64,000 nt of DNA. It comes from a virus. Location: UHGV virus genome UHGV-0038492. One strand, 5' to 3'. Below the pieces are notes generated by a model that had not been told where the DNA came from, did no database searches, and worked only from the letters and a program-made list of their open reading frames with translations. The position numbers were made by a program, and so were the translations under genes. Positions 1-64,000 of this stretch are shown here, one piece after another; positions within the stretch are counted from its first letter, which is position 1, and the number at the start of each line of letters is the position of its first letter.

Positions 1-10
1 TGCGGGTATC

Positions 11-772
11 ATGGTGAAAGTCGAAAGCGAATATCGTCTGTATCCGATGGCACAGACTGAAACTTCTGCGGTGTATCTCCAGGAGTTTTATAGTTCGGTT
101 CGCCAGATTATCGACGATCTCGATACCGTACGTGATATTGACGATATTGAAAAGCTGATGGAGCGTGTTTCTAATGACGTCTTCAGACTGCGTGATCTTG
201 CACAACGTTTGTTAATGTACTTCCTCACCAAATCTGATGAGAATGAAACGTATCGTAGCGAATGTTCAGCGTTTACTCGTCGTTTCATTGCAACATTAAC
301 TGTGCTGGTTCACAACGCCATCTCCGTGGCATCTGCTTATGGTAAAGACGTTCCGGGTACGAAATTCGTACAGTTGGAATGCTGCCTGGATGACATGACC
401 TACTTTAAAGAGACGGTGTACGGTCGTACCATCGGTGAAAACGGCGTGAGCAAGTCTGCGGATTATTTCCGTGAAATGTTCCTGCTGATCGCGCGTTCTC
501 TGCGTAAGCTGCACATTCGACTGACCTGCGATAATAAAGCCATTGAACTGTCTCAGGTAACGTACACGATTTCTCTGCAAGCAGATTATCAATCCGCTAA
601 CGATCGCCACATCGTGGAAATCTCATCATTTGGTAATAGCTTCGAACCGATTGTTTCAATCTACGAAGTCATTAACCAGAAAGCACCAGAAGCGTTCATT
701 AAACTTAAGACCCCGTCTCACGTTTATTCGCTACTGAGCACAGGTGACGTTACTGCACCGGTTCGTTATTAA
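11..772 (+). CDS. hypothetical protein; frame is open to the window start so may be 5'-truncated
   Basis: 253-codon ORF from ATG at 11; no in-frame stop between position 2 and 11. Confidence 0.5.
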   Translation: MVKVESEYRLYPMAQTETSAVYLQEFYSSVRQIIDDLDTVRDIDDIEKLMERVSNDVFRLRDLAQRLLMYFLTKSDENETYRSECSAFTRRFIATLTVLVHNAISVASAYGKDVPGTKFVQLECCLDDMTYFKETVYGRTIGENGVSKSADYFREMFLLIARSLRKLHIRLTCDNKAIELSQVTYTISLQADYQSANDRHIVEISSFGNSFEPIVSIYEVINQKAPEAFIKLKTPSHVYSLLSTGDVTAPVRY

Positions 773-816
773 GTTTGGATTGGGGGTGGAAACATCCCCA
801 TTTTTAAGGAGTGCGT

Positions 817-1065
817 ATGGCCGCTTATGTTGATTACAGTAAAGCCAAGATAGAGCTAAACGTAATTGATACCGTAGAGCGTTTAAAGCAACAACTTTCT
901 TTGGAGTTATATCAACTTCGCGTCCGTATTCACGAGCGTGAACAACTTATTGAGAAACGTCCATTATTTATCGACGAGAAGCAGGTAAAACTTATCACTG
1001 CGGAGTTAGAAGTTATGGCCGCAGAGAAACTGTTACTCGAAGAACGTATCGCTGCTATTGGTTAA
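817..1065 (+). CDS. small hypothetical protein, predicted coiled-coil
   Basis: ATG at 817 preceded by TAAGGAG; the track start at 811 is a GTG abutting the SD. Confidence 0.55.
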   Translation: MAAYVDYSKAKIELNVIDTVERLKQQLSLELYQLRVRIHEREQLIEKRPLFIDEKQVKLITAELEVMAAEKLLLEERIAAIG

Positions 1066-1075
1066 TCACCACACA

Positions 1076-1107
1076 AGGAGAGCCTAGGCTCTCCTCCTTT
1101 CTTTTTT
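1076..1107 (+). terminator. intrinsic terminator
   Basis: inverted repeat aggagagcc/ggctctcct followed by a T-run. Confidence 0.6.
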
Positions 1108-1149
1108 ATTCCCAAATTTATTATAGTACCCACTCATTAGGGAATTAAG

Positions 1150-1449
1150 ATGATTAAGTATATTGCAATCAATGTAAACTACGAACGTAACCCACGTTTT
1201 CGTTTTGAGTTACCTGAAACCAAAGCAACCATGGAGTTTAATCGTTACCTGTTAGAACATTCAAACACCAAAATCAATCACGGTAGATACTGGCTTATCT
1301 ACTATAATGCCCGTAATGAGTTACTGAAAGCCGTCAAGAAATCAGGTCAGTCAGAACTGTTAGCGAAACTGATGGCGTTTGATGGCGATCCTTTAGCAAT
1401 AGGAATTATGTTAGACCTTGCTATCAATAAAGACGAAATAGCATGGTGA
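1150..1449 (+). CDS. hypothetical protein
   Basis: 99-codon ORF with ATG start, followed by a hairpin terminator. Confidence 0.55.
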   Translation: MIKYIAINVNYERNPRFRFELPETKATMEFNRYLLEHSNTKINHGRYWLIYYNARNELLKAVKKSGQSELLAKLMAFDGDPLAIGIMLDLAINKDEIAW

Positions 1450-1509
1450 AAAAAAGAAAGCTACTCCGACCCCAGAAGGGTCGGAGTAAGCTCGAATTAT
1501 TTTTTTTTT
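1448..1509. terminator. bidirectional terminator between convergent genes
   Basis: hairpin ctccgacccc/gggtcggag flanked by an A-run upstream and a T-run downstream. Confidence 0.55.
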
Positions 1510-1514
1510 GCTAT

Positions 1515-4184
1515 TTAGAGAGTTTCATCGGTGTTGTCGTCTGTACCGGTATCCGTCTCGTCCGTGCCCTCAGTTGAAACTTCTTCTTCCGTTGTCGTAT
1601 CGGTTTCCGTCGTTTCATCATCGGTCATGTCCAAGTCTTCATCACCGCCCAGATCGTCGCCACCAAAGTCGTTGCCCCCGCCGAAGTTATTGGCGTCTTC
1701 AGGATTCAAATCAGCCGCTTTTGCTATCGTCTGAACTTTACCGGTCGCACGTTTTGCTAACTGAATCAGCGTCTTCGATGCTGCTGCAATTTCATCAGAA
1801 ATCATCTTGACGTTTTCACCACGTTTATCTTCATCGTAGATCAAATCAAACAGATCGGTTTCGATGCCCTGATTACGTAGCCAGTTGCGCGCGTAGAAGG
1901 TCTTAACCATCGTCTTGAGGTCATCAGGTGACATTTCAATACCTTCGTTCTGAAGCATATTAGCAATGTCGTCCGTGACCACCAGATCTGCAAGTTTCTC
2001 GATAAATTCATAGCGTTTATCGAAGAGATCAGCTTGAGATGCTGTTGCAGAAGTATCAGGCGGCGGCAAGGTGACCTTCATACCGTTTATAAACTTCGCC
2101 ATATACTCTGACGTTTGTTTTGTCATCTCTTCGCTAGTTACATTCGGATTCTGCTCACGGATATACTCAACGATAATACGGATGAGTTCTGCTTGCAGTT
2201 TCGGTGAAGCTTGCAGACTGTTTGTAACGTAGCGCGTAAGCGGGGTTGAGAGGATTTCCTGTTTCTTCACAATCTGTTGAGTAACCAACAGCGATTTAGA
2301 ATAAATCTGAGAAGCAAACTCCAGGTTCTCCGGGGTAAGTACAAGGTCAGGATCAACACACGCGATGTGACATGTACGGCGTAACAGGTTCTCGTCAATT
2401 TGTTGATCAGGAACTTTATACTCCGGCGTGGTATCAGACACAGATACTTTGTGGCTGGCGTAGTAATCGTTACCCGTTACGTTAAAGGCAATCCCCGCGT
2501 TAGCCCCCATTGACCAGGCGTCGTTGATATCACCCCACATCGGCAGGCGACGATTGTAGGAATTAAGGATATCTGATTTAACTTGGTCAACAGTTTTTTG
2601 ACCGTTTGCATCATCTGGTGACAGCTCAATGTCGTACTGCATGTGACGTGCCGAGTTCAGTACAGATGAGTTCATCGTTGCGAACAGCAGCGCCATCCTG
2701 ACAGTAGAGATAATAAAGGAGCGCTCAGTAATAGAAACCCCGATACCGTCTTCGTTAAAGTCCGTTGCAAAATAGCACAAGTTATTAACCGGAATGTAAA
2801 CCACCTGAGTATGACGTTTTGCGAGATGCCGCGCTAACAGAATACGACCGAATGTTTCGGTAATATTCATGCTGATTTCTGCGCCACCTAGTGCCTGACT
2901 TAATGCGCGTGCAAATTCGTTTTCAGCGATTTCACCACAACGTGTACTTAAACGGTTGGCGATTTCCGGGGTAATACGAGAAGTGTTCCCTAAGCCCAGA
3001 TTAGAACGGTTAATGATGCTGTCCGTCATCCCGTCGTTATTCAGGTAGTTCATAAAGTTCGCATCGCCGTACAGCGAGGAGCGAGCATTGATGAAGTTAC
3101 CCATGTCATCTACGATGGTCAGATAACCGATAGGGTTACGAACGTCATCGCCAATTACCAGTGGCAGCGTTGACTCTGCGGGCAGTAAACGTTCGATGTA
3201 TTCGATTTTGTTATTCTCATCCATTGAGATAATAGGAATATCACCGTACGTTTGTGTTTTCGGTGTTGACTTATACGCCTCGTTTAAATCACCCAAGTTA
3301 ATGAACCCTTTTTCAGCAGCGTCACGCTGACGGTCATCGAAAGATTGATTAGGGTCGAACGGACTGCCACCGTTTGGTGTAGACGGCTTTTCATATGCGG
3401 CTTGCTCTAATTGCCCGTACAATCCCGTACGTGCGTTCTCATGCGCAATACGACGATACAAATCCGGCAGCATGGTAATGCGCGGGTTATCGGTAATCGT
3501 GATTTCCATCTGGAATTTATCCGAGAACATCGAATCGTGCTTACCGAAATCGATTTTCAATGTTTGTGGACCAGTAACGGCTCCGCGTAAACGGTTGAGA
3601 ATTGATTCTACACCAACTCGCTGCCCTTCTTTCGGCGCATTAATAGGCCCGAGGATACCAAGCTGTTGTTCGAAGAACGCCGTTTGAGAACGACGAATAG
3701 ATTCAGTAGCGACCTTTGTATTCAGACCGAATAATTGGTCGAAGCCGGTATCCGAGATTATCATCACTGGACTTGCGCCTTTGGTTTTTAACGCATCGTA
3801 AATCCACTGATATAATTTCTTAGGTAGCTGACGAATGTTATCGTGATAATCACGGGTCGGTGTCAGTAGCGCGTTACGCAGATCAATGGGGATGTCCGCG
3901 AAGTTGTCGTAAATCAACGTCGTGTTGATTAAGTCTTTTGTTGATAGCAGGCTCGAAGTTGCAATAGTAACGATTGTTTCGAGTTCAGGTAACGCATCAA
4001 AGATACGTTCCGCATTTTTGATAGTACGAATACGTGAACTCGCAATTGCCGTGAGTTCTTGACGTGTTGGCGTAGAACCACCCTCGCTACGCGTACCGCG
4101 TTGTTGCTGAGGTGCTGGGCCCGTAGTTTTACGAAGAATTGCAGCTACGGCGGGGTCGCCCGTTAATTTACTAATATCGTCCAT
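1515..4184 (-). CDS. large hypothetical protein (889 aa) with a strongly acidic Asp/Glu/Thr-rich C-terminal tail; function not recognised
   Basis: long uninterrupted ORF; C-terminal ~60 residues are almost all D/E/T/G; lone minus-strand gene in a plus-strand region. Confidence 0.7.
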   Translation of the reverse strand: MDDISKLTGDPAVAAILRKTTGPAPQQQRGTRSEGGSTPTRQELTAIASSRIRTIKNAERIFDALPELETIVTIATSSLLSTKDLINTTLIYDNFADIPIDLRNALLTPTRDYHDNIRQLPKKLYQWIYDALKTKGASPVMIISDTGFDQLFGLNTKVATESIRRSQTAFFEQQLGILGPINAPKEGQRVGVESILNRLRGAVTGPQTLKIDFGKHDSMFSDKFQMEITITDNPRITMLPDLYRRIAHENARTGLYGQLEQAAYEKPSTPNGGSPFDPNQSFDDRQRDAAEKGFINLGDLNEAYKSTPKTQTYGDIPIISMDENNKIEYIERLLPAESTLPLVIGDDVRNPIGYLTIVDDMGNFINARSSLYGDANFMNYLNNDGMTDSIINRSNLGLGNTSRITPEIANRLSTRCGEIAENEFARALSQALGGAEISMNITETFGRILLARHLAKRHTQVVYIPVNNLCYFATDFNEDGIGVSITERSFIISTVRMALLFATMNSSVLNSARHMQYDIELSPDDANGQKTVDQVKSDILNSYNRRLPMWGDINDAWSMGANAGIAFNVTGNDYYASHKVSVSDTTPEYKVPDQQIDENLLRRTCHIACVDPDLVLTPENLEFASQIYSKSLLVTQQIVKKQEILSTPLTRYVTNSLQASPKLQAELIRIIVEYIREQNPNVTSEEMTKQTSEYMAKFINGMKVTLPPPDTSATASQADLFDKRYEFIEKLADLVVTDDIANMLQNEGIEMSPDDLKTMVKTFYARNWLRNQGIETDLFDLIYDEDKRGENVKMISDEIAAASKTLIQLAKRATGKVQTIAKAADLNPEDANNFGGGNDFGGDDLGGDEDLDMTDDETTETDTTTEEEVSTEGTDETDTGTDDNTDETL

Positions 4185-4195
4185 TGGGGTCTCCG

Positions 4196-6379
4196 ATGCA
4201 GAGATTTAACATATTTCGTGAACAGAACATCGCGTTGGCGAAATCACTGATTATTAAATCAGAATCAATCGCACAACAGATGAATCTGGCAATAACCGAG
4301 AACGGCGGTTTCGTTTCCGATAACCGAAGTACGTGGCGATACTACCTGCATTTAGCAGGACAACGTCACGAATGGGATAAGCCCATTTACATAACGTCGC
4401 TCGACACGCAAGAGCAGATAGAATTAACGACAGCCAACCTGTCCCGTCATAAAAAGACCTCAAACGTATTTCGTTCGAACGGCGAGTACATTGAGGAGCT
4501 GATCAGAACGTATCCTGACTACGCGATTTATATCCGGGGTGTGTTTAATCCGGTGGATATAAACTACGCCATCCGTGTGGCTGACTGCTCTATCCTCTAT
4601 TACGACAGTTCATTAGTGGAGTCGCAAGAGACGTCGCTGATGTCGAGATTGGAAGACAGAATAAGGGCAGCTCACGTTCGCTATATGTCAGAAGGGTGGA
4701 AAGTTCACAACGATGCGTTCGTGTTAGCATTCTACTGTATTCTGTATCCGCAGCTACCCGGCATTATCGGCTATATCCGTTCTTCTTTACAGCATACCAC
4801 GGAAACACATTCTTTTTACGTGACCGAGTTCTTAGCATCACACCAAGAACTTCACGAGTTTATGCCTTATCTGACCCAGAAACAGAAATTCATTCTGTAT
4901 CGGAATATTCGTTACTGGGAGCGTAATTCAGGGAAAGAGGAGATTTTCGACTGGCAGATTGATGCGCTACTGACAGGTTGGGGGATGCCTGCGGTCGGGT
5001 ATAATGTTGCGCAGCAGATACACGAACCGAAGGATGATGACGATTCCACGTTAACACCGTTACCGATTGGTTATCAGCAATCGCTTAACTATACGGAAAA
5101 GGATTCTGGTCGAGACCTTGACATTGTAACGACGACGGACATTATCCAGAAGGAAGTCGCGTTAGCGTACAATAACCCGGCGTACGAACCGGAGTATCAA
5201 GAAGACTTAGATACCCGTTTAAGTTTAACGCAATACCCTAACCTAAAAACCAAACTCATTGAAGTTACAGCAGTCGATCCAGAAGCGATTGAGCGCTTCG
5301 AGTATCTGCATAACCTCTTTAACGAATGGGTACATCTCGTCGCGAAAGGGAAATACAACATTTACCACGAGATTCTTAACCCAACAAACGGGGATACCTT
5401 AAAGCTTAGCTCAAAAGAGTTATTGGCGCTGTTCTTGTACGCGGCGTATAAAGGGTATTCTGACGTTGCGTTAGAAGAGATTCCTGTGTTCAACGTATTC
5501 GGGGTGTTAATCAAACGCTGGGTTCCATTCGATGAAATGGAACAACATTTAATCCCGAGCTGGGAAAACCGTTTCGATGCGTTGATTAACTATTATACCG
5601 ATACGCACACAGAAGTCGTCGGAACGATTCTTAGTGCTGATGAACTTTACGACACGGTTAATGAAATCATTACCCAGAAACGCCGTCGTTGGCGTTATAG
5701 CCAAAACCGTCGGAAGATTCCTGACCGCGCTGCGGGCTTGATGCTGTTTAACTACCATTATCGTGATTATCGTTGCGATTTAAAACTGAACTACCGTAAC
5801 TACGATGAGTTCTTTAAAACGTTTGGGTTAGACTATACGTTGGTTTCGGCGGAGACGTGGCAAGACATTGCTATTGATGCGTTTAACACCGCAACTAACC
5901 TGGAAACCCGCGCAACGATTTCACAGTCTGAGATTCAGCGTGCGATGGTACGACTGATGACGAAGCTGTCATCCTACACCGTACATTTTGCTGCACGAAT
6001 GGGGTCAGATTCTTACGACGTTATGGACCCGCTCTGTCCTATCTTAGGGGATATCCCTATGAGTGGGGAGGGGACAATTACAATTATTGAACCCCTCTTA
6101 GGCGTACAGCAAGTTACGCGTCACCAGTATATGTCCACCGACACTGTGTTACCGGCAGCGCCTGTTATTAAAGAACTGTCGATGCCACAGCACATCAAAC
6201 TCAGGATGAACATTTACATGGGTATCCGAGTGAAAGTAACACAGCAGGTTGTGGTGGATATTAACGAGCCGACTACCGGGGTTGTTAAAGTGAAATCTTC
6301 GCTTGACGATTGGACGTTAAACGAACAGGTGAAAATTAACGATCTGGACGGCTTCACGCTTGACCAGCTACCTAAGTGA
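4196..6379 (+). CDS. hypothetical protein (~727 aa)
   Basis: long ORF; ATG at 4196, alternative TTG at 4184; start abuts the divergent upstream gene. Confidence 0.65.
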   Translation: MQRFNIFREQNIALAKSLIIKSESIAQQMNLAITENGGFVSDNRSTWRYYLHLAGQRHEWDKPIYITSLDTQEQIELTTANLSRHKKTSNVFRSNGEYIEELIRTYPDYAIYIRGVFNPVDINYAIRVADCSILYYDSSLVESQETSLMSRLEDRIRAAHVRYMSEGWKVHNDAFVLAFYCILYPQLPGIIGYIRSSLQHTTETHSFYVTEFLASHQELHEFMPYLTQKQKFILYRNIRYWERNSGKEEIFDWQIDALLTGWGMPAVGYNVAQQIHEPKDDDDSTLTPLPIGYQQSLNYTEKDSGRDLDIVTTTDIIQKEVALAYNNPAYEPEYQEDLDTRLSLTQYPNLKTKLIEVTAVDPEAIERFEYLHNLFNEWVHLVAKGKYNIYHEILNPTNGDTLKLSSKELLALFLYAAYKGYSDVALEEIPVFNVFGVLIKRWVPFDEMEQHLIPSWENRFDALINYYTDTHTEVVGTILSADELYDTVNEIITQKRRRWRYSQNRRKIPDRAAGLMLFNYHYRDYRCDLKLNYRNYDEFFKTFGLDYTLVSAETWQDIAIDAFNTATNLETRATISQSEIQRAMVRLMTKLSSYTVHFAARMGSDSYDVMDPLCPILGDIPMSGEGTITIIEPLLGVQQVTRHQYMSTDTVLPAAPVIKELSMPQHIKLRMNIYMGIRVKVTQQVVVDINEPTTGVVKVKSSLDDWTLNEQVKINDLDGFTLDQLPK

Positions 6380-6386
6380 GAAAACC

Positions 6387-6914
6387 ATGGCATATCGCGT
6401 CGACTTAACGAAAACTCCGAAACAAATTCTGGTAGATCGTATTAACTACGTTTTCGGGGTATCCTATACCACTGATAACATCGATTTTAACGATAAAGGT
6501 GTGCAACCACTGACGAAAGACGAAGCCCGTCGTTACGGACTGGAATCGAAAGTGGCCGCTGACTTTAAAAACGGTGTTACAGGGAACCAGGAATTCATCT
6601 TAACCCGTGTTGACCTGGCAACGTTCTTAGCTGACGAACCGGTTACGGTACCGAAAGGCGAAGTAACCAGCAGCCAAGAACTGGCAGACTATATCGTTGC
6701 CCAGACCGGTATTGATTTGACCCAAGACGACATTATGATCGAGCCTATCAGTGAGGAACTCGATTCTTATGATGTTCGCTTAGTCCCGAATCACTTATCT
6801 TTTAAAGGAACGATTCCGGTCGTATTTACTGACCCCACACCACGCACGTTGGCGTCTCTCGTGACGAAACTTGCGCTGGACGGGTTCCGCCCTGGAGAAT
6901 TAATCAATGTCTAA
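6387..6914 (+). CDS. hypothetical protein
   Basis: ATG at 6387 just after the upstream stop; the track start at 6360 is TTG. Confidence 0.6.
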   Translation: MAYRVDLTKTPKQILVDRINYVFGVSYTTDNIDFNDKGVQPLTKDEARRYGLESKVAADFKNGVTGNQEFILTRVDLATFLADEPVTVPKGEVTSSQELADYIVAQTGIDLTQDDIMIEPISEELDSYDVRLVPNHLSFKGTIPVVFTDPTPRTLASLVTKLALDGFRPGELINV

Positions 6915-7794
6915 TGTCAAAGTTTACGACGGTAAACTCTCGACGGTAACACTTAATGCGATGCGTCTGGCTACCGCATTAATTACCGGTGCCGATGTGC
7001 AATACCCACAGAAGTCCACACTGAATGAGTTTTATAAACTCATGCAAACCCCAGTGCCGGACGGTAAAGCACGTCCCCATTTGCAGTACATGGCGATTGG
7101 TAACCGTGGCCATATGGTCGACACATCAGACGTTGTTGCTGATGTTGTTCCTGTAGCTAAAGAACCTATCGCGTCCGGGATGTTTTCACGCGTTCCGTTT
7201 GTCCTGCGTACTAAAGACAACGATTTGTCTGATGAACAGCGTAAGAACTACGCTTTCCGTACTCTGGAAACCATCAACAAACGTGAGTATTGGGCGTACT
7301 ACTTAAAACGCATTGACATGCGTGCAGTAAAAACTACCGACTACGACATTAAGCGTGAGAACGGTGTTGAAACTGTAGAAGACTTTGTCTATACGGATAC
7401 TGAACTGAACCCGGTACCGAAAGTGTTGCCGGACTACGATTACGATGATGACGGTACCGTTGCAATTCCTGACGGCCGTTATGTGGAATCAGGTGCAGAC
7501 CTGGTTATTCCGTGGACGGACTTTGACGTTCAGGAGTACATGAACGTGACCAGCATTATGCGCGGTAGCCCTCGTAGTTCGATTATCTCTGAACTGGCAC
7601 TGTGCTCTGGCTTAGACCAGGTAACGTCCGGTGACTCTGCTACAGGTTCGAAGTTCAGCTACACTGAAGCTATCGGTGTACAAGCCCTGTATTACATTTC
7701 GATGTTTACTAACCTGGCGCAGACGAACGATAAACTGTCACTGACAATCCGTATCGGTCAACCTGCACCGTTCTTCTTAGGGACAGCGAATTAA
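6907..7794 (+). CDS. hypothetical protein
   Basis: 295-codon ORF, start overlaps the upstream stop. Confidence 0.6.
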   Translation: MSNVKVYDGKLSTVTLNAMRLATALITGADVQYPQKSTLNEFYKLMQTPVPDGKARPHLQYMAIGNRGHMVDTSDVVADVVPVAKEPIASGMFSRVPFVLRTKDNDLSDEQRKNYAFRTLETINKREYWAYYLKRIDMRAVKTTDYDIKRENGVETVEDFVYTDTELNPVPKVLPDYDYDDDGTVAIPDGRYVESGADLVIPWTDFDVQEYMNVTSIMRGSPRSSIISELALCSGLDQVTSGDSATGSKFSYTEAIGVQALYYISMFTNLAQTNDKLSLTIRIGQPAPFFLGTAN

Positions 7795-8438
7795 TGTTGA
7801 TTCCTGAGCCGAGACTTCCCGATAAAATGGTCAGGATCGCGGCGATAGACCCCGGTACGAGCCATCTCGGGATGGCGGTGCTGGATTGGGAATATGGCAG
7901 CGACCAAGCCGAAGTGGTGTGGGCTGATACCATGCACGTATTAGACCCAACACATCCAAGTGCGTTTGCAGAGTGTGTCGGTAAACGCGACGATCGCTTA
8001 GTAAAACTCGAAGCGTGCTACCGTGAGTTTCTTCGGATTGCGCGTCCGACGTTTGTTGCAACAGAAACGCCGTTTATGCGGCGGGCAAAACTCTCCGCGT
8101 ATGAGTCTGGTGTAGAGTTACAGCTGATGTTAAGACGGGCGTTATGGGACGTGTTTCCAGAGAAAGTGTTACACGGGTTCAATCCGATTATTGTAAAATC
8201 ATTCGTCGGTGTGGAAGCGAAAGGAACGGACAAAACAGATATGTTTCGTGCCGTAACGAAGTTGTATCGCGACCACGCGTTGTTTGACATTACAACGTTG
8301 GATGAGCACAGTATCGATGCCGTGGCGGTGGGGAATATCTTTGTCAGGGTAAACCTGTTAAACTTGAATAGTCTCCTACCGCCAAAACAAAAGTCTGCTA
8401 AGACAGCAAAACGGCGGAGAAGACGTCGGAGGAAATAG
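7794..8438 (+). CDS. RuvC-like Holliday-junction resolvase (putative), with a poly-Arg C-terminus
   Basis: N-terminal RIAAIDPGTSHLGMAVLD resembles the RuvC-fold catalytic Asp motif; C-terminus KRRRRRRRK; ATG overlaps the upstream TAA. Confidence 0.5.
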   Translation: MLIPEPRLPDKMVRIAAIDPGTSHLGMAVLDWEYGSDQAEVVWADTMHVLDPTHPSAFAECVGKRDDRLVKLEACYREFLRIARPTFVATETPFMRRAKLSAYESGVELQLMLRRALWDVFPEKVLHGFNPIIVKSFVGVEAKGTDKTDMFRAVTKLYRDHALFDITTLDEHSIDAVAVGNIFVRVNLLNLNSLLPPKQKSAKTAKRRRRRRRK

Positions 8439-8440
8439 CG

Positions 8441-9019
8441 ATGTCGCAACCAACACAAGACGTGTCAGCCGCAATTCTTGACATTCTTATCCAAGCAGGG
8501 AACAGAAAGTTAAGTAAAGAGCAGTCCGAAGAACTGTCTAAGATTCTCAAAGACAACTTCGGTGATGATGTCTCTGTAGACGTAACGCGGTCGGGTACAA
8601 AGATTCTGTCGGAGCTACGCCCAACGCTTCTTGAGAACATTGGAAAGATGGCGGAAAACTTTCAGCAGCAAGCCACAAATGCTGTAGAGAGTTTAGGTGA
8701 CGAAGTAAGCAAAGAAACGATGTTGACACTGTGGCCGAAACTTGCCGGTGCACAGAAGTTCATTATTGTTCTGCTTGCACTCGCCACTGTGGTCGTGACA
8801 GGCTTCTTAGCGTACGACACGCATCAGAACTATCCAACAGACAGTATGGAAGTGTTGTTTGTATCCTTACTTCCGCTGTTCGGACTGGTAGTATTTGCAA
8901 CGTGGCCGATTAAAACGTTGGCTTACAAGTCGTTGGAGATTGCTACCAAAGTTGTCGAGAAGAAACTTGAGAAATCAGGTCAGGTCGTCGCGAAGACGGA
9001 AACAAAGACAACGAAATAA
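8441..9019 (+). CDS. membrane protein (two predicted TM helices)
   Basis: hydrophobic stretches FIIVLLALATVVVTGFLAY and LFVSLLPLFGLVVFATW. Confidence 0.6.
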   Translation: MSQPTQDVSAAILDILIQAGNRKLSKEQSEELSKILKDNFGDDVSVDVTRSGTKILSELRPTLLENIGKMAENFQQQATNAVESLGDEVSKETMLTLWPKLAGAQKFIIVLLALATVVVTGFLAYDTHQNYPTDSMEVLFVSLLPLFGLVVFATWPIKTLAYKSLEIATKVVEKKLEKSGQVVAKTETKTTK

Positions 9020-9025
9020 AACCAA

Positions 9026-9063
9026 CCTCTACCTTCGGGTAGAGGTTTTCTTCTTTTTATTTT
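9026..9063 (+). terminator. intrinsic terminator
   Basis: hairpin cctctacc-ttcg-ggtagagg plus T-run. Confidence 0.65.
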
Positions 9064-9107
9064 ACAATTTTTGATCATACTGTGAGACTTGAACAAGGAG
9101 ACTTATC

Positions 9108-9761
9108 ATGGAACCACTACGTTTAATGACCAGAACGCTACTGATTCCTATCTGGGAATTGAAGCTTGCCCCATTGTCTGCCTCTAATGGGGAGGTCATT
9201 GATTTTATTAAAGACGAAGAATTTGTGTTGACGGCTTTCCAGGAGACGCTGCATCGTTATTATAATGCAGTGCCTTTATCTGGCGGATTAGATTGCCCTG
9301 GTGTAGAAGGGAGTACGTCTGCGTTAATCGCAGAGTATTTAGAACAGAAAGGAATCGGGGTTGGGAAAGGCCGGGTTTATGTGGACGCCGATAAACTGAG
9401 GAGTTACCAGATTGAGCTGACGTTTCAGATAAGAAAATTACTTACCCGCTACGGTCTTTTCTCGATTAACTGTAAGGTTGATGACGTACGGATGTTAGAC
9501 CACGGTTTTACCACTGTCCTCAAAACCTGTCGCGGTAAAAGATTCGTACAGTTTGCGTGGTGGGTACCAGTATTGCGTGGTGAGAGAAAAACGGTGGAGG
9601 GGTTGTACGGCTGGGCGCTATGGAGCGAAGTTCCAGTAAATAAACTCGATGCAGTTATTCCAAAGCACCGAAACGTTCCGCTTAGCAGTTTATTTACTTC
9701 CGGCGAGAACACTACGTGGGCTGAATTCGTTAATAACGTTATGTCAATTGGGGAACAATAA
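9108..9761 (+). CDS. hypothetical protein
   Basis: ATG preceded by AAGGAG. Confidence 0.6.
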   Translation: MEPLRLMTRTLLIPIWELKLAPLSASNGEVIDFIKDEEFVLTAFQETLHRYYNAVPLSGGLDCPGVEGSTSALIAEYLEQKGIGVGKGRVYVDADKLRSYQIELTFQIRKLLTRYGLFSINCKVDDVRMLDHGFTTVLKTCRGKRFVQFAWWVPVLRGERKTVEGLYGWALWSEVPVNKLDAVIPKHRNVPLSSLFTSGENTTWAEFVNNVMSIGEQ

Positions 9762-10237
9762 TGCAGCAATTAGATATTACCGAAGACAAAATCTCCGCTA
9801 AATTTCCACAATTACGTGAATACATCAAAGACTTAAATTCGATACGCGAAACACCGGTCCGCATTACCTTAGCGGTAGAAGATGACATTACACACGGTAT
9901 TGCGATTTGGGAACCGGGCAATCTTATCTATTTGGTGGTGGCGGAAGGTTCTCGACGTTTCGGTGTGGGTTCGTTCTTATTGCAGTACGTTCAGTTGAAT
10001 TCCGATCGTCAAATGGTGACGTGTCGTGTCCACCCTTCGAACATTGACGGCCTGTGTTTCTTTTCGAAAAAAGGCTACCAGATTGACCGTTGGTATATCG
10101 CCAGCGACTCTCGTCGGTATTTTCGTATGACGAACGGTAACGTTGTTTCGTCATACGCCCCGCCGGAAGAAGGATATTTGGTGGATTTTATCGAAAACAC
10201 GCCCATCTTTCTCTCTGTTGCGGATAAAATTTATTAA
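9761..10237 (+). CDS. GNAT-family acetyltransferase-like protein (tentative)
   Basis: VVAEGSRRFGVGSFLLQYV resembles the GNAT acetyl-CoA-binding motif A. Confidence 0.4.
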   Translation: MQQLDITEDKISAKFPQLREYIKDLNSIRETPVRITLAVEDDITHGIAIWEPGNLIYLVVAEGSRRFGVGSFLLQYVQLNSDRQMVTCRVHPSNIDGLCFFSKKGYQIDRWYIASDSRRYFRMTNGNVVSSYAPPEEGYLVDFIENTPIFLSVADKIY

Positions 10238-10253
10238 CCGTTGAGAGTCTAAA

Positions 10254-10730
10254 ATGATACGTGTCGAATATGAGACGCGGTGCTTAGAAGACAATCGAGC
10301 AAAAGCATTACGTTGTGTTGAAATCGTCCCCGAGCACGAACTGGATATCCAAGCTGGTAAGGTTCGGGGCGTTCCGGTTAAGATCGTACAACATAGCCAT
10401 TGTTCGCAATATAAAGAGAAAGCTGTCCCAGTAGTACGTTCCAGTAAACGAGAAGACTTTTCAGAACTCCGTAAGTGTTTTCAACGACACTACCGTCGGA
10501 GTAAATGGAAAGTGTTGGTATTAATGTTAGTCGACGATTTCATTAAAGACCTGGTTTGGGAAGAAGTGCTTAAAGAGCGTGGTTTTCAACCCAAACCGTT
10601 CTCGTATCACTGGGAACGTTTCAAAAAGAAATACCACGAGTCATTGCGTTGGTCTCCGAACACCCGGAATATGATGCCACGTTTGGAATCAATGCCTTGG
10701 CTTCGTGTTTATCTCGATGAGGTAAACTGA
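10254..10730 (+). CDS. hypothetical protein
   Basis: 158-codon ORF with SD-like GAGAG upstream. Confidence 0.55.
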   Translation: MIRVEYETRCLEDNRAKALRCVEIVPEHELDIQAGKVRGVPVKIVQHSHCSQYKEKAVPVVRSSKREDFSELRKCFQRHYRRSKWKVLVLMLVDDFIKDLVWEEVLKERGFQPKPFSYHWERFKKKYHESLRWSPNTRNMMPRLESMPWLRVYLDEVN

Positions 10731-11119
10731 TGAAACGTTTTATTACTCCATTTCTAATGTTACTTTCGTTTTCTGTATTAGCTGATTTTAAACCTTACGA
10801 TATCAGTCGTTACGAACCCGCTGTCCCTGGCGATAAACCGGTTGTGTTTAAAGCAGACGACCAACCCGTCACTGCGGTTCAAAACGATGAGTTTGCAGTG
10901 GTGAATTACGGCAAAACGGACTTATGTCCTGCGGGTGGATTTTATCTGGTGAACATCAAACGTCGGACTTACCAGTTTGTTGATCCGGGTAGCTGCTCTG
11001 CAATGGTTAAGGTGACGTTAGAAACCGTACCTTACACGAATAAAAACATTAATATACAACGTTTAACCTTTTATGCGGGTGATGAAATCACAGCACGTTA
11101 TCCGTTATACGGGTATTAG
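10730..11119 (+). CDS. secreted/periplasmic protein with N-terminal signal peptide
   Basis: MKRFITPFLMLLSFSVLA followed by a polar region. Confidence 0.55.
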   Translation: MKRFITPFLMLLSFSVLADFKPYDISRYEPAVPGDKPVVFKADDQPVTAVQNDEFAVVNYGKTDLCPAGGFYLVNIKRRTYQFVDPGSCSAMVKVTLETVPYTNKNINIQRLTFYAGDEITARYPLYGY

Positions 11120-11142
11120 TGATTAGCCCCCACGGAGTTCGT

Positions 11143-11781
11143 ATGTCTTTTGTAATTGATTTCGACGTTGGCCACAGACAGAACTTACTTAATCTCGTTA
11201 GTTATTGTAACAGTGACAGTGTACGGAAAAAGCTTTCGGCTGAAAAGGTAGACGTTACGCTCGTCGGTGCCCCAACACCGGAAGGACGCTATAAGGTAAA
11301 GTTAACGAACCGTAACGACATAAACGATGCGGTACTGATTACCTACACAAAGCTTCAACTGAACGACTTCCTTGAGATTCCTGCCAAGTATCTGGATTGG
11401 TTTGATTTCGAAAACGGTCAACCTAAGAACTACGATACGTGGGCAGCTTCCGCTAAAGTCGCTGTAGAGAAAATGTGCCAAGACCGAGGTATGGTGATAT
11501 CTCGCGCTTGGGACACCGGTTCACAGTGTCACATTGAGTTTGACGAGTCTATCGAACGGTATGTGGTTGTCTACGAGTGCGACTCTTTTATTTATAGTGC
11601 GAGAAACCGATTCATCTTACCTCTACACTTAGGGCAGGTGATCAACGACACGACATTAGACGGTCTTGATTACAATAACGAACTGAACAAGAAACCATTG
11701 GCGGATTTGGACGGTGAGTTAGAAGTGTGGATGGGTCAGGCGTTGGTTGAGACAGTCGTCTTAAGCGGCCTGGAAGTATAA
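11143..11781 (+). CDS. hypothetical protein
   Basis: ATG at 11143 with GGAG upstream; the track start at 11119 is GTG. Confidence 0.55.
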   Translation: MSFVIDFDVGHRQNLLNLVSYCNSDSVRKKLSAEKVDVTLVGAPTPEGRYKVKLTNRNDINDAVLITYTKLQLNDFLEIPAKYLDWFDFENGQPKNYDTWAASAKVAVEKMCQDRGMVISRAWDTGSQCHIEFDESIERYVVVYECDSFIYSARNRFILPLHLGQVINDTTLDGLDYNNELNKKPLADLDGELEVWMGQALVETVVLSGLEV

Positions 11782-11793
11782 TAGTAACGGCGG

Positions 11794-11834
11794 GTAGAGA
11801 GAGCTTTCGGGCTCTCTCTACTTTTCTTTTTTTT
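11794..11834 (+). terminator. intrinsic terminator
   Basis: hairpin gtagagagagc-tttc-gggctctctctac plus T-run. Confidence 0.65.
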
Positions 11835-11864
11835 CCATTATCGACGGTCTTTATGGAGGTGACC

Positions 11865-12419
11865 ATGAAAGACTATAGAATTGCAATCATCGGGTCTCGA
11901 GAAACACCGGAAGACGTTATGCAGGAAATGTTAGACACGTTACGGGAAGGGTTTCGAATCTTACGAAAGAAAGGCTACACGATTACCACCCGTTCTGGCG
12001 GGTGTTATAAAGGCCCAGACCAGCTTCAGTTTATGATAGCACGTACCGAGGACGTTAAGAGCGTTTGTTATCTGCCGGATGAAAAGAAAATGTGGTTAGG
12101 GAAAATACACCCTAAGGTAGAGTTTCGTTATATCCCACAAGACGTTCAGTACCGAGCGATAGTTGCTTCACTTCACCCAAATCCAGATAAGCTCTCACCG
12201 ATTGCCTGGGCGCTACACGGCCGTAATCTGAATATCATCGCAGGTGACTGCTTAGACGAACCGGTAGACGCAGTCTATTACTTTAGCGACCACGACAAAC
12301 ACGGAAACGCAAAAGGTGGTACTGCGATGGGTGTAAAATACGCGAAGTCAATCGACGTTCCTTGTTACTACCATACCGTCGATCGGGATAAGTGGTTGGA
12401 AAGTCTTCGTTTATTATGA
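11865..12419 (+). CDS. SLOG/DprA-like Rossmann-fold protein (tentative)
   Basis: IAIIGSRE and TTRSGGCYKGPD resemble DprA/Smf-LOG family motifs; ATG at 11865 preceded by GGAGGTG. Confidence 0.35.
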   Translation: MKDYRIAIIGSRETPEDVMQEMLDTLREGFRILRKKGYTITTRSGGCYKGPDQLQFMIARTEDVKSVCYLPDEKKMWLGKIHPKVEFRYIPQDVQYRAIVASLHPNPDKLSPIAWALHGRNLNIIAGDCLDEPVDAVYYFSDHDKHGNAKGGTAMGVKYAKSIDVPCYYHTVDRDKWLESLRLL

Positions 12420-12542
12420 ACTTGACTTTAACCGCGTAGTTGAGTTCAGCGATTCACCGTGCGATGGGAACAGAAGTTACTGTGTATCCGTTAGCAGGGT
12501 GAACTGGGTAAAAGTAAGATCAAAGCAAACGAGTAAATTATC

Positions 12543-13676
12543 ATGTCAACGTTAGATAGCGACTTAGAAGTGCTTTGTGACGATTACGACCGACTCGTAG
12601 CGTTAGAATCCATTGGAGTAAAAGACAATTATCCGGCTATCGTTGCTATCCGTAAACGTTGGCTTTTGGATGATGTGGTTGTTGCGTCAGAGTCTGCGGC
12701 CATGATGCACCGTGCACAGTTTTTGTCAGACACGGAACCTGATAAAGGGATAGGCAAAGCGGCGGCACGACTCACCGGACGTGCGGTTCGTGGCGTAAGT
12801 CGGGTAGCAGGACGTGCTGCCAGTGCAGGTGCAAAAGCATCGGCGAACTTCGCAGGTAAACATTCCAAACAACTTGCTTTACGTTTTGTGGATTTTGCTG
12901 AGGCTGCGGGTAAAGAAGTCATTAAGGAATTAAAAGAAGCGACGTCTAAAGCGACGACCTTAGAGCGCAAACTGCAAAAGTTAAATGCACGTCTAAATTT
13001 AATCGGTGACAAAGACACCTTAAAACCGGTTGACTGCGACACGGGAAGCTGGACGACCAAAGTTTGTTTAGAAGACAAACCTAACGTAAAAGCGTGTATT
13101 GAGTTCAGTAAGAACCTGAACGCAATGGATGCGATGGTCAACGAGTATACCGTTAAAACGCGCACCATTATCGGTAAGAGCAAGAAAGTTACTGAGAGTG
13201 GCTTGGAGAAAGTAGGTCGCTCAACGAACTGGGCGATTAAACGTAGTGCAGGGCTGTTCGGTATTATCGATCCGTTTAAAACGGTGAAAGCGTATCCGTG
13301 GCCAGGTAACGTGGTGGTCGTTGAACACGACAACGGTAAGATTGAGTGGGCGATTGCCCGTGATGGTGATTTTGGCCACTCAATCAAATCTCTGAACTTA
13401 CACGAAATCGGTTCGGCTCTCGAAGCCGTTGAAAAAATTATCCGAGCTTTACGTCAGCGTGGTACGAAGCGACGTAGCGTTGGTTATACCGGTATTTACG
13501 ATGAAGTTCAGCGAATGAAAAAAGAGCTGAAGTCGTTAGACGGTCGTGAGTTACGCGATGCTACCGTTCGGTATAAGAACGCACTGCGTTTAGAAGATGC
13601 GTTTACTACCTCGTTAGTGCGTGTTGCGGAAGGCTTACTGGAATGGTGCAGGTTGTCGCTGATTGAGGTTAAATAA
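12543..13676 (+). CDS. hypothetical protein (377 aa)
   Basis: long ORF in an operon-like run. Confidence 0.6.
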   Translation: MSTLDSDLEVLCDDYDRLVALESIGVKDNYPAIVAIRKRWLLDDVVVASESAAMMHRAQFLSDTEPDKGIGKAAARLTGRAVRGVSRVAGRAASAGAKASANFAGKHSKQLALRFVDFAEAAGKEVIKELKEATSKATTLERKLQKLNARLNLIGDKDTLKPVDCDTGSWTTKVCLEDKPNVKACIEFSKNLNAMDAMVNEYTVKTRTIIGKSKKVTESGLEKVGRSTNWAIKRSAGLFGIIDPFKTVKAYPWPGNVVVVEHDNGKIEWAIARDGDFGHSIKSLNLHEIGSALEAVEKIIRALRQRGTKRRSVGYTGIYDEVQRMKKELKSLDGRELRDATVRYKNALRLEDAFTTSLVRVAEGLLEWCRLSLIEVK

Positions 13677-14143
13677 TGCGTATTACTATTATTCTCAAAC
13701 CCGACAGTAAATACGGAAAGTTATACGGCGACCAGGTACTCAAACTGCACAACATGTTGTTCGCAGAAGAGAAAGTGCGTATTAGTCAGTTAACTGGACG
13801 TGACACGTTCAACCCCATCGAACGTTTAGAAGAGATTTGGCCTCAAGACTATCTCTGTGCGTGTGCGGTGGGTGACAACGAACAGCTTCTGGGATTTATG
13901 ACGTTCTCATTGGGTTCTTGCTCAAAAGACACGTTTGTTTACATCGGGAATTACTATGTGATTCCTGAAGCACGTTCTCAAGGGGTAGGGCGTGCGCTTA
14001 TGGACAAAGTCCGTGAATACGGAAAGTCCAAAGGTTGTGGTTGGATGAGTCTGGATGTGTTAGACAACAACGTTAAAGCTATCTCCTTGTATGAGAAAAT
14101 GGGATTCCGTACCGAATGCAGGGAAATGATAAAGGAAATCTAA
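13676..14143 (+). CDS. GNAT-family N-acetyltransferase
   Basis: ARSQGVGRALMDKVREYGKSKGC...SLYEKMGF matches GNAT motifs A and B. Confidence 0.6.
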   Translation: MRITIILKPDSKYGKLYGDQVLKLHNMLFAEEKVRISQLTGRDTFNPIERLEEIWPQDYLCACAVGDNEQLLGFMTFSLGSCSKDTFVYIGNYYVIPEARSQGVGRALMDKVREYGKSKGCGWMSLDVLDNNVKAISLYEKMGFRTECREMIKEI

Positions 14144-14144
14144 A

Positions 14145-14777
14145 ATGGCTGCAAGATTCGTACCGTTTCATGACGGGTCTAGATATACTTTTGGTGTAGA
14201 GCGTTACGCTGTGGGTTTTCGTCCTGGTTGGAGAGTGGTACGAATCGATAAAGCGTGTTGGTGTTTACCGACCGGCATTTTTGATTACTTTACGCCTGAA
14301 GCTTTAACGCGGTTTGTTTCTCTGGGTTCTCCCACGCAACGTGCTGCGTGGGAAAAGAATATTCGTTGCCGTTATTTGGGTAAAACACGAAACGCGACGG
14401 TACGTGGTGTTTATCACGTAGGGAGTCGTTGGTTACACGTTGAGCCAACACATCCCCGTTGTGCCGTCACACCCTTTAACGGTGAATATCGCGGTCAGGT
14501 GTACACGGGGTTACATTTTGCGTTCCCGGATAACCCTGACCTTAATTATTTTCTGGCTACCCCGAAAGACGTTACATTAGCCACGTTCTATAAATACCTT
14601 TTGTTCTATCCTGCCTACGTCGTTGCAGAATACGAACACAAAGCATTTCCTCTGCCTTACGGTAGAGACAGGAGATTAGCAGGATGTTCTATCGAGAACT
14701 TCAGCAATACACCGACGCTCTCCGAAAAGCGACCATTGATGCTCACAACAACCTCAGAGATGTCGTTAGCGTTATAG
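14145..14777 (+). CDS. hypothetical protein; 3' end overlaps the next ORF by 94 nt
   Basis: 210-codon ORF. Confidence 0.5.
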   Translation: MAARFVPFHDGSRYTFGVERYAVGFRPGWRVVRIDKACWCLPTGIFDYFTPEALTRFVSLGSPTQRAAWEKNIRCRYLGKTRNATVRGVYHVGSRWLHVEPTHPRCAVTPFNGEYRGQVYTGLHFAFPDNPDLNYFLATPKDVTLATFYKYLLFYPAYVVAEYEHKAFPLPYGRDRRLAGCSIENFSNTPTLSEKRPLMLTTTSEMSLAL

Positions 14778-15055
14778 AACAGTGTTCGGATGTATTGTAT
14801 GCGGAAACGATTGAAACGCCAACCCACGACGGTGTGAAATCGCTCCAGCTACACGTTTGTAGTAAACACGGCAGTCTGTCGTTAAACTTCCGTGTAGGTT
14901 TAGATTATTACATGGTTCGTAAGAGCTATTTAAGTTGTGACGGTGACCTTTATCCGGTTGTCTGGAACAACGATTATTCTAAGTTTGTTTATCCACTTGA
15001 AGAACACCGACGCACGGTTTATGAATTTGTGAAAGCTGTTCTCGAGGGGTTCTAA
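14684..15055 (+). CDS. hypothetical protein
   Basis: ATG at 14684 preceded by AGGAG; no later in-frame ATG available. Confidence 0.5.
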   Translation: MFYRELQQYTDALRKATIDAHNNLRDVVSVIEQCSDVLYAETIETPTHDGVKSLQLHVCSKHGSLSLNFRVGLDYYMVRKSYLSCDGDLYPVVWNNDYSKFVYPLEEHRRTVYEFVKAVLEGF

Positions 15056-15068
15056 AGAGGGTATTGTG

Positions 15069-15674
15069 ATGTCAGAGATGATTCTCGACTCATTACTGCT
15101 GATTACGGTGGCGTATATCAACAAAACCGGTAAGCTACCAAAGCGTGGGGTGACGATTGAACGGGAGGGGTTTAAGCACCGCTACCCGTTAACGAAAGTT
15201 CTCGATTTGGCAGCGCGGTTAGCGAAGATGCGTAGACCGACGTCAGACGCAGCACCGAAGTACGTCTTAGTGGTACTCCAACGTGCGATTTCTGAAGTCC
15301 GTCGTGCGCGTCGTCGTGCCTCGTTTCGCTTTTATCCAAACTCTACGCAGCAGGTTGTGGGGGTCTATAACGAAATGGTTGTTGATTTACGTACCGAACA
15401 CTGTAACGTTACAGGACTTGCGTATAACCGCCTCAAACGCATTCTGGACGACTCAGACGCGTTTACCACACCGCAAGAAGGTCAAGCGGCTTTAGCGCTT
15501 CTACGAGGCGCTGAGCTCGTTATTGTGGACACCGCAGTACAGGCCGCAAGAATGCAGCACTATCTTGCTAAGCAAGGATTAGTTTTACTGTGTGTTCCGT
15601 CTGCACAGGCTGCTAATCTTACCGCACCGGAAACGTCAGAAGTGTGGAGTGGTCCGATTGTTGACCATCAATAA
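15069..15674 (+). CDS. hypothetical protein
   Basis: ATG at 15069; the track start is the adjacent GTG at 15066. Confidence 0.55.
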   Translation: MSEMILDSLLLITVAYINKTGKLPKRGVTIEREGFKHRYPLTKVLDLAARLAKMRRPTSDAAPKYVLVVLQRAISEVRRARRRASFRFYPNSTQQVVGVYNEMVVDLRTEHCNVTGLAYNRLKRILDDSDAFTTPQEGQAALALLRGAELVIVDTAVQAARMQHYLAKQGLVLLCVPSAQAANLTAPETSEVWSGPIVDHQ

Positions 15675-15681
15675 AACCTTA

Positions 15682-15716
15682 CCCCTACCTATCGGTAGGG
15701 GCGGGTTTCTTTTTTT
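15682..15716 (+). terminator. intrinsic terminator
   Basis: hairpin cccctacc-tatc-ggtagggg plus T-run. Confidence 0.65.
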
Positions 15717-15813
15717 ATCCTAAAATTTATTACAACCAATAGCTATTATGTGAACGCCGGTATGGAATAAAGAAGTATCGGTTTAAATTTTTGTGCGTAA
15801 AGGTAAAACGATA

Positions 15814-16437
15814 ATGCTTAAGACAGTGTCTATTGATGGCCCTGACTTTTCTGGGAAATCGACGTTGTGCAAAATAGTAAAAGGTATGCTGGAATCTGCG
15901 GGGTTAAAGGTCTGCATCCGTAATCACCCTACGACGGAGACCGAAGCGGGTATCCGCGCACGCAGTTTAGTCGTTCAGTCCGCAGCAAAAGCAAAAATTG
16001 CCGAAGCGATGTGCGACGATTTCCTTCACACGTTAGACCATGTTGTTGACGATTACGATGTTGTTATTTTCGACAGGTTCTGTCCCTCTACAATCGTTTA
16101 CCAGGGTGTCGACGGTAAAGACGAAGTTTTCCGACGTAAGCTAACGCGTCATTTCCACGCACCAGATTTGTACGTTTGGACGGACGTGGATTACGACGGC
16201 GCAGTAGCACGCTTTAAGAAACGGGTAGAAGAACAAGGTAAGAATTGGGACGACGAGGTTCTTACCGTTAAGTATTTAAAAGACAACCAAAGTTGGGAAG
16301 CGTTACGTGACCACTACCGCTTTGCCCACCACATCCTCACTGAAGGCGGTTGTCTGCACCATTTATTACCCGTGAAGCAAGACGACGATTACCGTTTGAA
16401 AGCGGCTGAAATCGTTGCTTGTATTTTAGAGAATTAA
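15814..16437 (+). CDS. thymidylate kinase-like dNMP kinase
   Basis: P-loop GPDFSGKST near the N-terminus and a DRF...YQG motif typical of TMP kinases; ATG at 15814 puts the P-loop at residues 9-16. Confidence 0.6.
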   Translation: MLKTVSIDGPDFSGKSTLCKIVKGMLESAGLKVCIRNHPTTETEAGIRARSLVVQSAAKAKIAEAMCDDFLHTLDHVVDDYDVVIFDRFCPSTIVYQGVDGKDEVFRRKLTRHFHAPDLYVWTDVDYDGAVARFKKRVEEQGKNWDDEVLTVKYLKDNQSWEALRDHYRFAHHILTEGGCLHHLLPVKQDDDYRLKAAEIVACILEN

Positions 16438-16444
16438 TCACATA

Positions 16445-16479
16445 CCCCTACCTTCGGGTAGGGGATTATTTAATTTTTT
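16445..16479 (+). terminator. intrinsic terminator
   Basis: hairpin cccctacc-ttcg-ggtagggg plus T-rich tail. Confidence 0.65.
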
Positions 16480-16520
16480 CTCAGATATATATTACCTTAG
16501 TGAGATTACACAGTAATCTC
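16480..16520 (+). promoter_or_regulatory. conserved promoter-like motif TCAGATATATATTACCTTAG followed by a 5' hairpin
   Basis: the same ~19-nt motif recurs at 38019 and 42447, with a variant at 21778; AT-rich upstream, TATATT -10-like core. Confidence 0.45.
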
Positions 16521-16555
16521 TTTACGACTTGTTCTACAGATTAGGATTAAATATC

Positions 16556-16915
16556 ATGGCTTACAATCACAACTCTATTGTTTTAGCAAAACGTAAATTC
16601 GGTCTTCATCTTTCTTACGTGATTCGTCATTTGACAGCGAAAGACATTACACAGCGTGAACTTGCCCAGCTTGCGAAAGTTTCACAGCCGGTTATTTCAT
16701 CTATTAAGAACGATCATAGCGAACGCCTGAGTCTACCAATAATGATGAAGGTTGCTGATGCAATTCGTCTGAAATATCAGATTACGTTTAATTCTGTTAA
16801 AGGGCGTTGCTCAGTAACGGTTCACGTAGAGTCTGCGTTGGACTACGTTGCAAATACGTCCCTTAAACGTACAGCGAAAAATATTCGTTTTGTTACTAAC
16901 AGCGCAACACACTAA
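16556..16915 (+). CDS. helix-turn-helix DNA-binding protein (putative transcriptional regulator)
   Basis: ITQRELAQLAKVSQPVISSIKN resembles an XRE/Cro-type HTH; ATG at 16556. Confidence 0.45.
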   Translation: MAYNHNSIVLAKRKFGLHLSYVIRHLTAKDITQRELAQLAKVSQPVISSIKNDHSERLSLPIMMKVADAIRLKYQITFNSVKGRCSVTVHVESALDYVANTSLKRTAKNIRFVTNSATH

Positions 16916-16936
16916 TCAACCTAAAGGAGTATTATC

Positions 16937-17620
16937 ATGGCACCGAAAACTAAGAAAACTGAAGTTAAAGAAACTGTAGAAAAGCCGACTGATACTAAGG
17001 AAGCGGAAGTTAAGCAGACTGGGCCTAGCAAGAAGCTTGCGCTTATGCCACCCACCACAGAAATACACGGGGATAAAATCTTAAGTTACACTCCGCGCGC
17101 GAGTTTAACGATGGATATTTACCATTACCCGGTATTCGACCTGTACACGCTTGTCTGTCGACTCGACGATGAGATACTGGCAGTCGTTCCAGGTATCCAC
17201 AAAGAAAAACTGCTTACGGGTTCAGTCATTAGCGAGATTTTCCTGCGCTTGATGTTTAAATCAGACGATAAGATGATCAGCCAGATTGCTAGTAAATTGA
17301 CTGACTTCTTTGTTGAGGCTTCAACGTGGTTAGGCTTTCACCCAACGGCTTATTTCATTTTCGACACCAAAATGTTGTATGCTGAAATGGGCGATAGCGT
17401 TAAGTATCCTATCTTGCTTAATGAAGAAGTCGTTCCGTTTTCCCTTACCAGTCCTAACAAACATCTTCGCTTTCATCCTGCGTTAGAAAACCTGATTGAA
17501 TACAATCGGTTGGAAAAATATTACGCTTATCATCGCATGTTCTTTGAACTTCTGCGTGATAAATTAAGAGGCAAAGTTCCAGATTCTAGTGCAGCATTCA
17601 CTAGTTCTAAGCTTTGGTAG
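16937..17620 (+). CDS. hypothetical protein with Lys-rich N-terminus
   Basis: AAAGGAG upstream of ATG. Confidence 0.6.
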   Translation: MAPKTKKTEVKETVEKPTDTKEAEVKQTGPSKKLALMPPTTEIHGDKILSYTPRASLTMDIYHYPVFDLYTLVCRLDDEILAVVPGIHKEKLLTGSVISEIFLRLMFKSDDKMISQIASKLTDFFVEASTWLGFHPTAYFIFDTKMLYAEMGDSVKYPILLNEEVVPFSLTSPNKHLRFHPALENLIEYNRLEKYYAYHRMFFELLRDKLRGKVPDSSAAFTSSKLW

Positions 17621-17632
17621 TTTGTAACAAAC

Positions 17633-17660
17633 AGGGAGCTTCGGCTCCCTTTTTCTTTTT
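17633..17660 (+). terminator. intrinsic terminator
   Basis: hairpin agggagc-ttcg-gctccct plus T-run. Confidence 0.65.
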
Positions 17661-17706
17661 ACAACTTTTTCTTTTGTTGTGAGGAAAGCCGATAAGGAGT
17701 ATTAAA

Positions 17707-18693
17707 ATGGTATATCGTAAAACGATAGAAAGAACCTCTTCTGATTTAACCGTAGGACGCTTAACCCGTAGAGATATTCGCAATCCTCAGCTTCAGGCAT
17801 GTTTAACGGGGCCTAACGGTGCGGTGATTCGAGAAGCACTGTGTAATACCGAGCTGAATACGTTCTCTTTACAAAAAGGAAAAACAATCCAAGGGTTTAT
17901 CATCACAAAACACATTTACGGCGACCCAACGTTACACTGCTTGTATATGCACGAAATTGTACCTGGGTGTTTGAACAAACTGAGCCTTCTATTGGTACTT
18001 GACTATACGGGTTTTACGTACCTTAACCGAATTGCCAGAGGTGTGGAAGAAATCGCCGAGCTTAACGATTTAGGGTTTAGACATACCCACACAGCATATC
18101 GTTTAGGTACACGTAAGTTACTGGATGTCACTTTACCGACGAACGTGAAGAACGTCTCCGACGACTTCTATAAAGACTTAACCGGAGCACAACGTGAACA
18201 GCTTATGATGTTGCTTGGCACTAGCGTCGTTGAAAACATCAATGCTGACCCTGTAACGCGTTCTCGACAAATAATGCCACAAGTTGAAACATTGGTGGAA
18301 TTAGTGCGGCACGTCAATCACTACACTTACGTTTGGATGGACGGTAATGACGTTGTGGGTGTGGTGCAAGTTAAATCACGCAATCTTAGCGAGTGCGAAC
18401 TAAAAGCCATTGCGGTAAGTGAAACACACCGGGGCCGTGGGATTGGGCGTGCGTTGTTGTACCGTGCTTTACAGATTGCATCGACAACAGCGGCACCATT
18501 AGAAATAGGGTGTTACAATAACAACCCAGCATTTAGACACCTGGCCGTAGATTTGTTTAAATTCCGTCCCTACGAGTACGAATTTGTTTTAGTGCGCGAC
18601 GACGATGTCGTCAGTTGGGAGCGTCGGAAAAACCGCGTCGAGTTAGTGTTAGGCGACGAAATGTCATCGTTACAAGGCGGAATTAATGCATAA
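17707..18693 (+). CDS. protein with C-terminal GNAT acetyltransferase domain
   Basis: ELKAIAVSETHRGRGIGRALLYRALQIA matches GNAT motif A; ATAAGGAG upstream of ATG. Confidence 0.5.
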   Translation: MVYRKTIERTSSDLTVGRLTRRDIRNPQLQACLTGPNGAVIREALCNTELNTFSLQKGKTIQGFIITKHIYGDPTLHCLYMHEIVPGCLNKLSLLLVLDYTGFTYLNRIARGVEEIAELNDLGFRHTHTAYRLGTRKLLDVTLPTNVKNVSDDFYKDLTGAQREQLMMLLGTSVVENINADPVTRSRQIMPQVETLVELVRHVNHYTYVWMDGNDVVGVVQVKSRNLSECELKAIAVSETHRGRGIGRALLYRALQIASTTAAPLEIGCYNNNPAFRHLAVDLFKFRPYEYEFVLVRDDDVVSWERRKNRVELVLGDEMSSLQGGINA

Positions 18694-19501
18694 ACCAATT
18701 ATAAAGTGGATGGGTGGCAAATCGCGGATTATCGACACCTTACTACAAGTCTTACCTGAACGTACCACTTTCGTTGAACCGTTTGTTGGCGCAGGGTCAG
18801 TGTTTTTGAACACACGTTATAAACGTTACATTCTTGCTGACTCTAACCCTGACTTAATCCAGTTGCTGAATGTAGCGAAAGACCAACCTGAAGAACTTAT
18901 CTTGAAGTCGAAACCGCTATTCGAAGACGGTAACGATTGTATTAAGTATATGGAGAGACGAGAACTGTTTAATCGCGAAACGGATATGGCTCCGTTAGAC
19001 CGGGCAGCAATGTTTCTGTACTTAATGCGTCACGGTTTTAACGGGATGTGTCGTTACAACGGCAGCGGGGGTTTTAACGTTCCGTTTGGTCGCTATCCTA
19101 ACGGTGTGTATTACCCGTTAGAAGAGATTCGTGGTTGGGCTAAACGTTGTCAAGAACCGGAATACTTAGAAATTGTTTGTGAAGATTTCCGAACAGTTTT
19201 AGAGCGTACGCCGGAAGACAGTGTGATTTACGCAGACCCACCGTATATACCGCTCTCAGAGACCGCTAAACACGCGCAATACCATCGGAAGGAGTTTTCC
19301 CAGGCCGACCATCGGGAACTCGCCAGAGCGCTGTTTAAGCAGGTTGAGAAGGGGAATAGCGTTGTGTTGTCCAATGCGGATACGTTACTAACGCGTGAGA
19401 TTTATTACGGGTTCGAATGGCGTTCTGTGGAAGTTGGCCGATACATGGGTGCGTCAGGTGCTGCTCGTAAAACGGTAACGGAATTGTTAGGAGTGCTCTA
19501 A
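18686..19501 (+). CDS. dam: DNA N6-adenine methyltransferase (Dam-like)
   Basis: IIKWMGGKSR, FVEPFVGAGSVF (motif I) and ADPPY (motif IV). Confidence 0.8.
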   Translation: MHKPIIKWMGGKSRIIDTLLQVLPERTTFVEPFVGAGSVFLNTRYKRYILADSNPDLIQLLNVAKDQPEELILKSKPLFEDGNDCIKYMERRELFNRETDMAPLDRAAMFLYLMRHGFNGMCRYNGSGGFNVPFGRYPNGVYYPLEEIRGWAKRCQEPEYLEIVCEDFRTVLERTPEDSVIYADPPYIPLSETAKHAQYHRKEFSQADHRELARALFKQVEKGNSVVLSNADTLLTREIYYGFEWRSVEVGRYMGASGAARKTVTELLGVL

Positions 19502-20274
19502 TGCGTATAGTGGATATCCACGATTATCGTAATGACCATTTAGCGATTGGTGTAGAAGGTAAGATGGTTTCGTTAACCCGTGTACGCAAAGGGTTAATGG
19601 AAAAGGAGATCATTCGGGAGTCCGAAGACCCTACCTTTATCATCCTTTCGAACACTAATCAGTTACAGGGCATCTTTTCAGGGCGTGCTGACGGTAAGAT
19701 TTTCTATATGTCCGCAATCGTTGTGTTTGCGAAGAAGAACATCAACTTTGCCCAACTCAAACGTTTGTTAAACGTGAAGATGTTTGATGTCACCTACCCT
19801 GCTAATGACCTAAAACGTCGTGATCAGTTAATGGCGTTTTTGGGTATGCAGCCAACGTCAATCGATTATGACCTTACGATTACTGAAAAGCCGGAAGTAC
19901 GTACTGACTTACCTGACGTGGTCGACGTTGAATCCCTAACGTTAGAAGAGACGTTTACGATTCCTAAGGTTGTTAATGTCAACCTGGACACGCACTGTTT
20001 AGGGTTGTTAGCCGTAGGTGCAGCAGAAGGGTTGTGTTGTCGTAAAGACGGTAAGGTTGAAGGAATCTTAGTCTATTCGAAAATCAACGAAAAGACGTTT
20101 GCCACCGAAGGCTTTTTCTATAACGACTGTACTTACGGAAACGCACTACTAACCACGTATTTCCGTATTGCTTATCTGAAAGGCGCAACTGTACGCCTCA
20201 CGTTTCCATACACAGCTCCACCGTCTATGGGTGGAGTTGAGGTAGAACCATTAACCGGCCACTTTATCTTTTAA
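19501..20274 (+). CDS. hypothetical protein
   Basis: 257-codon ORF with overlapping stop/start. Confidence 0.6.
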   Translation: MRIVDIHDYRNDHLAIGVEGKMVSLTRVRKGLMEKEIIRESEDPTFIILSNTNQLQGIFSGRADGKIFYMSAIVVFAKKNINFAQLKRLLNVKMFDVTYPANDLKRRDQLMAFLGMQPTSIDYDLTITEKPEVRTDLPDVVDVESLTLEETFTIPKVVNVNLDTHCLGLLAVGAAEGLCCRKDGKVEGILVYSKINEKTFATEGFFYNDCTYGNALLTTYFRIAYLKGATVRLTFPYTAPPSMGGVEVEPLTGHFIF

Positions 20275-20283
20275 GGATGATGA

Positions 20284-20511
20284 ATGGAAATCAAACGTAT
20301 TGTAACCAAAAACAAACAGATTGTTTACGTCGCAGGTGATAACGAATTCTCGGCGGTAATCAACAGCGAAAATGTGCTCGTTATCGGTTATCCGGGTAAA
20401 GTTATTACGCGCAGTCACCAACGTGTGATTGACAAACTTATCGCAAAAGCGAAAGCGCGTGACGGTGTTGGTTCAGTACAAACCCACACGGGGTTAACGC
20501 TGGCCCTCTAG
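20284..20511 (+). CDS. small hypothetical protein
   Basis: 75-codon ORF in the operon. Confidence 0.45.
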   Translation: MEIKRIVTKNKQIVYVAGDNEFSAVINSENVLVIGYPGKVITRSHQRVIDKLIAKAKARDGVGSVQTHTGLTLAL

Positions 20512-20550
20512 TCAGCAGGTAATATGACCTCTTAACTGGAGACTTTAATA

Positions 20551-21057
20551 ATGAGTGAGACTCTGGATTTTAATCAGCTCGAACAACACGATTTCGACCT
20601 CGGTGTTCGTGATATCGATGCTGATCATGAAACACGTTGTAAAGAGCTGTTTAACCGTTACGGTCAGCTCATCACCGGTGCCTCTGATGACACCGAATTC
20701 AGTTTAGATGAGTTTGAAAAAGTTCTGTCGTGTTTTATCACTGACTGTCTGGCGAAGAAAGCGTTGCTGGTCGAACTGAACTTAGACTCCGTCGAACCTA
20801 CTGATGCCCATGCGGTGTTGAAAGAATCCATTATCCCAACTGATGAGATTATGGACACTGTCGCAGGTATTCGCGGTACGTTTGAAACTGCCGTAGAAGA
20901 ATACACGGAACAGCTTCGTGAATCAGGACTGACGTTGTGTGCGCCAGCAGGTGAGCCTTTACCGTCCGACGAAGAAACTGAAGAAGCGCGTAGTCGCTTA
21001 GCGCGTTATGTTATTACGTCTATCTTGGTAGATGATCGCGAAGAGAATCTGCTATAA
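20551..21057 (+). CDS. acidic hypothetical protein
   Basis: 168-codon ORF with SD-like GGAG upstream. Confidence 0.55.
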   Translation: MSETLDFNQLEQHDFDLGVRDIDADHETRCKELFNRYGQLITGASDDTEFSLDEFEKVLSCFITDCLAKKALLVELNLDSVEPTDAHAVLKESIIPTDEIMDTVAGIRGTFETAVEEYTEQLRESGLTLCAPAGEPLPSDEETEEARSRLARYVITSILVDDREENLL

Positions 21058-21061
21058 GCTG

Positions 21062-21099
21062 CCCCTCTCTCCGTTTGGAGAGAGGGTGTATTTATTTTT
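21062..21099 (+). terminator. intrinsic terminator
   Basis: hairpin cccctctctcc-gttt-ggagagaggg plus T-run; near-identical stem to 22109. Confidence 0.65.
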
Positions 21100-21155
21100 A
21101 CGCGTATAGCCGTAGTTATGCACAAGTAAACAAAATTAATTGAGGAAACAATCTG

Positions 21156-21473
21156 ATGTGGTTAAGTGCTATTCACCGTGATTTGCCAAAACGTGAAGTG
21201 TCGTTTACTGTTGAGGACGCACCGATTGAGGTAGGCGTCGCGAAATTCGAAAGAATCGAAGAAGGGCAGTTTGTTGTAATGGATGACAACGACAACGAAT
21301 TTATGTTGTTCCATCCGGAAGTTGACACGTCTGAAATTTGTGACGGTGTTCTTTTGTTGTCTTGGCAAAACCCTGAAACCAAAGAATGGATGTGGTGTGT
21401 TGCTAAACCGACAAATGAAGCCGAAACTGCATACGTGTTTGGGGAAATTTATGTCGAGCCAGAACCGCACTAA
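21156..21473 (+). CDS. hypothetical protein
   Basis: GAGGAA upstream of ATG. Confidence 0.55.
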   Translation: MWLSAIHRDLPKREVSFTVEDAPIEVGVAKFERIEEGQFVVMDDNDNEFMLFHPEVDTSEICDGVLLLSWQNPETKEWMWCVAKPTNEAETAYVFGEIYVEPEPH

Positions 21474-21762
21474 TACTGATGAGTCCAATATACAGCGCTT
21501 GCAACGGGCACTAACTGCGCCTCTAGGCGGCGAGATTCACGATCGTTGGGTAATTGCGAGGGTGGTAGAGATTGATTATTCTCAGGGACAGTTAATGTTA
21601 AATAACTGCTCGACGAACGTGCCTTTCACGTTACCGCGCGATATATTCCGTCTTACGCCCAACGTTGATGAAATACTGACAATTGACAGGAAACTTCTAT
21701 CGATAGAACTTCAGCATTTCCCCCTGCCTGGTAAGTCGGTTAACATTGCTTTGTCCAGTTAA
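21451..21762 (+). CDS. hypothetical protein
   Basis: internal ATG at 21451 of the longer track ORF; overlaps the upstream gene by 23 nt. Confidence 0.4.
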   Translation: MSSQNRTNTDESNIQRLQRALTAPLGGEIHDRWVIARVVEIDYSQGQLMLNNCSTNVPFTLPRDIFRLTPNVDEILTIDRKLLSIELQHFPLPGKSVNIALSS

Positions 21763-21777
21763 CGGTCTAAAAAATTT

Positions 21778-21817
21778 AAGATATATTTCATCTATGTGAG
21801 AATTCTCACTTAACTAA
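21778..21817 (+). promoter_or_regulatory. variant of the ATATAT promoter-like motif plus hairpin and TTAACTAAA
   Basis: agatatatttcatctatg followed by hairpin gtgagaattctcac then ttaactaaa, as at 42466. Confidence 0.35.
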
Positions 21818-21832
21818 ATGGAGTAATCTAAA

Positions 21833-22102
21833 ATGGCTAAGATTTACATTGTTGAAAAACGTTCAGGTAATGTTATTTCTTATCACGAAGAAGGTAAACC
21901 TGAAAAAGTTAAAACACTCAAGCTTGAAGGTTTTGATGTGAAAAGCCTGCGTAAAGGCGTGAAGATTACTTTCAAAGGTTTGATTCGTGCAGGTAACTTA
22001 CACATCATCAAAACAGATGGAACGATGGTTGCGTTAGCACCGGCTACCGCTGCGAAAACGACAGCCGGTCGTGGTTGCTACGGCAGCAGTCGTAAGTTTT
22101 AA
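21833..22102 (+). CDS. small hypothetical protein
   Basis: 89-codon ORF with GGAG upstream. Confidence 0.5.
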   Translation: MAKIYIVEKRSGNVISYHEEGKPEKVKTLKLEGFDVKSLRKGVKITFKGLIRAGNLHIIKTDGTMVALAPATAAKTTAGRGCYGSSRKF

Positions 22103-22108
22103 GCAGTG

Positions 22109-22148
22109 CCCCTCTCTCCGCTAGGAGAGAGGGTACTTTTATTTTTCT
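22109..22148 (+). terminator. intrinsic terminator
   Basis: hairpin cccctctctcc-gcta-ggagagaggg plus T-run. Confidence 0.65.
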
Positions 22149-22160
22149 TCGAGGTGTGTG

Positions 22161-22649
22161 ATGACAACGGTATTAGTAACAAAGGATTACATTTTAGCCG
22201 ATCGGTTGGTTGATTACGGCGGTACAGTTAAAGAGCTTCCTAAATTACACAAATACAAAAACAAATTCGTTGTTTACACTGGGGAACGTGTATTGGACTC
22301 TGATCTCTGGAAAACGATGATAATGTCCGCAGCAGAAAAATATTTAATTGAAGAAAAGCGAACTAAGGTTGAAGGGATATTTAAAGATCTTATCGAAAAA
22401 GAACGACTTTTCGATCAGGTTATTATTTTTACAGCTAAGGAAACGTTTTGGCTAGGGTTGGTAGCAGATAAATTTGAAGCCCACACATTGAATAAAAACA
22501 CGGTTTGGACAACGGGTTCAGGTCAAGGTTTTGCTCGAGCAGCATGGGCATCAGGCATAGCCGAAAAGAATATCGTCCCCTTAGTAGGTTCGATCGATAC
22601 AGCGACATCACAGTCTTACGACTTGTTTTACAGGAAGCATTTACGATGA
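22161..22649 (+). CDS. hypothetical protein
   Basis: ATG at 22161 preceded by GAGGTG. Confidence 0.55.
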   Translation: MTTVLVTKDYILADRLVDYGGTVKELPKLHKYKNKFVVYTGERVLDSDLWKTMIMSAAEKYLIEEKRTKVEGIFKDLIEKERLFDQVIIFTAKETFWLGLVADKFEAHTLNKNTVWTTGSGQGFARAAWASGIAEKNIVPLVGSIDTATSQSYDLFYRKHLR

Positions 22650-23167
22650 AAATAAATGCGGTTTTAATTGGCGAAGAAATATTCGTGAATACAAAAACAC
22701 AATACTTGTGCTACGAAGGCATTACTGTAATAGATGACTATTACGGTAAGTACGGTTGGTGGATTCCGTCACCTAACTCTTTGCGATTAGAAGAAGCAAT
22801 AACTGCCGAAGAAAACAAACTGGATGATGAATGGACTTATATCAGCTCCGTAATTGACGTTAGCGGACGAATTAAAGACGTCTTCTGGGCTAAAGGTATA
22901 GGGTGGCGTGTTACGCTACATCAAGCCACACCGGTAAGATTGTTGTACGACCACACTGACACTTCGGAGTTAGCGTTTACCATTGAGACGCTCTCAGTGC
23001 GTAAAGATTTAGATAACGTAGGTAAAGGGAAGTGGTCGATTGAACGTATAGAGGAAATTCTCAGTCACTTTAAAGCCAACAACCAATTTAAACGTTGGTG
23101 TACGCTACCTGAGTTAGTAGAAGAGTTGAAAAAGCGGGATTGCAAGCCGCTACCTTTTAATCCGTAA
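22646..23167 (+). CDS. hypothetical protein
   Basis: ATGA stop/start overlap at 22646. Confidence 0.55.
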   Translation: MKINAVLIGEEIFVNTKTQYLCYEGITVIDDYYGKYGWWIPSPNSLRLEEAITAEENKLDDEWTYISSVIDVSGRIKDVFWAKGIGWRVTLHQATPVRLLYDHTDTSELAFTIETLSVRKDLDNVGKGKWSIERIEEILSHFKANNQFKRWCTLPELVEELKKRDCKPLPFNP

Positions 23168-23211
23168 CTTTTTACGAATGCAGCTATTTTAATGATTAGG
23201 AGAATATAGAG

Positions 23212-23607
23212 ATGACAGCAATACTAGGTGTAATGGCAAGAAAAGCCGACATCATTGAAACGTTTATTGAGCAATACAACAACTCGCCGTATACGCGTTT
23301 TAGATTACATAAACCGAAGAATAGTACAGAATGGGTTCGCTGGTTCAGGATTTGGGATAAAACAATAAGTAAAATTGATCCGTTATTTAGAATAACGGTT
23401 GAACCTGCTTATTGGATTGTAATGGAAATTTCGCTATTACGTATTATCGAAAAACGTCCGATTGACACTATGACGATGTTTGGGAAAGATACGTATAAAA
23501 TGTTGACCAATGGTTTTGTGGGTAATGGGGAACACACGTTGTATCAGGCGATGCTGGAAATGTGTTTGTTCGATTTAGTTACTTACGAATTGGGGATTTC
23601 AAAATGA
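23212..23607 (+). CDS. hypothetical protein
   Basis: TAGGAG upstream of ATG. Confidence 0.55.
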   Translation: MTAILGVMARKADIIETFIEQYNNSPYTRFRLHKPKNSTEWVRWFRIWDKTISKIDPLFRITVEPAYWIVMEISLLRIIEKRPIDTMTMFGKDTYKMLTNGFVGNGEHTLYQAMLEMCLFDLVTYELGISK

Positions 23608-24068
23608 ATTGCTTCGAATCTAAAGAAATTGTTGAGTTGTTTAAGCAACGTGAGAAAACAACATTCCGTGACCTGTACGATTCCGATTACCGTCCTCTGT
23701 TTGCGGTATTGTTGAAACTGGATAAAGAACCCGAAATCGCACTAGCAGAAGTTCAGCATCATCACATCAGTTTCGTGTTAACTGAAAACAAGGAACGTTG
23801 GGTAGATGACATACTGGGTCGTATTGCGCTTTTGGAAACGCCGCATCGCTGGGAAGTGGTTATTCAGAAATCGTTGTTCCCGCGTGAAGACATTTTCAAC
23901 AATTATCGTCCGAAACAGTATTACAACCACGACGGGTCACCAAAACGTGCTTTTCTGGCACCCCAGCATTTCGTAACCTACGTAACGTTGCGTTACAAAG
24001 ACACCGTGGTACCGTTTGACACCTACCTGGAAATGCGTGAGATAATTTTAGGGAAGAATCCAACATGA
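23604..24068 (+). CDS. hypothetical protein
   Basis: ATGA overlap at 23604. Confidence 0.55.
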   Translation: MNCFESKEIVELFKQREKTTFRDLYDSDYRPLFAVLLKLDKEPEIALAEVQHHHISFVLTENKERWVDDILGRIALLETPHRWEVVIQKSLFPREDIFNNYRPKQYYNHDGSPKRAFLAPQHFVTYVTLRYKDTVVPFDTYLEMREIILGKNPT

Positions 24069-24547
24069 TTCAATTTTCTGTTGACGCAGAAAGACTGGCG
24101 TCGTTTAAAGAACGTGCTCAGTCTGCAACTAAAAACGGCTATATCGAGAAAGGTGTTCGTGATACCTGTAAACTAATTAACGACCATCCGCACCTGGCGA
24201 CAATGTGGAGCTGTGAAGGTCACGGTATGTATTCTAAGTCACCTGGAAATCTGCATATCGTTTTTGCAACAGACGCTATTGGAAGTCAGATTCCAATGCA
24301 GGTTATGTCCGAACTTGCAAAATCGGATTTACCTAATTTTTGGAATCTTAGTTTGTGTCGTCTTTATATACCAGATTCATACACGGATTTGGTATATCTT
24401 GAACCTGACTATGGGCTAAACACCGACGACACGTCTTACTGGGCTTGGAAAATCGGATACATGTGCTTGATTAATCGGCCAGCATTAATTGAGACACGTC
24501 AAGCTCTTTACAAAGCATTTCACACAGTATTAGTTGAGAATAAATAA
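24065..24547 (+). CDS. hypothetical protein
   Basis: ATGA overlap at 24065. Confidence 0.55.
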   Translation: MIQFSVDAERLASFKERAQSATKNGYIEKGVRDTCKLINDHPHLATMWSCEGHGMYSKSPGNLHIVFATDAIGSQIPMQVMSELAKSDLPNFWNLSLCRLYIPDSYTDLVYLEPDYGLNTDDTSYWAWKIGYMCLINRPALIETRQALYKAFHTVLVENK

Positions 24548-25239
24548 TGGCTACCAAACAAAAGAAACCTCGTAACAAAAAGTATAACCCGAAAGCGGCT
24601 GCTAACCGTACTGCGCACACCATTGCTGAAAATGCGCTAAACCGTATTACTTTCGTCGGTAGCTCTATTCGTCCTATTGGTCCGTACGCAGGCCGTGGTT
24701 TCCAGTTCACAACGTCACCGCGTATGCGCATGGCAGCGACTGATATGTTAATCGGTGGTTTGTTTGACGAACCACGTAACTGGAAACTCTGGGTTGCGCA
24801 TCTGTACGAAACGGATAATGGTGTACAAGCAGAAACCGTCGTGGCAACGCTTGACGACTACACGTTAAGTGACTTCTGTCAACACGGCGACAAAATCATC
24901 AAGTCGTTACGTGAGACAGAAGAAAACTACTTCGGTTACGCTTTCGTTGCTGCACCTAACGAACGCTATGATTTCGACCAGGGAGAAGAACGCTTACTGG
25001 AAAACTTCATGCATTCTGGACTGTTAGACAAATCCTTACACTTACCTGAAGAAGAACTGATGGTTTCGCGTAAGGATATGGTAACGTTGCTGTTAGCCGA
25101 CCGTGGTCGTTTTGATATCACCGAGCCACATGTACGTAAGGTACAGAAACTCGTGGATAAGGTAGACGAAACTGACCTGGACACTAATGAAGTCGCAACG
25201 CGTATTCAAAGTGTAGTAAACCAGATTGAGGATTACTAA
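24547..25239 (+). CDS. hypothetical protein
   Basis: 230-codon ORF; start overlaps the upstream stop. Confidence 0.6.
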   Translation: MATKQKKPRNKKYNPKAAANRTAHTIAENALNRITFVGSSIRPIGPYAGRGFQFTTSPRMRMAATDMLIGGLFDEPRNWKLWVAHLYETDNGVQAETVVATLDDYTLSDFCQHGDKIIKSLRETEENYFGYAFVAAPNERYDFDQGEERLLENFMHSGLLDKSLHLPEEELMVSRKDMVTLLLADRGRFDITEPHVRKVQKLVDKVDETDLDTNEVATRIQSVVNQIEDY

Positions 25240-25241
25240 AC

Positions 25242-25772
25242 GTGATAGCACGACTTGTGGGTTGGTTTAAGCAACGTCGTGCAAAGGCGGTCGAATGGCC
25301 GCCTATTACGCATGACGAGAAAGTGGCTCTTTTTTTGGGGTATAACAAAGACTTGGGGAGATTAGGCGAGTTAATGCACTTAACGGAACGCCAGGTTTTT
25401 GCTAAGATTTCGAGCAGCGAGTTGCGTAAAGAAGTAATTCCCCACCTATCCTTTTTAGGGCAGGTTTATGCAAAGACGACAGAGGAATTTTTATCAACCC
25501 AAGGTAGCGAACGGCCACATATTCGGTTTTCCGTCGTAGGTGAACCTGATACGGTAGGTGAAATCGATTTTAAGATGCTGTATCGCAGAATAAAAGATGA
25601 TGGGTTTATACATGTTAAACGATTATCAGAAACTTCTGTGGTGATTTATCATCGCACTGATCAGGATTTGTTAGGGTGTGTTATAAAGCTATCAAATTTA
25701 CATAGTTTTTACGTTGATTTACTTACGGACTTTTATCCAGAACCTTGGTGCTTTATAGATGAAAATAAATGA
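25242..25772 (+). CDS. hypothetical protein (GTG start)
   Basis: 176-codon ORF; no obvious SD. Confidence 0.45.
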   Translation: MIARLVGWFKQRRAKAVEWPPITHDEKVALFLGYNKDLGRLGELMHLTERQVFAKISSSELRKEVIPHLSFLGQVYAKTTEEFLSTQGSERPHIRFSVVGEPDTVGEIDFKMLYRRIKDDGFIHVKRLSETSVVIYHRTDQDLLGCVIKLSNLHSFYVDLLTDFYPEPWCFIDENK

Positions 25773-25971
25773 CGGATATATCATTTCAGCAATCGTTTCA
25801 ACTGCGTTGATTGTAGCGATGTTGATGTTCTACGTTAAGACGTCTGACGAATCACGTAGAGACTCCCTTTATCGTGAATGTATGTCAGGCACTACTGTAG
25901 ATAGCCCACGTTACGCTGAATTAGTAATGGCGTGTACGGAATACGCTAATCGAATGGGAGGAGGGAAATGA
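25759..25971 (+). CDS. small membrane protein
   Basis: single hydrophobic helix ISAIVSTALIVAMLMFYV. Confidence 0.45.
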   Translation: MKINDGYIISAIVSTALIVAMLMFYVKTSDESRRDSLYRECMSGTTVDSPRYAELVMACTEYANRMGGGK

Positions 25972-26165
25972 AAATTTGGTTGCCGATTGTAGTTTTTATC
26001 GTTATTGCAGGGGCTTTAGCGAATGCCGAGTACGACTCTCGTACTTTAGAAACGAAACGTGAATTGTACCAGGACTGTATAAAGGATTATACACCGGGCA
26101 CAGAACTTCATGCGCAAGCTGTAAAAAGCTGTGCGCTGATGGCTGAATCGCAGACTCGTTCCTAA
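25968..26165 (+). CDS. small membrane protein
   Basis: hydrophobic helix IWLPIVVFIVIAGALA; GGAGGG upstream. Confidence 0.45.
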   Translation: MKIWLPIVVFIVIAGALANAEYDSRTLETKRELYQDCIKDYTPGTELHAQAVKSCALMAESQTRS

Positions 26166-26539
26166 TGCGTATCTGGACGCTACAACTCGCTAAGTGGCGG
26201 TTAGCTAAGCAGAAAGGATTTCACGCAGTGGATATCACTGTGAAGTCAGGGCGGAAGGAACTCGCCCCCGACTGGGATTTCCTAATGGCGTATAAAAACT
26301 CTGCCCAAGACGCCGCCGCTGAGCGTGAATACACGATAAAGTATTTGTACAAGCTCGAACGACTGTTAGATGCCGATGCCGAAACGTTGGTCTCGTTGCT
26401 TAGACACGAAGATTTGGTTTTGATGTGTTATTGTCCCGCAGGTAAGTTTTGTCATCGTCACCTACTGGCGAGCAAACTTCAAGAAGTAGGAATGATGTTC
26501 GGTATCGATGTTGAGTTGTGTGGCGAATTAACCGAATGA
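26165..26539 (+). CDS. hypothetical protein
   Basis: 124-codon ORF. Confidence 0.5.
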   Translation: MRIWTLQLAKWRLAKQKGFHAVDITVKSGRKELAPDWDFLMAYKNSAQDAAAEREYTIKYLYKLERLLDADAETLVSLLRHEDLVLMCYCPAGKFCHRHLLASKLQEVGMMFGIDVELCGELTE

Positions 26540-26603
26540 AAAACTTTATCAAAACCTTCCGAAAATCACCAATCGTTCTTGATTTTTAAGTACAGAATAG
26601 TCT

Positions 26604-26648
26604 CCTACCGCCCGATTCTATGGGCGGTAGGTGTTTTATTTTTTTTTC
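26604..26648 (+). terminator. intrinsic terminator
   Basis: hairpin cctaccgccc-gattctat-gggcggtagg plus T-run. Confidence 0.65.
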
Positions 26649-26664
26649 GATCTTGGAGGGTTAA

Positions 26665-27228
26665 GTGGCCACATCTTACGTACCTGATTTGAGTCTGACC
26701 TCAGCAGAGCTAGTGGTCGCTTTAATCAATCATGATAACGGGTTACAGCTTACACTAAACGAAATCCGTATTAGCGGAACTGTAACAAACCCATCCCCAA
26801 CAACTTCGCGACGTAACACTATCACCGAAATCAGTAAAATCAGAAAACCAGATGGTGCGTCTGTTGTGGTTTACTACGACAGACTTGACGCCGATGAGGT
26901 ATTAACGTCCGAACCTATTTTGATTTCGTTAGACGGTACCGAAGCGAACATTCGTGATGTGCTTAGTGTTGTAAATGAATACTGCGGTACGAATTTACAA
27001 CCTGAGGACTTACGTGCCTCAGATATTACTTCAGGTAATGATCCTATTGCTATTAACGTTGCTGACGATTCTCCTGCCTGGATGAATGCGTTTATGGTGA
27101 CGTTGTTTGATAAAACCGAACGTGCGTTAGCGAACGAAGAAGATGAAATCTTCTGCATCGGTGACGATAGCGTTCTTACATTCGAGGTTACAGATGGCGA
27201 CAGCACTGAAGAAGACGAGACTCCATGA
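26665..27228 (+). CDS. tail-fibre-associated protein, member of a six-gene paralog family (paralog of 36829..37341)
   Basis: GTG start after GGAGGG; N-terminus PDLSLTS...NHD and C-terminal NEYCGTNLQPEDL shared with 36829. Confidence 0.6.
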   Translation: MATSYVPDLSLTSAELVVALINHDNGLQLTLNEIRISGTVTNPSPTTSRRNTITEISKIRKPDGASVVVYYDRLDADEVLTSEPILISLDGTEANIRDVLSVVNEYCGTNLQPEDLRASDITSGNDPIAINVADDSPAWMNAFMVTLFDKTERALANEEDEIFCIGDDSVLTFEVTDGDSTEEDETP

Positions 27229-27655
27229 GCTCGAAAGCTACGCAGGCACACCCCAAGGCGGGGTACTGCTGTATAGCAAAGACAATAAAGAATATAAAAT
27301 TGATGTTGATAAGTTAGCCCCGGTTGCGACAGTCACCACGGTTAACGGTTCGAATAATGCCGCCACGTTGGATTTCAATACCAGCACTGACATTATTCTG
27401 GTGTTAAACGATCCTAACACTACAGTGACGTTCGCAGCCCTTACCAACGTTGCAGAAAATACCCGTTTCGAAGTAATGCTAACGATTAAGCAAGGAACAG
27501 GGGCGAATAAAGTAACCTGGCCTGAAAACGTTAAATGGCCTCACGGTGCACAACCGGTTTTATCCTACGCGGCAAATGCGGAAGACACTCTGTCGCTTTA
27601 TACCCTTGATGGGGGTGCCACCTGGAAAGGTTCTCTTCTTGCAGCGGGTTACTAA
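27194..27655 (+). CDS. short fibre protein carrying the conserved fibre N-terminal domain
   Basis: N-terminus LKKTRLHELESYAGTPQGGVLLYSKDNKEYK matches the N-termini of 30743 and 37344. Confidence 0.55.
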   Translation: MATALKKTRLHELESYAGTPQGGVLLYSKDNKEYKIDVDKLAPVATVTTVNGSNNAATLDFNTSTDIILVLNDPNTTVTFAALTNVAENTRFEVMLTIKQGTGANKVTWPENVKWPHGAQPVLSYAANAEDTLSLYTLDGGATWKGSLLAAGY

Positions 27656-30600
27656 ATGAGAAAACATTTTCAGCGTCACGCGATTAGCTACGCGTTATCG
27701 TTAGCTTACGGACACCAATCCTTCGTTACCCGGAATACGGGAACGACTCACGACGCGCACAACGAACACTATATTCAAAACGAAGAAGGTGTTCTGTCGA
27801 ATAACCGTCATTTCATTGCTGACACTATGGCGGAATACCAACCGAACGGGGATGCGACGACCGAGGGTCAGTCGTTACACGTTATTGGTTACTGCCACAT
27901 GTATATCGCGACGAAAGACGAAAGATGGTTAGATGCGGCGAAACGTGCCTGGGATGCGTACAACACGTACTTCTACGTCGGACAACCTATTCCGACCACA
28001 CCCCAGCGTCGTATTTGTAACTGGTTGGTAAACGGGAAAGAACCGGTATTAGCACATTATCCAATACATCCTACAGAACCTACCCAAGGTGGGTATAAAA
28101 GCGTTCCTGTAAGGTTTACAAACGGACAGTGTAAAATACCGCATGGTGCACCGTTCTGGGGAGAGTATTTGGATACCTTTACGTTTGCGCATCGTGGTCA
28201 CCCTGCCTGGGAAGCCATTAACGCAGACGTACAGATTATCAAGGAAGACAAAGAAGGGTCAATTAATTGGGAAGATGTTTTAACTCACGTTATTACCAAT
28301 CCTGATAAACCCTACGAGGCCAAAGCGTGGGTTGATTGGCCTACGTTATTAAACAACGCTACAGGGTACACCCCGCTTTGGGGTGGGAGCGCAACAAAAG
28401 CCCCTAAACACGACGTTGACTGGATAATTGCCTGGACAGGTAACAAAATCCAGGACAGTGAGATTATTGAAACAGGATTAGCAGATGCTGATAAAGGTAC
28501 CGTACAGTTAAAAGACACGCAGTTAAACGGTGTCTATTTGATTAACTACGCGGTAAAACTGCCTGTCGAACACGGTGGTTACGAGTTTAAACGTAACGAA
28601 CCGTGGCACAACCGTCCAGTTCACACGCCGTTCTTAGGATCGAAAAACCAATACGGTAACGCCGCTGATGCTGAACTGTGGTTTATTGACGCCTGTTATT
28701 TGCTGTGGCGAATCACGGGTGAAGAGAAATACAAACAAGCATTAGACTGTACTTTCTACACAGCACACGAGTACACGTATATTGATGCGGTAGATAAATT
28801 CTTCCGTCGTTCTACCGCTGCGGAAACACCGTTTACGGACGGCATTTCGTACGACTTCAATTACCCGGACACCGTAAGTGCTACATACGGCCGTGATGAG
28901 AATGGGGATATTACCATCCATGTGCCTGAAGCGGCACAACACTTTATGGAGCAGAAAGCGGTTCGATTCAGGATTAACAAAGACTCCAAACTACGTGTCA
29001 CGTACGGCGGGGTTTGTAAGAACGGCGATCCTGTCTACTGTAAAGCAATGGTAAACATTAACCCTGTGAAAGCTGATACCGAGGAAGTAAACTGGTACGG
29101 TTTAACTTTACCTCGGTCTACGGTAAATACCGTTAAGCAGTACGATGTTGACTTAGGCCAACTTGCCCGTATTAGCACCCCAGAAGGGGAAGATTACCTG
29201 ATAGCTGATGACCGTGCGTGTTCGGACTATGGTGGTTGTACGTGGGAAGAACGTTTTGAGGACAGCATTTACGACGGTCGCGCGGGTACCGTTATAGAAG
29301 CTGAATTTCCTGATGACGGTGCCGGGTTTATTATCGGGTTCTGGTTAACCGCTGAAGAGAAGGTAAAACCGGTTTCTATTGTCTACCGTGCGGACGCAGA
29401 TTTTAACCTGCGTTTAGCTGACAGCGATAAGTGGCGTTGGTGGTGGATGTTACCCAACACAAACAACGAATGGCGTCAGGTAACGTTAAATCCGGATGAT
29501 GCCACACTTTCCAGTTATCAGCCGGACCACACAGACGACGACCCTAAACCGGCAGCGCCGAATTTCGATAAGGTGGATCAGGTCACGATTCTCCCTGACT
29601 CTACGGTTGACCATGCGCACTTTGCTTACTATTGTGTTAACGATGTTCCACCGCTCTTTAATAAAGACGACGGTTATATTCTCACCTTCCGTATTGGGTT
29701 ACGCGGCGGTGGAGAGTTTGATGCGAAGGTCGGCGACTGTACGATCAAAGATTACCGTTTGGATTCGTTAGCGTATTGTCCGGGTACGATACCGTTCTCG
29801 AACAACTATTCAGAAGGTTCAGAACAGTTAGGTGCTTGGCACGGGATGCCTTATCCGGGTTATCAGTATCCGTTTATGTACACTATCCACAAAGACGACC
29901 GGTATAAGCTGTGGTTAGATAACCAGATTCAATTCATGTACGATTCGCAGTTGGCTTACCAACGGCAGCTCGGTGAATTAGGGCCTGGTTGTGCAGCTTA
30001 TATTTGGAACCGTTGGGACAACTACACCTACGGAGAAGCGGATACCTGGACAACGTTCCATTGGAGCGACGACCATCCGTGGCCAGGGTATCAACCTCGT
30101 GCGTTTCATGCTGCGTGTCGTTGCTGGTACGAACTGAAACTAAGAGGTAAAGAGGTTCCTGAAGCGTTAACAAGCTATATTGAAAACTGGGTGAATTGGC
30201 TAGGTGGGTTTGTGGATCGGTTTAACGGACACACCCCTAACGAGTTTCCTACAGCACCGAATAAACCCGTTTGGGTGGAAGATGACTTCAACGCACATAT
30301 GTGTGCGTTGTGGTTAGCAGGCTGTTGTTGGGCATTACTCGCTGGTGCAACGAATCCGAACTACGATAAGGTAGTTAATGCGGCAATTAAGGAGTTAGGT
30401 GAAGGGTTTACGATTACCTCAATTCCGAATAAGCCGATTAACGGGGCGTGGTCTCCAGCCGCTCGAGAGTCTTCCGATAACGGTATGGCTTTTGGGTTCT
30501 ACAGTGGGGAAGCGTTCCGTGCGTTAGGTCTCTACGTTACTTACAAAACTTACGGAGCCAACGCTAATATTTATCGTGACTTAGCGATTACTGACCACAG

Positions 30601-30661
30601 TCAAGCGGTTTTAGACGTTACGTTAACGATAGAAGACGATGCATTAAAACCAGAGCAATAA
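27656..30661 (+). CDS. large Trp-rich protein (1001 aa), probably a virion fibre/receptor-binding component
   Basis: long ORF inside the fibre module; function not recognised. Confidence 0.65.
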   Translation: MRKHFQRHAISYALSLAYGHQSFVTRNTGTTHDAHNEHYIQNEEGVLSNNRHFIADTMAEYQPNGDATTEGQSLHVIGYCHMYIATKDERWLDAAKRAWDAYNTYFYVGQPIPTTPQRRICNWLVNGKEPVLAHYPIHPTEPTQGGYKSVPVRFTNGQCKIPHGAPFWGEYLDTFTFAHRGHPAWEAINADVQIIKEDKEGSINWEDVLTHVITNPDKPYEAKAWVDWPTLLNNATGYTPLWGGSATKAPKHDVDWIIAWTGNKIQDSEIIETGLADADKGTVQLKDTQLNGVYLINYAVKLPVEHGGYEFKRNEPWHNRPVHTPFLGSKNQYGNAADAELWFIDACYLLWRITGEEKYKQALDCTFYTAHEYTYIDAVDKFFRRSTAAETPFTDGISYDFNYPDTVSATYGRDENGDITIHVPEAAQHFMEQKAVRFRINKDSKLRVTYGGVCKNGDPVYCKAMVNINPVKADTEEVNWYGLTLPRSTVNTVKQYDVDLGQLARISTPEGEDYLIADDRACSDYGGCTWEERFEDSIYDGRAGTVIEAEFPDDGAGFIIGFWLTAEEKVKPVSIVYRADADFNLRLADSDKWRWWWMLPNTNNEWRQVTLNPDDATLSSYQPDHTDDDPKPAAPNFDKVDQVTILPDSTVDHAHFAYYCVNDVPPLFNKDDGYILTFRIGLRGGGEFDAKVGDCTIKDYRLDSLAYCPGTIPFSNNYSEGSEQLGAWHGMPYPGYQYPFMYTIHKDDRYKLWLDNQIQFMYDSQLAYQRQLGELGPGCAAYIWNRWDNYTYGEADTWTTFHWSDDHPWPGYQPRAFHAACRCWYELKLRGKEVPEALTSYIENWVNWLGGFVDRFNGHTPNEFPTAPNKPVWVEDDFNAHMCALWLAGCCWALLAGATNPNYDKVVNAAIKELGEGFTITSIPNKPINGAWSPAARESSDNGMAFGFYSGEAFRALGLYVTYKTYGANANIYRDLAITDHSQAVLDVTLTIEDDALKPEQ

Positions 30662-30742
30662 TAACCCGCTTATAAAAAAAATATTGGGGGGGGGGTAAGC
30701 TACTCCCCCCGATCTTTAGCTCCCGATAGAGAACTTAATATC

Positions 30743-33700
30743 ATGGCAAAAGCGGTAAAGAAAATACGATTACATAATCTTAGACCATATACCGGTGATA
30801 TCGGTGAAGGCGTTTTACTTTTCTCCAAGGATGAGAAAGATTATAAGTTACCAGTCCGTGAGATCATTGCGGATATTGACACCGTACGTAATGCGGTGGC
30901 TGAAGCACAGACAGCAGCAACACAATCACAAGAAGCTGCAACTCAGGCTACACAAGCAAAGAATTTAGCAGAAACAGCAAAACAACAAACTGACACCGTT
31001 GCAGCTACGGTTGCTCAACAAGCGCAAACTGTAACCGAAAAAGCAACTGAAGTCGGTACAAAACACACTGAAGTGTTAGCCGCGAAAACTGCGGTAGACG
31101 AAGTATCAGTGTCGGTGAATGAGAAGGCTCAAGCTGTCGCCGCAAGCGAACAATCGGTGACGGCTGCTGCGGCTGATGTAACTAAGAAAGCAGAAACGGT
31201 TGCGCAACAGGCCGGACAAGTTCAACAGACGGCTACCAGCGTCGCAAATACTGCGGCATCAGTTGAGGCCAGTAAAGGTGCAGTGGAGAAAATTGCTGCG
31301 CAGGTCACGAAAGATAAAGAAACGTCGGAGGGCGCGGCTACCCGCTCAGAAGCGGCCGCACAACGTGCTGAGAAAATCGCCGCCCAAGGCTTAGTTGACG
31401 CTAGTACGATCGGTAAAGGCATCGTTAAACTTAACGATACCCTGACTAGTGAATCCGTGACGGAGGCTGCCACGCCGTCCACGGTTAAACAGCTGAACGA
31501 CGAATTACAGTTAAAAGCCAATAAACATTCGCCGAATTTTACGGGTAAACCGACATCCCCAAAACCGCCGAAGGACTCGAATGACACGAGCATCTCCACA
31601 ACGTCCTGGGTGCGTGACGCGATTGCTGAATTGGTTGGTTCCTCACCCGAGACGTTAAATACCTTAGCGGAATTAGCAGAGGCGTTAGGTAATGACCCTA
31701 ACTTCGCAACAACGATCACTGAGGAGCTTGCGCAGAAGCAACCTATCAGCCCATTACTCACCGCAATCGCTGCGGTTACAAGTGCAGCAAACAAACTCCT
31801 GTATTTCACGGGCTCTAATAAAGTCGAGTTAACCGATTTTACAGAAACTGCCAGATCCTTGTTAGCGAAAGGGTCAACTGCGGATATTATTAACTTCCTG
31901 GGTTTGAAACCCACCGTTGATAAAGCAAACGGCGCACTACAGAAAAACTCTAACGGTGCTGATATCCCAAATAAAGAAACTTTTGCTCGCAACATCGGCC
32001 TATCTCCTGATACCTATCTGCGTTTCCGTGGCAAAATGCCTGTAGATGCTGATATTAACACATTTGCTCCAGATGCTAATTACACAGGAACGTGGTCTAA
32101 GTCGACATCAACCAATGCGTCGATGGCAAAACACTTCCCAGAAGACGGTGCAGTCGGTTATCTGGAAGTGTATAAAGCGGGCAACTACAGTGGCGCGCAA
32201 CGTTTTACCTGTCGTAATGGTAACGTGTACAACCGTATGTTGTCAGCCGCGTGGAACGGAACTAATGGCCCGTGGTCGCCGTGGAGAATGGTAACTACCG
32301 GTGTACGCCCGTTATCTACATCGATTGATCTGAACTCTTTAGGCGGTGCCGAACACATGGGTAACTGGCGTAACTCGTCCAGTTCGTTAGCGGTGTTTGA
32401 CAGACATTATCCTGAAGAGGGCGGTGGCGCTCAAGGTGTTCTGGAAGTCATGGAAGGTGGTCTTTACGGACGGTTGCAGCGATACACTACGCGTCGTGGC
32501 ACAATGTATGTCCGTGGTTTGACTGCAACATGGGATTCATCAAACCCACAATGGGAAGATTGGATTCAGGTTGGTTATCAGACTGACGGTGCTTTCTTTA
32601 AAGCCAATTTTAACGATCTCGTTAAACCGGGTCGTTTCAGTGTCACTGGTCAGGCAACTAACGGCCCACTTACCGGTTCTTCTGGCGAAACCATATTAGG
32701 CGTTTGTGAAGTTACCTTACGCTTAGACGGTACAGGGGTCGAACAGAATTATACCACATACGGCACGGGTGCAGAAACTAAAGGTCGTAAATTCCAACGT
32801 ATCCGTACGGGTAACATTTGGAGCGATTGGCGTGAGGTTTTCACATCCTATTCGCTTCCGTTGGCCTTAGGTATCGGTGGGGTTGCTGCCAAGGTCGATC
32901 CGTTAGACTGGCAAACCTTCGACTTCGTTCCTGGCCAGATGATAAGCACACCGTTGAATACCATGAAAAACATTCCTGCGGGAATGGATTGGGGTGTTAT
33001 TGACGGTAACTTGGTCACTATTCTTGTAGGGGCGTCGGAGGACACCGGTACTGGTCGGAGTATGTTGGTCTGGCGTGGTACAGTGTCTACTGCTAACTAT
33101 CGCTTCTTTGCAGTACGTATCGCCGGTGAGAAGGGTAGCCGTACGATTACGCCACGACAGATGCCTGTGTTAAATGCAGCACACACTTGGGCCGAGAAAC
33201 AAACGTTCTCTAAAGGCTTAGCGGGTGAATTGACAGGTAATGCGTCAACGGCAACGAAACTGAAAACAGCCCGTTTAATCGGTGGTGTAAGTTTCGACGG
33301 CACTAGCGACATTCCACTCCCTGGTGTTAACCAGCAAGGTAATCAAAACACCACTGGGAACGCGGGAACCGCAACCAAATTACAAACGGCTCGAAACATC
33401 AACGGTGTGAAATTCGATGGCTCTAGAGACATCAATATCAACACCTTGGTAGGACGTGGACGTGTTACTGCACTGACGGGATCAAACAAAGGTACGCCTG
33501 GTATTCAGATGTACGAAGTTTACAATAACGGTTATCCGACCGCTTATGGTAACTTATTGCATTTGGGTGGTGCTACTGCGCTAGGCGAAGGCGAGTTGTT
33601 AATCGGATGGTCGGGGACGAGTGGTGCGCACGCGCCAGTTTATATTCGTAGCCGACGTGATACGGCTGACGCGCCGTGGTCAGATTGGGCACAAGTTTAT

Positions 33701-35302
33701 ACTGCCCGTGACAGCATTCCTGGCGTAAATGCCACAGGTAATCAAGATACTACCGGCAATGCCGCTACCGCGACGAAACTGAAAACCGCTCGCAGAATTG
33801 GAGGCGTTACCTTTGACGGTACTGGGGATATCAATTTACCGGGGGTTAACCAAGCCGGTAACCAGAATACGTCAGGTAATGCTGCGACAGCGACTAAACT
33901 TCAGACTGCGCGAAATATAGGCGGTGTGGCTTTTGATGGTACTAAAGACATCAGTTTACCTGGTGTAAACCAGACGGGTAATCAGTCGACTACCGGAAAC
34001 GCAGCCACGGCCACAAAGTTGCAGACAGCTCGTACCATTAACGGTATCCCATTTGACGGCACTAGAAATATATCGTTAGGGCCTGCCGATATAGGTTGCC
34101 CGGCATCACCTAGTGGTTGGTTAGAAACTGGCGCTGATGGCGCTGCAATAACTACAGCACAGCTAGTGACGTTATTGAAAAATAACGGCGCGTTTACCAC
34201 AAGATCGTGGGTTGCTCGCTGCGCATGGGCTTATGCCGCTAGTGCAAGTATACCTCATAGCGAGACGGGTTGTGGTGTTATTCCATTAGCTGGGGCTGTT
34301 ATAGAAGTGATTAGTAACGGCAACAGCACAAACAACTACACGATCCGTATAACGACCGCCACAACGACGAGCGTCTCCGGCGCACTCACTAATGCGGAGT
34401 TTATCTACGTATTTAACGGCGATACTTACTCACCAGGTTGGCGTCGCGTGTACAATACGAGAAACAAGCCAACTGCTGCGGATGTTGGGGCGTTGCCATT
34501 ATCTGGCGGTCAGTTGAATGGCGCGTTGGGTATTGGAACCACTAATGCTTTAGGTGGGAACTCCATAGTTTTAGGGGATAATGACACCGGCCTTAAGCAG
34601 AACGGGGATGGCGTTCTAGATGTTTACGCCAATAATGCTCATGTTTTACGCTTTACGAGTGGGGCTGTTCAAAGCAATAAACCTCTCAACGTTACCGGAG
34701 ATATAAGAACCAATACTTGGGTTTATGCAAATAGATATTCTATTAACAGCAACTCAGGTTCTTGGATTAGCATGAGAGACCATAACGTTATTTTTGGTCT
34801 TAATCCGGTAGGAACTAGTTCTGCTCAGGCATTGTTAAGACAAGACCATGCTGATAGGAAATTTTTTGTTGGTGGTTTAGGTAACTATCAATTCGGCTTT
34901 TACATGATAAACAACTCACGTACTGATAATGGCACCGATGCTAATGCTTATTTGCAAAACGACGGTACTTGGGTTTGTGGTGGGAACGGTAACTTTAACG
35001 ACGTTTATATACGATCTGACGCCCGGCTGAAAAGTAATTTCTCTCCAATAACTAATGCATTGGAGAAGGTAAAGGAATTGTCAGGTTTAATATACGACAA
35101 AAAGGAGAACTTTAAATCCACTAATGTTCATCGTGAGGCTGGTGTTGTAGCGCAGACCTTACAAAAAGTGTTACCTGAAGCAGTTTCTACTTATAAAGAC
35201 GCTAATGGTGAGGACGTTTTGACGGTCTCTAACTCTGCACAAATAGCTCTACTTATTGAAGCAATAAAGGAGTTGGCGGAGATAATTGAGACCAAGTTAT
35301 AA
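30743..35302 (+). CDS. long tail fibre protein with Phage_fiber_2-type repeats and a C-terminal intramolecular chaperone (S74-like) domain
   Basis: N-terminal Ala/Gln-rich coiled-coil; six GNAATATKLQTAR-x-I-x-GV-x-FDG repeats; C-terminal IRS-DARLKSNF autocleavage motif. Confidence 0.8.
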   Translation: MAKAVKKIRLHNLRPYTGDIGEGVLLFSKDEKDYKLPVREIIADIDTVRNAVAEAQTAATQSQEAATQATQAKNLAETAKQQTDTVAATVAQQAQTVTEKATEVGTKHTEVLAAKTAVDEVSVSVNEKAQAVAASEQSVTAAAADVTKKAETVAQQAGQVQQTATSVANTAASVEASKGAVEKIAAQVTKDKETSEGAATRSEAAAQRAEKIAAQGLVDASTIGKGIVKLNDTLTSESVTEAATPSTVKQLNDELQLKANKHSPNFTGKPTSPKPPKDSNDTSISTTSWVRDAIAELVGSSPETLNTLAELAEALGNDPNFATTITEELAQKQPISPLLTAIAAVTSAANKLLYFTGSNKVELTDFTETARSLLAKGSTADIINFLGLKPTVDKANGALQKNSNGADIPNKETFARNIGLSPDTYLRFRGKMPVDADINTFAPDANYTGTWSKSTSTNASMAKHFPEDGAVGYLEVYKAGNYSGAQRFTCRNGNVYNRMLSAAWNGTNGPWSPWRMVTTGVRPLSTSIDLNSLGGAEHMGNWRNSSSSLAVFDRHYPEEGGGAQGVLEVMEGGLYGRLQRYTTRRGTMYVRGLTATWDSSNPQWEDWIQVGYQTDGAFFKANFNDLVKPGRFSVTGQATNGPLTGSSGETILGVCEVTLRLDGTGVEQNYTTYGTGAETKGRKFQRIRTGNIWSDWREVFTSYSLPLALGIGGVAAKVDPLDWQTFDFVPGQMISTPLNTMKNIPAGMDWGVIDGNLVTILVGASEDTGTGRSMLVWRGTVSTANYRFFAVRIAGEKGSRTITPRQMPVLNAAHTWAEKQTFSKGLAGELTGNASTATKLKTARLIGGVSFDGTSDIPLPGVNQQGNQNTTGNAGTATKLQTARNINGVKFDGSRDININTLVGRGRVTALTGSNKGTPGIQMYEVYNNGYPTAYGNLLHLGGATALGEGELLIGWSGTSGAHAPVYIRSRRDTADAPWSDWAQVYTARDSIPGVNATGNQDTTGNAATATKLKTARRIGGVTFDGTGDINLPGVNQAGNQNTSGNAATATKLQTARNIGGVAFDGTKDISLPGVNQTGNQSTTGNAATATKLQTARTINGIPFDGTRNISLGPADIGCPASPSGWLETGADGAAITTAQLVTLLKNNGAFTTRSWVARCAWAYAASASIPHSETGCGVIPLAGAVIEVISNGNSTNNYTIRITTATTTSVSGALTNAEFIYVFNGDTYSPGWRRVYNTRNKPTAADVGALPLSGGQLNGALGIGTTNALGGNSIVLGDNDTGLKQNGDGVLDVYANNAHVLRFTSGAVQSNKPLNVTGDIRTNTWVYANRYSINSNSGSWISMRDHNVIFGLNPVGTSSAQALLRQDHADRKFFVGGLGNYQFGFYMINNSRTDNGTDANAYLQNDGTWVCGGNGNFNDVYIRSDARLKSNFSPITNALEKVKELSGLIYDKKENFKSTNVHREAGVVAQTLQKVLPEAVSTYKDANGEDVLTVSNSAQIALLIEAIKELAEIIETKL
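33230..33440 (+). repeat. intragenic fibre repeats (two copies)
   Basis: GNASTATKLKTARLIGGVSFDG / GNAGTATKLQTARNINGVKFDG. Confidence 0.7.
33724..34078 (+). repeat. intragenic fibre repeats (three copies)
   Basis: three consecutive ~40-aa units GNQxTxGNAATATKL(K/Q)TAR..G..FDGT.DI.LPGVNQ. Confidence 0.7.
35017..35299 (+). other. intramolecular chaperone / autoproteolytic domain at the fibre C-terminus
   Basis: S-DARLK motif at the domain start followed by ~95 residues. Confidence 0.65.
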
Positions 35303-35349
35303 TTATCAGTGAGGGGTTCCCCCTCACTGACTCACAAGTACGTTATAAG

Positions 35350-36141
35350 GTGGTTATTTTGTCTGTATCAGCGACTCCCGGATGGATTGGTTCTTCAGCA
35401 AAAGCTGAAGCTGGTAATGGTTGGATGTCTGGCGCGATGCACACACTCGGTGTGCCAGTTCCAGGCTGGATGTCGCAATTGGCGGGAAAATCAAAAGAGG
35501 CTCAGTATTCGATCGGGGCTAATCACAATTACAATAAAGATACGCTTATTAACTATTTACGTTCCATAGGCTCTACTGCTGTCGTTGTGACCATTACAGG
35601 GGATTTAGTGTCTTATAGTAGCGGGGTTCCTTGTTTAGAGTTCCCTAGCAATCTTCCAAATTCGTATATTACCCTCATCATCAATCCTGGGGTTACAGTA
35701 TACGGCAGAGGAGGCAACGGCGGTTCTAACTCACCAGGCGGTGCAGGTGGAACCGCAATACAGAACGGAATAGGAAACAGACTGCGTATAACCAACCGTG
35801 GCGCTATTGCCGGAGGCGGTGGCGGCGGTGGCGGCGGTAACAGGGGTAGACTAATATTTGGTGGTGGCGGTGGTCGCCCATTCGGTGCTGGTGGGTCTTC
35901 CTCTCATATGAGTTCCGGTGCGGCTGCTGGTACTATTTCCGCTCCTGGTAGAGGATCTGTTGGTGAGGGGTCTCTTAGTGCATATACAGGCGGTTCGGGT
36001 GGTAATGTCGGTGCTGGTGGAGGAAGATGTAATACTCATGGTAACGGTACAGAATATAACGGCGGAGCAGCTGGTGCAGCTGTTACTGGTAATGCGCCAA
36101 GATGGGACGCAGTAGGTGCAATATACGGTTCACGTGTTTAA
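35350..36141 (+). CDS. gp38-like tail-fibre tip adhesin with polyglycine motifs
   Basis: N-terminal PGWIGSSAKAEAGNGWMSGA and polyglycine blocks GGGGGGGGGN, GGGGGRPFGAGG; start uncertain (GTG 35350 or TTG 35359). Confidence 0.55.
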   Translation: MVILSVSATPGWIGSSAKAEAGNGWMSGAMHTLGVPVPGWMSQLAGKSKEAQYSIGANHNYNKDTLINYLRSIGSTAVVVTITGDLVSYSSGVPCLEFPSNLPNSYITLIINPGVTVYGRGGNGGSNSPGGAGGTAIQNGIGNRLRITNRGAIAGGGGGGGGGNRGRLIFGGGGGRPFGAGGSSSHMSSGAAAGTISAPGRGSVGEGSLSAYTGGSGGNVGAGGGRCNTHGNGTEYNGGAAGAAVTGNAPRWDAVGAIYGSRV

Positions 36142-36157
36142 TTAAAAAGGAGGGTAG

Positions 36158-36670
36158 ATGGGGGTAGCGTCAGGATGGGTCGGATCTTCAGCTAAGAATG
36201 AAACTGGCCAACAATGGATGAGCGCTGCGGGTAGTAAATTAGGATTGGGTAGACCTTTTATGATGAGCCAAATGGTAGGCAAGTCCGTAGGTTGCAAAAT
36301 AGCAACAGCTTATTATAAAACGTCAAATACTGATAAAGTAGAGAACTGGGGTGCTGTCGGAGCCGATTGGCCGTTGGTAGATAAGAACAAAGGAACGCTT
36401 TCTGGTGCCTCGAACTGTGGCTTAGGACGTTTAGTGGGGATCGTACTTACGCAAGCTCACTACATTTCTGGTGTTCCACCCACTGCGGCTTTATACATCG
36501 CAGGAGGAAGGGCAAGTAATATTACAGTAACAGTTGGTGGTGTTTCGCAAGCATTTACTTACGATAGTGTTATTAACGGTTTTCACTATTATTGGCAAGG
36601 AACGCCTAGTTCGGCCTTTATAGCGGCAATGAAGAAGACGGGTGTTACACAAGATTTGAAAGTTAGCTAA
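36158..36670 (+). CDS. gp38-like N-terminal domain protein (adhesin/chaperone paralog lacking polyglycine blocks)
   Basis: N-terminus GWVGSSAKNETGQQWMSAA parallels 35350; AAGGAGGG upstream of ATG. Confidence 0.5.
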   Translation: MGVASGWVGSSAKNETGQQWMSAAGSKLGLGRPFMMSQMVGKSVGCKIATAYYKTSNTDKVENWGAVGADWPLVDKNKGTLSGASNCGLGRLVGIVLTQAHYISGVPPTAALYIAGGRASNITVTVGGVSQAFTYDSVINGFHYYWQGTPSSAFIAAMKKTGVTQDLKVS

Positions 36671-36828
36671 CTAATTGGGGTAAAACGATAACTAAAACTA
36701 GTAAAATAAGAGTTCGTGAATTCGTAATTCAATAATTTTTTATAGAAAGATTGATTTATTAGAATCGGAGGGGTGCGATGTTTTTAGCCAACATTTTACG
36801 TCTCCCCAATCATAGGAGGTAACCATAC

Positions 36829-37341
36829 GTGGAACAATTCACGCCAGATTTGTCGTTAACTTCACTTAACATGGTTATTTCACTGGTTAACCATGACCTC
36901 CAGCTTGACTTGCAAGAGAACGAGGTTGAAGTCAGCGACGTAAAGACCAGTAACGAAATGGATCGTGACACCACTGCTGTTGTAAAGATAAAACGTCCCG
37001 GTAACAGAACGTTACAAATCTATTACAACCGTTTAACCGCAGAACGTTGGTTAAACCAGCAACCTATTCTGGTGCAAGTAACTGGAGAGGGGTTTAACAC
37101 ACACGATTTAATCGATGCGATTAACGCAGCCTGTGGTAGTAACCTGCAACCCGAAGATCTTCAGGACGATTCATTTACAGTAGGAAAAGACGCTGTAACG
37201 TTACAGGTATCACCTAACTCCCTAAGTTATAAAGGCCAATTCTCTGTTTTGGTTTTTGGTAACGGCGAAGAGGCCGCAGTAACAAAAGATGACAACCTAA
37301 TCGTTACCGCAGATAATCGCGTCTTAACCTTTGGAGGTTAA
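36829..37341 (+). CDS. tail-fibre-associated protein, paralog of 26665..27228
   Basis: GTG start after AGGAGGT; shared PDLSLTS and NAACGSNLQPEDL motifs. Confidence 0.6.
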   Translation: MEQFTPDLSLTSLNMVISLVNHDLQLDLQENEVEVSDVKTSNEMDRDTTAVVKIKRPGNRTLQIYYNRLTAERWLNQQPILVQVTGEGFNTHDLIDAINAACGSNLQPEDLQDDSFTVGKDAVTLQVSPNSLSYKGQFSVLVFGNGEEAAVTKDDNLIVTADNRVLTFGG

Positions 37342-37343
37342 CA

Positions 37344-37964
37344 GTGGCTGAACTGGTAGGAAAGGTACGCATTCACGAGCTACCGTCACTTTCAGAAGAC
37401 ATTACTGGTGTGGTGGTGTTAGCGTCTAAGGAACAAACCGAATACCAACTCCCGATTGAGAATTTAGGGGGTGGTGAGGTTACAGTGAGTCCGTCAGCGA
37501 ATAACATCCTTAAGTCTAACAGCGATGGACTGTTTGTTGATGGCGCACATCCTATTGTACCGAAAATGGATGCAAAAACCTTATCGGGAAATATGGTGGT
37601 AGAAAAAACGCTGACAGGTGGTGCGGTAATCTGCAAAACAACGGTTGACGTTAATAATAGGCTGGGGATTTCGCAATTATCTGGGGTGTCAATTTATAGC
37701 CAGTGCCTGCTGGAAAATAAATTGGTTTACCTGGCAGAAGACGGCAGTATTATTGATGCGTACTTCTACATTAGTAATACAAAGAACACGGCCAGTACAA
37801 TAACCCACACCATTCGGGTTGTCTTAGCGAAAGTACCTTCTAAAGTTGTCGATATCACCGATTTATCTGAAACTGAGGTGCAGTATCAGGATGCTAATTT
37901 GCCTGTTAAGATCGTTATTAAGCATCTTACAGGGACAACACTTTCCCAGAACGGAATGAAATAA
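37344..37964 (+). CDS. short fibre protein with the conserved fibre N-terminal domain
   Basis: N-terminus VGKVRIHELPSLSEDITGVVVLASKEQTEYQ; GTG start after GGAGG. Confidence 0.55.
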   Translation: MAELVGKVRIHELPSLSEDITGVVVLASKEQTEYQLPIENLGGGEVTVSPSANNILKSNSDGLFVDGAHPIVPKMDAKTLSGNMVVEKTLTGGAVICKTTVDVNNRLGISQLSGVSIYSQCLLENKLVYLAEDGSIIDAYFYISNTKNTASTITHTIRVVLAKVPSKVVDITDLSETEVQYQDANLPVKIVIKHLTGTTLSQNGMK

Positions 37965-37969
37965 GTTAT

Positions 37970-38016
37970 AGGTAGTAGGGGCTAAGCCCCTACTACCTTT
38001 CTTTTTTTTTATTTTT
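37970..38016 (+). terminator. intrinsic terminator
   Basis: hairpin ggtagtagggg-ctaa-gcccctactacc plus long T-run. Confidence 0.7.
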
Positions 38017-38018
38017 TC

Positions 38019-38060
38019 TCAGATATATATTACCTAGAGGAGAGCGAAATTTACATTCGC
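38019..38060 (+). promoter_or_regulatory. promoter-like motif TCAGATATATATTACCTAG plus hairpin
   Basis: exact copy of the motif at 16480 and 42447. Confidence 0.45.
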
Positions 38061-38090
38061 TCTATTAGTTATAGCCGAAAGGAGGATTAG

Positions 38091-38942
38091 ATGTATCACC
38101 CGTATTATCTCCCGCACATTCTAGCAAATAGGGACCCTGATTACTACTACGAACAAACAAAAGGATCTTTTAATCGGCTCTACATTCGCGAATTTAATAC
38201 CGATGAAATGACGGACGACCAGTATCTGGAGTATCTAAAAGACCTTTACGGTTTTTCAAAATCGAATAAAGGTGACTTTGGACGTTCCGCAGTCATTAGG
38301 GTTGGTGAATATCGACATTTGGCTAAGCCTGTTACGTATCCTATTGTTACACGCGCCTATACATCGGATAGGCAATATATTGCTGAACTAAAATTTCCTT
38401 TACGGATAGACGGGCCCCAAATTAGCGCTATAGAAGTAGAGATTCAACCAATTGCTGAAGACTATATTGAAGACTACTTCAAGAAAGCTAAAGACGTACT
38501 CGAGGAGGGTTTAAGCTACTCTGAAGAAGGAACGATTTGTCTTCTCTCGTTACTCTCGAAGACTTATGTCACAGCAAATTTCCGTATCTCCGATTCCAGT
38601 AACTACAATACACTTACCCCCTCTAAAACAAAACCTGTTTATTGGGACGATCGGTTAGTCGACAGACAACGCTGGCTTACTATCTTAGATAAAGTAAAAT
38701 TCGAACCCCCTAAACACACCGAAGACGATTTTATTTTATTGCACAACTTTGAACCAATTTATATTCCGACGCATTTTGATCAAGCCTTACGTCATCGGTT
38801 GAAGTATGTGTTGGAATTACGGTACGGAAAGATAAACGGACTAACCTGTTCCGGTGAATTGGGTGAAGAAGAACGCGAGAAGATAAAAATCGTGTTTGAT
38901 AAGTTGGTTGAAGATTACATTAAGAAGGAAGGACAAATATGA
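38091..38942 (+). CDS. hypothetical protein
   Basis: GAAAGGAGG upstream of ATG. Confidence 0.6.
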   Translation: MYHPYYLPHILANRDPDYYYEQTKGSFNRLYIREFNTDEMTDDQYLEYLKDLYGFSKSNKGDFGRSAVIRVGEYRHLAKPVTYPIVTRAYTSDRQYIAELKFPLRIDGPQISAIEVEIQPIAEDYIEDYFKKAKDVLEEGLSYSEEGTICLLSLLSKTYVTANFRISDSSNYNTLTPSKTKPVYWDDRLVDRQRWLTILDKVKFEPPKHTEDDFILLHNFEPIYIPTHFDQALRHRLKYVLELRYGKINGLTCSGELGEEEREKIKIVFDKLVEDYIKKEGQI

Positions 38943-39382
38943 AACCAAATACTACTAATGGCATTATGCTACTTTGTGATTCTGAAACGTTAGCAAACCG
39001 TATTCGTGGTTTGATGGAAGTACGTTGGAAGCAAAAGGTTCGCGTGGACTATGCTGCACCGTTTGTTCACGTTACTTGGTTACCAGAAGCTAACGATTTC
39101 AAAGAAAATATCACCACGAAAAGAATTAAAAATTGGTTAATGGCAATCATTAACAAACAGATTACCGTTATCAATTTCCAGTTGTTCGGTAGTAAAGAAG
39201 AACATGAAACCTTAAAACGCTGTTTAAGGGGATTGGATCTTGCCTTTTCTGTTCGTGGAAACTGTTACACAGCGTTCTTCATCGGTTCTCTTGAGTTATT
39301 TCAGGGAACATTAAACATTCAACTAAAAGAAGATTACGGGATTGTAAATAAGATTGATTTCGAATTCCCAGCAATGATTTAA
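38939..39382 (+). CDS. hypothetical protein
   Basis: ATGA overlap. Confidence 0.55.
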   Translation: MKPNTTNGIMLLCDSETLANRIRGLMEVRWKQKVRVDYAAPFVHVTWLPEANDFKENITTKRIKNWLMAIINKQITVINFQLFGSKEEHETLKRCLRGLDLAFSVRGNCYTAFFIGSLELFQGTLNIQLKEDYGIVNKIDFEFPAMI

Positions 39383-39393
39383 GGAGTAGTAAC

Positions 39394-40236
39394 ATGTTTC
39401 AGTTCGAACTAACCGAAGAAGAAAAGGTTATCAACAAGTTTAAAATTTCCCCTATCCCTACTGAAGAACAAATTAAGGAAATCGCTGAGCTACAAAACAC
39501 GTACACGTTTTACTATAAAGTTAAATCAGAAGCGTTTAACATTTTCTGGGTAGAAGGCGAGGTCGATTTCCCTAACAAGCTCATTAGTGCGGTTATGGAT
39601 ATTTTAGTACGGCCTGTTGAGACGCCTAAAGATCCAGAAATTCCGGATCAAATGACTTGTAGGCTAAAAGACAAGCCAACTGCGAAAGACGTCGCTTACT
39701 TCACAGACGAGATTCTACTTACCCCAAAACAAGCAGGCAAAGTTGAACCAATAATAGACCTTTTTTTCAGTGACGAATTCACTTATGTGGCTGAAGACAA
39801 CAAGCTAAAAGTGAGCTATGAGAGTGCTTGTTGTCACTCTCTTTTAAAAGATCTATTGGAAGACATAGAGGATGAAAGAATTCTGCTATTTACCGTTGAA
39901 AATATTACCGAACTCGATGCTGATGTATTTATCCACGACGTGGATGATGAAATTGGACGTTTTGTAATGGCAATTTGTCAACAAAAATATCTTGAAGGTA
40001 ACTTGCATCTCTTGGTCAAAAACGAACCACGGGTTCTTAAAGTTTTGAAGTCCCATGTACGGAAAATTAAGAGAAATAATGAATTATATAAACGTGTTTT
40101 CGAGAAATACGAAAAGGAAGTCAGACAACGTTTTTCACGCCATTGTTCCGGCTGGTTCGAAAATCACGGTGTGGAACTCGCCCAGCTGTTTGATCAGTTT
40201 TATAATGAGATGAGGAAGATTCAAGATCTTAAATAA
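39394..40236 (+). CDS. hypothetical protein
   Basis: AAGGAG upstream of ATG. Confidence 0.6.
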   Translation: MFQFELTEEEKVINKFKISPIPTEEQIKEIAELQNTYTFYYKVKSEAFNIFWVEGEVDFPNKLISAVMDILVRPVETPKDPEIPDQMTCRLKDKPTAKDVAYFTDEILLTPKQAGKVEPIIDLFFSDEFTYVAEDNKLKVSYESACCHSLLKDLLEDIEDERILLFTVENITELDADVFIHDVDDEIGRFVMAICQQKYLEGNLHLLVKNEPRVLKVLKSHVRKIKRNNELYKRVFEKYEKEVRQRFSRHCSGWFENHGVELAQLFDQFYNEMRKIQDLK

Positions 40237-40322
40237 AGGGTTGAAACCCACTTTCGATAATTATTAAACAGGGGAATTTACCCCCCCCCTCCACATAGAG
40301 TAAATCCCTAAAGGAGCATTAA

Positions 40323-40838
40323 ATGTCTGTAACAATCAACATGAATCTTTATACCAAACGTGAACGTCAAATCTTGGCTAATCAGCCAGGCGTTACTACT
40401 ATCGACGGTAAACCTATCGACCCATTAAAAGTCGTTGTCGCACACAACTGTTTCGAGAAAGACTGGGACATCATGTATTTCCGTTGCCGTTCTGTCGCAA
40501 ACGCACTTACCCAGCTCTCGAATTATCATCCTGGTCCAGTATTAAAAGACTGGGTTTGGTTAGTCCCTAAAACACCTTCAGCGATTGAGTATCCGTCGGG
40601 TATGGTCTATATTCGTCCTGTCGCTTATCCAGAACGTTTAAAAGAATATCTGGAGGTTATCTGGGACCGACCTCGTAAAGAGCTGGTGACGATTATCCGT
40701 TTACTTCAAATGTGCGATATCCCCAATGTTTCGAATCTGAAACTTACGTCTCGCGATGTTAACCAGGCTTACTGGGAACTGGAGTGGACTGAAATGAAAT
40801 TCGAAAACACTAACCGCATTTTCTTGCACCGGGGGTAA
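40323..40838 (+). CDS. hypothetical protein
   Basis: AAAGGAG upstream of ATG. Confidence 0.6.
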   Translation: MSVTINMNLYTKRERQILANQPGVTTIDGKPIDPLKVVVAHNCFEKDWDIMYFRCRSVANALTQLSNYHPGPVLKDWVWLVPKTPSAIEYPSGMVYIRPVAYPERLKEYLEVIWDRPRKELVTIIRLLQMCDIPNVSNLKLTSRDVNQAYWELEWTEMKFENTNRIFLHRG

Positions 40839-40840
40839 AA

Positions 40841-41122
40841 ATGTTAGATTGGTTGTTGGGCTTAATTAACTCACGTCAACAGGAGCTTTATAAAGAAAAC
40901 ACGCGGTTACGGCAGCAGCTTAGTAACAATCGTCAAACCAAACGACAATTAATTCGGATGGTAAAACAACAGGCGCGCTGTATACGCGATATCGATTATC
41001 AGTATCACCGTCTGAATACCTTAGACCCAACAACAAAAGCTTTAGGTAGTACGATTGGACACGCACGTAAAGTCAGTCACGATGCGTTAGTTCGAATCGA
41101 TACAGTCGAAGAGAAACTGTGA
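40841..41122 (+). CDS. small hypothetical protein
   Basis: 93-codon ORF. Confidence 0.5.
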   Translation: MLDWLLGLINSRQQELYKENTRLRQQLSNNRQTKRQLIRMVKQQARCIRDIDYQYHRLNTLDPTTKALGSTIGHARKVSHDALVRIDTVEEKL

Positions 41123-41165
41123 TTAGCTCTCCCTCGGGATTACCGAGGGAGATAAGGCGATTTAC

Positions 41166-41555
41166 ATGATGCGTTTATCTTACATTAAAAGACGTTTGTT
41201 ACTAAAAGCTCAACTGTATGCTAACGGGAAAGTTAAAAACTGGCTATGCGGTGAAAGGGTACAACGTATCGTTAGTGAGGGCGACTGGTATACAGAAATC
41301 GTGGTTTCACCAAACGGTGAGCTTATAAACGTTACTATTCGTGACGTTTTAGTTAAGATTGGCAGGGCAGGTGGCCTGCTGTTTGAATCGGAAACTACAA
41401 AAGTCGTTGCTAAACAATTGAAAGAAGGTCGGGTTATATTCAATGTCACCGCCCAGAAATATTACGACCATTTATTCGAATGTCAACGAGCTTTGGACAG
41501 AATGACCCGTGAGATGCGAAGAATGCACATCACGGAGATCACTATAGGGGTTTAA
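41166..41555 (+). CDS. hypothetical protein
   Basis: 129-codon ORF. Confidence 0.5.
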   Translation: MMRLSYIKRRLLLKAQLYANGKVKNWLCGERVQRIVSEGDWYTEIVVSPNGELINVTIRDVLVKIGRAGGLLFESETTKVVAKQLKEGRVIFNVTAQKYYDHLFECQRALDRMTREMRRMHITEITIGV

Positions 41556-41866
41556 TGATGGAAAGTAAAATCACGAACACAACGACACCTGAGAACATTG
41601 TCAACTACATTCTCAGTGGCGGGTTATTAGAAGACAACAAAGAAACGTGCGATAAACTCGTTTCTCAACTACTGCCGATTCGTTCAGAATACTGCGAAGT
41701 CGTTATCCTGGGTTCTGAGTATTGCGTACGTTCCTACTGTCGTCGTTTCGAAGCCTTACGTGTTCCACGTACGTTAGGTGGCGTGATACTCTTAGTCTCT
41801 AACTTTCACAATGCACACGTTCGTGTTGCAACCTGGATTGCTAACGGTGGTGACAATGGTTTTTAA
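41555..41866 (+). CDS. hypothetical protein
   Basis: 103-codon ORF with overlapping start. Confidence 0.5.
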   Translation: MMESKITNTTTPENIVNYILSGGLLEDNKETCDKLVSQLLPIRSEYCEVVILGSEYCVRSYCRRFEALRVPRTLGGVILLVSNFHNAHVRVATWIANGGDNGF

Positions 41867-42164
41867 ATTGTTAGGTTTCGGAAAATGCAAAGAGTGCGCA
41901 AAGCACGAAGAATATATCAAGTTATTAGAAGAAACGGTTGAAACGCAAAAAGAACTTATCTCTGAATACCGCGCGAAAACCGGTTCAGTGGAATATCTGA
42001 CCATCCTTGTTTGTGCTATTGCTGAATTGGGTTGTGAGGGAAAATTACCTAAAGAAGAGATATTAAAATTATTAAAAGAAAAAACAGAGTTCTACCGTAA
42101 AGAAATTGATGATTATAAACGTGAAGTTATAAGAGCGAATTGGGAGGTTATTAATGAAGCGTGA
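41856..42164 (+). CDS. hypothetical protein with CKECAK motif
   Basis: internal ATG at 41856 of the track ORF; overlaps the upstream stop by 11 nt. Confidence 0.45.
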   Translation: MVFKLLGFGKCKECAKHEEYIKLLEETVETQKELISEYRAKTGSVEYLTILVCAIAELGCEGKLPKEEILKLLKEKTEFYRKEIDDYKREVIRANWEVINEA

Positions 42165-42435
42165 AACAGTTGTATTTCGTAGCAACGGTGATGTGGTTTT
42201 GTATCGTGGTAAGAAACGTATTCGTACGTTAGAATACCGAGAAGCAAAACGTTTTGTTGAAGAGTGTGCATGGTTAATGCATTACGAAGGGAACTATCGA
42301 GCTATCTTAGAAGCACCGCGTTTAGAACGTGCGGTTGCACAGATGGCAATAGGTAATCCTAAGAACTGTTACCTGGCACGTAAGCCAAAATACCTACAGC
42401 GGCTTTCGTTAGGCAGCTTTATTGCTGGATTTTAA
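42154..42435 (+). CDS. hypothetical protein
   Basis: 93-codon ORF. Confidence 0.5.
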   Translation: MKRETVVFRSNGDVVLYRGKKRIRTLEYREAKRFVEECAWLMHYEGNYRAILEAPRLERAVAQMAIGNPKNCYLARKPKYLQRLSLGSFIAGF

Positions 42436-42446
42436 TAAAAATAATT

Positions 42447-42496
42447 TCAGATATATATTACCTAGGTGAGAGTTCAGCTACTCTCACTTAACTAAA
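42447..42496 (+). promoter_or_regulatory. promoter-like motif TCAGATATATATTACCTAG plus hairpin plus TTAACTAAA
   Basis: exact motif copy; hairpin gtgagagt-tcagct-actctcac. Confidence 0.45.
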
Positions 42497-42516
42497 CCAT
42501 TTTAGGAGCATATACC

Positions 42517-43011
42517 ATGAACTTCACTAGACTTGATTACACTAACGAATTAGTTGACAAAGAAAAATACAAATTCACCGTTGATTTGGGTTACGGATTA
42601 CTGGACGTAGAAAAAGATGTTCTGCACAAAGAATTCCGTGAGCAGTTCGGTGCTTTGTTCTGCGCAGGTTTCCGCAGAAACACTATTGATATCGGCTATA
42701 GCGCAACAGCGTATACCGACGAAGAAATGTTTAAGCTGGTAACACAGATTGTCGGAACGCGTGGAGCCAAACGACTCAACTATTCCAATGAGCTTGTTTC
42801 GAAAGAACATTACAAGTTCACCGTTAGACTACCTGTTCACCTCACAGAAGAAGATAAGAACATCCTCTATAAAGCTCTTCAAACCGAATTCGGTAAAACG
42901 CTCAAAGTAGGGTTCCGTAGTCGTAGTATCGACATCGGGATTAGTGTAGACGTATGCAGTGACGATGACCTTTACGAACTAGTTTCGGAAGTTATCGGAA
43001 AACATCTTTAA
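42517..43011 (+). CDS. hypothetical protein made of two tandem ~80-aa repeats
   Basis: halves RLDYTNELVDKEKYKFTV... and RLNYSNELVSKEHYKFTV... align. Confidence 0.6.
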   Translation: MNFTRLDYTNELVDKEKYKFTVDLGYGLLDVEKDVLHKEFREQFGALFCAGFRRNTIDIGYSATAYTDEEMFKLVTQIVGTRGAKRLNYSNELVSKEHYKFTVRLPVHLTEEDKNILYKALQTEFGKTLKVGFRSRSIDIGISVDVCSDDDLYELVSEVIGKHL

Positions 43012-43055
43012 CGTAAATTAACACTTCGACTTGTAAATCTAAAAGGAAAAATAAA

Positions 43056-43847
43056 ATGGCTACTTTAACTATTGCTAATACTCTTACTCCTCGTAAAATG
43101 AAACGTCTTACGACTTTTATCTCTCGCTGCACACCTAGCGTCAAATTGGAAACGACCTCTGACAAAATCACGTTTTGGACTTATAGTGACGTAGAACTTG
43201 AAACTGTGAAAGGGTTTGTTAATGGGCTAGTTGAAAATACCGCATCATCGCTCGTTATTAGCTTCACTAGCGAAAATAGCGAGATGAACGAAGCAACAAT
43301 TTCGGATGCAATCTATTACGCGACTGGCAATAATTTTGATACCGCCGACAGACTTAATCTTTCTAATAACCTTTGTAAAATCGACGACAAGACTTACATC
43401 CTATATTTTAATAGTCCGTTCCCACAAATCGGAGGTTTTAAACATTATCTTTCAATGAAACCTATCTTGGGTATAGAAGTTTTCTCTACGGATCTTGAAG
43501 ACAATGTACAGCTAAACCGTATTCGTTATCGCGGTAAACGTCCAACCGAAACAGATTCTGAATACGGTGCTTGTGCTGAATATATTCTGGTTCATAAAGA
43601 TCGCTTCGCTTACTACAACCAAGACGATATTGAACGTCTTGTAGAAGCCGTCAATTTATACACTCGTGATTTTGCATTCCGATTGGTTTATAACACTTAT
43701 CCGAATGGTGTAACGGCTTTCTATATCCCTCCCTACCTTTTCGACAAGGTTTATTGTATTCTGTCTAAAGAACTGGAAAAAATTAAACCGGTTTTCGTGG
43801 GCGAAGACGCTATGGCTTATATCAGGAGTGGTGCTAATGTCCTCTAA
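43056..43847 (+). CDS. hypothetical protein
   Basis: 263-codon ORF. Confidence 0.6.
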   Translation: MATLTIANTLTPRKMKRLTTFISRCTPSVKLETTSDKITFWTYSDVELETVKGFVNGLVENTASSLVISFTSENSEMNEATISDAIYYATGNNFDTADRLNLSNNLCKIDDKTYILYFNSPFPQIGGFKHYLSMKPILGIEVFSTDLEDNVQLNRIRYRGKRPTETDSEYGACAEYILVHKDRFAYYNQDDIERLVEAVNLYTRDFAFRLVYNTYPNGVTAFYIPPYLFDKVYCILSKELEKIKPVFVGEDAMAYIRSGANVL

Positions 43848-44268
43848 ACTTAAAGATGAATTGCGTGATTACATTCGTAAATACCCAGCCAGTATTCCGG
43901 TACTGGCTTCACTCTCTTTATCGGGTATGGACCTTAATACCTTAACGGTAGAAAAATTCCACGAAGTGGTAAAATCGTCGTATCAAATTGTTACCGATAT
44001 GTCAGTGCGGAAACGTGCTGACTACCCAGACGGTGATTTCGGTACAGAGATGTTCACAGACTACGCAGTTGCGTATCTGATGGGACGTCACTTTATCGAT
44101 AAGCTCAATACAGCTGTAGAAGGAGAAACCGTTACGGAAATTGTCAATGCTTGGCAACAACGTATTGTGAGTGACGCTTACTGTCGTCAAGCCTTAAAGA
44201 AAATGTCGGCGGTAGCATTAACCAACGACCAACGTGCTTTAGAGTTCCTTAAGCACAATTACGAATAA
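43837..44268 (+). CDS. hypothetical protein, paralog of 45532..45963
   Basis: LKDELRDYIRKYPASIPVLA vs LKDDIRNYIRNNPIALGVLA; ATG at 43837 after AGGAG. Confidence 0.55.
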   Translation: MSSKLKDELRDYIRKYPASIPVLASLSLSGMDLNTLTVEKFHEVVKSSYQIVTDMSVRKRADYPDGDFGTEMFTDYAVAYLMGRHFIDKLNTAVEGETVTEIVNAWQQRIVSDAYCRQALKKMSAVALTNDQRALEFLKHNYE

Positions 44269-44289
44269 TTTACCAAAAGGAAAAGTACC

Positions 44290-45462
44290 ATGTTTAATAT
44301 TGAGATTACACCGCTCGTTAAAACTGAAATCCGTCCGGTTCCTGAAGCACAGTTACTCGATCAACTTTATCGTATATTCCTGGATAAAGGTGTGCATTTC
44401 CGTGTAGAACAGGTCAATGACGAAAGCATCGTGTTCTACTGGACTCACAGCAACGATTATCTTTGCGATACTATCGCGAAAGAAATTGGTGAGTTGCTCA
44501 ACCCAGCAGCCACGAACGCCAAGGTAGAAACGACCGAGACTGAACAACCGAAAGTCGAAGAACAGCAGTGGCCTGAAACCAGCGCCGACAACCCGCTCGT
44601 CTATCGGTATGGTGCCGAAACGAATGAGAAAATTAAAGAAACATTAGAGGCTCTCTATCCTGATTATTTAACCATCAGTCAACAATGCGACGTGTTAGTT
44701 ATCTGGATGAATGATTTCGAACCCAAGCTCATTAAAGCTATTCGCATCACCGTTGCACTGATCGTCAAAGACGCCGTTCGCCTTATTTCGTTTGAAGGTA
44801 TCGGTCGACGTGACGCGGATGATTTCATGCGTGATGTCGTTCACGAACACAAGGAGAAAATTCTTCGGTCTAATTATGTTGGTGACACTCTAATTGTGCT
44901 TGTTGATAATGATCCCGTTATTATTAATCAGCTGAACATCCGTATGCGTAAGTTAACAAAGAAAATTTTTCTTAAAGGGGAGCAATCGCTTGAAGAGTCC
45001 AAAGTGTCTAAAGTCTTTACTTACACTGGTCCAGATGCCAAAGCGATTAACGATACTTTGGCAGCTTTCTATTCTAGCAAAGTAGAGACTAAACTCGAGG
45101 GCGAAGAACTCACCATTAAATGGAAATGGTGGGACATTGCTCTTGAAGAAGAAATTCATAGTCTTATTAAAGAGATTGTTGACAATCGTCTACGTCTTCT
45201 AACAATCACTACTATCGGTGGAGAAGATGCCGATGCGTTTATAAGCGGGGTTCTTCGCGCGTATCCTGAGAAAGTCCGTCAATGGACTTACAATGACGAT
45301 ACACTTATCATCCTGCTCAACTATGAACCTGGCCTTATTGGGAAATTGAAGGATCGTCTACGCGATCTGTGGTACAAACGATTTCTTAAGGATGGGTCGA
45401 AAGAGCTCATTAAACGATTGTTTTCTGATTGCAACTGTCCTATATGTCAGAAGCATCGCTAA
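44290..45462 (+). CDS. hypothetical protein with internal duplication and C-terminal CNCPIC motif
   Basis: repeats FEGIGRRDADDFMRDVV... and TIGGEDADAFISGVL... Confidence 0.6.
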   Translation: MFNIEITPLVKTEIRPVPEAQLLDQLYRIFLDKGVHFRVEQVNDESIVFYWTHSNDYLCDTIAKEIGELLNPAATNAKVETTETEQPKVEEQQWPETSADNPLVYRYGAETNEKIKETLEALYPDYLTISQQCDVLVIWMNDFEPKLIKAIRITVALIVKDAVRLISFEGIGRRDADDFMRDVVHEHKEKILRSNYVGDTLIVLVDNDPVIINQLNIRMRKLTKKIFLKGEQSLEESKVSKVFTYTGPDAKAINDTLAAFYSSKVETKLEGEELTIKWKWWDIALEEEIHSLIKEIVDNRLRLLTITTIGGEDADAFISGVLRAYPEKVRQWTYNDDTLIILLNYEPGLIGKLKDRLRDLWYKRFLKDGSKELIKRLFSDCNCPICQKHR

Positions 45463-45531
45463 TTAACTAAATTCGTACAAGGGGTGGTTTACCACCCCTC
45501 TATTATTGTATTTACCTAAAGGAGTATTAAA

Positions 45532-45963
45532 ATGTTTTTCGTATTAAAAGATGATATTCGTAACTACATTCGTAACAATCCGATTGCTCTAGGCGTTTTA
45601 GCAGGTTTCTGTCGTCCAAATACTGACTTCGATTTAGTTAAGTTAGAAGAATATCAAGAAATTGTGAATACTACCTACCTGCACATCTGTAGCTGGGGTA
45701 AACGTCCTCGTGAAGAGTACCCTGTGGGTGAGTTAGGTGACACCATGCACCGTGACCAGAATCTGATGCACGAATTCGTTGAATACACACTGGAAAATCT
45801 TAACTATCCGCTCCTGGTCGACACTGTACCAGAAATGGTTGACGAATGGTTAAAACGTGTTTATAGCGATCCTACCGCCAACAAGTTACTGAGCCAGATG
45901 TCACAAACTTCTCGTGACATCGACACTCGTACGCTGATGTACTTAGCACATAATGTTCGCTAA
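45532..45963 (+). CDS. hypothetical protein, paralog of 43837..44268
   Basis: AAAGGAG upstream of ATG. Confidence 0.6.
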   Translation: MFFVLKDDIRNYIRNNPIALGVLAGFCRPNTDFDLVKLEEYQEIVNTTYLHICSWGKRPREEYPVGELGDTMHRDQNLMHEFVEYTLENLNYPLLVDTVPEMVDEWLKRVYSDPTANKLLSQMSQTSRDIDTRTLMYLAHNVR

Positions 45964-45969
45964 CCTCTT

Positions 45970-46030
45970 TCCGCTATAGGCTTCGGTCTATAGCGGAATT
46001 AATTTTCTTCCCCTTTTCTTTTTTTGTTAT
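45970..46030 (+). terminator. intrinsic terminator
   Basis: hairpin ccgctatag-gcttcggtc-tatagcgg followed by T-rich tract. Confidence 0.55.
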
Positions 46031-46130
46031 TTTGACACCACTTTACTTACACCCTACCCGACTATTCCTATGCTGGCTGAGGGATGTAAAACGACCTCTT
46101 AAACCTTTTTACTTACTGTGAGTTAACGCG

Positions 46131-46979
46131 ATGTCTCTTACGTCAAAACAGAAACTGCTAAAACTCATCAACACTGAAAACAATATTATTCCACCGTTGA
46201 CTTTCAGTGATGTTGAAATCGGGGAACCTACCGGTACTGGGGTTGATACCCAGGTGGTTCTGACCTCTAAACTTAAAGGCGATGAGTCTACTACTTTAAC
46301 AGTGACTTACCACCGTCGTAACTTACCTGACTACCTAACCGGTGAGTTGGTATTCGGTAACGACAGTGTGGTAACCGCATCAGATTTGCTTAATGCGATT
46401 AACGCAAAATACAACCTAAATATTTTACCCTCGGATATCGTTGACGCAAAAGTTGAAGGCGAAACCCATCAGCTTACCGCTAACGAGAAATCTTACGAGT
46501 GGTGCGGTGTAGTAACGCTTACGCTGCGCGATCCTATTGACCTGACTGAACTGTTACCGGTTACTCAATTAGAGAATCTGGTAGAGTATCCGTCCACGAA
46601 GAAAGGTAACGCGGCGGTTTATTCTCACCCGATTGATTTCACCGCAGAAAAAGATTACCTTGACCCGATTACTATCAACGACGCTGTAGACTTGGTAGAA
46701 TTAGCTACTAAACTGGATAGCGTCGTTGACGAGAAATGGGTAAGCGTACCTAAGAACGCGGCTAACAACCTGTACGGAGCGAAGATTATTTACGATGGTC
46801 CAACCGCAGGTTACGAAGGCGCAAATACGAAGTTCACTCGTGTGTTGGTGCTAACACTCAGCCCGCTGTGTTCTAACCTGACCGGTAACCTGTTAATTCA
46901 CTTTAACGGGACCGATCGTCCGAAGTCGAAGATTGAATTAGCACAGACTAATCCGGTCTTACCGGGATTCTTAGATTAA
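46131..46979 (+). CDS. member of the six-gene structural-protein paralog family
   Basis: DLLNAINAKYNLNILPSDIVD aligns with the NLQPEDL motif of 26665 and 36829. Confidence 0.55.
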   Translation: MSLTSKQKLLKLINTENNIIPPLTFSDVEIGEPTGTGVDTQVVLTSKLKGDESTTLTVTYHRRNLPDYLTGELVFGNDSVVTASDLLNAINAKYNLNILPSDIVDAKVEGETHQLTANEKSYEWCGVVTLTLRDPIDLTELLPVTQLENLVEYPSTKKGNAAVYSHPIDFTAEKDYLDPITINDAVDLVELATKLDSVVDEKWVSVPKNAANNLYGAKIIYDGPTAGYEGANTKFTRVLVLTLSPLCSNLTGNLLIHFNGTDRPKSKIELAQTNPVLPGFLD

Positions 46980-46992
46980 GAGGATTACAGTA

Positions 46993-47472
46993 ATGGCCAA
47001 TCAAGAAACTATCTTCGACCTTATTAAAAAGGCTAACCCGGACGCTGAGTTCGACACCACCAAAGTCACACTGGGTGAACCGGTTGTGACCACCGGTACT
47101 TACAATACCGAAATTACGGTTGCGTCGATTAAGAATCTCGGTTATGTTAATAAGCAAACGTTCCAGTATAACCGCATTGACGCAGGTTTGTATTTCCTGA
47201 ACGTATTACCGAAATTGTTGGTAGAATCTGCAACGACTACCGCTGACTTACTGCCCGTCATTAACGAGCAGTACAGCCTAACCCTTACAGAAGACGACGT
47301 GTGGGTAGAACAGGTTGGTGAGTTACCGTTAGACGGTAGCGCAATCGAACACGGTATTTTCTTCCGTCCTGAGTGTCTGACCTGGGTTGGTGGTTTTACA
47401 GTGCGTGTTGCGCGTAAACCGGCTGACGCCACACCGCCAAAGACGGCGTCTCGCGCTAAAAAGAAAAAATAA
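46993..47472 (+). CDS. member of the six-gene paralog family; Lys-rich C-terminus
   Basis: ADLLPVINEQYSLTLTEDDV motif; N-terminus parallels 46131. Confidence 0.55.
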   Translation: MANQETIFDLIKKANPDAEFDTTKVTLGEPVVTTGTYNTEITVASIKNLGYVNKQTFQYNRIDAGLYFLNVLPKLLVESATTTADLLPVINEQYSLTLTEDDVWVEQVGELPLDGSAIEHGIFFRPECLTWVGGFTVRVARKPADATPPKTASRAKKKK

Positions 47473-47476
47473 TCAC

Positions 47477-47511
47477 AGGGTGGGGTAATCCCCACCCTCT
47501 TTTCTTTTTTG
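47477..47511 (+). terminator. intrinsic terminator
   Basis: hairpin agggtgggg-taat-ccccaccct plus T-run. Confidence 0.7.
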
Positions 47512-47534
47512 TGTAAAATAGGAGTTAAACGAAA

Positions 47535-48125
47535 ATGGCCGAACGTTGGACTAAAGAAGGTATTATTGAATCCAAAACCGATTTGGAAGGTGGGTACGTC
47601 AACGACCCTGACGACAAAGGTGGAGAAACCTGTCACGGGGTAACACTGACAACTGCACGCGAATACGGGTACAAAGGAAGAATGAAAGATCTGACCCGTG
47701 CGCAAGCGTTTGACATTTACGATCGTGGTTGGTGGAAGAAACTTAAACTCGATGAGATTTTCGCTATCTCGCCGATACTCGCCGACCGGATGTTTGATTT
47801 TGCTATTAACTCTGGCCGTGTTAACTGTGTGAAGTCATTACAACGTATTCTCAACGTTTTAAATAACGAAGGGAAACTTTACGCAGATATTGACACCGAC
47901 GGTGGTATGGGACCTAAAACACTAGGTGCTCTGAATGCTTATCTAAATTACCGTAAAGGCGAGGGATTAGGCATCTTAATCTTTGCGTTAATCTCACACC
48001 AGGTAACCTACTACACGGAAATCTCCGAAAAGCGTAAGAAGAATGAAAAATTCGCTTACGGCTGGTACGGACGTGTGTACAGGGAAATGCCGGATTATGT
48101 AGTGAAGGCGGGGTTAGTAAAATGA
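47535..48125 (+). CDS. endolysin: GH108-type lysozyme-like domain with C-terminal peptidoglycan-binding region
   Basis: N-terminal LEGGYVNDPDDKGGETCHGVT matches the GH108 signature; C-terminal GPKTLGALNAYL fits a PG_binding_3-type region. Confidence 0.7.
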   Translation: MAERWTKEGIIESKTDLEGGYVNDPDDKGGETCHGVTLTTAREYGYKGRMKDLTRAQAFDIYDRGWWKKLKLDEIFAISPILADRMFDFAINSGRVNCVKSLQRILNVLNNEGKLYADIDTDGGMGPKTLGALNAYLNYRKGEGLGILIFALISHQVTYYTEISEKRKKNEKFAYGWYGRVYREMPDYVVKAGLVK

Positions 48126-48226
48126 ATTGGTTTGCTAAACTCTTAGCGTTATTGTGGAAAGCGTTAACGTCTGGTCGAAAACGTAAAGACGAAAAACGTG
48201 GGCAAGAATTCTTCTGGTTTTTGTAA
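48122..48226 (+). CDS. possible 34-aa peptide overlapping the endolysin stop (not in the ORF track)
   Basis: ATGA overlap; MNWFAKLLALLWKALTSGRKRKDEKRGQEFFWFL is hydrophobic/amphipathic then basic. Confidence 0.25.
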   Translation: MNWFAKLLALLWKALTSGRKRKDEKRGQEFFWFL

Positions 48227-48241
48227 GGAAAGGTGTGGGTA

Positions 48242-48907
48242 ATGGAAAAGCTTCAATATAAACGTTTAGATGATAAGTGGTTTGTATTAACGGAGGATTA
48301 CCATTATCCGTTTACGTTACGTGAGATTTATCACGACCACGTACACTTAGACCGTGCGGTTTATTTAACCGGTGTATTACCTGACACGCAACTGTGGTTA
48401 ACCGCTCCGAAAGGGTTCGTAACGGACTTAGCGTCGATACCCGAACACTTACAGGGAATTTTCCATCCTGACGGGCCTTGGGCACCGGCTGCGTGTATTC
48501 ACGACTTGTTATACCAGAAATGCAGTACGGAACGTAGCTACCCTATGACGCCCGGTGGAAACGTTTCTCGCATTATCGATAAAGAGTTCGCTGACTTAAC
48601 GTTTCTGCGTATTATGCAGTCGTTAGAAATCTCACCGTATATCTGCCAAACGTTTTATAAAGCCGTTGTAGGATTCGGTTGGGATGCTTACGTAGACCCT
48701 AACGCGAAACCGTCTTATACCACTAACGACTACCGTACGTTAGATTACAATCGAAACTATTTGTTCGTTCGCGAGTTTAAGGAGCCTGCTATTCCTGACC
48801 ACGAACGAGTTGATATCACCACAGGTTGTCCCGTTAATGTCAAATACCTGAACATTAAACGGGCTTTTCTGTCTGGGAGGGAAGATGTTTCATCCAAATC
48901 CGAGTAA
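48242..48907 (+). CDS. hypothetical protein
   Basis: ATG at 48242 after AAGGAAAGG; the track start at 48233 is GTG. Confidence 0.55.
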   Translation: MEKLQYKRLDDKWFVLTEDYHYPFTLREIYHDHVHLDRAVYLTGVLPDTQLWLTAPKGFVTDLASIPEHLQGIFHPDGPWAPAACIHDLLYQKCSTERSYPMTPGGNVSRIIDKEFADLTFLRIMQSLEISPYICQTFYKAVVGFGWDAYVDPNAKPSYTTNDYRTLDYNRNYLFVREFKEPAIPDHERVDITTGCPVNVKYLNIKRAFLSGREDVSSKSE

Positions 48908-49400
48908 CTTTAAAATCAAAGAGTTAGTACCGCAATCGTACATCACCAAATACGGTGATTCTGCAATTCGGTTTATGAACCCGCTGTTAATGATTTCGCT
49001 ACAGCAGATTCGTAACCGTTTCGGCAGAATGGTAATTAACTCGTCTGCTGCGCAACAACGTGGTTTAAGAACCTTAGACTTTTTCATCAACCAAGAAAAG
49101 CCTAAGGGTGGTAACTATAAACAACGTGCTTTACAACTCTATTCCGATTCAGGAAGTCAGCACAAGTTCGGTAACGCGTTCGACGCAACATTGTTAGATT
49201 CAACGGTAAAACAAGTCCACGATTACATCGCCGCCAATCCTGATGAGTTTCCGTTTATTCACTTTATTGAATGCGACATCAGTTGGTTACATATCGATGT
49301 TCGTAACCAACCGAATATCACGTTCTGGTCACCGAATCGGGGTACTGTGAAAGTCGCGAAACAAAGCCCTATCGATTGGAGCGCCTTAGTTAAAATCTAA
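48885..49400 (+). CDS. peptidase M15-like zinc metallopeptidase (peptidoglycan peptidase type)
   Basis: SQHKFGNAFDAT fits the SxHxxGxAxD zinc-binding motif and a later WLHIDVR fits the second His motif; GGGAGGG upstream. Confidence 0.5.
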   Translation: MFHPNPSNFKIKELVPQSYITKYGDSAIRFMNPLLMISLQQIRNRFGRMVINSSAAQQRGLRTLDFFINQEKPKGGNYKQRALQLYSDSGSQHKFGNAFDATLLDSTVKQVHDYIAANPDEFPFIHFIECDISWLHIDVRNQPNITFWSPNRGTVKVAKQSPIDWSALVKI

Positions 49401-49493
49401 GCGCATATTCCTTAACTTAGGGTGATTGTACCTTATTTTGTATAAACCGTCTTAGAACGCGTTCTAGCGCGCTCTACGGACAAAATAAACCTA

Positions 49494-49524
49494 CCCTCCT
49501 GCTTAGCAGGAGGGTATTTATTAT
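49494..49524. terminator. bidirectional terminator between convergent genes
   Basis: hairpin ccctcctgc-ttag-caggaggg plus T-rich tail. Confidence 0.6.
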
Positions 49525-50000
49525 TCTACCGGGTGCAGCATAGTGCCGGTATCTGGAATGCTGCCTTCGTGACATCTGAAGAACGTTACACCTTTACCTT
49601 CACCTGTTTTGTAGTTGATGGTAGAATACGCAAACGTTGGGGTTTTCGACAGTAACCCGTTTACACGGTAATAGCGCTCACCGGTAACAACGTTTAAGTT
49701 ACCGTCCACTTTACCTAACAGGTCTTTATAAAGTTGCGGAGATTCAATTTTACCTTCGTCCCATGTAGCGACCCAATTCGCTCCTGTATCCATGACTAAC
49801 ACCGAAAGGGGCATCAGTTTTAGGCTAGACGGTACCGGTTTAAAATCAGCGAATTCTTGAGAAGCACCTGTACAGGTGTAAATGACCATATCGTGTTGGT
49901 CAACAGGTACGGTGGAGAACTGACCTTCTGCGTTCGGCTGAATAGCACAACTTGCCAATGTCATTACAAAAGCAACGACCACGAGAATGCGTTTTAGCAT
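49521..50000 (-). CDS. lipoprotein (signal peptide with lipobox LASC)
   Basis: ATG at 50000 after AAGGA; MLKRILVVVAFVMTLASCA; the track start at 50060 is TTG. Confidence 0.6.
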   Translation of the reverse strand: MLKRILVVVAFVMTLASCAIQPNAEGQFSTVPVDQHDMVIYTCTGASQEFADFKPVPSSLKLMPLSVLVMDTGANWVATWDEGKIESPQLYKDLLGKVDGNLNVVTGERYYRVNGLLSKTPTFAYSTINYKTGEGKGVTFFRCHEGSIPDTGTMLHPVE

Positions 50001-50139
50001 AATCTCATCCTTATTAAAATTAAGAAAAATTAATTTTTTCAGGTTAGCGCTTACTGCCAACCGTCATATCTATATTTTAGGAAATGTCTAAAATAACATT
50101 CTTATGCAATCCACCCCTGCCACTTACGAGGTAAAAACG

Positions 50140-50676
50140 ATGGCTAAAGCCTTCAAACAGCAGCTCATCGAAGCTGTAATTGCTAAAAACTCAGAAACCG
50201 CTTCTAATCTGACGGTTGCTGATGTTGATTTTGGCGCTGTTGCTGAGTTCAGCGGAGACGCTGGCCGCAACACTAAAATTACCCTGACCGCCAAGGCAGA
50301 AAGCCAGAACTTCAAAGGCGAGAAAGAATTCCACTACATTCGTCTGGCTTCTCAAGACCTGATCGGTGCTAAAGCTTACGAACAAGCCGGTAGCCTCGAT
50401 CTGGAAAACTCTGCCATTGTAACCAAACTGAACGAAGAAATGGTTACTAAAGGTTATGTCGATGACGAGTTTGCAGAGAGCGAACTGTCCATTGAGAAAT
50501 CCGAAGGCGACAGCGGTGCTAAAGTTTACACTGTCAAAGTAAGCGAAGGTCACATCAAATTCCTGGCTGGTACCATTGCCACCTTCACTTATTCCAACCC
50601 AGCTCCTGAGAAGGTAGCACTGAGCGGTCTGGAAGGTGAACTTGATGGCTTCACTGCGCCGGGTGTCGGTGGCTAA
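50140..50676 (+). CDS. member of the six-gene paralog family (paralog of 50748..51278)
   Basis: GRNTKITLTAKAESQNFKGEKEFHYIRL and C-terminal GELDGFTA shared with the next gene; ATG at 50140 after GAGGT. Confidence 0.55.
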   Translation: MAKAFKQQLIEAVIAKNSETASNLTVADVDFGAVAEFSGDAGRNTKITLTAKAESQNFKGEKEFHYIRLASQDLIGAKAYEQAGSLDLENSAIVTKLNEEMVTKGYVDDEFAESELSIEKSEGDSGAKVYTVKVSEGHIKFLAGTIATFTYSNPAPEKVALSGLEGELDGFTAPGVGG

Positions 50677-50747
50677 GTAAGTTAAATCGGGGGGGGGGTG
50701 ACCTCCCCCGATATTTCTTTAACTCGTATTATTAAGGACCTAAGATA

Positions 50748-51278
50748 ATGGCCGCTACTAACCAGATGATGTTGGTCGCGCTTTATAATGCTGCTAACAC
50801 TGAGCTACCGCATCAGATTACAGATAAAGAAGTGTCCTTTGGTTTGCCTGCTGCGCTGGAAGGCGAAGGTAAGAATACCAAAGTTACCATGACCGCACTA
50901 CCGGGTTCTGAGAATTTCAAAGGCGAAATCGAACTGCATTACGATCGTCTGGAGCCAGGTGTTGTAGGACGGATTGAACTAACTGACGATCTGTCTCGCT
51001 GGGTTCAAGAAAATGAACTCCGTGCTTGGTTACAGTATTACATCAACAAAGTAAAACCTGACGACGCTATCGCACCAGGCGACGTTGTGTACAACACCGA
51101 AGACCAGAAAGACGAACATGAAAACGTCACTCTGCGTACCGTGACGTGCACCGTTACTGAAAAGAACCTCCGTTATAAACCAGGTGTAATGGCAACTTTC
51201 GTAATTACACCGAAGGTTGTCGATAATCGTATTGACCTGGCCACCACCAACGGTGAGTTGGACGGCTTTACTGCTTAA
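50748..51278 (+). CDS. member of the six-gene paralog family
   Basis: GKNTKVTMTALPGSENFKGEIELHYDRL; C-terminal NGELDGFTA. Confidence 0.55.
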   Translation: MAATNQMMLVALYNAANTELPHQITDKEVSFGLPAALEGEGKNTKVTMTALPGSENFKGEIELHYDRLEPGVVGRIELTDDLSRWVQENELRAWLQYYINKVKPDDAIAPGDVVYNTEDQKDEHENVTLRTVTCTVTEKNLRYKPGVMATFVITPKVVDNRIDLATTNGELDGFTA

Positions 51279-51315
51279 TCGCTAAGTCAACTACTATAAC
51301 AAAAAATAATAAGTT

Positions 51316-51352
51316 TACCTACCTCCGTAAAGGAGGTAGGTATTTTTTTTTG
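51316..51352. terminator. bidirectional terminator
   Basis: hairpin tacctacctcc-gtaa-aggaggtaggta flanked by an A-run and a T-run. Confidence 0.65.
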
Positions 51353-51359
51353 CCGCTAA

Positions 51360-52031
51360 TTACAGCCCTTGCTCTAATGCAAACGCTTTAATTGAATCGT
51401 AATCACGGGCTTCGGCCCAAGCTCTGACTTCTTTTTTCTGTTCCGTCATTGCCTGATGCAGTTGCTGGTCGCGTTGCACAATAGCACCCAGCAGTGTTTT
51501 GCACTGCTCTAACGTAAACGGTTCGATACGGGTGTTGTTGGCCGTTAACCAATACGCTGGCGCGGTTTCTGACTGAATATAACGACTCAGTGCTACCTGT
51601 GACTTCTCATCTGCCTGGAAAGTGAAATCACCCACTTGAATCTCGGCATACCGCGCATCCTGATAACGGAATTCCAATGCGCTTAGGATTTTCTGAACAT
51701 CGGTAAAGATATACCGCACAGTGGAGCGTAAACCCGTACGAATCTCTTCCAGGTCAATTCCCAACGTGTCGTTAACAAAGTCTTTCGCTTTCTGTAACGT
51801 AAATCGTGCTTCGATTTCAGACATGTCGTAGTTACGCATTTGTTCCAATGCTTCACGATCGGACATCCCATCAATCAATTTATAGTGCAGTAACGCACAA
51901 AAACCCGTACGACCATGATCTTCGCTACCGATTTTTTCCATATAGTTACCATGGCGGTCAATCGGTAAATCGTGCTCAAAATAACGACGACGGATTTCTT
52001 CTTTCGTTAAGCCTTCACCAGTAGCAGACAT
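51360..52031 (-). CDS. hypothetical protein, last gene of the radical-SAM cluster operon
   Basis: 223-codon ORF co-oriented with the cluster. Confidence 0.55.
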   Translation of the reverse strand: MSATGEGLTKEEIRRRYFEHDLPIDRHGNYMEKIGSEDHGRTGFCALLHYKLIDGMSDREALEQMRNYDMSEIEARFTLQKAKDFVNDTLGIDLEEIRTGLRSTVRYIFTDVQKILSALEFRYQDARYAEIQVGDFTFQADEKSQVALSRYIQSETAPAYWLTANNTRIEPFTLEQCKTLLGAIVQRDQQLHQAMTEQKKEVRAWAEARDYDSIKAFALEQGL

Positions 52032-52579
52032 TCATCGTCTCCTTTAATCAATCCTAATTCGATTAACAGTTCAAAATCGATATGACGGAATCTTGTATCA
52101 AAATCCGATTCCCAATCGATGCGGATACCCTGGCACTCTTCTGATGTTAGCTCGGGAAAAATTACGGTATTAAATTTCTCACGCTCATCGTAAAACCCAT
52201 CAATCGGTGAGTTCGGGTTACGCGTTGCGAAAATAGTAATACCAGGGAAAGATAATGCTAACACAGTGATAGATTCTGCGCTGGGCTCACTTAAAGAGCG
52301 GCGTAGAAACGCAATTTTGTGGCGTGGGAAGTCCAATACGCGTTCTTCAAACCCTGGATTACGTTTTTCGATTTCCGCTACCGACAGGTCAGTAAGTTCG
52401 GTGCAATACATTGGGATGATTACAGTCACGCCGTGGCGAATCAGTAAACGTTTTACGTCATCGGTAAAATCTTCGCCGTTAATCATCACGTAACAACCGA
52501 ACAGCTTACTGTTTTCCAGAAACTTATCCAGAAGTCGAATTCTACGCTTCGTAATATTGTTGATCAGAATTGGTTTCAT
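52007..52579 (-). CDS. hypothetical protein in the radical-SAM cluster
   Basis: 190-codon ORF; AAGAGAAG upstream of ATG; start overlaps the upstream gene. Confidence 0.5.
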   Translation of the reverse strand: MKPILINNITKRRIRLLDKFLENSKLFGCYVMINGEDFTDDVKRLLIRHGVTVIIPMYCTELTDLSVAEIEKRNPGFEERVLDFPRHKIAFLRRSLSEPSAESITVLALSFPGITIFATRNPNSPIDGFYDEREKFNTVIFPELTSEECQGIRIDWESDFDTRFRHIDFELLIELGLIKGDDECLLLVKA

Positions 52580-53864
52580 CTTTGGCTTCTCTTAATAATT
52601 TTTCCTTTTGGGCGCGTTCACGAACACAGCGTGGGCAATAACACATACTCGTGTCGTGGAACGCTTTTGCTGACGTCGTACCCATCTTCTGTTTCCAGTA
52701 TTCCGCCACCATCAGTTTCGCTGTCGTCCACCCGCACTGACGTCGCTCAGCGTGATACGCTTTACGGTCTTCCAGTGTCCCTTCACCGTTTTCGTAAGAA
52801 GCCGCAGCGCAGCTACCACAAGCGTGTTTCATCGGACAACCTAAGCACGTCTCTGGATAGTTGGTATATTGTGTTTGAATCTCTTCTAACAATTTACCGT
52901 TGTCCAGGCTGACGAATTCCCGACCTACCAACTCAAATACCGCAGAACGTGATGTTACGGTTGACATAAAGCGATTGCAACCGAAGATCTTACGGTCAAA
53001 ACCTAAACACGTCATGTGTGTTAATGTCCCACAGAACGGACGTAAACGTTCTGGGTTCAACCGCACCGTGTCATTATAAAGTAATTGATCACGCCAGTTC
53101 GGTTCCCAAATCGTATCGAAATCCAACCCTTCTGGGATGATGTGCGATAAGATATTACGTGGGTTGGTGTGTAATCCTTTCTCGACCCAATAATCAATCA
53201 CATCCATCATCTGCAATGCAATTGAAGTAGCCATCCCACGTGGCATAATGTCTTCGAAGGTTACGTTGCCGGAGATAGTTCCGCCACCAGTAATATCAAT
53301 TAATGACTTCATTCCGGCAGCATAGTACGGTAACGTTTCTAACGTAAAGGTCGCCTTTACGCCAAGCTCTGCAATGCCAACCTCTTTTAAGTAGTTATAG
53401 CCTCGTACTGCGGCTTCGTAAGAACCCTGGCGCGTCGTTGTAAAGATACGATAACGGTCATGGGACTCAGGTAAGCCGTCAATTGAAACCCCAACCGAAA
53501 GTTTGTCTTTCCAACGCTCTACGATCTCACGGTTCAACGGGCGATCTAACAACGTCCCGTTTGTGGAAATACTAAACATAAACGGCCGATTATGTTCTTT
53601 ACACAACTGCTCGGCGGTTTCAAATGCAGCCAGCAGCAACTTAGGCTGCATGAACGGTTCACCACCGATAATGTCAATAATAACTTCAACATTCGGTTCG
53701 TTTTTATCGCGTTCAAAACAGGCGTGCAAGAAATCAACAATATCTGCCGCTTTGTTGTTACGCGGGTACTTACGTTCGTAACAATATTCGCAGTCCAGGT
53801 TACACGAAAGGTTCGTTACAATCTGATACGTTAGCTGCTTAGGGAATTCATTTACCTGACTCAT
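52542..53864 (-). CDS. radical SAM enzyme with SPASM-type C-terminal Cys-rich domain (anSME/peptide-maturase-like)
   Basis: CNLDCEYC (CxxxCxxC) at residues 21-28, GGEP SAM motif, C-terminal cysteines in CGTLTHMTC...GC and CLGCPMKHACGSC; GAGGGG upstream of ATG. Confidence 0.8.
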   Translation of the reverse strand: MSQVNEFPKQLTYQIVTNLSCNLDCEYCYERKYPRNNKAADIVDFLHACFERDKNEPNVEVIIDIIGGEPFMQPKLLLAAFETAEQLCKEHNRPFMFSISTNGTLLDRPLNREIVERWKDKLSVGVSIDGLPESHDRYRIFTTTRQGSYEAAVRGYNYLKEVGIAELGVKATFTLETLPYYAAGMKSLIDITGGGTISGNVTFEDIMPRGMATSIALQMMDVIDYWVEKGLHTNPRNILSHIIPEGLDFDTIWEPNWRDQLLYNDTVRLNPERLRPFCGTLTHMTCLGFDRKIFGCNRFMSTVTSRSAVFELVGREFVSLDNGKLLEEIQTQYTNYPETCLGCPMKHACGSCAAASYENGEGTLEDRKAYHAERRQCGWTTAKLMVAEYWKQKMGTTSAKAFHDTSMCYCPRCVRERAQKEKLLREAKDETNSDQQYYEA

Positions 53865-54771
53865 TTGCCGCCCCTCTATTACGACCTGCCATCACTACGC
53901 GACGAATATATTCGTACGCCTCTACACCGATAGAGAAGGCCAGTTGGTTACACCCGGATTCCAGTACGTTAGGTGCGTTCTGGAGCTGGTGCTCACCACC
54001 GTCTGCATTAATCCAGAGACTTTCGCTGCAAACGTTACACCCTTCTTCAAACACTTTACTTACCGTAAAACCACATTCACGACTGTTTACTACATTCAGT
54101 CGTTCAATGTTGTCCTGAACCCGATAGTAGCCGTAAATAAAGTTCATGACGTGGTCAGGTGATAAAGGCTTTGGCATTTTCGCATCTAAGAGTAACGTCA
54201 TTGCTCGGAAACCGTAATGGTAAATCGCGCTGTGCAGCTGAATAATATCTTCATGCCAACGTTTATCCCCCAAACGGTCCCGTGTCAAGACACCCCAAGT
54301 CTGGACATTATCCAGCTCGTAGATCGTTTCCAGTGCTTCGTAACAGCCTTCGTCAATAAAGCGCATAAATGGACGCTCAGACGACTTAAACCCATCGATG
54401 CTAACGTAGACATTGTCAAACTGTTTTAGCAACGGGAGATGCGATTTACGCATCTTTAAGCCATTGGTATACAACTGGTGTTTGAGTTCTGGACGAATCA
54501 CTTTTAATTCGTCAACAAACGCCTCAATTTTACGGGTTGCCAATAGTGGCTCACCACCCGTCCACTGAATTTCGGTAATGGTTGGATTAGCTTCCAGCGC
54601 TTCCAAAATTCGCTCACGTTGAAACTCTCGCGGAGAATCTTCACGATTCATGTAATAGGCTCCACCGCAGAAGCTACAATCCAGGTTACACTTGGACGTA
54701 GCGACTACGGACAATACGGTGGGTTTATCGTATAAACGATTCGATAACCTTGGTTCTGCATTGGTTGTCAT
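53848..54771 (-). CDS. radical SAM enzyme (paralog, shorter Cys-containing C-terminus)
   Basis: CNLDCSFC at residues 28-35, TGGEPLL motif, C-terminal CGF...CNVC. Confidence 0.75.
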   Translation of the reverse strand: MTTNAEPRLSNRLYDKPTVLSVVATSKCNLDCSFCGGAYYMNREDSPREFQRERILEALEANPTITEIQWTGGEPLLATRKIEAFVDELKVIRPELKHQLYTNGLKMRKSHLPLLKQFDNVYVSIDGFKSSERPFMRFIDEGCYEALETIYELDNVQTWGVLTRDRLGDKRWHEDIIQLHSAIYHYGFRAMTLLLDAKMPKPLSPDHVMNFIYGYYRVQDNIERLNVVNSRECGFTVSKVFEEGCNVCSESLWINADGGEHQLQNAPNVLESGCNQLAFSIGVEAYEYIRRVVMAGRNRGAANESGK

Positions 54772-54792
54772 TGCAGGTGACTCCGGTCGTTT

Positions 54793-55680
54793 TTAAATAT
54801 AATCAATGGCGAACAAAGGATCGTCGTCTACGTTAGCACCAGGGGTTAACAAGAATGGAGAGTTATACGCTTCCAAAATACGGTTAAGGTCTTTATAACG
54901 GACATTTAAACGTTCTAAATCCGCTAACGTTACGTTACGGTCCAACACCGCCGACACTGCTGCTTTCTCTTCGTCAGTTAACGTGACTTTCGTCATTAAG
55001 AAACTAACGAGTTTTGCCAGATCCGCTTCTGTTGACGGATGCTCGCCGATACGCGTTTGAATCAAATGCTGCATCCATGGTTTACGGATGCGTTTTGTGA
55101 TCTCATGTTCATCCGTTAGGGCAACCCACACGGAACGTTCACGATCCCACACGAACTTATAGCTATACGCCATTAAATCCGCTAAACAATTAATCCCTAA
55201 GGCTTCGTACCCTTCAATTTCAATATACGATTCCGTATCGAAATAGTTCTTCGTTTCTGGTGTTACCAGGGTAAAGAAATACGGGAACGAGCCCAAGTAA
55301 TCTGGTGACCACCAACGACGGGCAACCGGTTTTGCACCCATTTCTTCAAACGGGGTAAAGAACAATTCCATATCCACGGAGTTATTCAAAATCCCATCAC
55401 TAAAGAAATATTTACCTGCAACCAATTTACCACGCAACTCAGAGTCACCGGTAAATACCACTACACTTTCTGCCGTCAGATCACGAATCTTAAACGTATT
55501 TTCTACACGATAGTTTTTACGATCGGTAAAGAAACGTCCGCGCACTTTAGGCCATTCGCCTGGCAATTGCGTCAGCAGACGAACTTCATCTGCTAAGTGT
55601 GCACGTACGGAATCAGGGGAAGAAATGTGAAGTGGATGATTGAAAATCGTTTTGTACGCTAAATGTAAATCATTCTTCAT
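54793..55680 (-). CDS. hypothetical protein in the radical-SAM cluster (possible accessory/partner protein)
   Basis: ATG at 55680 after GGAG; the track start at 55692 is TTG. Confidence 0.55.
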   Translation of the reverse strand: MKNDLHLAYKTIFNHPLHISSPDSVRAHLADEVRLLTQLPGEWPKVRGRFFTDRKNYRVENTFKIRDLTAESVVVFTGDSELRGKLVAGKYFFSDGILNNSVDMELFFTPFEEMGAKPVARRWWSPDYLGSFPYFFTLVTPETKNYFDTESYIEIEGYEALGINCLADLMAYSYKFVWDRERSVWVALTDEHEITKRIRKPWMQHLIQTRIGEHPSTEADLAKLVSFLMTKVTLTDEEKAAVSAVLDRNVTLADLERLNVRYKDLNRILEAYNSPFLLTPGANVDDDPLFAIDYI

Positions 55681-55947
55681 TGATTGCTCCAACTATTTTA
55701 CGGTCAAACGGACGTTCAGGGTATAGAACCCACCCCGCCATTGTCTGCCGGTAACTTGAAACTCAGCAGTAAACCCATTCGATTTACTCGGTTGCTGGTT
55801 AATCGCCATACTACCGCCGGAATTCTTAAAACCTCTAAAGAGATAGAAGCAGAAGTCGCATTACCGATTGAGTCTATCTTAAAACTAGCCGCATCTGTAA
55901 AATTGACAGTAATACCATCACCCATCGCAACTCGGGGAAAGGCTTAC

Positions 55948-56154
55948 TTACCGCCCCCCTGCTCCCTTACTACAGCTACCGCTGCACGACCAGCTACATC
56001 CACCGTTACAGTTGTAGTGGCTTAAAGGTAAACCGGCAAGGTTATTGGTTGAAGACACGGTACCCTGGTTTGCAATATAGTTGTTTGCGTTAGCGGTCGT
56101 AATATACCCTTCCGCTGTTACTAAACGATCACGAAGGTTCTTAAGGCTAATCAC
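55948..56154 (-). CDS. Cys-rich peptide, short third copy (leader plus 4-Cys core)
   Basis: GTG start 2 nt after the upstream stop with GGGAGG SD; leader ISLKNLRDRL... and core CNGGCSWSCSGSC. Confidence 0.5.
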   Translation of the reverse strand: MISLKNLRDRLVTAEGYITTANANNYIANQGTVSSTNNLAGLPLSHYNCNGGCSWSCSGSCSKGAGGR

Positions 56155-56156
56155 AA

Positions 56157-56555
56157 TTACCTCCCAGAACACCCACCGGAACAAGAACCTGAACAGCCTG
56201 AAGAACAGTTCCCTGTACACGCGTTAGAACAGCTCCCCGTGCAACTTCCTGAACACCCACCGGAGCAGGTATTCGAACATCCGCTACAGCCCGCGCTACA
56301 ACCTGATACGCAGTTTGCAGAACACGAGGAACCACAACCACCGGATGCGTTTCCTGTGCAGCCACCAGAACAACTCGAACACGTCCAGCTACAACTACCT
56401 CCGCAGTCGTAGTGATTGCGGGCCTGTCCTCCGAATAAGTCTGCGTTGTTTGTCGCTTTCCCGCGAATATAGTTTTGTACTGCACCCGTATTCTTCAATG
56501 CAGTGCTGTCAATGTTATTTAACCGCGCTTGTAGCGCAGGTAATCCAATTGCCAT
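56157..56555 (-). CDS. Cys/Gly/Ser-rich peptide precursor (about 50-aa Cys-free leader, about 80-aa core with 20 Cys)
   Basis: AAGAGGTG upstream of ATG; core of repeated C-x2/3 units such as CSGGCSGSCTGSCSNAC. Confidence 0.65.
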   Translation of the reverse strand: MAIGLPALQARLNNIDSTALKNTGAVQNYIRGKATNNADLFGGQARNHYDCGGSCSWTCSSCSGGCTGNASGGCGSSCSANCVSGCSAGCSGCSNTCSGGCSGSCTGSCSNACTGNCSSGCSGSCSGGCSGR

Positions 56556-56565
56556 TTTTCACCTC

Positions 56566-56961
56566 TTAGGTTGGGCCAGAACAGCCGCCAGAGCAGGCAC
56601 CAGAACAACCCGTAGAACAACGGCCTGAGCAAGCACCCCCACAGGTTCCGCTACAACCTGAACACCCACCTGAACACGTTGAGCTACATCCAGTACATTG
56701 GTTACCGCACGCAGAGGAGCAGCTGCCTACACACACAGACGTACAAGTACCCGAACAGCTCGTACAACCATGCGTACAGCCGTTTGAGCACGTCCAGCTA
56801 CAACTACCTCCGCAGTCTAACCGGTTTGGCGTCCAACCCGAAAATGTGTCGGCTGCATTATGTGCTTTCGACGCAACTTGCGGATCAACACGTGGGCCAG
56901 TTGCCATTTGGTTCTCTACGTTGGTGATTCGGTCACGTACGTTTTTAACACTGATCGCCAT
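56566..56961 (-). CDS. Cys/Gly/Ser-rich peptide precursor (leader plus core with 21 Cys)
   Basis: ATG at 56961 after TAAGGA; leader VKNVRDRITNVENQ...; core begins CGGSCSWTCS. Confidence 0.65.
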   Translation of the reverse strand: MAISVKNVRDRITNVENQMATGPRVDPQVASKAHNAADTFSGWTPNRLDCGGSCSWTCSNGCTHGCTSCSGTCTSVCVGSCSSACGNQCTGCSSTCSGGCSGCSGTCGGACSGRCSTGCSGACSGGCSGPT

Positions 56962-56982
56962 CACGTATCCTTAAAATAAAAA

Positions 56983-57020
56983 AGAATGGAGGACTACGTC
57001 CATAAACATAGTTCCTCCTG
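56983..57020 (-). terminator. hairpin plus T-run between the 399-aa fibre-like gene and the first precursor gene
   Basis: on the minus strand, arms ggaggaac/gtcctcc are followed by ttcttttttatttt. Confidence 0.4.
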
Positions 57021-57028
57021 TAATTAAA

Positions 57029-58228
57029 TTATTTCGTACCCGCTTCCGCCTGTACGTCATCACGAGACGTCAGGTTAGCGTTAACGTGTACTGCGGCCTG
57101 AACCACGCCACCGTATTTCTTGTGGAGATAACCGGTGTGTGGGTTATCTGCCGCAATGTGGTTTTGTAGGTTTTGGTTCGCTTGACTGATTGCGTTCGTG
57201 TTATTGTTAACCTGCTGTTTAAGCGCATCCAGGCTTTGTTGTACCTGATTGATTTTCTGATCGGTTTCTTGACCCTGTTGCTCTAACGCGTCAACACGCT
57301 GAATAACCTGATTCAGTTTTGTGTTTAAATCGTTGATGTTCTTTTGCAGCTGTAACACTAACGAGTTCAGGTTCGCTAACGCTAAGGCCATTTTCTGGTA
57401 GTTTTGAGCAACCACGTTAAGTTGGTCGTTCCACGCTTCCAGAGAGTTGACAACAGCGTCAATACGTTTACCTAAAGCTTCGTCCGCTTTCTTCAGTGCA
57501 TTGATTTCCGTAATCGTTGCATCGATAGCAGACTGAACGTCACGAATAAGCGCACGGATTTCAGTTTCTCTTAACCCGTTAACCTGGTGAATATCAAGAT
57601 GGTGAACGTTACCCGTTGCGTTGATGTGTGCATTTAAAGCATCTAAGAAGTCATTTTTCAGACTTTCTAAAATCGCTTTAATGTTCTCTAACTGTACCGC
57701 GTCACCAGAACTGATCGCATCTTTAATCCCCGCCAATACGGTGATGATATATTCAAAACCGTAGATGTCACCCACGTCTTTATACGTCGGTGCAGACGGG
57801 AATGTATCCGGTACGTTACGTAAGTCTTTAAACGCAATCGTACGGTTATCGAGGTTTAACTCAGCAATCGCCTGTTCGATAGCCACGATGTTCGCAGACT
57901 GTGGACCACCAACGACCTGCGCAGATACCGTAATATCTGTTGGAATCGCTGTGTTAGTGACCACCACCGCCATAACAATCTCGCGGTTTTTAGTCAGCTT
58001 TTCATAAGTCGGGTGTGCAAAAATCAACTCATAATCGGTACCACGTTCGTAGGTTGCTTCCGGTCGGTTAGCAACGCGTAAACGGAACGTGTCCGCAAAG
58101 AACGGACCATCAGGAAAAGCAAAAGCACGGTTTACTTTACCTGTACCTAACGTAATCTGACGCTCCACAGCGTTAGACGTTAGCGAGCCCGTTAAATCTA
58201 AAGGATATTGATAAACAATGGAGGCCAT
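57029..58228 (-). CDS. fibrous coiled-coil virion protein (fibre/whisker-like)
   Basis: ATG at 58228 after AAGGAGAG; long heptad-like Q/N/L-rich C-terminal half; N-terminal PDGPFF motif shared with the 1727-aa protein. Confidence 0.65.
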   Translation of the reverse strand: MASIVYQYPLDLTGSLTSNAVERQITLGTGKVNRAFAFPDGPFFADTFRLRVANRPEATYERGTDYELIFAHPTYEKLTKNREIVMAVVVTNTAIPTDITVSAQVVGGPQSANIVAIEQAIAELNLDNRTIAFKDLRNVPDTFPSAPTYKDVGDIYGFEYIITVLAGIKDAISSGDAVQLENIKAILESLKNDFLDALNAHINATGNVHHLDIHQVNGLRETEIRALIRDVQSAIDATITEINALKKADEALGKRIDAVVNSLEAWNDQLNVVAQNYQKMALALANLNSLVLQLQKNINDLNTKLNQVIQRVDALEQQGQETDQKINQVQQSLDALKQQVNNNTNAISQANQNLQNHIAADNPHTGYLHKKYGGVVQAAVHVNANLTSRDDVQAEAGTK

Positions 58229-58268
58229 GGCCACTCTCCTTTATTCGAGACGTCCTTGTCCCGAGTCA

Positions 58269-61200
58269 TTAAGATGTAAACATAAGATTGAACTGGAGTT
58301 TGTCGATATCGCGAGTTTCTGCTGGATTCACACCATCGTACGCGGTCGCTACGTAAACCGTTAGCGTGCCGTTAGCGTAAGACGATTTCACCGGTGGGTT
58401 AGTTCCAGTCTGACCATCTCGCACAATGAGTGTAGGTTCACTTGGGAGATTATCAAACTGACCCTTGACCGCTTTATACACCAAACCAGATTGCGCAGAC
58501 AGTTCAGTGTCCGTAAAGACAAAGAACGGTGTGTCGATATCAGCCTGTTTAATCGTGGTACCGGTCTCGACGTCAATCAACTGTACCGCCCCAAACTTCG
58601 TACGATAACTTTCATACTCGTTCTTCGGAATAACGAACGTGACGTGAACGCGAACCTCCTCGGCAGGTTTAAACCCAGCGTGCTCTTTTTCCAGGTACTG
58701 GTTGGCGGTTAACGTGACGTCCTGCTCTTTCATCGTACCACCGGCCTGGTTTAATGCATAGCGAGCTTCAACAATACCGGTTGGCGCAGCAAGTCGCAGT
58801 TTCAGAGCACGATTTGCCGTTCCTGGATTACCTGGCACCTGAACGCGCAAACTCAATGCTAAGTAAACATTCGTTCCGGTAGTCGGTTTCGTATACGCAC
58901 CAATCCATTTCATGTTCGCAGACGCTGCCTGCGTGTTCTCAGAAGCAGTGGCTGTCGCAATGTTAGCAGCTACCGCTTTCTGCCAGAATTGGTCAGCGCA
59001 GTTCTCATACGCTACCCTGGCCACGCTCTTATAACCCGAATACGTTTCCTGAATTGGTAACTTAGGACGCGTCGTAATACCAGACAATGAACCCCATTTT
59101 TGACCGTCAACATACCCTTCGCCCTTCGACGCAGACGCCGTAGGCGCTTTAACGGGTTTGTTAACCAGTGTTAATAGAGGACCCGTCTTTCTGTCAAACG
59201 CTGCTGCAACATCATGTTGGTCGATAATTGCTGCGTGGTCTTCCAGTTCTTTCACACGACCCAAACGTTTTACTTTGTCGATGTTGATACCAGTAATACG
59301 GCTGGAATCGGTGGTTACTGACCCGACGAACAGTCTTGTTGAAGTGTCAGCTAACTGCTCCAAACCGATACGGTATTGCGCAGTAGAACCTGACACCTCA
59401 GCGTGCACGTAGAACGTCTGGTTAGCGTGGTTAGACGGGAATTCGCTGCTTAAATCCACAGACCACGTTGGGAGTGTGTAACTGCTGCTACCGAAGTCTA
59501 ACTTGACTTCTTCTGTCAAATACAGAATCCAGCCTTCTGCTGTCTCCACACCGGCAATAATAACAGCCTGACCTCCGGTTGAGAACCTCGTGTCGTTAAC
59601 GAACTCTGCGGCTGTATACGCGTTACCTGAACAGAAAACACGGTCAGCTTTAGAGTAAATCAACGCCATCTTGTCCCAATTACCCGCACCCATATAGCAC
59701 CCAGATTCTGGGTTATGTGCAGGGGCCATCTGTCGTAACTGTGACTTACCAGGAACGCGAGACCAACCTGAACCTGGGTCGTAGGTATACTTCGCGGCGT
59801 AACCTAGTGCATTTAAGTCCCCGATATTTCGGATAGTTAACGTATAAGGTAGCCAAATACCGAAGTTTACACCGTCGGCAGAAGCAAAAATTGGCTGACC
59901 GACACGTCGTGTTTTATTACCCGCTTCTTCCCTCAGAGACTGATAACTTAAACCATAATCGAGGTCTAAGAACCAGTCCACCAACTTAAAGGTGGCTGAG
60001 TTGAAACGTAAGTAGCCGTTCTCTTTAGATGGACTCACCATGAAGTAATAGATGTCAAGAATTCGACGTCCGTTACTTGAGGTTTTCATGCACGAAACTT
60101 GCAACAAGTCAAATTCGCACACGGTGTTGATACCCAACATCCAAAGAGCAAACAGTGCATTACCGGTTTGATGTGCAGCACTGATGCGCTCATTCGCGTA
60201 ACCATTTGCTTGACCAGATGGCGCACCGTCAACGATCATCCGAATCATTTTCTGACGATCGGCTTCTTCTAGCGTTAAGCGTTCGGAAGACAATGCGAAA
60301 TTACCGTAGATGTTACGATACGGGAACGTTTCTGCTTTGGTCAAATACCAACCGTTTAGCTGCCCGTGACGCTCCTCAGGAGTCATGCACGCAGCCATAC
60401 AGCTAAGCTGCTCGTAGAGCGTTGGATCGACTTCACGACGGTTGTTGTTCGGACCGTATCCGCTATAACCCGGAACATCGTAAGGTTTGTTCGGATCAAC
60501 TTCTACTTCGATGGTGTAACGGTTACGTGGGTTAGACAACCACACTTTATTCGAACCGCCTATTCCGACAGGATGGGAAAGACCGATGGTGTAAATAGAA
60601 CCGCGACCTTTATCCCAGGTAAACGTTCCTTCGCCCGAGGTGTTGTTTGGGTTATCGTAACGCAGATAATCGAAAAGCTCTTTGCCTTGTGTACCCTTAA
60701 TAGAAACATTAGGCATTTGGTCCGCATCGTTAATCTGCCAGCAGGAAAGCATCATTCCTGTACCGTTAGGTTTTGCATACGTCGCGAAACAACGGTTGTT
60801 TGCCTGACCACCACCCCACTTACGACTGGTTTCTACAGTTGAACCATCCGCGAACGAGAGTGCAGTAGCATCAGCCTTGATGGGGAAGCGTTCGCGGCCT
60901 TCTAACGTAACCTTGCCCGTCAACGTATCGATTGTAAAACTTGTTGCCCATTGACGAAAGTTAATTTGTGAGCTGTCGGCCGCTGCAAACCACACAGTAG
61001 GCATATGGTTCACACGAATCACGCTTTCGCGTACCGCACACGCGTGGTTACATTCTGGCCCGTGAACAAAGTTGTGGCCAATTGTCCATTTAGCCCGTGC
61101 TTCCGGCGTCAAATACGTAAAGAATTGACCCGTCTGCGACTCTTCGGTTTTCTGGCCAATACGTAGGCAGAGGTTATCTCCGAATTGTCCCATTTCACCG

Positions 61201-63452
61201 GTTAGTGTTACACGTTCAAATTCTAACGTAGTGTTAGTAGACAAATCGTCTTTACGTAAGCGCCATGCTGCAACAGCGTAAGCAGAGTTATTTACCGTGG
61301 AGCGGAGAAGATAAACATAGTCCTCAACCAACACAACGTCATCGGCTTCTGGCCACGGATTCCAGGTTTGTTCTGTAGTACCGCTGGGGTTACCGTTACG
61401 GTACATAGGCATCGTGACACGACATACCACCGTGTGTTTAGTGTGGTCCATCGAACCATTAAACAGCACCAAATAACGATTATTGTCAGAACCCAGGCAA
61501 ATAATCGCTTCCTGACCACCGATCAATATCGCTTTTAGGGTCACTCCAGGATATTTACTCATCCCGGCAGGGTGATATTTCACTGAGGTCTGCTGCGGAT
61601 TTACAAACGCGTTTGAGGTGTTAATGTCCGCGTAGCCGTAATAAATGGCTTCTGTACCCGGCACGCCATTAGAACCGTTACGTAGCGAATAAACCTTACC
61701 CTGCTGATACCCAACAACCCCTTTCTGGTAAGACTGGTTTTTGGTATAGCCCGCGTAGTTACCTAACGCTGGGATAGGTAAGAAGTTCTTATTACCGAAC
61801 TTCGCACCGCCTACCGTCCATGCCGGTAAGATGGTATTCAGTTTATCAGAGACTTTCTTAATCTCTTTTGCGAACAACCACCCTTGACGTGACGTGACAG
61901 CTTTATCATTAGTGGTGTCAATTGCATCCCACAGCTGTAAGACACCGTCAACCGTTGCACTACCAATTGGGACGTTATCCAAGTCAGCAGTGGTGTGGGT
62001 GTGCGTTTTCAAACTCTTGTTTTTCAACACGTTCGTTAACGCTTTTGTCACAGGCTTAGCACTCGGTATGGTGTTATCCATCTTATCGATACCGAAATCG
62101 GTTTTCGTTAAGGTTAACACCATCTTGTCGCCCGTCTTAACAAACCCTTTACCGTTAACGGTATAGTCATCGTCAACGTACAGGTCCAAACGGTCTTTTA
62201 GTTCGGTTACGGCTTTCTGGGAGATGGCAGTACCTAACGCCGCAGACGTAGAGATGTTCGTAATCGAGAACAACCCATAAACTGATTCGGACGCTGTGGG
62301 AATATTCGCGTTTAACGTGACCGGGTTAGTCTGTTTTGCAGTACCGTACGGTTTTACGGTGTCTGACGCTTTGAAATACGCGTTTGCTTCAAGCAACGTT
62401 ACTGACGTCAGATACATGTTCACCATTTCTGGCGTGACCAGGTACACGGAGTTATAAACCGGTGCTAATACATCCTGTTCTGACCCCGAGTGAACCCAAA
62501 GCGTATTCAGACCCGCACTAAACTCCACCGCTAAACCTGATTCGTTATTGTCCTGGTCTGCTTTAATCACTAACGGTTGCGGTGAGGTAATTAACCACTT
62601 ATCACCACGAATACTGATGATGTGACCACCTGACGTTTTAAACGTTAATTCATTACCGTTCGTGGTACCCCATCGACCGTAAACAGTACCGAGGGCTTCA
62701 CCCATTAACTGATCAACGTCGGATTGCTCGATACCCGCTGAACCCATCAGCGTAGCCAATTCGTCAATCGTCAACCCAAATGCTTTTGTGGCGTCAACAG
62801 CGCGTCCTAATACGGGGAGAGCAGCAACGTCGTCAGTGGTATAGTGATGCGCGTTAGGGTTACGGTGATGCTGGTATAATTCTTCGTCGAAAACCTTTTT
62901 CCCGTTCTCGTAAATCAGGTTAGTGACTTCGCTAAACGCAGCATCCAACTCCGTAGAACGCTTAATGATTTTCTTGCGAATGTCTTCTAACGCCTTAACA
63001 ACCTCGTCCCTCAGAATCGCTTCTTCTAAGTTAGCAGGCGGGTCGATAGGCTGAATAACCGGCGCATACGCCATTAGTTCAGACCAGTCCACGTTACGTG
63101 GGTCTTTCAGGTCAGTACGAACTAAGAACTTCCCGATTTCAGATTGTGGTACACGGTATTGTCGTGCTACCCCTAAAATCTCATATTCGATTTCTGTTGC
63201 GGTAAGCAACATAAACCCGCCATAAATCTGATCTTGCTCAGCTTCGGCGAGTTCTTTAAAGTAATAGCCTAAATAGTAGTCCAACCCCTCAATCAGAGTA
63301 CGACGTCCGTTAGGCGCGGTATCGTCGGCTACTGTGAGTTTTAATCCGATACGATAAAAAGGTCCTTCAGGCGGAATGACCACGTTAAATCGGTTAGGGT
63401 ACGTCGCTGTGCTTAACGTACCGTTAAACTGCGCCGCGTCTTCTCTCGGCAT
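58269..63452 (-). CDS. very large structural protein (1727 aa), probably tail fibre/host-specificity protein
   Basis: AGGAG upstream of ATG; N-terminal PPEGPFY motif parallels the 399-aa protein. Confidence 0.7.
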   Translation of the reverse strand: MPREDAAQFNGTLSTATYPNRFNVVIPPEGPFYRIGLKLTVADDTAPNGRRTLIEGLDYYLGYYFKELAEAEQDQIYGGFMLLTATEIEYEILGVARQYRVPQSEIGKFLVRTDLKDPRNVDWSELMAYAPVIQPIDPPANLEEAILRDEVVKALEDIRKKIIKRSTELDAAFSEVTNLIYENGKKVFDEELYQHHRNPNAHHYTTDDVAALPVLGRAVDATKAFGLTIDELATLMGSAGIEQSDVDQLMGEALGTVYGRWGTTNGNELTFKTSGGHIISIRGDKWLITSPQPLVIKADQDNNESGLAVEFSAGLNTLWVHSGSEQDVLAPVYNSVYLVTPEMVNMYLTSVTLLEANAYFKASDTVKPYGTAKQTNPVTLNANIPTASESVYGLFSITNISTSAALGTAISQKAVTELKDRLDLYVDDDYTVNGKGFVKTGDKMVLTLTKTDFGIDKMDNTIPSAKPVTKALTNVLKNKSLKTHTHTTADLDNVPIGSATVDGVLQLWDAIDTTNDKAVTSRQGWLFAKEIKKVSDKLNTILPAWTVGGAKFGNKNFLPIPALGNYAGYTKNQSYQKGVVGYQQGKVYSLRNGSNGVPGTEAIYYGYADINTSNAFVNPQQTSVKYHPAGMSKYPGVTLKAILIGGQEAIICLGSDNNRYLVLFNGSMDHTKHTVVCRVTMPMYRNGNPSGTTEQTWNPWPEADDVVLVEDYVYLLRSTVNNSAYAVAAWRLRKDDLSTNTTLEFERVTLTGEMGQFGDNLCLRIGQKTEESQTGQFFTYLTPEARAKWTIGHNFVHGPECNHACAVRESVIRVNHMPTVWFAAADSSQINFRQWATSFTIDTLTGKVTLEGRERFPIKADATALSFADGSTVETSRKWGGGQANNRCFATYAKPNGTGMMLSCWQINDADQMPNVSIKGTQGKELFDYLRYDNPNNTSGEGTFTWDKGRGSIYTIGLSHPVGIGGSNKVWLSNPRNRYTIEVEVDPNKPYDVPGYSGYGPNNNRREVDPTLYEQLSCMAACMTPEERHGQLNGWYLTKAETFPYRNIYGNFALSSERLTLEEADRQKMIRMIVDGAPSGQANGYANERISAAHQTGNALFALWMLGINTVCEFDLLQVSCMKTSSNGRRILDIYYFMVSPSKENGYLRFNSATFKLVDWFLDLDYGLSYQSLREEAGNKTRRVGQPIFASADGVNFGIWLPYTLTIRNIGDLNALGYAAKYTYDPGSGWSRVPGKSQLRQMAPAHNPESGCYMGAGNWDKMALIYSKADRVFCSGNAYTAAEFVNDTRFSTGGQAVIIAGVETAEGWILYLTEEVKLDFGSSSYTLPTWSVDLSSEFPSNHANQTFYVHAEVSGSTAQYRIGLEQLADTSTRLFVGSVTTDSSRITGINIDKVKRLGRVKELEDHAAIIDQHDVAAAFDRKTGPLLTLVNKPVKAPTASASKGEGYVDGQKWGSLSGITTRPKLPIQETYSGYKSVARVAYENCADQFWQKAVAANIATATASENTQAASANMKWIGAYTKPTTGTNVYLALSLRVQVPGNPGTANRALKLRLAAPTGIVEARYALNQAGGTMKEQDVTLTANQYLEKEHAGFKPAEEVRVHVTFVIPKNEYESYRTKFGAVQLIDVETGTTIKQADIDTPFFVFTDTELSAQSGLVYKAVKGQFDNLPSEPTLIVRDGQTGTNPPVKSSYANGTLTVYVATAYDGVNPAETRDIDKLQFNLMFTS

Positions 63453-63483
63453 CGTAAAGACTCCTACTTTTAAATAAAATGGA

Positions 63484-63515
63484 TACCCCTCCCCGTTACA
63501 GGGAGGGGTTACCTA
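63484..63515 (-). terminator. intrinsic terminator upstream of the 1727-aa gene
   Basis: on the minus strand, hairpin cccctccctg-taac-ggggagggg followed by a T-rich tract. Confidence 0.5.
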
Positions 63516-63546
63516 CGGACACACAACTGCCCGCAGGCAGCCTGTC

Positions 63547-64000
63547 CTAAGTACGATCCCCTAACTGCTTCCCGTTAAGTTCTCGTTTCAGTACAGAAAG
63601 TATCCATTTCCACGCTTTACTCGTGATATGGTACGGATTGCGTTTCTCCATTAAGAACTGCTTTTCACCGCTACGCAGTTCGAAGCTCTGCGCATTAAGA
63701 AAGTCCTGACGATAGACTTTCTCGTCAAAGACTTCCAGTGCACAGGTAAAGTTAAGTTCGTAACCTTCGGGATTATCACCTGGCGGTTCCAAGACAATAT
63801 AGATGTCCTGACCTACACGTAAATCCCTTGGGGTGATGGTAATCGCTTTACCCACATCAGCGCTGGTCGACAGAGCAAACTCCGCACTATCGGTGGACGC
63901 TAAGAATGGGTCTTTCCCTGCGTCGCCGATAATCACTTTACCAGGCCAGTTACACTTCACAGTTCCTGACACTTTTGCAATTCGATATTGTTGTTTCTCA
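63547..64000 (-). CDS. hypothetical protein, 5'-partial (frame open to the window end)
   Basis: no in-frame stop between 63972 and 64000 on the minus strand. Confidence 0.5.
   Translation of the reverse strand, partial: EKQQYRIAKVSGTVKCNWPGKVIIGDAGKDPFLASTDSAEFALSTSADVGKAITITPRDLRVGQDIYIVLEPPGDNPEGYELNFTCALEVFDEKVYRQDFLNAQSFELRSGEKQFLMEKRNPYHITSKAWKWILSVLKRELNGKQLGDRT

Follow-up and report, generated by a model that had tools for sequence, protein, structure and literature searches.

Portal gene and divergent baseplate gene

The window analysed here, the whole 64,000-nucleotide stretch of DNA from the virus genome UHGV-0038492, contains near its beginning a minus-strand gene for an 889-aa protein, which lies head-to-head with a plus-strand gene for a 727-aa protein. 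The locus has the following features:

1450..1510, both directions: bidirectional intrinsic terminator from the terminator scan, with an A-run, a GC hairpin (1461-1489) and a T-run
1518..4184, minus strand: portal coding sequence, 889 aa, ATG start, stop codon at 1515-1517, homolog of phiKZ gp129, SPN3US gp81 and Goslar gp36
1518..1718, minus strand: poly-acidic tail, predicted to be disordered, residues 823-889, no K/R, net charge of about -25 per subunit
1658..1659, minus strand: point in the tail where 48 nt (16 codons) are deleted in frame, from the DNA alignment with relatives L003-L006, flanks GGTGGC/GGTGGT
3438..4184, minus strand: predicted propeptide, residues 1-249, from AxE prohead-protease motifs
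3438-3446, minus strand: motif AHE, residues 247-249
3702-3710, minus strand: motif ATE, residues 159-161
4149..4184, no strand assigned: portal codons 1-12, at -12 to -47 of the neighbour's ATG, a constrained block and candidate promoter/5'UTR of the baseplate-wedge operon
4185..4195, no strand assigned: 11-bp divergent spacer TGGGGTCTCCG, with two back-to-back SD motifs
4186-4189, plus strand: SD motif GGGG of the baseplate gene, 6 nt from its ATG
complement of 4191-4194, minus strand: SD motif GGAG of the portal gene, 6 nt from its ATG
4196..6379, plus strand: divergent neighbour, 727 aa, homolog of the baseplate wedge protein phiKZ gp128 (PDB 9xqs_C, PHIKZ128, E 2.9e-81; PHROG 3222, E 3e-282)

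The minus-strand open reading frame is real and, with its stop codon, covers 1515..4184; position 4196, which the initial annotation gave as its end, belongs to the ATG of the neighbour. The gene had also been described as the only one on the minus strand in the first 49 kb, and this holds, the other minus-strand ORFs of at least 110 aa before 49.5 kb (8018-8458, 12629-13387, 26874-27251, 31222-31995 and 47142-47705) all being opposite plus-strand ORFs. Two of these plus-strand ORFs (12543-13676 and 30743-35302) have strong family matches.

The early guess that the N-terminal 800 residues belong to a portal was right, as seen by both homology and structure comparison. The protein matches PHROG 3004 over residues 2-886 (E=0), as well as the PDB chains 9xpe_M (PHIKZ129, E 1.3e-40, residues 41-182 and 333-856), 11ed_J, "Portal Protein gp36" of Goslar (E 1.2e-27, alignment from residue 10), and 36za_o8 (E 2e-23), the structures 9xpe and 36za having 12 chains each. 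More than 250 genomes carry this portal. The amino-acid identity to the portals of SPN3US and Erwinia phages is 72-75%, and the Pfam search gave nothing for the portal or for the 727-aa neighbour. The AF2 monomer model of the portal is moderate (pLDDT 63, pTM 0.53), and its top Foldseek match is also 9xpe_M (E 2e-24, target-normalised TM 0.59), followed by weaker matches that are mostly portals, including those of crAss001, N4, SU10, T4 and G20c. SPN3US gp81 has been treated as a portal, present in 12 copies per virion and with a mapped propeptide (PMC5694885, PMC10052503), while phiKZ gp129 (PMC13250141) and Goslar gp36 (bioRxiv 10.64898/2026.04.21.720040) are dodecameric portals by cryo-EM, and phiKZ gp128 is the baseplate wedge protein (PMC13250141). 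By analogy, the 889-aa protein would form a dodecameric ring at the unique capsid vertex. It is highly probable that this gene encodes the portal of an SPN3US/phiEaH2-like nucleus-forming jumbo phage (Chimalliviridae), along with the explanation developed below as a whole; it is a new phage protein of an already known portal family, and the observation is largely ordinary.

Among the known systems, SPN3US gp81 is ~72% identical at the amino-acid level, with 94% of the length covered. It has the ATE-161 motif too, its second AxE site is equivalent, and the 11-bp head-to-head junction, the order of the neighbouring genes and the presence of an acidic tail are likewise shared. It differs in its second motif (AQE-254 versus AHE-249 here), in its length (~913 aa versus 889 aa) and in the tail, whose sequence is unrelated in detail, being G/D-rich in the SPN3US type and T/E/D-rich here. 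The best structural match, phiKZ gp129 (PDB 9xpe), is homologous over most of its length and similarly lies head-to-head with the gp128 wedge gene, with flanking opposite-strand genes, a hairpin after the stop and a C-terminal region rich in G/D/S; however, identity is ~25% over the best-aligned part, the divergent gap is 35 bp instead of 11 bp, and the junction sequences are unrelated. Goslar gp36 (PDB 11ed) has the same wing/stem/clip/crown architecture and a D/E/T-rich C-terminal tail that aligns with the tail here, but it is longer (969 aa). T4 gp20 and T7 gp8 share the portal fold; T4 gp20, with which phiKZ gp129 has been compared (PMC13250141), gave weak Foldseek matches.

The head-to-head junction

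The portal start was initially noted to abut its divergent neighbour, and it does, with a true gap of 11 bp. The same annotation considered that a start codon could be mis-set, the true start being further downstream so that a normal intergenic promoter region is restored; the unusual gap is the sole argument for this, and it is almost certainly wrong. The N-termini MDDISKLT of the portal and MQRFNIFR of the neighbour are conserved across genera, 40 portals show no variation at D10, T21, R32, G35 and further early positions, and the PHROG match and the Goslar gp36 alignment begin at residues 2 and 10, respectively. Both ATGs are preceded by an SD motif at 6 nt, the same starts appear in independent annotations of six genomes, and the portal has no further in-frame Met before residue 141, where a start would remove many invariant residues. 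As judged from this conservation, both start codons are correct. The initial annotation had named a clear homology assignment together with a later start as what would overturn it; the homology is clear, but no later start comes with it and the gap stays as narrow as described.

The portal as a single opposite-strand gene facing a gp128-like wedge gene is a synteny common to the relatives examined, found in all five sampled genera of enterobacterial phages (gaps of 11-15 bp) and in one Phikzvirus. The gap is 11 bp in phiEaH2, the SPN3US type and four IMG/VR contigs, 12 bp in Wellingtonvirus, 15 bp in Machinavirus and Derbicusvirus, and 35 bp in Phikzvirus. The GTCTCC core of the spacer is invariant in 7 genomes of 6 lineages. 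The layout is a conserved synteny and probably ancestral.

Because the spacer is filled by the two ribosome-binding sites, the 5' end of each mRNA would lie inside the first codons of the opposite gene, unless the mRNAs are leaderless. Portal codons 1-12 have a synonymous-codon identity of 0.85, compared with 0.46 gene-wide, ranking first of 752 sliding 12-codon windows, which supports an embedded start for the baseplate operon; the block at 4149-4184 is consistent with portal coding DNA that houses a regulatory element of the neighbour. On the other side, codons 1-12 of the neighbour reach 0.62 versus 0.43, with 19 of the 651 windows equal or higher; this constraint on its 5' codons is weak and counts against an embedded start. 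Additionally, the terminator separates the portal stop from the convergent plus-strand gene, folds at -26.3 and -30.4 kcal/mol (z -5.8 and -6.4), and has equivalent hairpins after the portal stop in L001, L002, L007-L009 and L011. With the portal cassette closed off by this conserved, bidirectional terminator, the baseplate operon would not easily be fed from upstream, and the portal would be an insulated, monocistronic late gene.

The promoters of the phiKZ non-virion RNA polymerase (nvRNAP) are very compact, with a late TATG at the transcription start site and a middle AAanTTACc near -24 (PMC4666361, PMC7598289), and would be short enough to lie within the opening codons of an adjacent gene. 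The junction has AATTTAC within the constrained block (4165-4171, -31 relative to the baseplate gene). It also has a minus-strand TATG (4210-4213) at -29 to -26 of the portal, 26 nt upstream of its ATG. However, this TATG is not conserved among relatives, its position being AATG in the SPN3US type and TATT/TATA in L007-L009, and the phiKZ consensus may not be that of the SPN3US/Erwinia group. Upstream of genes in the window, TATG occurs 19 times versus 10.9 expected, only a modest enrichment. The phiKZ-type late TATG is not claimed here as the portal promoter, given its lack of conservation in the SPN3US type, Machinavirus, Wellingtonvirus and Derbicusvirus. The scan for sigma-70 -35/-10 sites found none near the junction (12 region-wide versus 13.2 in shuffles), k-mer enrichment upstream of the 71 listed gene starts returned mainly SD motifs and T-runs, and no second copy of the constrained junction block is present in the window. 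RNA folding of the junction region was no stronger than in shuffles on either strand (z +0.48 and +1.46), and a structured 5'UTR or attenuator was therefore discarded as well.

Alternatively, portal codons 1-12 could be constrained by nothing more than the start of the portal's own translation, the baseplate operon being transcribed from a deeper antisense promoter or by terminator read-through. Coding regions are often constrained at their 5' ends for translation, the block yielded no promoter motif that could be recognised, and other bins of the portal gene are moderately raised (0.68-0.71 at codons 181, 217, 373 and 505). However, translational constraint usually acts on composition or structure and not on exact codon identity across genera, special folding was not seen (z +0.5 and +1.5), none of the 752 windows exceeds this one, and the block sits exactly where the neighbour's promoter/5'UTR must be, so that this alternative is a possible but rather unlikely one.

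In the embedded-promoter model, which is preferred here for the junction, transcription would presumably be carried out by the phage's own RNA polymerases, the phiKZ promoters being only a few bases long. The tight spacing becomes less surprising because phage RNA polymerases use such compact promoters (PMC4666361, PMC7598289). The "unusual regulatory arrangement" of the initial annotation is therefore upheld in part: the conserved gap and the nucleotide-level constraint in the flanking coding DNA speak for it, and the compactness of these promoters makes it less exceptional.

Propeptide motifs and the acidic tail

The portal of this phage has AxE motifs that are conserved, on alignment, where the SPN3US prohead protease takes off an N-terminal propeptide of ~250 aa. 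In SPN3US gp81 the cleavage sites are ATE-161 and AQE-254 (PMC5694885, PMC10052503). Here, 40 homologs all keep A247 and E249 and nearly all keep E161, and by analogy the propeptide of the present phage would also be cleaved.

At the opposite end, the tail (67 aa) has zero K/R and ~39% D/E; the last 64 residues include 25 D/E (39%), 14 T, 9 G and 5 N. An earlier description of about 60 residues made of D/E/T/G only is about 75-78% true, as N, L, F, M, V, S and A are present too. In the AlphaFold model, the tail comes after the last predicted helix, and residues 824-889 have pLDDT 25-31 and no secondary structure. All full-length homologs (53/53) have a K/R-free acidic C-terminal run (median 89 aa, 37% D/E), so the tail is not due to chance; across the family it is its composition that is conserved, not its sequence or length. 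Compared with the four relatives L003-L006, which are 91-97% identical and have 905 aa versus 889 aa here, the tail has lost the 48 nt listed above. Despite this slippage-type indel, the tail DNA is compositionally biased and not a regular repeat, Tandem Repeats Finder having found nothing in it. Without K/R, the tail is also unlikely to be detected by trypsin-based mass spectrometry.

The tail extends past the crown domain described for Goslar gp36. That crown stops at residue 923 of 969 (bioRxiv 10.64898/2026.04.21.720040), which leaves 46 C-terminal residues undescribed. Similarly, the T7 gp8 crown has a disordered C-terminal end of 42 residues, proposed to order on core proteins (PMC6702177), and the upper surface of T4 gp20 is negatively charged (PMC4493910). 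In contrast, T4 gp20 has no proteolytic processing and just 8 disordered C-terminal residues (PMC5694885, PMC4493910), and in these papers neither it nor T7 gp8 is said to have a poly-acidic tail of 65-110 aa or a 250-aa propeptide.

The labels "DNA-mimic-like or scaffold-like" given initially are unsupported as a family assignment, the tail being a predicted disordered extension of the crown end of the portal and neither a folded DNA mimic nor a scaffold. The dense negative charge without K/R would suit a DNA mimic that binds DNA-binding proteins, such as host restriction/defence enzymes, or the terminase. Nevertheless, mimics of the Ocr and ArdA type are stand-alone folds with a rigid, B-DNA-like display of carboxylates, whereas this tail is predicted to be disordered (pLDDT 25-31) and not a rigid charge array, drifts freely in sequence and length, and is covalently joined to a virion portal that has its C-terminal crown within the capsid (bioRxiv 10.64898/2026.04.21.720040, PMC4493910). 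Also, the terminase docks on the external clip domain and not on the crown, according to the title of a reference in PMC6702177. A mimic role is very unlikely.

Less improbable, though still doubtful, is a scaffold-like role in which the tail serves assembly or targeting only for a time, recruiting basic core/ejection proteins at prohead initiation and being removed or irrelevant after maturation. In T4-like systems the portal serves to nucleate the head (PMC4493910), SPN3US heads hold a large mass of internal proteins (PMC7411985), the T7 crown end offers a precedent for ordering on core proteins (PMC6702177), and the tail is conserved in all the homologs. However, no AxE protease motif exists beyond portal residue 291, which leaves no obvious removal route, and the portal region known to be processed is the N-terminal one (PMC10052503).

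Here it is proposed that 12 tails, with ~300 negative charges, would extend from the crown into the inside of the capsid. In that space they may form an electrostatic brush that keeps packaged DNA away from the mouth of the channel; they may also, or instead, give internal head proteins (ejection or inner-body) a flexible place to dock while the prohead assembles. The scaffold-like reading overlaps this docking option, and the two are not mutually exclusive.

Meaning for jumbo phages

The result is mainly a correct annotation of an SPN3US/phiEaH2-like jumbo phage, with a portal at 1518-4184 and a baseplate wedge at 4196-6379. The predicted disordered poly-acidic tail appears to be universal among Chimalliviridae portals yet undiscussed; the word "acidic" is absent from the SPN3US head-assembly paper (PMC5694885) and the Goslar structure preprint (bioRxiv 10.64898/2026.04.21.720040). 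The portal/baseplate junction, for its part, is conserved and ultra-compact and is probably a divergent control region, with nucleotide-level selection on the coding DNA at its flanks; it offers a handy natural test case for what determines the middle and late promoters that the non-virion RNA polymerase uses in enterobacterial jumbo phages.

More speculatively, and with the odds against it, the portal and wedge genes would share an obligatorily overlapping divergent control region and, separately, the poly-acidic tails may anchor the internal protein body on the portal. If the control region is shared, each gene's opening codons, about a dozen, would be the promoter/5'UTR of the other, with the ribosome-binding sites back-to-back in 11 bp, and the two late mRNAs would have complementary 5' ends. 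Transcriptional interference or antisense pairing could then couple or mutually limit the expression of the head initiator and the tail initiator, in an arrangement that would have been kept from a time before the SPN3US lineage diverged from that of phiKZ.

Portal identity and genomic setting

The ORF listing of the window has an 889-aa minus-strand ORF with an ATG start at 1515-4184. No Pfam match was obtained with this protein; PHROG 3004, a head-and-packaging family labelled 'virion structural protein', aligned to its residues 2-886 with E=0. A PDB sequence search matched PHIKZ129 (9xpe_M, 12 chains) at E 1.3e-40 and 'Portal Protein gp36' (11ed_J) at E 1.2e-27; another virion structural protein that it matched, 36za_o8, is also present in 12 chains. 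In the phiKZ portal-adaptor complex (9XPE), gp129 is the dodecameric portal (PMC13250141). An AlphaFold2 model built with 40 homologs as input was of moderate quality (pLDDT 63.4, pTM 0.53), and with it the top Foldseek match was also 9xpe_M (E 2e-24), the weaker ones being mostly portals (crAss001, N4, SU10, T4 gp20, G20c). Portal was among the families that the initial annotation had proposed for the N-terminal part, and these matches bear this out. The protein adds a new member to a portal family that has been characterised both in structure and in biochemistry: by tblastn against phage genomes it is 72-75% identical to proteins of Erwinia phages Asesino and Stratton and of SPN3US-type Salmonella, Escherichia and Proteus phages (a number of these proteins carry the annotation 'portal protein'), with more distant matches in 256 jumbo-phage records. 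The SPN3US ortholog, gp81, which occurs 12 times per virion, is regarded as the portal (PMC5694885). Because the window has only ~73% nucleotide identity to phiEaH2 and 91-97% protein-level identity to IMG/VR and metagenomic contigs, it belongs to a relative of the Erskinevirus/Seoulvirus group that has not yet been isolated.

As initially noted, the portal is effectively the sole minus-strand gene in the first 49 kb, since up to 49.5 kb every other minus-strand ORF of 110 aa or more lies opposite a plus-strand ORF, and two of these plus-strand ORFs match a family strongly. At ~49500-51400 gene orientation changes from plus to minus, with the cumulative GC skew maximum near 50 kb and, at ~49.5-50.1 kb, a short divergent gene pair with an AT-rich palindromic upstream sequence (ATATCTATATTTTAGGAAATG...). 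The minus-strand block includes two adjoining, overlapping radical-SAM-domain genes (52542-53864 and 53848-54771), both PHROG 1802 (E 8e-116 and 1e-61). On the plus strand, 30743-35302 encodes a 1519-aa tail-fibre protein with patchwise matches to 58 different PHROG tail-fibre families, including the T4-like long-tail-fibre distal C-terminus, and looks like a mosaic host-range protein.

Predicted maturation and the acidic tail

In SPN3US gp81, a 254-residue N-terminal propeptide is removed by the prohead protease gp245, which cuts after ATE-161 and AQE-254 (PMC5694885, PMC10052503). The window portal likewise has AxE motifs at 159-161 (ATE) and 247-249 (AHE), where cleavage is predicted; among 40 aligned homologs, A247 and E249 never vary and E161 hardly varies. 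Since no AxE motif was found in the window portal past residue 291, the mature protein is predicted to comprise residues 250-889 and to keep the acidic tail (residues 823-889).

The C-terminal 67 residues contain no K or R, and the last 64 include 25 D/E, 14 T, 9 G and 5 N, so that the acidic tail first reported is real, while its description as D/E/T/G only is about three-quarters true. A K/R-free C-terminal run was present in 53/53 full-length homologs (median 89 aa, median D/E 37%), although the tails are unalignable between genera, some being G/D-rich and others T/E-rich or E-rich. Compared with four IMG/VR relatives of 91-97% identity, the window portal has a 48-nt in-frame deletion in the tail at 1658/1659 (minus strand), giving 889 instead of 905 aa; the short repeats GGTGGC/GGTGGT border it, and the deletion is consistent with slippage. 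In the model, the last long helix (788-823) directly precedes residues 824-889, which lack secondary structure (pLDDT 25-31). In Goslar gp36 (969 aa), the described crown stops at residue 923 (bioRxiv 10.64898/2026.04.21.720040), and the D/E/T-rich residues past it align with the window tail. Because of the conserved acidic runs, the low pLDDT and this alignment, the tail is best read, from sequence and model, as a conserved, disordered, poly-anionic extension at the capsid-interior end of the portal. The initial suggestion of a DNA-mimic-like tail finds no support if this means a protein of the Ocr/ArdA type.

In the T7 portal crown, the last 42 residues are disordered and have been proposed to gain order on internal core proteins (PMC6702177). 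Twelve tail copies would amount to roughly 300 negative charges, and the favoured reading is that the tail would act as an electrostatic brush, as a site where internal proteins dock, or as both.

The head-to-head junction

The elements around the portal gene are as follows.

1450-1510, both strands: strong bidirectional terminator (A-run/GC-hairpin/T-run; stem 1461-1489) directly past the portal stop codon
1515-4184, minus: portal gene
4185-4195: 11-bp spacer, TGGGGTCTCCG
4196-6379, plus: 727-aa wedge gene, from its first ATG
9024-9047, both strands: strong bidirectional intrinsic terminator (A-run, GC hairpin, T-run) ending the plus-strand block that starts at 4196

The phiKZ baseplate structure contains the match of the 727-aa protein, PHIKZ128 (9xqs_C, E 2.9e-81), gp128 being the baseplate wedge protein (PMC13250141). 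The initial annotation ended the minus-strand gene at 4196, which is the neighbour's start codon; the ORF itself and the tight gap are real.

Portal/wedge gap in related genomes
phiEaH2: 11 bp (annotation)
SPN3US-type phage: 11 bp (annotation)
Four IMG/VR contigs: 11 bp
A Machinavirus: 15 bp
A Derbicusvirus: 15 bp
A Wellingtonvirus: 12 bp
A Phikzvirus: 35 bp

Wherever the layout was examined, the portal gene stands alone, with its neighbours on the opposite strand; the divergent layout is a conserved synteny and presumably ancestral. The suspicion of a mis-set start is refuted: judged by sequence, both start codons appear correct, since the N-termini are conserved (MDDISKLT in the portal, MQRFNIFR in the wedge), GGGG and GGAG lie 6 nt ahead of the plus-strand and portal ATGs, respectively, and the TTG at 4184, a possible earlier start of the neighbour, is out of frame in the Machinavirus genome, owing to a 4-nt insertion. 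The GTCTCC core of the spacer is invariant in 7 genomes.

Codon identity was scored where the amino acid matched between the window and five genomes from other genera. It was 0.85 for portal codons 1-12 vs 0.46 gene-wide (top of 752 sliding 12-codon windows) and 0.62 vs 0.43 for neighbour codons 1-12 (19/651 windows equal or higher). Selection thus acts at the nucleotide level on the 36 nt that, seen from the wedge gene, lie directly upstream of the spacer, and this fits an embedded promoter or 5'UTR; alternatively, the portal's own translation initiation region could cause the constraint on its codons 1-12.

Terminators, promoters and implications

The 1461-1489 hairpin folds at -26 and -30 kcal/mol on the two strands (z ~ -6 on both), and six relatives have an equivalent hairpin after the portal stop. 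This makes the portal an insulated single-gene cassette, and transcription of the wedge-led operon most likely requires an antisense promoter inside portal coding DNA. The same plus-strand block (4196-9019) contains a RuvC-like Holliday junction resolvase (7794-8438, PHROG 159) with a poly-basic C-terminal tail (...KSAKTAKRRRRRRRK). Upstream of several genes, G-run/C-run hairpins such as GGGGGGGGGGTAAGCTACTCCCCCC (~30680-30720, 40270-40300, 50690-50720) look like terminators made of homopolymer tracts.

An unusual regulatory arrangement had been suspected because almost no promoter space is left. The junction is indeed constrained, conserved and ultra-compact; however, little space is needed, because phiKZ-type phages use their own virion and non-virion RNA polymerases with short promoters, the late one essentially TATG over the start site and the middle ones an AAanTTACc motif near -24 (PMC4666361, PMC7598289), and virion RNAP subunits are present in SPN3US (PMC5694885). 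A TATG 26 nt ahead of the portal ATG is not conserved in relatives, and AATTTAC at 4165-4171 has no more than a resemblance to the middle motif. The window held no second copy of the constrained block, no sigma-70-like sites occurred near the junction (nor enrichment in the region-wide count), and folding gave no evident RNA structure there.

Elsewhere, the AT-rich 15-mer AGATATATATTACCT has three exact plus-strand copies (16483-16497, 38021-38035, 42449-42463), each ~45-70 nt upstream of a plus-strand gene, and 6 matches in total with up to 3 mismatches vs 1.5 expected; it is a candidate consensus for early (virion RNAP) promoters. TTTTAC-N15-TGTGAG occurs twice on the plus strand (9060-9086 and 17657-17683; 0.07 expected), both times just 3' of terminator-like hairpin/T-runs and ahead of a gene (at 9108 and 17707, respectively), and TTTAC was observed 27 times upstream of genes vs 14 expected. 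This may be a second promoter class akin to the phiKZ middle motif.

No discussion of the universality of the poly-acidic tail or of the nucleotide constraint at the junction was found in the literature on these phages and portals consulted for comparison, and both are modest extensions of known biology. It is a speculative, rather improbable proposal that overlapping divergent promoters yield 5'-complementary head and tail mRNAs and that the tail anchors an internal protein body. If true, obligatorily overlapping promoters would give head and tail mRNAs with complementary 5' ends.

Follow-up and report, generated by a model that had tools for sequence, protein, structure and literature searches.

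The closest described systems are the SPN3US-like giant phages, represented by the Seoulvirus SPN3US (gp88, gp95, gp100, gp104 and gp105), the Erskineviruses Asesino and phiEaH2, and the Machinaviruses Caitlin and Huxley. Nucleus formation has been shown by experiment for SPN3US and Asesino. In Escherichia coli lacking speG, acetyltransferases of phiEaH2 and Caitlin made N-acetylspermidine, and spermidine acetylation was absent for the SPN3US orthologue, gp95, in the same study (Li et al. 2023, PMC9992855). In tandem GNAT proteins that have been characterised, catalysis is confined to a single domain, which in VipF and MshD is the C-terminal one (PMC10936415).

The 64,000-nucleotide stretch analysed here (the window), from UHGV virus genome UHGV-0038492, comes from a metagenomic jumbo phage of 225 kb and matches a 225,250-bp ENA metagenome scaffold. 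It is related, at 30-70% protein identity, to Salmonella phage SPN3US and to the Erwinia phages Asesino and phiEaH2; a megablast search of deposited phage genomes turned up none that is near-identical (about 1% query coverage). The window phage is presumably also nucleus-forming. For a region carrying three acetyltransferase genes (GNAT1, GNAT2 and GNAT3), a Dam-family methyltransferase gene and a thymidylate kinase gene (Table 1), the analysis showed what the genes encode, which folds and motifs their products have, and that there is synteny, purifying selection and replacement of alleles. All five had been listed by the first-pass annotation; they are present where it placed them, on the + strand, and Pfam, PHROG, structure and orthologue evidence bears out the identities it gave.

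Table 1. Genes, domains and predicted signals of the region (positions in the window)
Feature	Position	Strand	Remarks
Terminator-like hairpin and T-run	9024..9047	+	Prediction; upstream of the GNAT1-containing unit
217-aa protein	9108..9761	+	Function unassigned; shares nucleotide 9761 with the GNAT1 start
GNAT1	9761..10237	+	Single-domain GNAT acetyltransferase, 158 aa; orthologue of SPN3US gp88 (PDB 7DQG)
Terminator-like hairpin and T-run	11792..11823	+	Prediction; end of the GNAT1-containing unit
Internal head protein (phiKZ_IP family)	12543..13676	+	Orthologue of SPN3US gp94; stop overlaps GNAT2 start (TAATG)
GNAT2	13676..14143	+	Canonical GNAT, 155 aa; orthologue of phiEaH2/Caitlin spermidine N-acetyltransferases and SPN3US gp95
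Terminator-like hairpin and T-run	15682..15701	+	Prediction; ends the DprA-like/internal head protein/GNAT2 unit
Divergent dTMP kinase	15814..16437	+	Mechanical ORF from GTG 15793; likely start ATG 15814
Terminator-like hairpin and T-run	16445..16464	+	Prediction; after the kinase gene
19-nt AT-rich motif TCAGATATATATTACCTTA	16481..16499	+	Prediction; early-promoter-like, upstream of the HTH gene
XRE-type HTH DNA-binding protein	16556..16915	+	ORF from TTG 16529; relatives called at 119 aa
227-aa protein	16937..17620	+	No family match; variable slot
Terminator-like hairpin and T-run	17633..17650	+	Prediction; between the 227-aa gene and GNAT3
GNAT3	17707..18693	+	Tandem GNAT, 328 aa; allele-replacement island
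GNAT3 N-terminal domain	17746-18105	+	Degenerate GNAT fold (model), about residues 14-133
GNAT3 C-terminal domain	18145-18594	+	GNAT with motif A (R-G-R-G-I-G), about residues 147-296
Dam-family N6-adenine DNA methyltransferase	18686..19501	+	Start overlaps GNAT3 stop by 8 nt (ATGCATAA)
257-aa protein	19501..20274	+	SPN3US gp106-like, no Pfam match; one-nucleotide overlap (19501) with the Dam stop
Terminator-like hairpin and T-run	21063..21086	+	Prediction; ends the GNAT3-Dam-257aa-75aa-168aa unit

Gene order and transcription units

Comparison by tblastn and annotated regions revealed a common gene order in the window, SPN3US, Asesino, phiEaH2, Caitlin, Huxley and the pEa_SNUABM phages. Gene order, strand, gene families and stop/start overlaps are all the same as in the SPN3US-like block, whereas the proteins are only 21-71% identical and the nucleotide sequences have essentially no similarity. 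Unlike SPN3US, the window lacks a second gp107-like paralogue and equivalents of several small genes (gp93, gp99 and gp102), and no gp103 homologue is detectable in it; the Erskineviruses Asesino and phiEaH2 have kept Dam and lack GNAT3, whereas the window has both. The local density of GNAT genes is real, since none of the 30 other ORFs at 22-51 kb has a Pfam GNAT match, and it is inherited synteny with SPN3US, Asesino, phiEaH2 and Caitlin rather than a peculiarity of the window genome. Values of dN/dS between 0.00 and 0.13 across GNAT1, GNAT2, GNAT3, Dam and the kinase indicate purifying selection on all five genes.

Predicted terminators divide the region into five putative transcription units, over four of which the five genes are spread. 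An internal head protein gene stands among the GNAT genes, and these lie between the virion-structural block and the tail gene block. The sole early-promoter-like site in the region, TCAGATATATATTACCTTA, lies ahead of the HTH gene and not of any of the five; it occupies the same position upstream of the HTH gene in SPN3US and Asesino, the two relatives searched, and its reading as early-promoter-like draws on a review (PMC7598289).

The acetyltransferases GNAT1 and GNAT2

Of the three acetyltransferases, GNAT2 and GNAT3 pass the Pfam profile threshold and GNAT1 does not, with 20 bits against a cut-off of 27 for Acetyltransf_7. Despite that score GNAT1 is a genuine GNAT on stronger profile evidence: a full-length match to phrog_7861 'acetyltransferase' (E 2e-69), a family profile that finds PDB 7DQG, the crystal structure of SPN3US gp88, with E 9e-85, and an hhalign match of its family to that of GNAT2 (P 87%, E 4e-6). 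Motif A (R-R-F-G-V-G) is present and dN/dS does not exceed 0.06. GNAT1 is a full-length orthologue of gp88 (58% identity), with motif A and a conserved C-terminal tail in common, differing in that the window copy scores under the Pfam GNAT threshold. We take 7DQG to be the structure reported by Ki et al. 2022 (J Microbiol 60:746; pmid 35781628). No acceptor substrate for gp88 was found in the searchable literature, a scope outside which the structure paper itself falls. GNAT1 would be an acetyl-CoA-binding member of a phage-specific family. The 217-aa gene upstream evolves fast (24% identity to its SPN3US counterpart), and the two genes are apparently translationally coupled, because one nucleotide is common to the stop and the start.

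GNAT2 matches PF00583 with 68 bits (cut-off 20.7). Its syntenic orthologue in phiEaH2, YP_007237670, is 49% identical to it, and the Caitlin orthologue (YP_009292176) shares 56% identity with the phiEaH2 protein, in agreement with Table S4 of PMC9992855. Compared with these two active enzymes GNAT2 is syntenic and keeps every residue that is invariant in them; its identity to them is 45-49%, and the inactive SPN3US orthologue, the closest tested relative as regards host, is about equally distant (47%). GNAT2 retains D10, D110 and D130, three residues missing among the orthologues from the inactive SPN3US protein alone, and D10N together with D130G may explain the inactivity of gp95. The best solved-structure relatives of GNAT2 are diamine and polyamine acetyltransferases. 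By analogy, the most likely substrate of GNAT2 is spermidine or a related polyamine. The modification of small molecules, suggested by the first-pass annotation for the acetyltransferases at large, is therefore plausible for GNAT2, two orthologues of which acetylate spermidine in E. coli (PMC9992855). The overlap of its start with the preceding stop suggests that GNAT2 and the internal head protein gene are translationally coupled.

GNAT3 and the 257-aa protein

GNAT3 matches PF00583 with 45 bits over residues 198-279. Its AlphaFold model (pLDDT 81.8, pTM 0.74) contains two GNAT-like beta-alpha units, and its top Foldseek matches in the PDB are all tandem GNATs (2WPW, VipF 6WQB and MshD 1OZP; E 1e-13 to 1e-9). 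The TM-scores to solved tandem GNATs are 0.4-0.5, low because the domain orientation differs. Motif A is confined to the C-terminal domain; hhalign did not identify the N-terminal domain as a GNAT from its sequence, and its fold is seen in the model. MshD (1OZP), VipF (6WQB), CBG (2WPW/2WPX) and GlmA (5KF1) likewise have two GNAT folds per chain, and a CoA motif in the C-terminal domain only fits the rule of one catalytic domain; identity to these proteins is 11-16%, and sequence homology is undetectable beyond the generic GNAT core. The position of the usual alpha-4 tyrosine aligns with Leu279 and the adjacent His278 is nearly invariant, so that catalysis is plausible, not canonical. For the 257-aa protein a second tandem GNAT fold is predicted, both halves of which lack the CoA motif. 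Both models rest on shallow alignments (11 sequences for GNAT3, five for the 257-aa protein).

The GNAT3 family is restricted to SPN3US-like phages, with 12 matches among 5.8 billion proteins. In one phage pair GNAT3 is 46% identical and Dam 98%. The upstream 227-aa protein is 38% identical in one relative, and the genes on either side of it are 90-93% identical. Selection on GNAT3 is purifying within each allele class.

Dam methyltransferase and thymidylate kinase

The Dam protein matches PF02086 (196 bits) and TIGR00571 (255 against a cut-off of 115), and falls under the equivalog cut-off of the host-type PRK10904 (256 against 441). Its full length aligns with E. coli Dam (2G1P) at 45% identity, with the catalytic DPPY and AdoMet FxGxG motifs conserved, and it is distant from T4 Dam (E 1e-7). 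Most residues that contact GATC in the E. coli Dam-DNA structure are conserved: in E. coli numbering, K9, N120, R124, P134 and Y138 are kept, with F in place of Y119 and M in place of L122. The assignment as a GATC methylase, made in the first pass, is thus well supported at the sequence level. GATC is depleted two- to five-fold clade-wide despite the phage Dam. Compared with E. coli Dam and DpnM (2DPM), this is an orphan enzyme in a GATC-avoiding genome. Methylation may act against restriction, the purpose first suggested for it. Host defence factors are excluded by the phage nucleus (PMC9365700).

The kinase scores 64 bits with PF02223 (cut-off 27) and lies under the NCBIfam equivalog cut-off (52.9 against 83.25). 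A P-loop (GPDFSGKST) and a DRF motif are present. ATG 15814 appears a more likely start than GTG 15793, and relatives are called at 207 aa. The gene is probably monocistronic, because a predicted terminator lies on either side.

Alternative readings

One alternative takes the three GNATs as a coordinated early battery for host takeover or anti-defence, acetylating host proteins as the phiKMV-like Rac does RNA polymerase alpha. Such roles have been proposed for jumbo-phage GNATs generally in a comparative review (PMC7824862), the effector VipF is similar in fold to GNAT3, and allele swapping, as seen at GNAT3, would be expected where phage and host interact. We nevertheless consider this unlikely: their three families are related only at a distance (best hhalign E-values 1e-5 to 1e-7), the genes lie in three putative transcription units separated by strong hairpin and T-run terminators, no GNAT is preceded by the early-promoter motif in three genera, GNAT1 and GNAT2 show ordinary levels of conservation, and the substrate of GNAT2 orthologues is spermidine. 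The first-pass picture of multiple acetyltransferases together in an early/middle region is not supported, on these grounds and on the placement of the GNAT genes described above, and host-protein modification or anti-defence is a possible role for GNAT3 only. It is similarly doubtful that GNAT2 is a RimI/Nat-like protein N-acetyltransferase acting on the internal head protein or other virion proteins rather than a polyamine enzyme. Its top NCBIfam match is rimI, at 49 bits far under the cut-off of 86.4; the 1-nt overlap with the head-protein gene is kept in SPN3US and close relatives, and the SPN3US orthologue lacks spermidine activity. Against this stand the in vivo acetylation of spermidine by two orthologues and the diamine and polyamine enzymes that are its nearest solved relatives. 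In addition, a word search of one head mass-spectrometry paper (PMC10052503) did not find 'acetyl', which is no proof that acetylation is absent.

For GNAT3, a non-catalytic scaffold with a co-opted GNAT fold, shared with the 257-aa protein, is improbable. The model for such a role is chimallin, the protein of the nuclear shell, whose C-terminal domain is described as a GNAT fold without active-site residues (PMC9365700); the 257-aa protein lacks the conserved CoA motif, and motif A is degraded in the Machinavirus GNAT3 (first G to R). However, R-x-x-G-I-G is kept in the GNAT3 alleles of the window, L009, SPN3US and pEa_SNUABM_29 at an overall identity of 28-46%, the Pfam GNAT score exceeds its cut-off, and each allele class is under purifying selection. 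Least credible is a DNA-modification module in which Dam methylates adenine and a Mom-like GNAT3 acylates a base. The 8-nt overlap of the two genes recurs in close relatives, GNAT3 adjoins Dam in Seoulvirus and Machinavirus, and Mom and other GNAT-superfamily enzymes modify DNA in some jumbo phages (PMC7824862); yet GNAT3 has no Mom-family match in Pfam or PHROG, Asesino and phiEaH2 have Dam without it, the two genes have separate histories in the phage pair described above, and the nearest folds use proteins, sugars or thiols as substrates.

Conclusions

The three acetyltransferase genes, Dam and the thymidylate kinase are an ordinary, syntenic and already-annotated gene set of SPN3US-like giant phages. 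We hold, with a probability of about 70%, that the five genes are functional but independent, not one module, and that the whole region is the conserved non-structural block of such a jumbo phage, equivalent to SPN3US gp87-gp107. What is new here is the predicted second, motif-less tandem GNAT fold after Dam, the clade-wide depletion of GATC in the presence of a phage Dam, and the finding that, when near-identical phages are compared, GNAT3 and the gene just upstream of it stand out as hot spots of allele replacement. In the scheme that we infer, which concerns substrates, when the genes are expressed and what methylation is for, GNAT2 would acetylate spermidine or a related polyamine and so lower the free polycation pool, the kinase would phosphorylate dTMP for DNA synthesis, and Dam would methylate the adenine of GATC on phage DNA. 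[quoted passage not shown]

Phage group and content of the region

A megablast search of 50,697 deposited phage genomes covered approximately 1% of the region, with a 66-nt stretch as the only match, and relatives were therefore sought at the protein level. The best protein matches of every gene in the region come from SPN3US-like jumbo phages, which include Salmonella phage SPN3US (Seoulvirus), the Erwinia phages Asesino and phiEaH2 (Erskinevirus), and Caitlin, Huxley and Machina (Machinavirus). Two of these, SPN3US and Asesino, belong to the Chimalliviridae and form a phage nucleus (PMC13282480); a chimallin homologue is present in SPN3US (PMC9365700). The annotated records of the relatives have gene order and strand identical to those of the window: virion proteins, acetyltransferase, DprA-like protein, internal head protein, acetyltransferase, thymidylate kinase, HTH protein, GNAT protein and DNA methyltransferase. 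Because an identical GNAT3 protein is present on a 225,250-bp ENA metagenome scaffold (source metagenome ERZ28615578), the window was assigned to an uncultured member of this group. The phage is new, and its gene set is known and already annotated. The three GNAT genes, the Dam gene and the dTMP kinase gene are a routine set, annotated in every SPN3US-like phage; a crystal structure exists for one of them, and a published activity for the orthologues of another. What is added here is the placement of GNAT2 against assays in the literature, a predicted tandem-GNAT architecture for GNAT3 and the 257-aa protein, allele replacement at the 227-aa/GNAT3 locus, a conserved promoter-like motif and a clade-wide depletion of GATC.

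Most genes of the region are 39-82% identical to SPN3US at the protein level. The outliers are GNAT3 (about 28-29%), the 257-aa protein (24%), the 217-aa protein (24%) and the 227-aa protein, which has no match and no detectable homologue at the same position in SPN3US. Compared inside one allele class, all five genes have dN/dS of 0.00-0.13 and are under purifying selection.

Features of the region and its surroundings, with putative transcription units
Feature	Position	Strand	Unit or remark
Virion-structural genes and RuvC-like resolvase	1.5-8.4 kb		one side of region
217-aa gene	9108-9761		putative unit 1 (as far as 11781)
GNAT1 (158 aa)	9761-10237	+	putative unit 1
DprA-like gene	11853-12419	+	putative unit 2 (as far as 15674)
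Internal head protein gene	12543-13676		putative unit 2
GNAT2 (155 aa)	13676-14143	+	putative unit 2
dTMP kinase	15814-16437	+	putative unit 3, only gene
HTH gene	16556-16915		putative unit 4
227-aa gene	16937-17620	+	putative unit 4
GNAT3 (328 aa)	17707-18693	+	putative unit 5
Dam	18686-19501	+	putative unit 5
257-aa gene	19501-20274	+	putative unit 5
75-aa and 168-aa genes			putative unit 5
Predicted terminators	9024, 11792, 15682, 16445, 17633, 21063		intergenic gaps
Terminator hairpins with common core	9024-9047, 15682-15701, 16445-16464	+	
19-nt motif TCAGATATATATTACCTAG, window	16481-16499, 38019-38037, 42447-42465	+	intergenic
19-nt motif, relatives' loci	L001 12238-12256; L002 12797-12815		
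Segment missing from relative L009	24051-24450		
160-aa ORF	24065-24547		phrog_7413; weak TYW3-like Pfam match; on segment missing from L009
Tail and tail-fibre genes	27.6-36.7 kb		other side of region
DUF7941 paralogues (five)	26665-27228, 36829-37341, 46131-46979, 46993-47472, 50104-50676	+	among tail-fibre genes
T-even gp38-type adhesin genes (two)	35350-36141, 36158-36670		after 1519-aa tail-fibre gene

The DUF7941 paralogues and gp38-type adhesins suggest an enterobacterial host and modular receptor binding. Regarding the gene called DprA-like in relatives (phrog_768), its Pfam match is weak (SLOG-family domain YAcAr, E 0.04), and the product may be a nucleotide-processing SLOG protein, not a recombination mediator. 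Downstream, the segment of about 400 nt that the close relative L009 lacks is an insertion/deletion difference.

Assignment of the kinase and the acetyltransferases

All five features of the first-pass annotation (three GNATs, Dam and the kinase) are real in the sequence. The kinase is classed as a dTMP kinase by profile (PF02223, 64.2 against a cut-off of 27), P-loop (GPDFSGKST) and DR(Y/F/H) motif (here DRF), and its significant PDB matches are thymidylate kinases only (E 3.5e-7), although it falls below the bacterial Tmk equivalog TIGR00041 (52.9 against 83.25). Translation likely starts at ATG 15814, with an AAAGG ribosome-binding site, and the gene appears to be monocistronic, lying between two predicted terminators.

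When the GNATs were held to profile thresholds, GNAT2 and the C-terminal part of GNAT3 passed Pfam, whereas GNAT1 did not (Acetyltransf_7, 20 bits against a cut-off of 27), a failure that under the first-pass refutation criterion would speak against it, and was rescued by other homology. Its NCBIfam matches are also far under their cut-offs. GNAT1 matches phrog_7861 over its full length (E 2e-69), and its family profile finds PDB 7DQG at E 9e-85, with other GNAT structures at E 6e-5 and weaker. The sequence of 7DQG is that of SPN3US gp88, 58% identical to GNAT1, and we take this entry to be the structure from a 2022 paper on SPN3US. The CoA motif R-R-F-G-V-G is mostly conserved: R65 and G68 never vary, and the final residue is G or A, either of which the motif permits; hhalign against the GNAT2 family profile gave a probability of 87%. 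Homology to a solved structure and the CoA motif thus place GNAT1 in the GNAT superfamily. The 2022 structure paper (pmid 35781628) is cited for SPN3US in PMC12328618.

The three GNATs share the CoA-binding motif Q/R-x-x-G-x-G/A and are only remotely related to one another, with best profile-profile E-values of 4e-6 and 4e-7. They represent remote families in separate putative transcription units, so a reading as one module is not supported. No additional GNAT was found when the GNAT family HMMs were run against all ORFs of the window, and 30 further ORFs at 22-51 kb gave no Pfam GNAT match. Among the region's ORFs of no assigned function, including the 217-, 210- and 227-aa proteins, hhalign with four GNAT profiles gave nothing above the negative controls. 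None of the three GNATs matched the Mom family in Pfam or PHROGs.

GNAT2 as a candidate polyamine acetyltransferase

GNAT2 was assigned to the GNAT superfamily by profile (PF00583, 68.3 bits against a cut-off of 20.7), motif A (R-S-Q-G-V-G) and the alpha-4 tyrosine (Y139), the last two being invariant. Li et al. (2023) tested candidate phage spermidine N-acetyltransferases by expression in an E. coli strain without speG; N-acetylspermidine was made by phiEaH2 YP_007237670 and Caitlin YP_009292176, and none was made by SPN3US YP_009153389 (PMC9992855). In phiEaH2 the gene for YP_007237670 lies directly after the internal head protein gene, as does that for YP_009153389, which is gp95, in SPN3US. 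The Caitlin and phiEaH2 orthologues are 56% identical, matching Table S4 of PMC9992855. Over its full length, GNAT2 is 49% identical to the phiEaH2 enzyme, 45% to the Caitlin enzyme and 47% to SPN3US gp95, and its position after the internal head protein gene is that of the active phage spermidine N-acetyltransferases.

In an alignment of six orthologues, SPN3US alone departs at four otherwise invariant positions (I6V, D10N, D110E and D130G), whereas GNAT2 of the window has the residues of the active enzymes, including D10, D110 and D130. Loss of acidic residues would be a reasonable cause of lost polyamine binding in the SPN3US protein, and the three that GNAT2 keeps and the inactive protein alone has lost offer a handle on that failure. 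The best solved relatives of GNAT2 are diamine and polyamine acetyltransferases.

The main alternative is that GNAT2 is a protein N-acetyltransferase acting on the internal head protein, to which it would be coupled: the stop of the head protein gene overlaps the start of GNAT2 (TAATG), an arrangement that suggests translational coupling. Of the five products and the head protein, gp94 is the only one that the main texts of the searched papers on the SPN3US virion, head assembly and mass spectrometry mention, and no evidence for packaged GNATs was found there. Because it has active orthologues, keeps their residues and resembles solved enzymes of the polyamine type, GNAT2 is most likely a polyamine acetyltransferase, with a probability of roughly 0.55.

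Predicted tandem GNAT folds on either side of Dam

The C-terminal domain of GNAT3 is classed as a GNAT by profile (PF00583, 45.3 bits against a cut-off of 20.7), motif A (R-G-R-G-I-G) and predicted fold. The AlphaFold model, built on an 11-sequence alignment (pLDDT 81.8, pTM 0.74), places one GNAT-type beta-alpha unit at residues 14-133 and another at 147-296. Its top Foldseek matches in the PDB are all tandem GNATs (CBG 2WPW; VipF 6WQB and 7WX5; MAB_4324; GlmA; MshD), at E 1e-13 to 5e-9 and TM 0.4-0.5. A CoA motif is missing from the N-terminal domain, which sequence comparison does not identify as a GNAT; the C-terminal R-x-x-G-I-G is kept in the alleles of the window, L009, SPN3US and pEa_SNUABM_29. 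The model thus predicts a tandem GNAT with motif A in its C-terminal domain only. Solved tandem GNATs have thiols, sugars, antibiotics and proteins as acceptors. By sequence, GNAT3 is not a member of the MshD family (TIGR03448, 22 bits against a cut-off of 163), and it shares 11-16% identity with tandem-GNAT structures in the Foldseek alignments. Characterised tandem GNATs have one catalytic domain only, the C-terminal one in VipF and MshD (PMC10936415). When 5.8 billion proteins were searched with a profile, 11 members and one marginal match came up, and the family is confined to the SPN3US-like group. A toxin-antitoxin pair of the HTH protein and GNAT3 was rejected, because a terminator and an unrelated gene lie in between and the folds match tandem GNATs, not AtaT or TacT.

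The 257-aa gene, which overlaps the stop of Dam, has no Pfam or NCBIfam match, and the function of its PHROG is not annotated. Its model, from a 5-sequence alignment (pLDDT 76.9, pTM 0.59), also shows two GNAT-like units, and in the PDB it comes closest to the tandem GNATs matched by GNAT3, VipF 6WQB first (E 2e-9). Uncharacterised proteins of 256-276 aa from phiEaH2 and Kwan are among the matches of the GNAT3 model in BFVD. At the sequence level, the 257-aa protein shows no significant similarity to GNATs (E 0.03) and conserves no CoA motif; support for the fold comes from the structure model. It is probably a non-catalytic paralogue with a tandem GNAT fold, an assignment of moderate confidence given the shallow alignment. 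SPN3US-like phages have one or two such paralogues directly after Dam; SPN3US has two (gp106 and gp107) and the window phage one.

Dam and the depletion of GATC

The Dam product is assigned to the Dam family of N6-adenine DNA methyltransferases by profile (TIGR00571, 254.7 against a cut-off of 114.85; PF02086, 195.9), with a catalytic D184-P-P-Y187 and an AdoMet motif F33-V-G-A-G37. Among solved structures it is closest to E. coli Dam and DpnM, two GATC enzymes; it is 45% identical to E. coli Dam over the whole length and much nearer to these two than to T4 Dam. It keeps the equivalents of E. coli K9, N120, R124, P134 and Y138, and differs at Y119 (F) and L122 (M); the DNA-contact roles of these residues reportedly come from the E. 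coli Dam-DNA structure paper. Since the motifs and most of the compared residues are conserved, GATC specificity is likely.

The window has 122 GATC sites against 261 expected (observed/expected 0.47), and second-order Markov simulations gave 262 (standard deviation 17). Among 4-nt palindromes, only CTAG is more depleted. In SPN3US, Asesino, phiEaH2, Caitlin and Huxley, depletion across the syntenic region is stronger still (0.19-0.37), and a Dam-family methyltransferase is encoded by the window phage and by every GATC-depleted relative compared (L001-L008). The clade thus avoids GATC and, presumably, also methylates it. No nuclease family match was found in the neighbours of Dam on either side, so Dam is probably an orphan methyltransferase. 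An own Dam combined with two- to five-fold avoidance of its site is unexplained by a simple scheme of methylating to escape restriction. The phage nucleus would keep the host Dam out, and it is plausible that the phage enzyme would then keep the remaining GATC sites methylated.

Putative transcription units and a promoter-like motif

GC-rich hairpins followed by T-runs in six intergenic gaps are predicted terminators that split the region into five putative transcription units. Inside the units, stop/start overlaps at 217-aa/GNAT1, GNAT3/Dam (ATGCATAA) and Dam/257-aa also suggest translational coupling. Several of the hairpins have a common core, CTACC-(T)TCG-GGTAG, and two terminators are near-identical (CCCCTACC..GGTAGGGG), which looks like a reused terminator cassette.

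In the window, the 19-nt AT-rich motif TCAGATATATATTACCTAG is found at three positions, all intergenic and on the plus strand, against an expectation of 0.01. Just one of these falls within the region, where it precedes the probable HTH start by 57 nt. SPN3US and Asesino have a copy with one mismatch at the same place, and nowhere else in their syntenic 20 kb. AT-rich motifs of this kind stand at early promoters in jumbo phages that encode their own RNA polymerases (PMC7598289), and TCAGATATATATTACCTAG probably serves the group as its early promoter, used by the virion RNA polymerase. If so, no early operon would begin with any of the five genes. The first-pass annotation had read the GNATs as an early/middle set for host takeover or anti-defence; with the predicted promoter upstream of HTH only, the early/middle premise is unsupported, and the first-pass interpretation as a whole finds support in part. 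A scan for sigma-70 promoters gave 21 sites against 20.1 expected, a chance level that fits phages using their own RNA polymerases. TTTTTAC, seen downstream of terminators and considered as a second promoter class, is merely the end of the terminator T-run.

Allele replacement at the 227-aa/GNAT3 locus

L009, a relative assembled from run ERR12526631, has proteins 95% (HTH), 89% (227-aa), 98% (Dam), 97% (257-aa) and 98% (168-aa) identical to those of the window, whereas GNAT3 is 46% identical as a whole, 58% in its N-terminal and 37% in its C-terminal domain. Nucleotide identity per 100 nt drops from 93-98% to 41-68% at approximately 17750-18650 and returns at both ends of the GNAT3 ORF. Synonymous sites in GNAT3 are saturated, against dS of 0.2-0.4 in neighbouring genes, which argues that the allele was imported by recombination and rules out positive selection in situ, or fast evolution in place. 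SPN3US gp104 is closer to the L009 allele (36%) than to that of the window (28%). Database sequences in the two GNAT3 clusters number roughly 740. In L012, a 225-kb scaffold (ENA ERZ28629423), GNAT3 is 91% identical to the window, and it is the 227-aa gene that has diverged, being just 38% identical with dS of 2.6 between flanking genes at 90-93%. None of the profile libraries searched gave a match to the 227-aa ORF, which occupies a variable slot. Across the whole 20 kb, the synonymous divergence of adjacent genes between L012 and the window ranges from 0.15 to saturated. The region is a fine-scale recombination mosaic, beyond GNAT3 alone. Anciently diverged 227-aa and GNAT3 alleles amid flanks of 89-98% identity may mark a site of strain-specific host interaction in a nucleus-forming jumbo phage.

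A tentative reading, which we consider rather unlikely as a whole, is that the locus of the 227-aa gene and GNAT3 is a host interface at which alleles are swapped. On this view GNAT3 would act as an effector, a tandem GNAT of the VipF type, and its catalytic, acceptor-binding half would be exchanged by recombination among near-identical phages, so as to fit a strain-specific host target or defence or to evade it. The motif-less 257-aa paralogue would be a non-catalytic partner or decoy.

Follow-up and report, generated by a model that had tools for sequence, protein, structure and literature searches.

The window, that is, the whole stretch of 64,000 nucleotides analysed here, carries four copies of an element that would combine a promoter with a hairpin at the 5' end of the resulting transcript. 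The features are listed below; the hairpin energies and z values were computed on the 30 nt at the 5' end of each predicted RNA.

16445..16464, + strand: intrinsic-terminator-like hairpin, CCCCTACC-TTCG-GGTAGGGG followed by a T-rich tail, ending the thymidylate-kinase gene transcript
16468..16501, + strand: probable early promoter 1, -34 to -1, core CAGATATATATTACCTTAGT (covariance model 58 bits, E 2e-11)
16502..16520, + strand: predicted transcription start G16502 and 5'-terminal hairpin GAGAUUAC-ACA-GUAAUCUC (-8.2 kcal/mol, z -4.2)
16502-16555, + strand: predicted 5'UTR of site 1, leading to the gene at 16556-16915, which encodes an HTH DNA-binding protein
21764..21797, + strand: diverged copy of the probable early promoter, AAGATATATTTCATCTATGT, without an upstream terminator (covariance model 27.3 bits)
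21798..21807, + strand: predicted start G21798 and weak 3-bp hairpin (-2.2 kcal/mol, z -0.2)
21796-21809, + strand: DNA palindrome GTGAGAATTCTCAC, which includes the weak 21798 hairpin; then TTAACTAAA at 21810-21818 and a gene at 21833-22102
37970..37998, + strand: strong terminator-like hairpin of 13 bp, then a T-run
38006..38039, + strand: probable early promoter 3, core CAGATATATATTACCTAGAG (covariance model 34.7 bits)
38040..38063, + strand: predicted start G38040, with hairpin AGAGCGAA-AUUUACA-UUCGCUCU at 38041-38063 (-10.6 kcal/mol, z -4.7)
38091-38942, + strand: gene 3' of promoter 3, without a family match, its presence varying among close relatives
42434..42467, + strand: probable early promoter 4, perfect clade consensus TTTCAGATATATATTACCTAGGT, without an upstream terminator (covariance model 50 bits)
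42468..42485, + strand: predicted start G42468 and hairpin GAGAGU-UCAGCU-ACUCUC (-8.4 kcal/mol, z -3.3)
42463-42490, + strand: full extent of the DNA-level complementarity at site 4; then TTAACTAAA at 42488-42496 and a gene at 42517-43011

The exact 17-mer TCAGATATATATTACCT was found by a scan of the window at 16481, 38019 and 42447, always on the + strand, against 0.01 copies expected, and three copies were reached in 0 of 100 shuffles. The earlier note placed the exact copies correctly at 38019 and 42447 and one base off at 16480; the 19-mer at 16481 has one mismatch because it ends in ...CCTTA and not in ...CCTTG, the 17-mer being exact. The diverged copy at about 21778, TAAGATATATTTCATCTATGTGAGA, already recognised in that note, aligns without gaps to the other copies with 19 of 25 positions the same (manual count) and is detected at E = 0.0003 by a covariance model of the promoter and hairpin. 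With the filters off, this model yields exactly four sites in the window (16481, 21778, 38019 and 42447); the next match, at 55386 on the - strand (E = 0.07), lies within an open reading frame and does not resemble the motif, and the 64 kb hold no other credible site. All four sites are located 5' of a ribosome-binding site and start codon on the + strand, the distance from the end of the motif to the ATG being about 57, 54, 52 and 36 nt, within the range of 30-60 nt first proposed, and the genes behind them code for the HTH protein and for small proteins that match no family. Just two of the sites have a terminator-like hairpin 5' of them, at 16445-16464 and at 37970-37998, so that the description of every copy as lying just after a terminator holds for these two and fails for the others. 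The word TTAACTAAA does adjoin the 3' side of the hairpin twice, at 21810 and 42488, as had been noticed, and is marginally enriched (5 in the window versus 1.5 expected; at least 5 in 4 of 100 shuffles). No Rfam family reached the gathering threshold across the whole window.

The virion proteins of SPN3US, Proteus phage 7 and Erwinia phage Asesino share 73-76% identity with proteins of the window, which is syntenic with the Salmonella jumbo phage SPN3US over 62 kb, its gene order following SPN3US from 78 to 151 kb. The viral contig IMG/VR 3300045988_078609 is 97-98% identical to the window across the segments compared, and among its genes is one for a 1400-aa RNAP beta/beta'-like protein that shares 77% identity with that of SPN3US; SPN3US itself possesses several split multisubunit beta/beta'-like RNAP genes. 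Judged from these identities and gene order, the window derives from a nucleus-forming jumbo phage that resembles SPN3US and belongs to the phiKZ-related group. The window contains no RNAP gene, and the RNAP link rests on these relatives (IMG/VR 3300045988_078609 and SPN3US). The element is widespread among them: an exact 16-mer is present in many viral contigs of 220-246 kb, SPN3US and phiEaH2 included, and SPN3US has at least 12 sites, all on the + strand and each followed by a ribosome-binding site and start codon. In SPN3US-like genomes the element recurs in intergenic regions and is co-oriented, and a terminator-like hairpin is found 5' of 32 of 61 clade sites. A megablast of window positions 16000-24000 against a phage collection returned as its sole matches a 66-nt segment comprising terminator and promoter, in two Seoulvirus genomes.

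The window repeats are very probably early promoters of the phiKZ type, a known kind of promoter. According to reviews, every RNAP-encoding jumbo phage carries an AT-rich element of about 10 nt centred near -10, 5' of its early operons (PMC7598289), and the consensus sequences reported are TATATTAC for phiKZ, TTTRARR_BTATATTACDWHDGTG for 201phi2-1 and ...TTTCARRYAKATATTATYWAAGTGWA for N1M2 (PMC7058600), and AAATATATATTAT-(6N)-G+1 for AR9 (PMC5312081). The clade element has a comparable AT-rich core of about 10 nt near -10, as in TATATTAC / ATATATTAT. In the 61 clade sites, ATATATATTAC at -17 to -7 is invariant or nearly so, A-34, T-32 and A-29 are conserved further upstream, the predicted +1 is a G in 59 and -1 is a T in 50, and the boundary of the hairpin coincides with this predicted +1. 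The latter was extrapolated from the starts of AR9, phiKZ and phiR1-37, transcription in phiKZ and phiR1-37 beginning 6 nt 3' of the promoter element (PMC5312081), and it would place the starts in the window at G16502, G21798, G38040 and G42468. With the early promoters of phiKZ, 201phi2-1, OBP/N1M2, AR9 and phiR1-37 the element has in common a ATATATTA(C/T) core around -10, a T-rich/A-rich upstream part, and many co-oriented copies preceding small early genes in a genome with split multisubunit virion and non-virion RNAPs, which the window phage is credited with on the strength of its relatives; a conserved TG, at the predicted -1 and +1, lies six bases past the core. Unlike those promoters, the elements of the window clade have a CAGA upstream flank and a CCTAGGTGAGA downstream flank. 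The phiKZ-type early-promoter class is ascribed to the virion RNA polymerase, which would by analogy use the promoters described here.

The earlier note had left open a choice between a phage-specific promoter class and recognition by sigma-70 through a strong TATATT at -10. The fit to the phiKZ-type consensus and the co-oriented, intergenic recurrence speak for the former, and transcription from ordinary sigma-70 promoters by the host RNA polymerase appears extremely unlikely. TATATT is indeed similar to TATAAT and a sigma-70 scan gives matches of 9/12 at 21759-21787 and 42432-42459, but the other two window sites lack such matches, which are not enriched over shuffles (8 versus 12.7 and 16 versus 16.8). 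A TTGACA-like -35, which in a sigma-70 promoter stands 16-18 nt from a TATAAT-like -10, is not conserved in the 61 clade sites, in agreement with the earlier note; the upstream region, which that note called AT-rich, is more than that, A-34, T-32 and A-29 being conserved. Furthermore, conservation extends from -34 to +4, beyond the positions that sigma-70 reads, and includes the CAGA, CCT and GTGAGA unread by this factor, and the development of phiKZ-related phages is independent of the host RNAP (PMC7598289, PMC13282480).

The hairpin begins at +1, +1, +2 and +1 relative to the predicted start in the four window sites. In 63 distinct SPN3US-clade sites, it begins at +1 in 39, at +2 in 4 and within +3 in 49. 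The minimum free energy of the native sequences is -5.83 kcal/mol, versus -2.95 +/- 0.26 kcal/mol when partner arms are swapped, the native value being reached in 0 of 500 permutations, and 72% of the clade sites attain -5 kcal/mol or lower versus 23% of GAGAKT controls. In an alignment fitted to the model, paired cells amount to 93.7% versus 72.6% after shuffling and 36-56% in slid controls; seven of the eight stem pairs vary on both sides, and compensatory cells number 68 versus 18.4 +/- 3.4, covariation statistics that are inflated by the shared descent of the sequences and by the fitting of the pair-count alignment to the model. The compensatory changes that the earlier note had perceived are thereby recovered across the clade. 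They are visible in individual cases: sites orthologous to 38019 have the differing stems AGAGCGAA/UUCGCUCU and GAGUGAA/UUCACUC, and the stem 5' of the HTH gene carries GAGAUUAC in the window, GAGAGUU in SPN3US and GCGUU in STsAS. The loops, of 3-9 nt, have no common sequence, the GAGA/UCU(C/U) stem base is conserved, and 2-4 U follow the stem in many relatives; of the three strong hairpins in the window, two lack a U-run altogether. A stable hairpin had been claimed for each site; three are indeed strong (-8.2, -10.6 and -8.4 kcal/mol) and the one at 21798 is weak. Since the latter has only 3 bp and since low-scoring variant promoters of the GATAGATATTATCT type mostly lack the hairpin, it is not obligatory. 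In the case of phiKZ, folding is in effect at background level (21% of 19 candidate sites at -5 kcal/mol or better), and the hairpin is therefore a clade-specific addition, covarying within the first 20 or so transcribed bases at about 70% of the canonical clade sites. That phiKZ early promoters function without a 5' hairpin counts against a stabilising role.

These observations make a selected RNA structure at the transcript 5' end the probable explanation, and they can be confronted with the possibility that the inverted repeat acts in DNA, either as the operator of a dimeric regulator or as an N4-like extruded hairpin or cruciform aiding promoter recognition or opening. The repeat does stand at a fixed position beside the promoter, GAGAKT...AMTCTC resembles two half-sites, the HTH gene behind the site 1 cassette could supply a regulator, and the virion RNAP of N4 uses DNA hairpin promoters. 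However, the gap between the arms can be anything from 3 to 9 nt, and changes in one arm are compensated in its partner, from which it follows that pairing is preserved and not a protein-binding sequence. Inside the stems, 13 G·U pairs stand against 3 A·C pairs, 32 sequences open the stem with G·U and 15 with G-C, and folding is better in the sense orientation at 47 sites and in the antisense at 11 (-5.51 versus -4.40, p = 2e-6); these G·U pairs and this bias indicate an RNA rather than a DNA structure, and in a cruciform they would correspond to unfavourable A·C mismatches on the opposite strand, with stems of 6-8 bp that are short for extrusion. The complementarity reaches 4-6 bases 5' of +1 at 42468 and some further sites and so enters the promoter, as a DNA element might; this part would be unable to form in RNA if transcription starts as predicted. 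The helix nevertheless mostly begins at +1 and not within the promoter: it ends there in 22 of 38 sites, and its upstream extension is no commoner than with a shuffled flank. Action in DNA is accordingly judged very unlikely.

Two further readings concern the use to which an RNA hairpin, or the repeat as a whole, would be put. The hairpin could be an RNA signal other than one of decay protection, for instance a mark for recognition or export of messages made in the early-infection (EPI) vesicle, or a site at which a nuclease or RNA-binding protein of the phage would bind and time the shut-off of early genes. It could also help the virion RNAP to escape from the promoter or keep it from backtracking, or act as an attenuator of early transcription. 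Early transcription occurs in a membrane vesicle from which the exit route of mRNA is an open question (PMC13282480), the stem base is conserved, many relatives have U residues after the stem, and the restriction of the hairpin to this clade, with its absence from phiKZ, is what a lineage-specific partner would predict; in 201phi2-1, short RNAs come from premature termination in 5'UTRs (PMC11512511). A specific protein would nevertheless find little to read in loops of such variable length and sequence, which likewise renders the regulator-binding leader of the earlier note less likely, the conserved GAGA may just be the initially transcribed sequence preferred by the polymerase, and the AU-rich stems and short or missing U-runs would make poor terminators. 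We consider such a signal rather unlikely, and the 5' hairpin could serve several ends, stabilisation being one of them. As for the repeats being kept mainly as recombination cassettes of terminator and early promoter that shuffle accessory genes, a reading compatible with the promoter identity, it is modelled on the PeSLs (promoter-early stem-loops) of T4, in which a terminator and a promoter are combined and which mediate indels (PMC4122927). It accommodates the terminator-like hairpins at about half of the sites, the absence from close relatives of the gene behind 38019, with a junction that falls within the leader, and the sharing of one leader by two different genes in the lineage of the window. 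The evidence nevertheless comes from one indel, half of the sites have no terminator and recombination leaves the compensatory stem changes unexplained, so that this main purpose seems unlikely.

The model we favour, with a probability of about 0.6, is that of a virion-RNAP early promoter with a 5' stem-loop that stabilises early mRNA. A multisubunit RNA polymerase that the virion carries and delivers into the cell along with the DNA would read an extended A/T-rich promoter (A-34, T-32, A-29 and TTTCAGATATATATTACCTAGGT, then G(+1)AGA) and initiate at the conserved G, seven bases past ...TTAC, at 16502, 21798, 38040 and 42468, thereby providing small early genes with leaders of 35-54 nt. The first 18-24 nt of the clade transcript would fold into a 6-8-bp hairpin leaving no or at most one unpaired 5' base, and the terminator at the start of about half of the cassettes would insulate them from the upstream operon. 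The 5'-terminal stem-loop would leave the host's RppH and RNase E without a single-stranded 5' end, on which both depend, resulting in longer-lived early messages; the stabilising effect of 5' structures is due to this requirement (PMC3997798). For the structured, mRNA-stabilising leader of the earlier note, covariation and placement at the predicted +1 bear out the structure; stabilisation is the most likely of the roles considered, at roughly even odds.

Among the 5'-terminal stem-loops that stabilise mRNA in Enterobacteria and their phages are the ompA and papA leaders and the leader of T7 gene 10. The hairpin resembles them in lying right at the predicted 5' end, preceded by no more than 1-2 unpaired bases and 5' of the ribosome-binding site, in phages of hosts where RppH and RNase E initiate mRNA decay at single-stranded 5' ends. 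Unlike ompA and papA, where single genes are concerned, the stem-loop is here attached to a whole phage-polymerase promoter class, with a predicted effect on half-life. The T4 PeSL has a short terminator hairpin directly 5' of an early promoter, an arrangement seen here at 2 of 4 window sites and 32 of 61 clade sites, and is likewise repeated in accessory-gene regions and found at an indel boundary, but it combines an upstream stem-loop with a host sigma-70 promoter, whereas the present element has a promoter of phage-RNAP type and an additional conserved hairpin downstream, in the transcript. An injected phage polymerase and a small promoter-associated hairpin are also characteristic of the N4 virion-RNAP promoters. 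In N4 the hairpin is the promoter itself, used by a single-subunit polymerase: template-strand DNA 5' of +1 folds into a stem of 5-7 bp closed by a loop of 3 nt; the clade hairpin differs in extending from the predicted +1 to about +24, with loops of 3-9 nt and RNA-type G·U pairs.

A systematic 5' hairpin on a promoter class appears to be undescribed in the literature searched. Could it be a clade-specific, cap-like tag on the messages made by the injected polymerase in the early-infection vesicle? The idea is a distinctly doubtful one. If true, a phage or host factor would read the hairpin for export, ribosome loading or timed destruction, and the hairpin would represent an RNA address label bound to one polymerase and one promoter class.

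Judged from its sequence, the promoter-like element that recurs in the window is a further member of the known early-promoter class of phiKZ-related jumbo phages. The window element, TTTCAGATATATATTACCTAGGT-G, agrees base for base with this published class, whose consensus is TATATTAC in phiKZ, the archetype of the family, TTTRARR_BTATATTACDWHDGTG in 201phi2-1 and TTTCARRYAKATATTATYWAAGTGWA in N1M2/OBP (PMC7058600). The AR9 promoter reads AAATATATATTAT-(6N)-G+1, and in phiKZ and phiR1-37 transcription likewise starts 6 nt downstream of the element (PMC5312081). According to reviews, every RNAP-encoding jumbo phage has an AT-rich element of about 10 nt near -10 before its early operons, of which the virion RNAP must be the reader (PMC7598289). 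The earlier note had described three exact copies and a diverged one, which stands with small corrections, and a terminator before each of them, which holds for two sites and fails for the other two. The four sites are as follows.

16481 (+): exact copy of the 17-mer TCAGATATATATTACCT; terminator-like hairpin ahead of it at 16445-16464; predicted start G16502; leader of 54 nt
about 21778 (+): diverged copy; predicted start G21798; leader of 35 nt
38019 (+): exact copy of the 17-mer; terminator-like hairpin ahead of it at 37970-37998; predicted start G38040; leader of 51 nt
42447 (+): exact copy of the 17-mer; predicted start G42468; leader of 49 nt

The 19-mer with at most three mismatches gives three matches in the window against 0.01 expected, and a covariance model that joins promoter and hairpin, trained on relatives only and run with its filters off, finds exactly these four sites (E-values of 2e-11, 1.5e-9, 5e-6 and 3e-4). 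The motif scan envisaged in the earlier note thus recovers the four known sites, and neither the PWM, the mismatch search nor the filter-off model reveals further copies in the window. The next best match of the model, at 55386 (-), lies inside an ORF, is unlike the motif and was rejected. Behind the four promoters lie genes for an HTH protein and for small proteins that match no family, which fits the expectation for early genes.

The window belongs with the SPN3US-like phages. Its large ORFs code for virion and tail proteins of jumbo phages, among them a 401-aa virion protein 73-76% identical to those of the Salmonella phage SPN3US, other Seoulvirus, Proteus phage 7 and the Erwinia phages Asesino and phiEaH2, and its gene order matches that of SPN3US between about 78 and 151 kb, as in the shared succession of thymidylate kinase, promoter and HTH protein. 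At the DNA level, the segment 16000-24000 yields only 66-nt matches in the phage collection, spanning terminator and motif, in two Seoulvirus genomes. Uncultivated relatives at 86-98% identity are present in IMG/VR, and one of them, 97-98% identical over the segments compared, has a gene for a 1400-aa RNAP beta/beta'-like protein that shares 77% identity with its SPN3US counterpart.

The exact 16-mer is present in many viral contigs of 220-246 kb, and a PWM built from its sites identifies 71 distinct sites across the comparison loci from other genomes, SPN3US and the window. In SPN3US there are at least 12; every one lies on the + strand, ahead of a ribosome-binding site and a start codon. Candidate starts in that phage, at the G seven bases past TTAC, include about 4446, 56313, 65432, 94258, 114005, 165706 and 223296. 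The consensus of 61 distinct sites comprises A-34, T-32 and A-29 through G+1, A+2, G+3 and A+4, and this conserved span of -34 to +4 goes far beyond what sigma-70 reads. Since, in addition, sigma-70-like matches are missing at two of the four window sites and are not enriched, we reject the sigma-70 promoter that had been offered as an alternative to a phage-specific promoter with a structured leader; the latter reading is supported. Some clade promoters form a variant subclass of low PWM score in which GATAGATATTATCT replaces GATATATATTACCT (SPN3US 15610, 72482, 72680, 92536 and 109889; 9689 and 12794 in the comparison loci L015 and L032); they mostly have no +1 hairpin and may constitute a second timing class. 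Outside the phages, ATTGAAAATATTTTCAGATATATATTACCTGAGAG, a match of about 30 nt to the jumbo-phage early promoter that includes the upstream A/T element and lacks a +1 hairpin, occurs in a chromosomal island carried by 2607 of 5426 complete E. coli genomes (L048 9840-9900; also L028, L041, L043 and L075). It precedes two small secreted hypothetical proteins and adjoins a patatin-like gene, and could be fortuitous, a decoy or a fragment captured from a phage.

The feature that sets the clade apart lies immediately downstream. When the first 30 nt from the predicted start are folded, three of the window sites form strong hairpins (z of -4.2, -4.7 and -3.3) and the one at 21798 is weak (z of -0.2). 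Of 63 distinct predicted 5' ends, 39 have an MFE hairpin whose first base is +1 and 49 have one that starts no later than +3; the mean z is -2.0, and 72% of sites reach -5 kcal/mol versus 23% of 257 control windows starting with GAGAKT. Every 5' arm suits its own 3' arm: native arms pair with a mean of -5.83 kcal/mol, as compared with -2.95 +/- 0.26 for swapped partners, and the native level is attained in 0 of 500 permutations. The stems differ between orthologous sites, and the 5' arm takes the form of 27 different 8-mers among 47 strong sites. When 62 hits (54 distinct) are aligned by fitting them to the model, 93.7% of the cells are paired versus 72.6% after shuffling and 36-56% in slid controls, seven of the eight stem pairs show double-sided changes, and compensatory cells number 68 versus 18.4 +/- 3.4, figures to be read with the shared descent of the sequences and the leaning of the alignment towards the model in mind. 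These pair counts bear out, for the clade, the earlier observation of different hairpins kept by compensatory changes, and they suggest that nearly all of its canonical early promoters have an integral hairpin at the 5' terminus, evolving by such changes. No Rfam family matches anywhere in the window. As had been claimed, the word TTAACTAAA comes after two of the hairpins; it is only marginally enriched in the window and is unproven as a separate element, and at 42488, where its flank CACTTA pairs with TAGGTG, it may be part of a second small leader hairpin.

An inverted repeat at this position could also be a DNA-level operator or an extruded hairpin. Inside the stems there are 13 G·U pairs to 3 A·C, 32 sequences close the stem with G·U and 15 with G-C, and the sense strand gives the better fold at 47 sites, the antisense strand at 11. 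Folding of -12 to +32 often adds outer pairs; contiguous extension of the helix past +1 is no commoner than with shuffled flanks, for which reason we reject a helix reaching upstream of +1, implying a DNA role or another start, as a general feature. The helix ends exactly at +1 in 22 of 38 cases, so that selection for pairing would begin at the predicted RNA start; this boundary provides independent support for the start sites and for a role of the hairpin at the RNA level. An exception is found at 42468, with five extra complementary bases (TAGGT/ACTTA). There, at 42463-42490, DNA complementarity crosses the predicted +1 upstream (TAGGTGAGAG...CTCTCACTTA), and at 21796-21809 a perfect palindrome, GTGAGAATTCTCAC, also reaches upstream of it; CACTTAACTAAA follows both sites because the complementarity extends upstream of +1.

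At the RNA level, we favour a built-in stabiliser of early messages. RppH and RNase E require single-stranded 5' termini, the accepted reason why 5' structures stabilise (PMC3997798), and a helix starting at +1 would leave no such end for either enzyme. In phiKZ, RNA is protected by a protein, the degradosome inhibitor Dip (PMC4980113), of which the clade hairpin would, if protective, be the RNA-encoded counterpart. No homologue of Dip (phiKZ gp37) was detected in SPN3US or the window by tblastn, an absence weakly consistent with a different protective solution in SPN3US. Alternatively, the hairpin could be an attenuator, or a signal for the handling or export of vesicle-made RNA, itself an open question (PMC13282480).

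The hairpin is not a property of the whole family. The 180 kb of phiKZ examined contain 19 TATATTAY-6N-G sites preceded by AT-rich sequence. Their mean MFE is -2.8 and no more than 21% of them attain -5 kcal/mol, a proportion equal to background; the hairpin therefore belongs to the SPN3US/Erwinia-phage clade, in contrast to the archetype. The phiKZ early promoter ahead of gp054, the nuclear shell protein (45568-45640 of the phiKZ locus, L084), is among the few there whose +1 hairpin is strong, in this case -8.8 kcal/mol. The literal ATATATTACC was found in no phage paper, the word 'hairpin' is absent from the phiKZ dRNA-seq paper, and no passage found in the 201phi2-1 paper on hairpins, stem-loops or secondary structure deals with a 5'-end hairpin of early transcripts. 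As far as the searched literature shows, limited as it is and with an earlier description possible, a systematic covarying +1 hairpin is a form, so far undescribed, of a known principle.

At 32 of the 61 clade sites, about half, the promoter comes after a terminator-like hairpin, whose loop is often UUCG; the layout is like that of the T4 PeSL cassettes (PMC4122927), which differ in promoter type. The 283-aa gene behind the 38019 cassette is an indel (38079-38906), absent in one close relative (L055) and a remnant in another (L050); its left junction falls in the leader just past the hairpin and its right one just before the ribosome-binding site of the next gene. One leader (hairpin GAGATTACACAGTAATCTC plus TTTACGACTTGTT) precedes two unrelated genes in the lineage of the window (16502-16534 versus L016 5095-5130, L053 and L004), which suggests that the cassette was duplicated or gene-converted. 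About 20 of 61 leaders of the SPN3US/Erwinia-phage group, none of them in the window, share a third conserved box, (AAT)YGACYAT, directly ahead of the Shine-Dalgarno sequence at roughly +25 to +45 (SPN3US 65409, 94235, 113982 and 223273; Erwinia-phage-like loci such as L017, L029 and L077). Elsewhere in the window, intergenic hairpins of G/C homopolymer runs at 40263-40292 (GGGGAATTTACCCCCCCCC) and 50684-50710 (CGGGGGGGGGGTGACCTCCCCCG) look like terminators of unusual composition.

With the promoter so assigned, SPN3US-like phages can be annotated by a simple rule, TTTCAGATATATATTACCTAGGT and then G(+1), which marks four early units in the window and sets host-takeover genes apart from the surrounding virion genes. 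The clade median leader is about 50 nt long; should the hairpin be protective, it would offer a compact promoter and leader part for phage engineering and a simple RNA-encoded analogue of protein-based protection such as Dip. SPN3US being a genetic model, the stabiliser idea is directly testable there.
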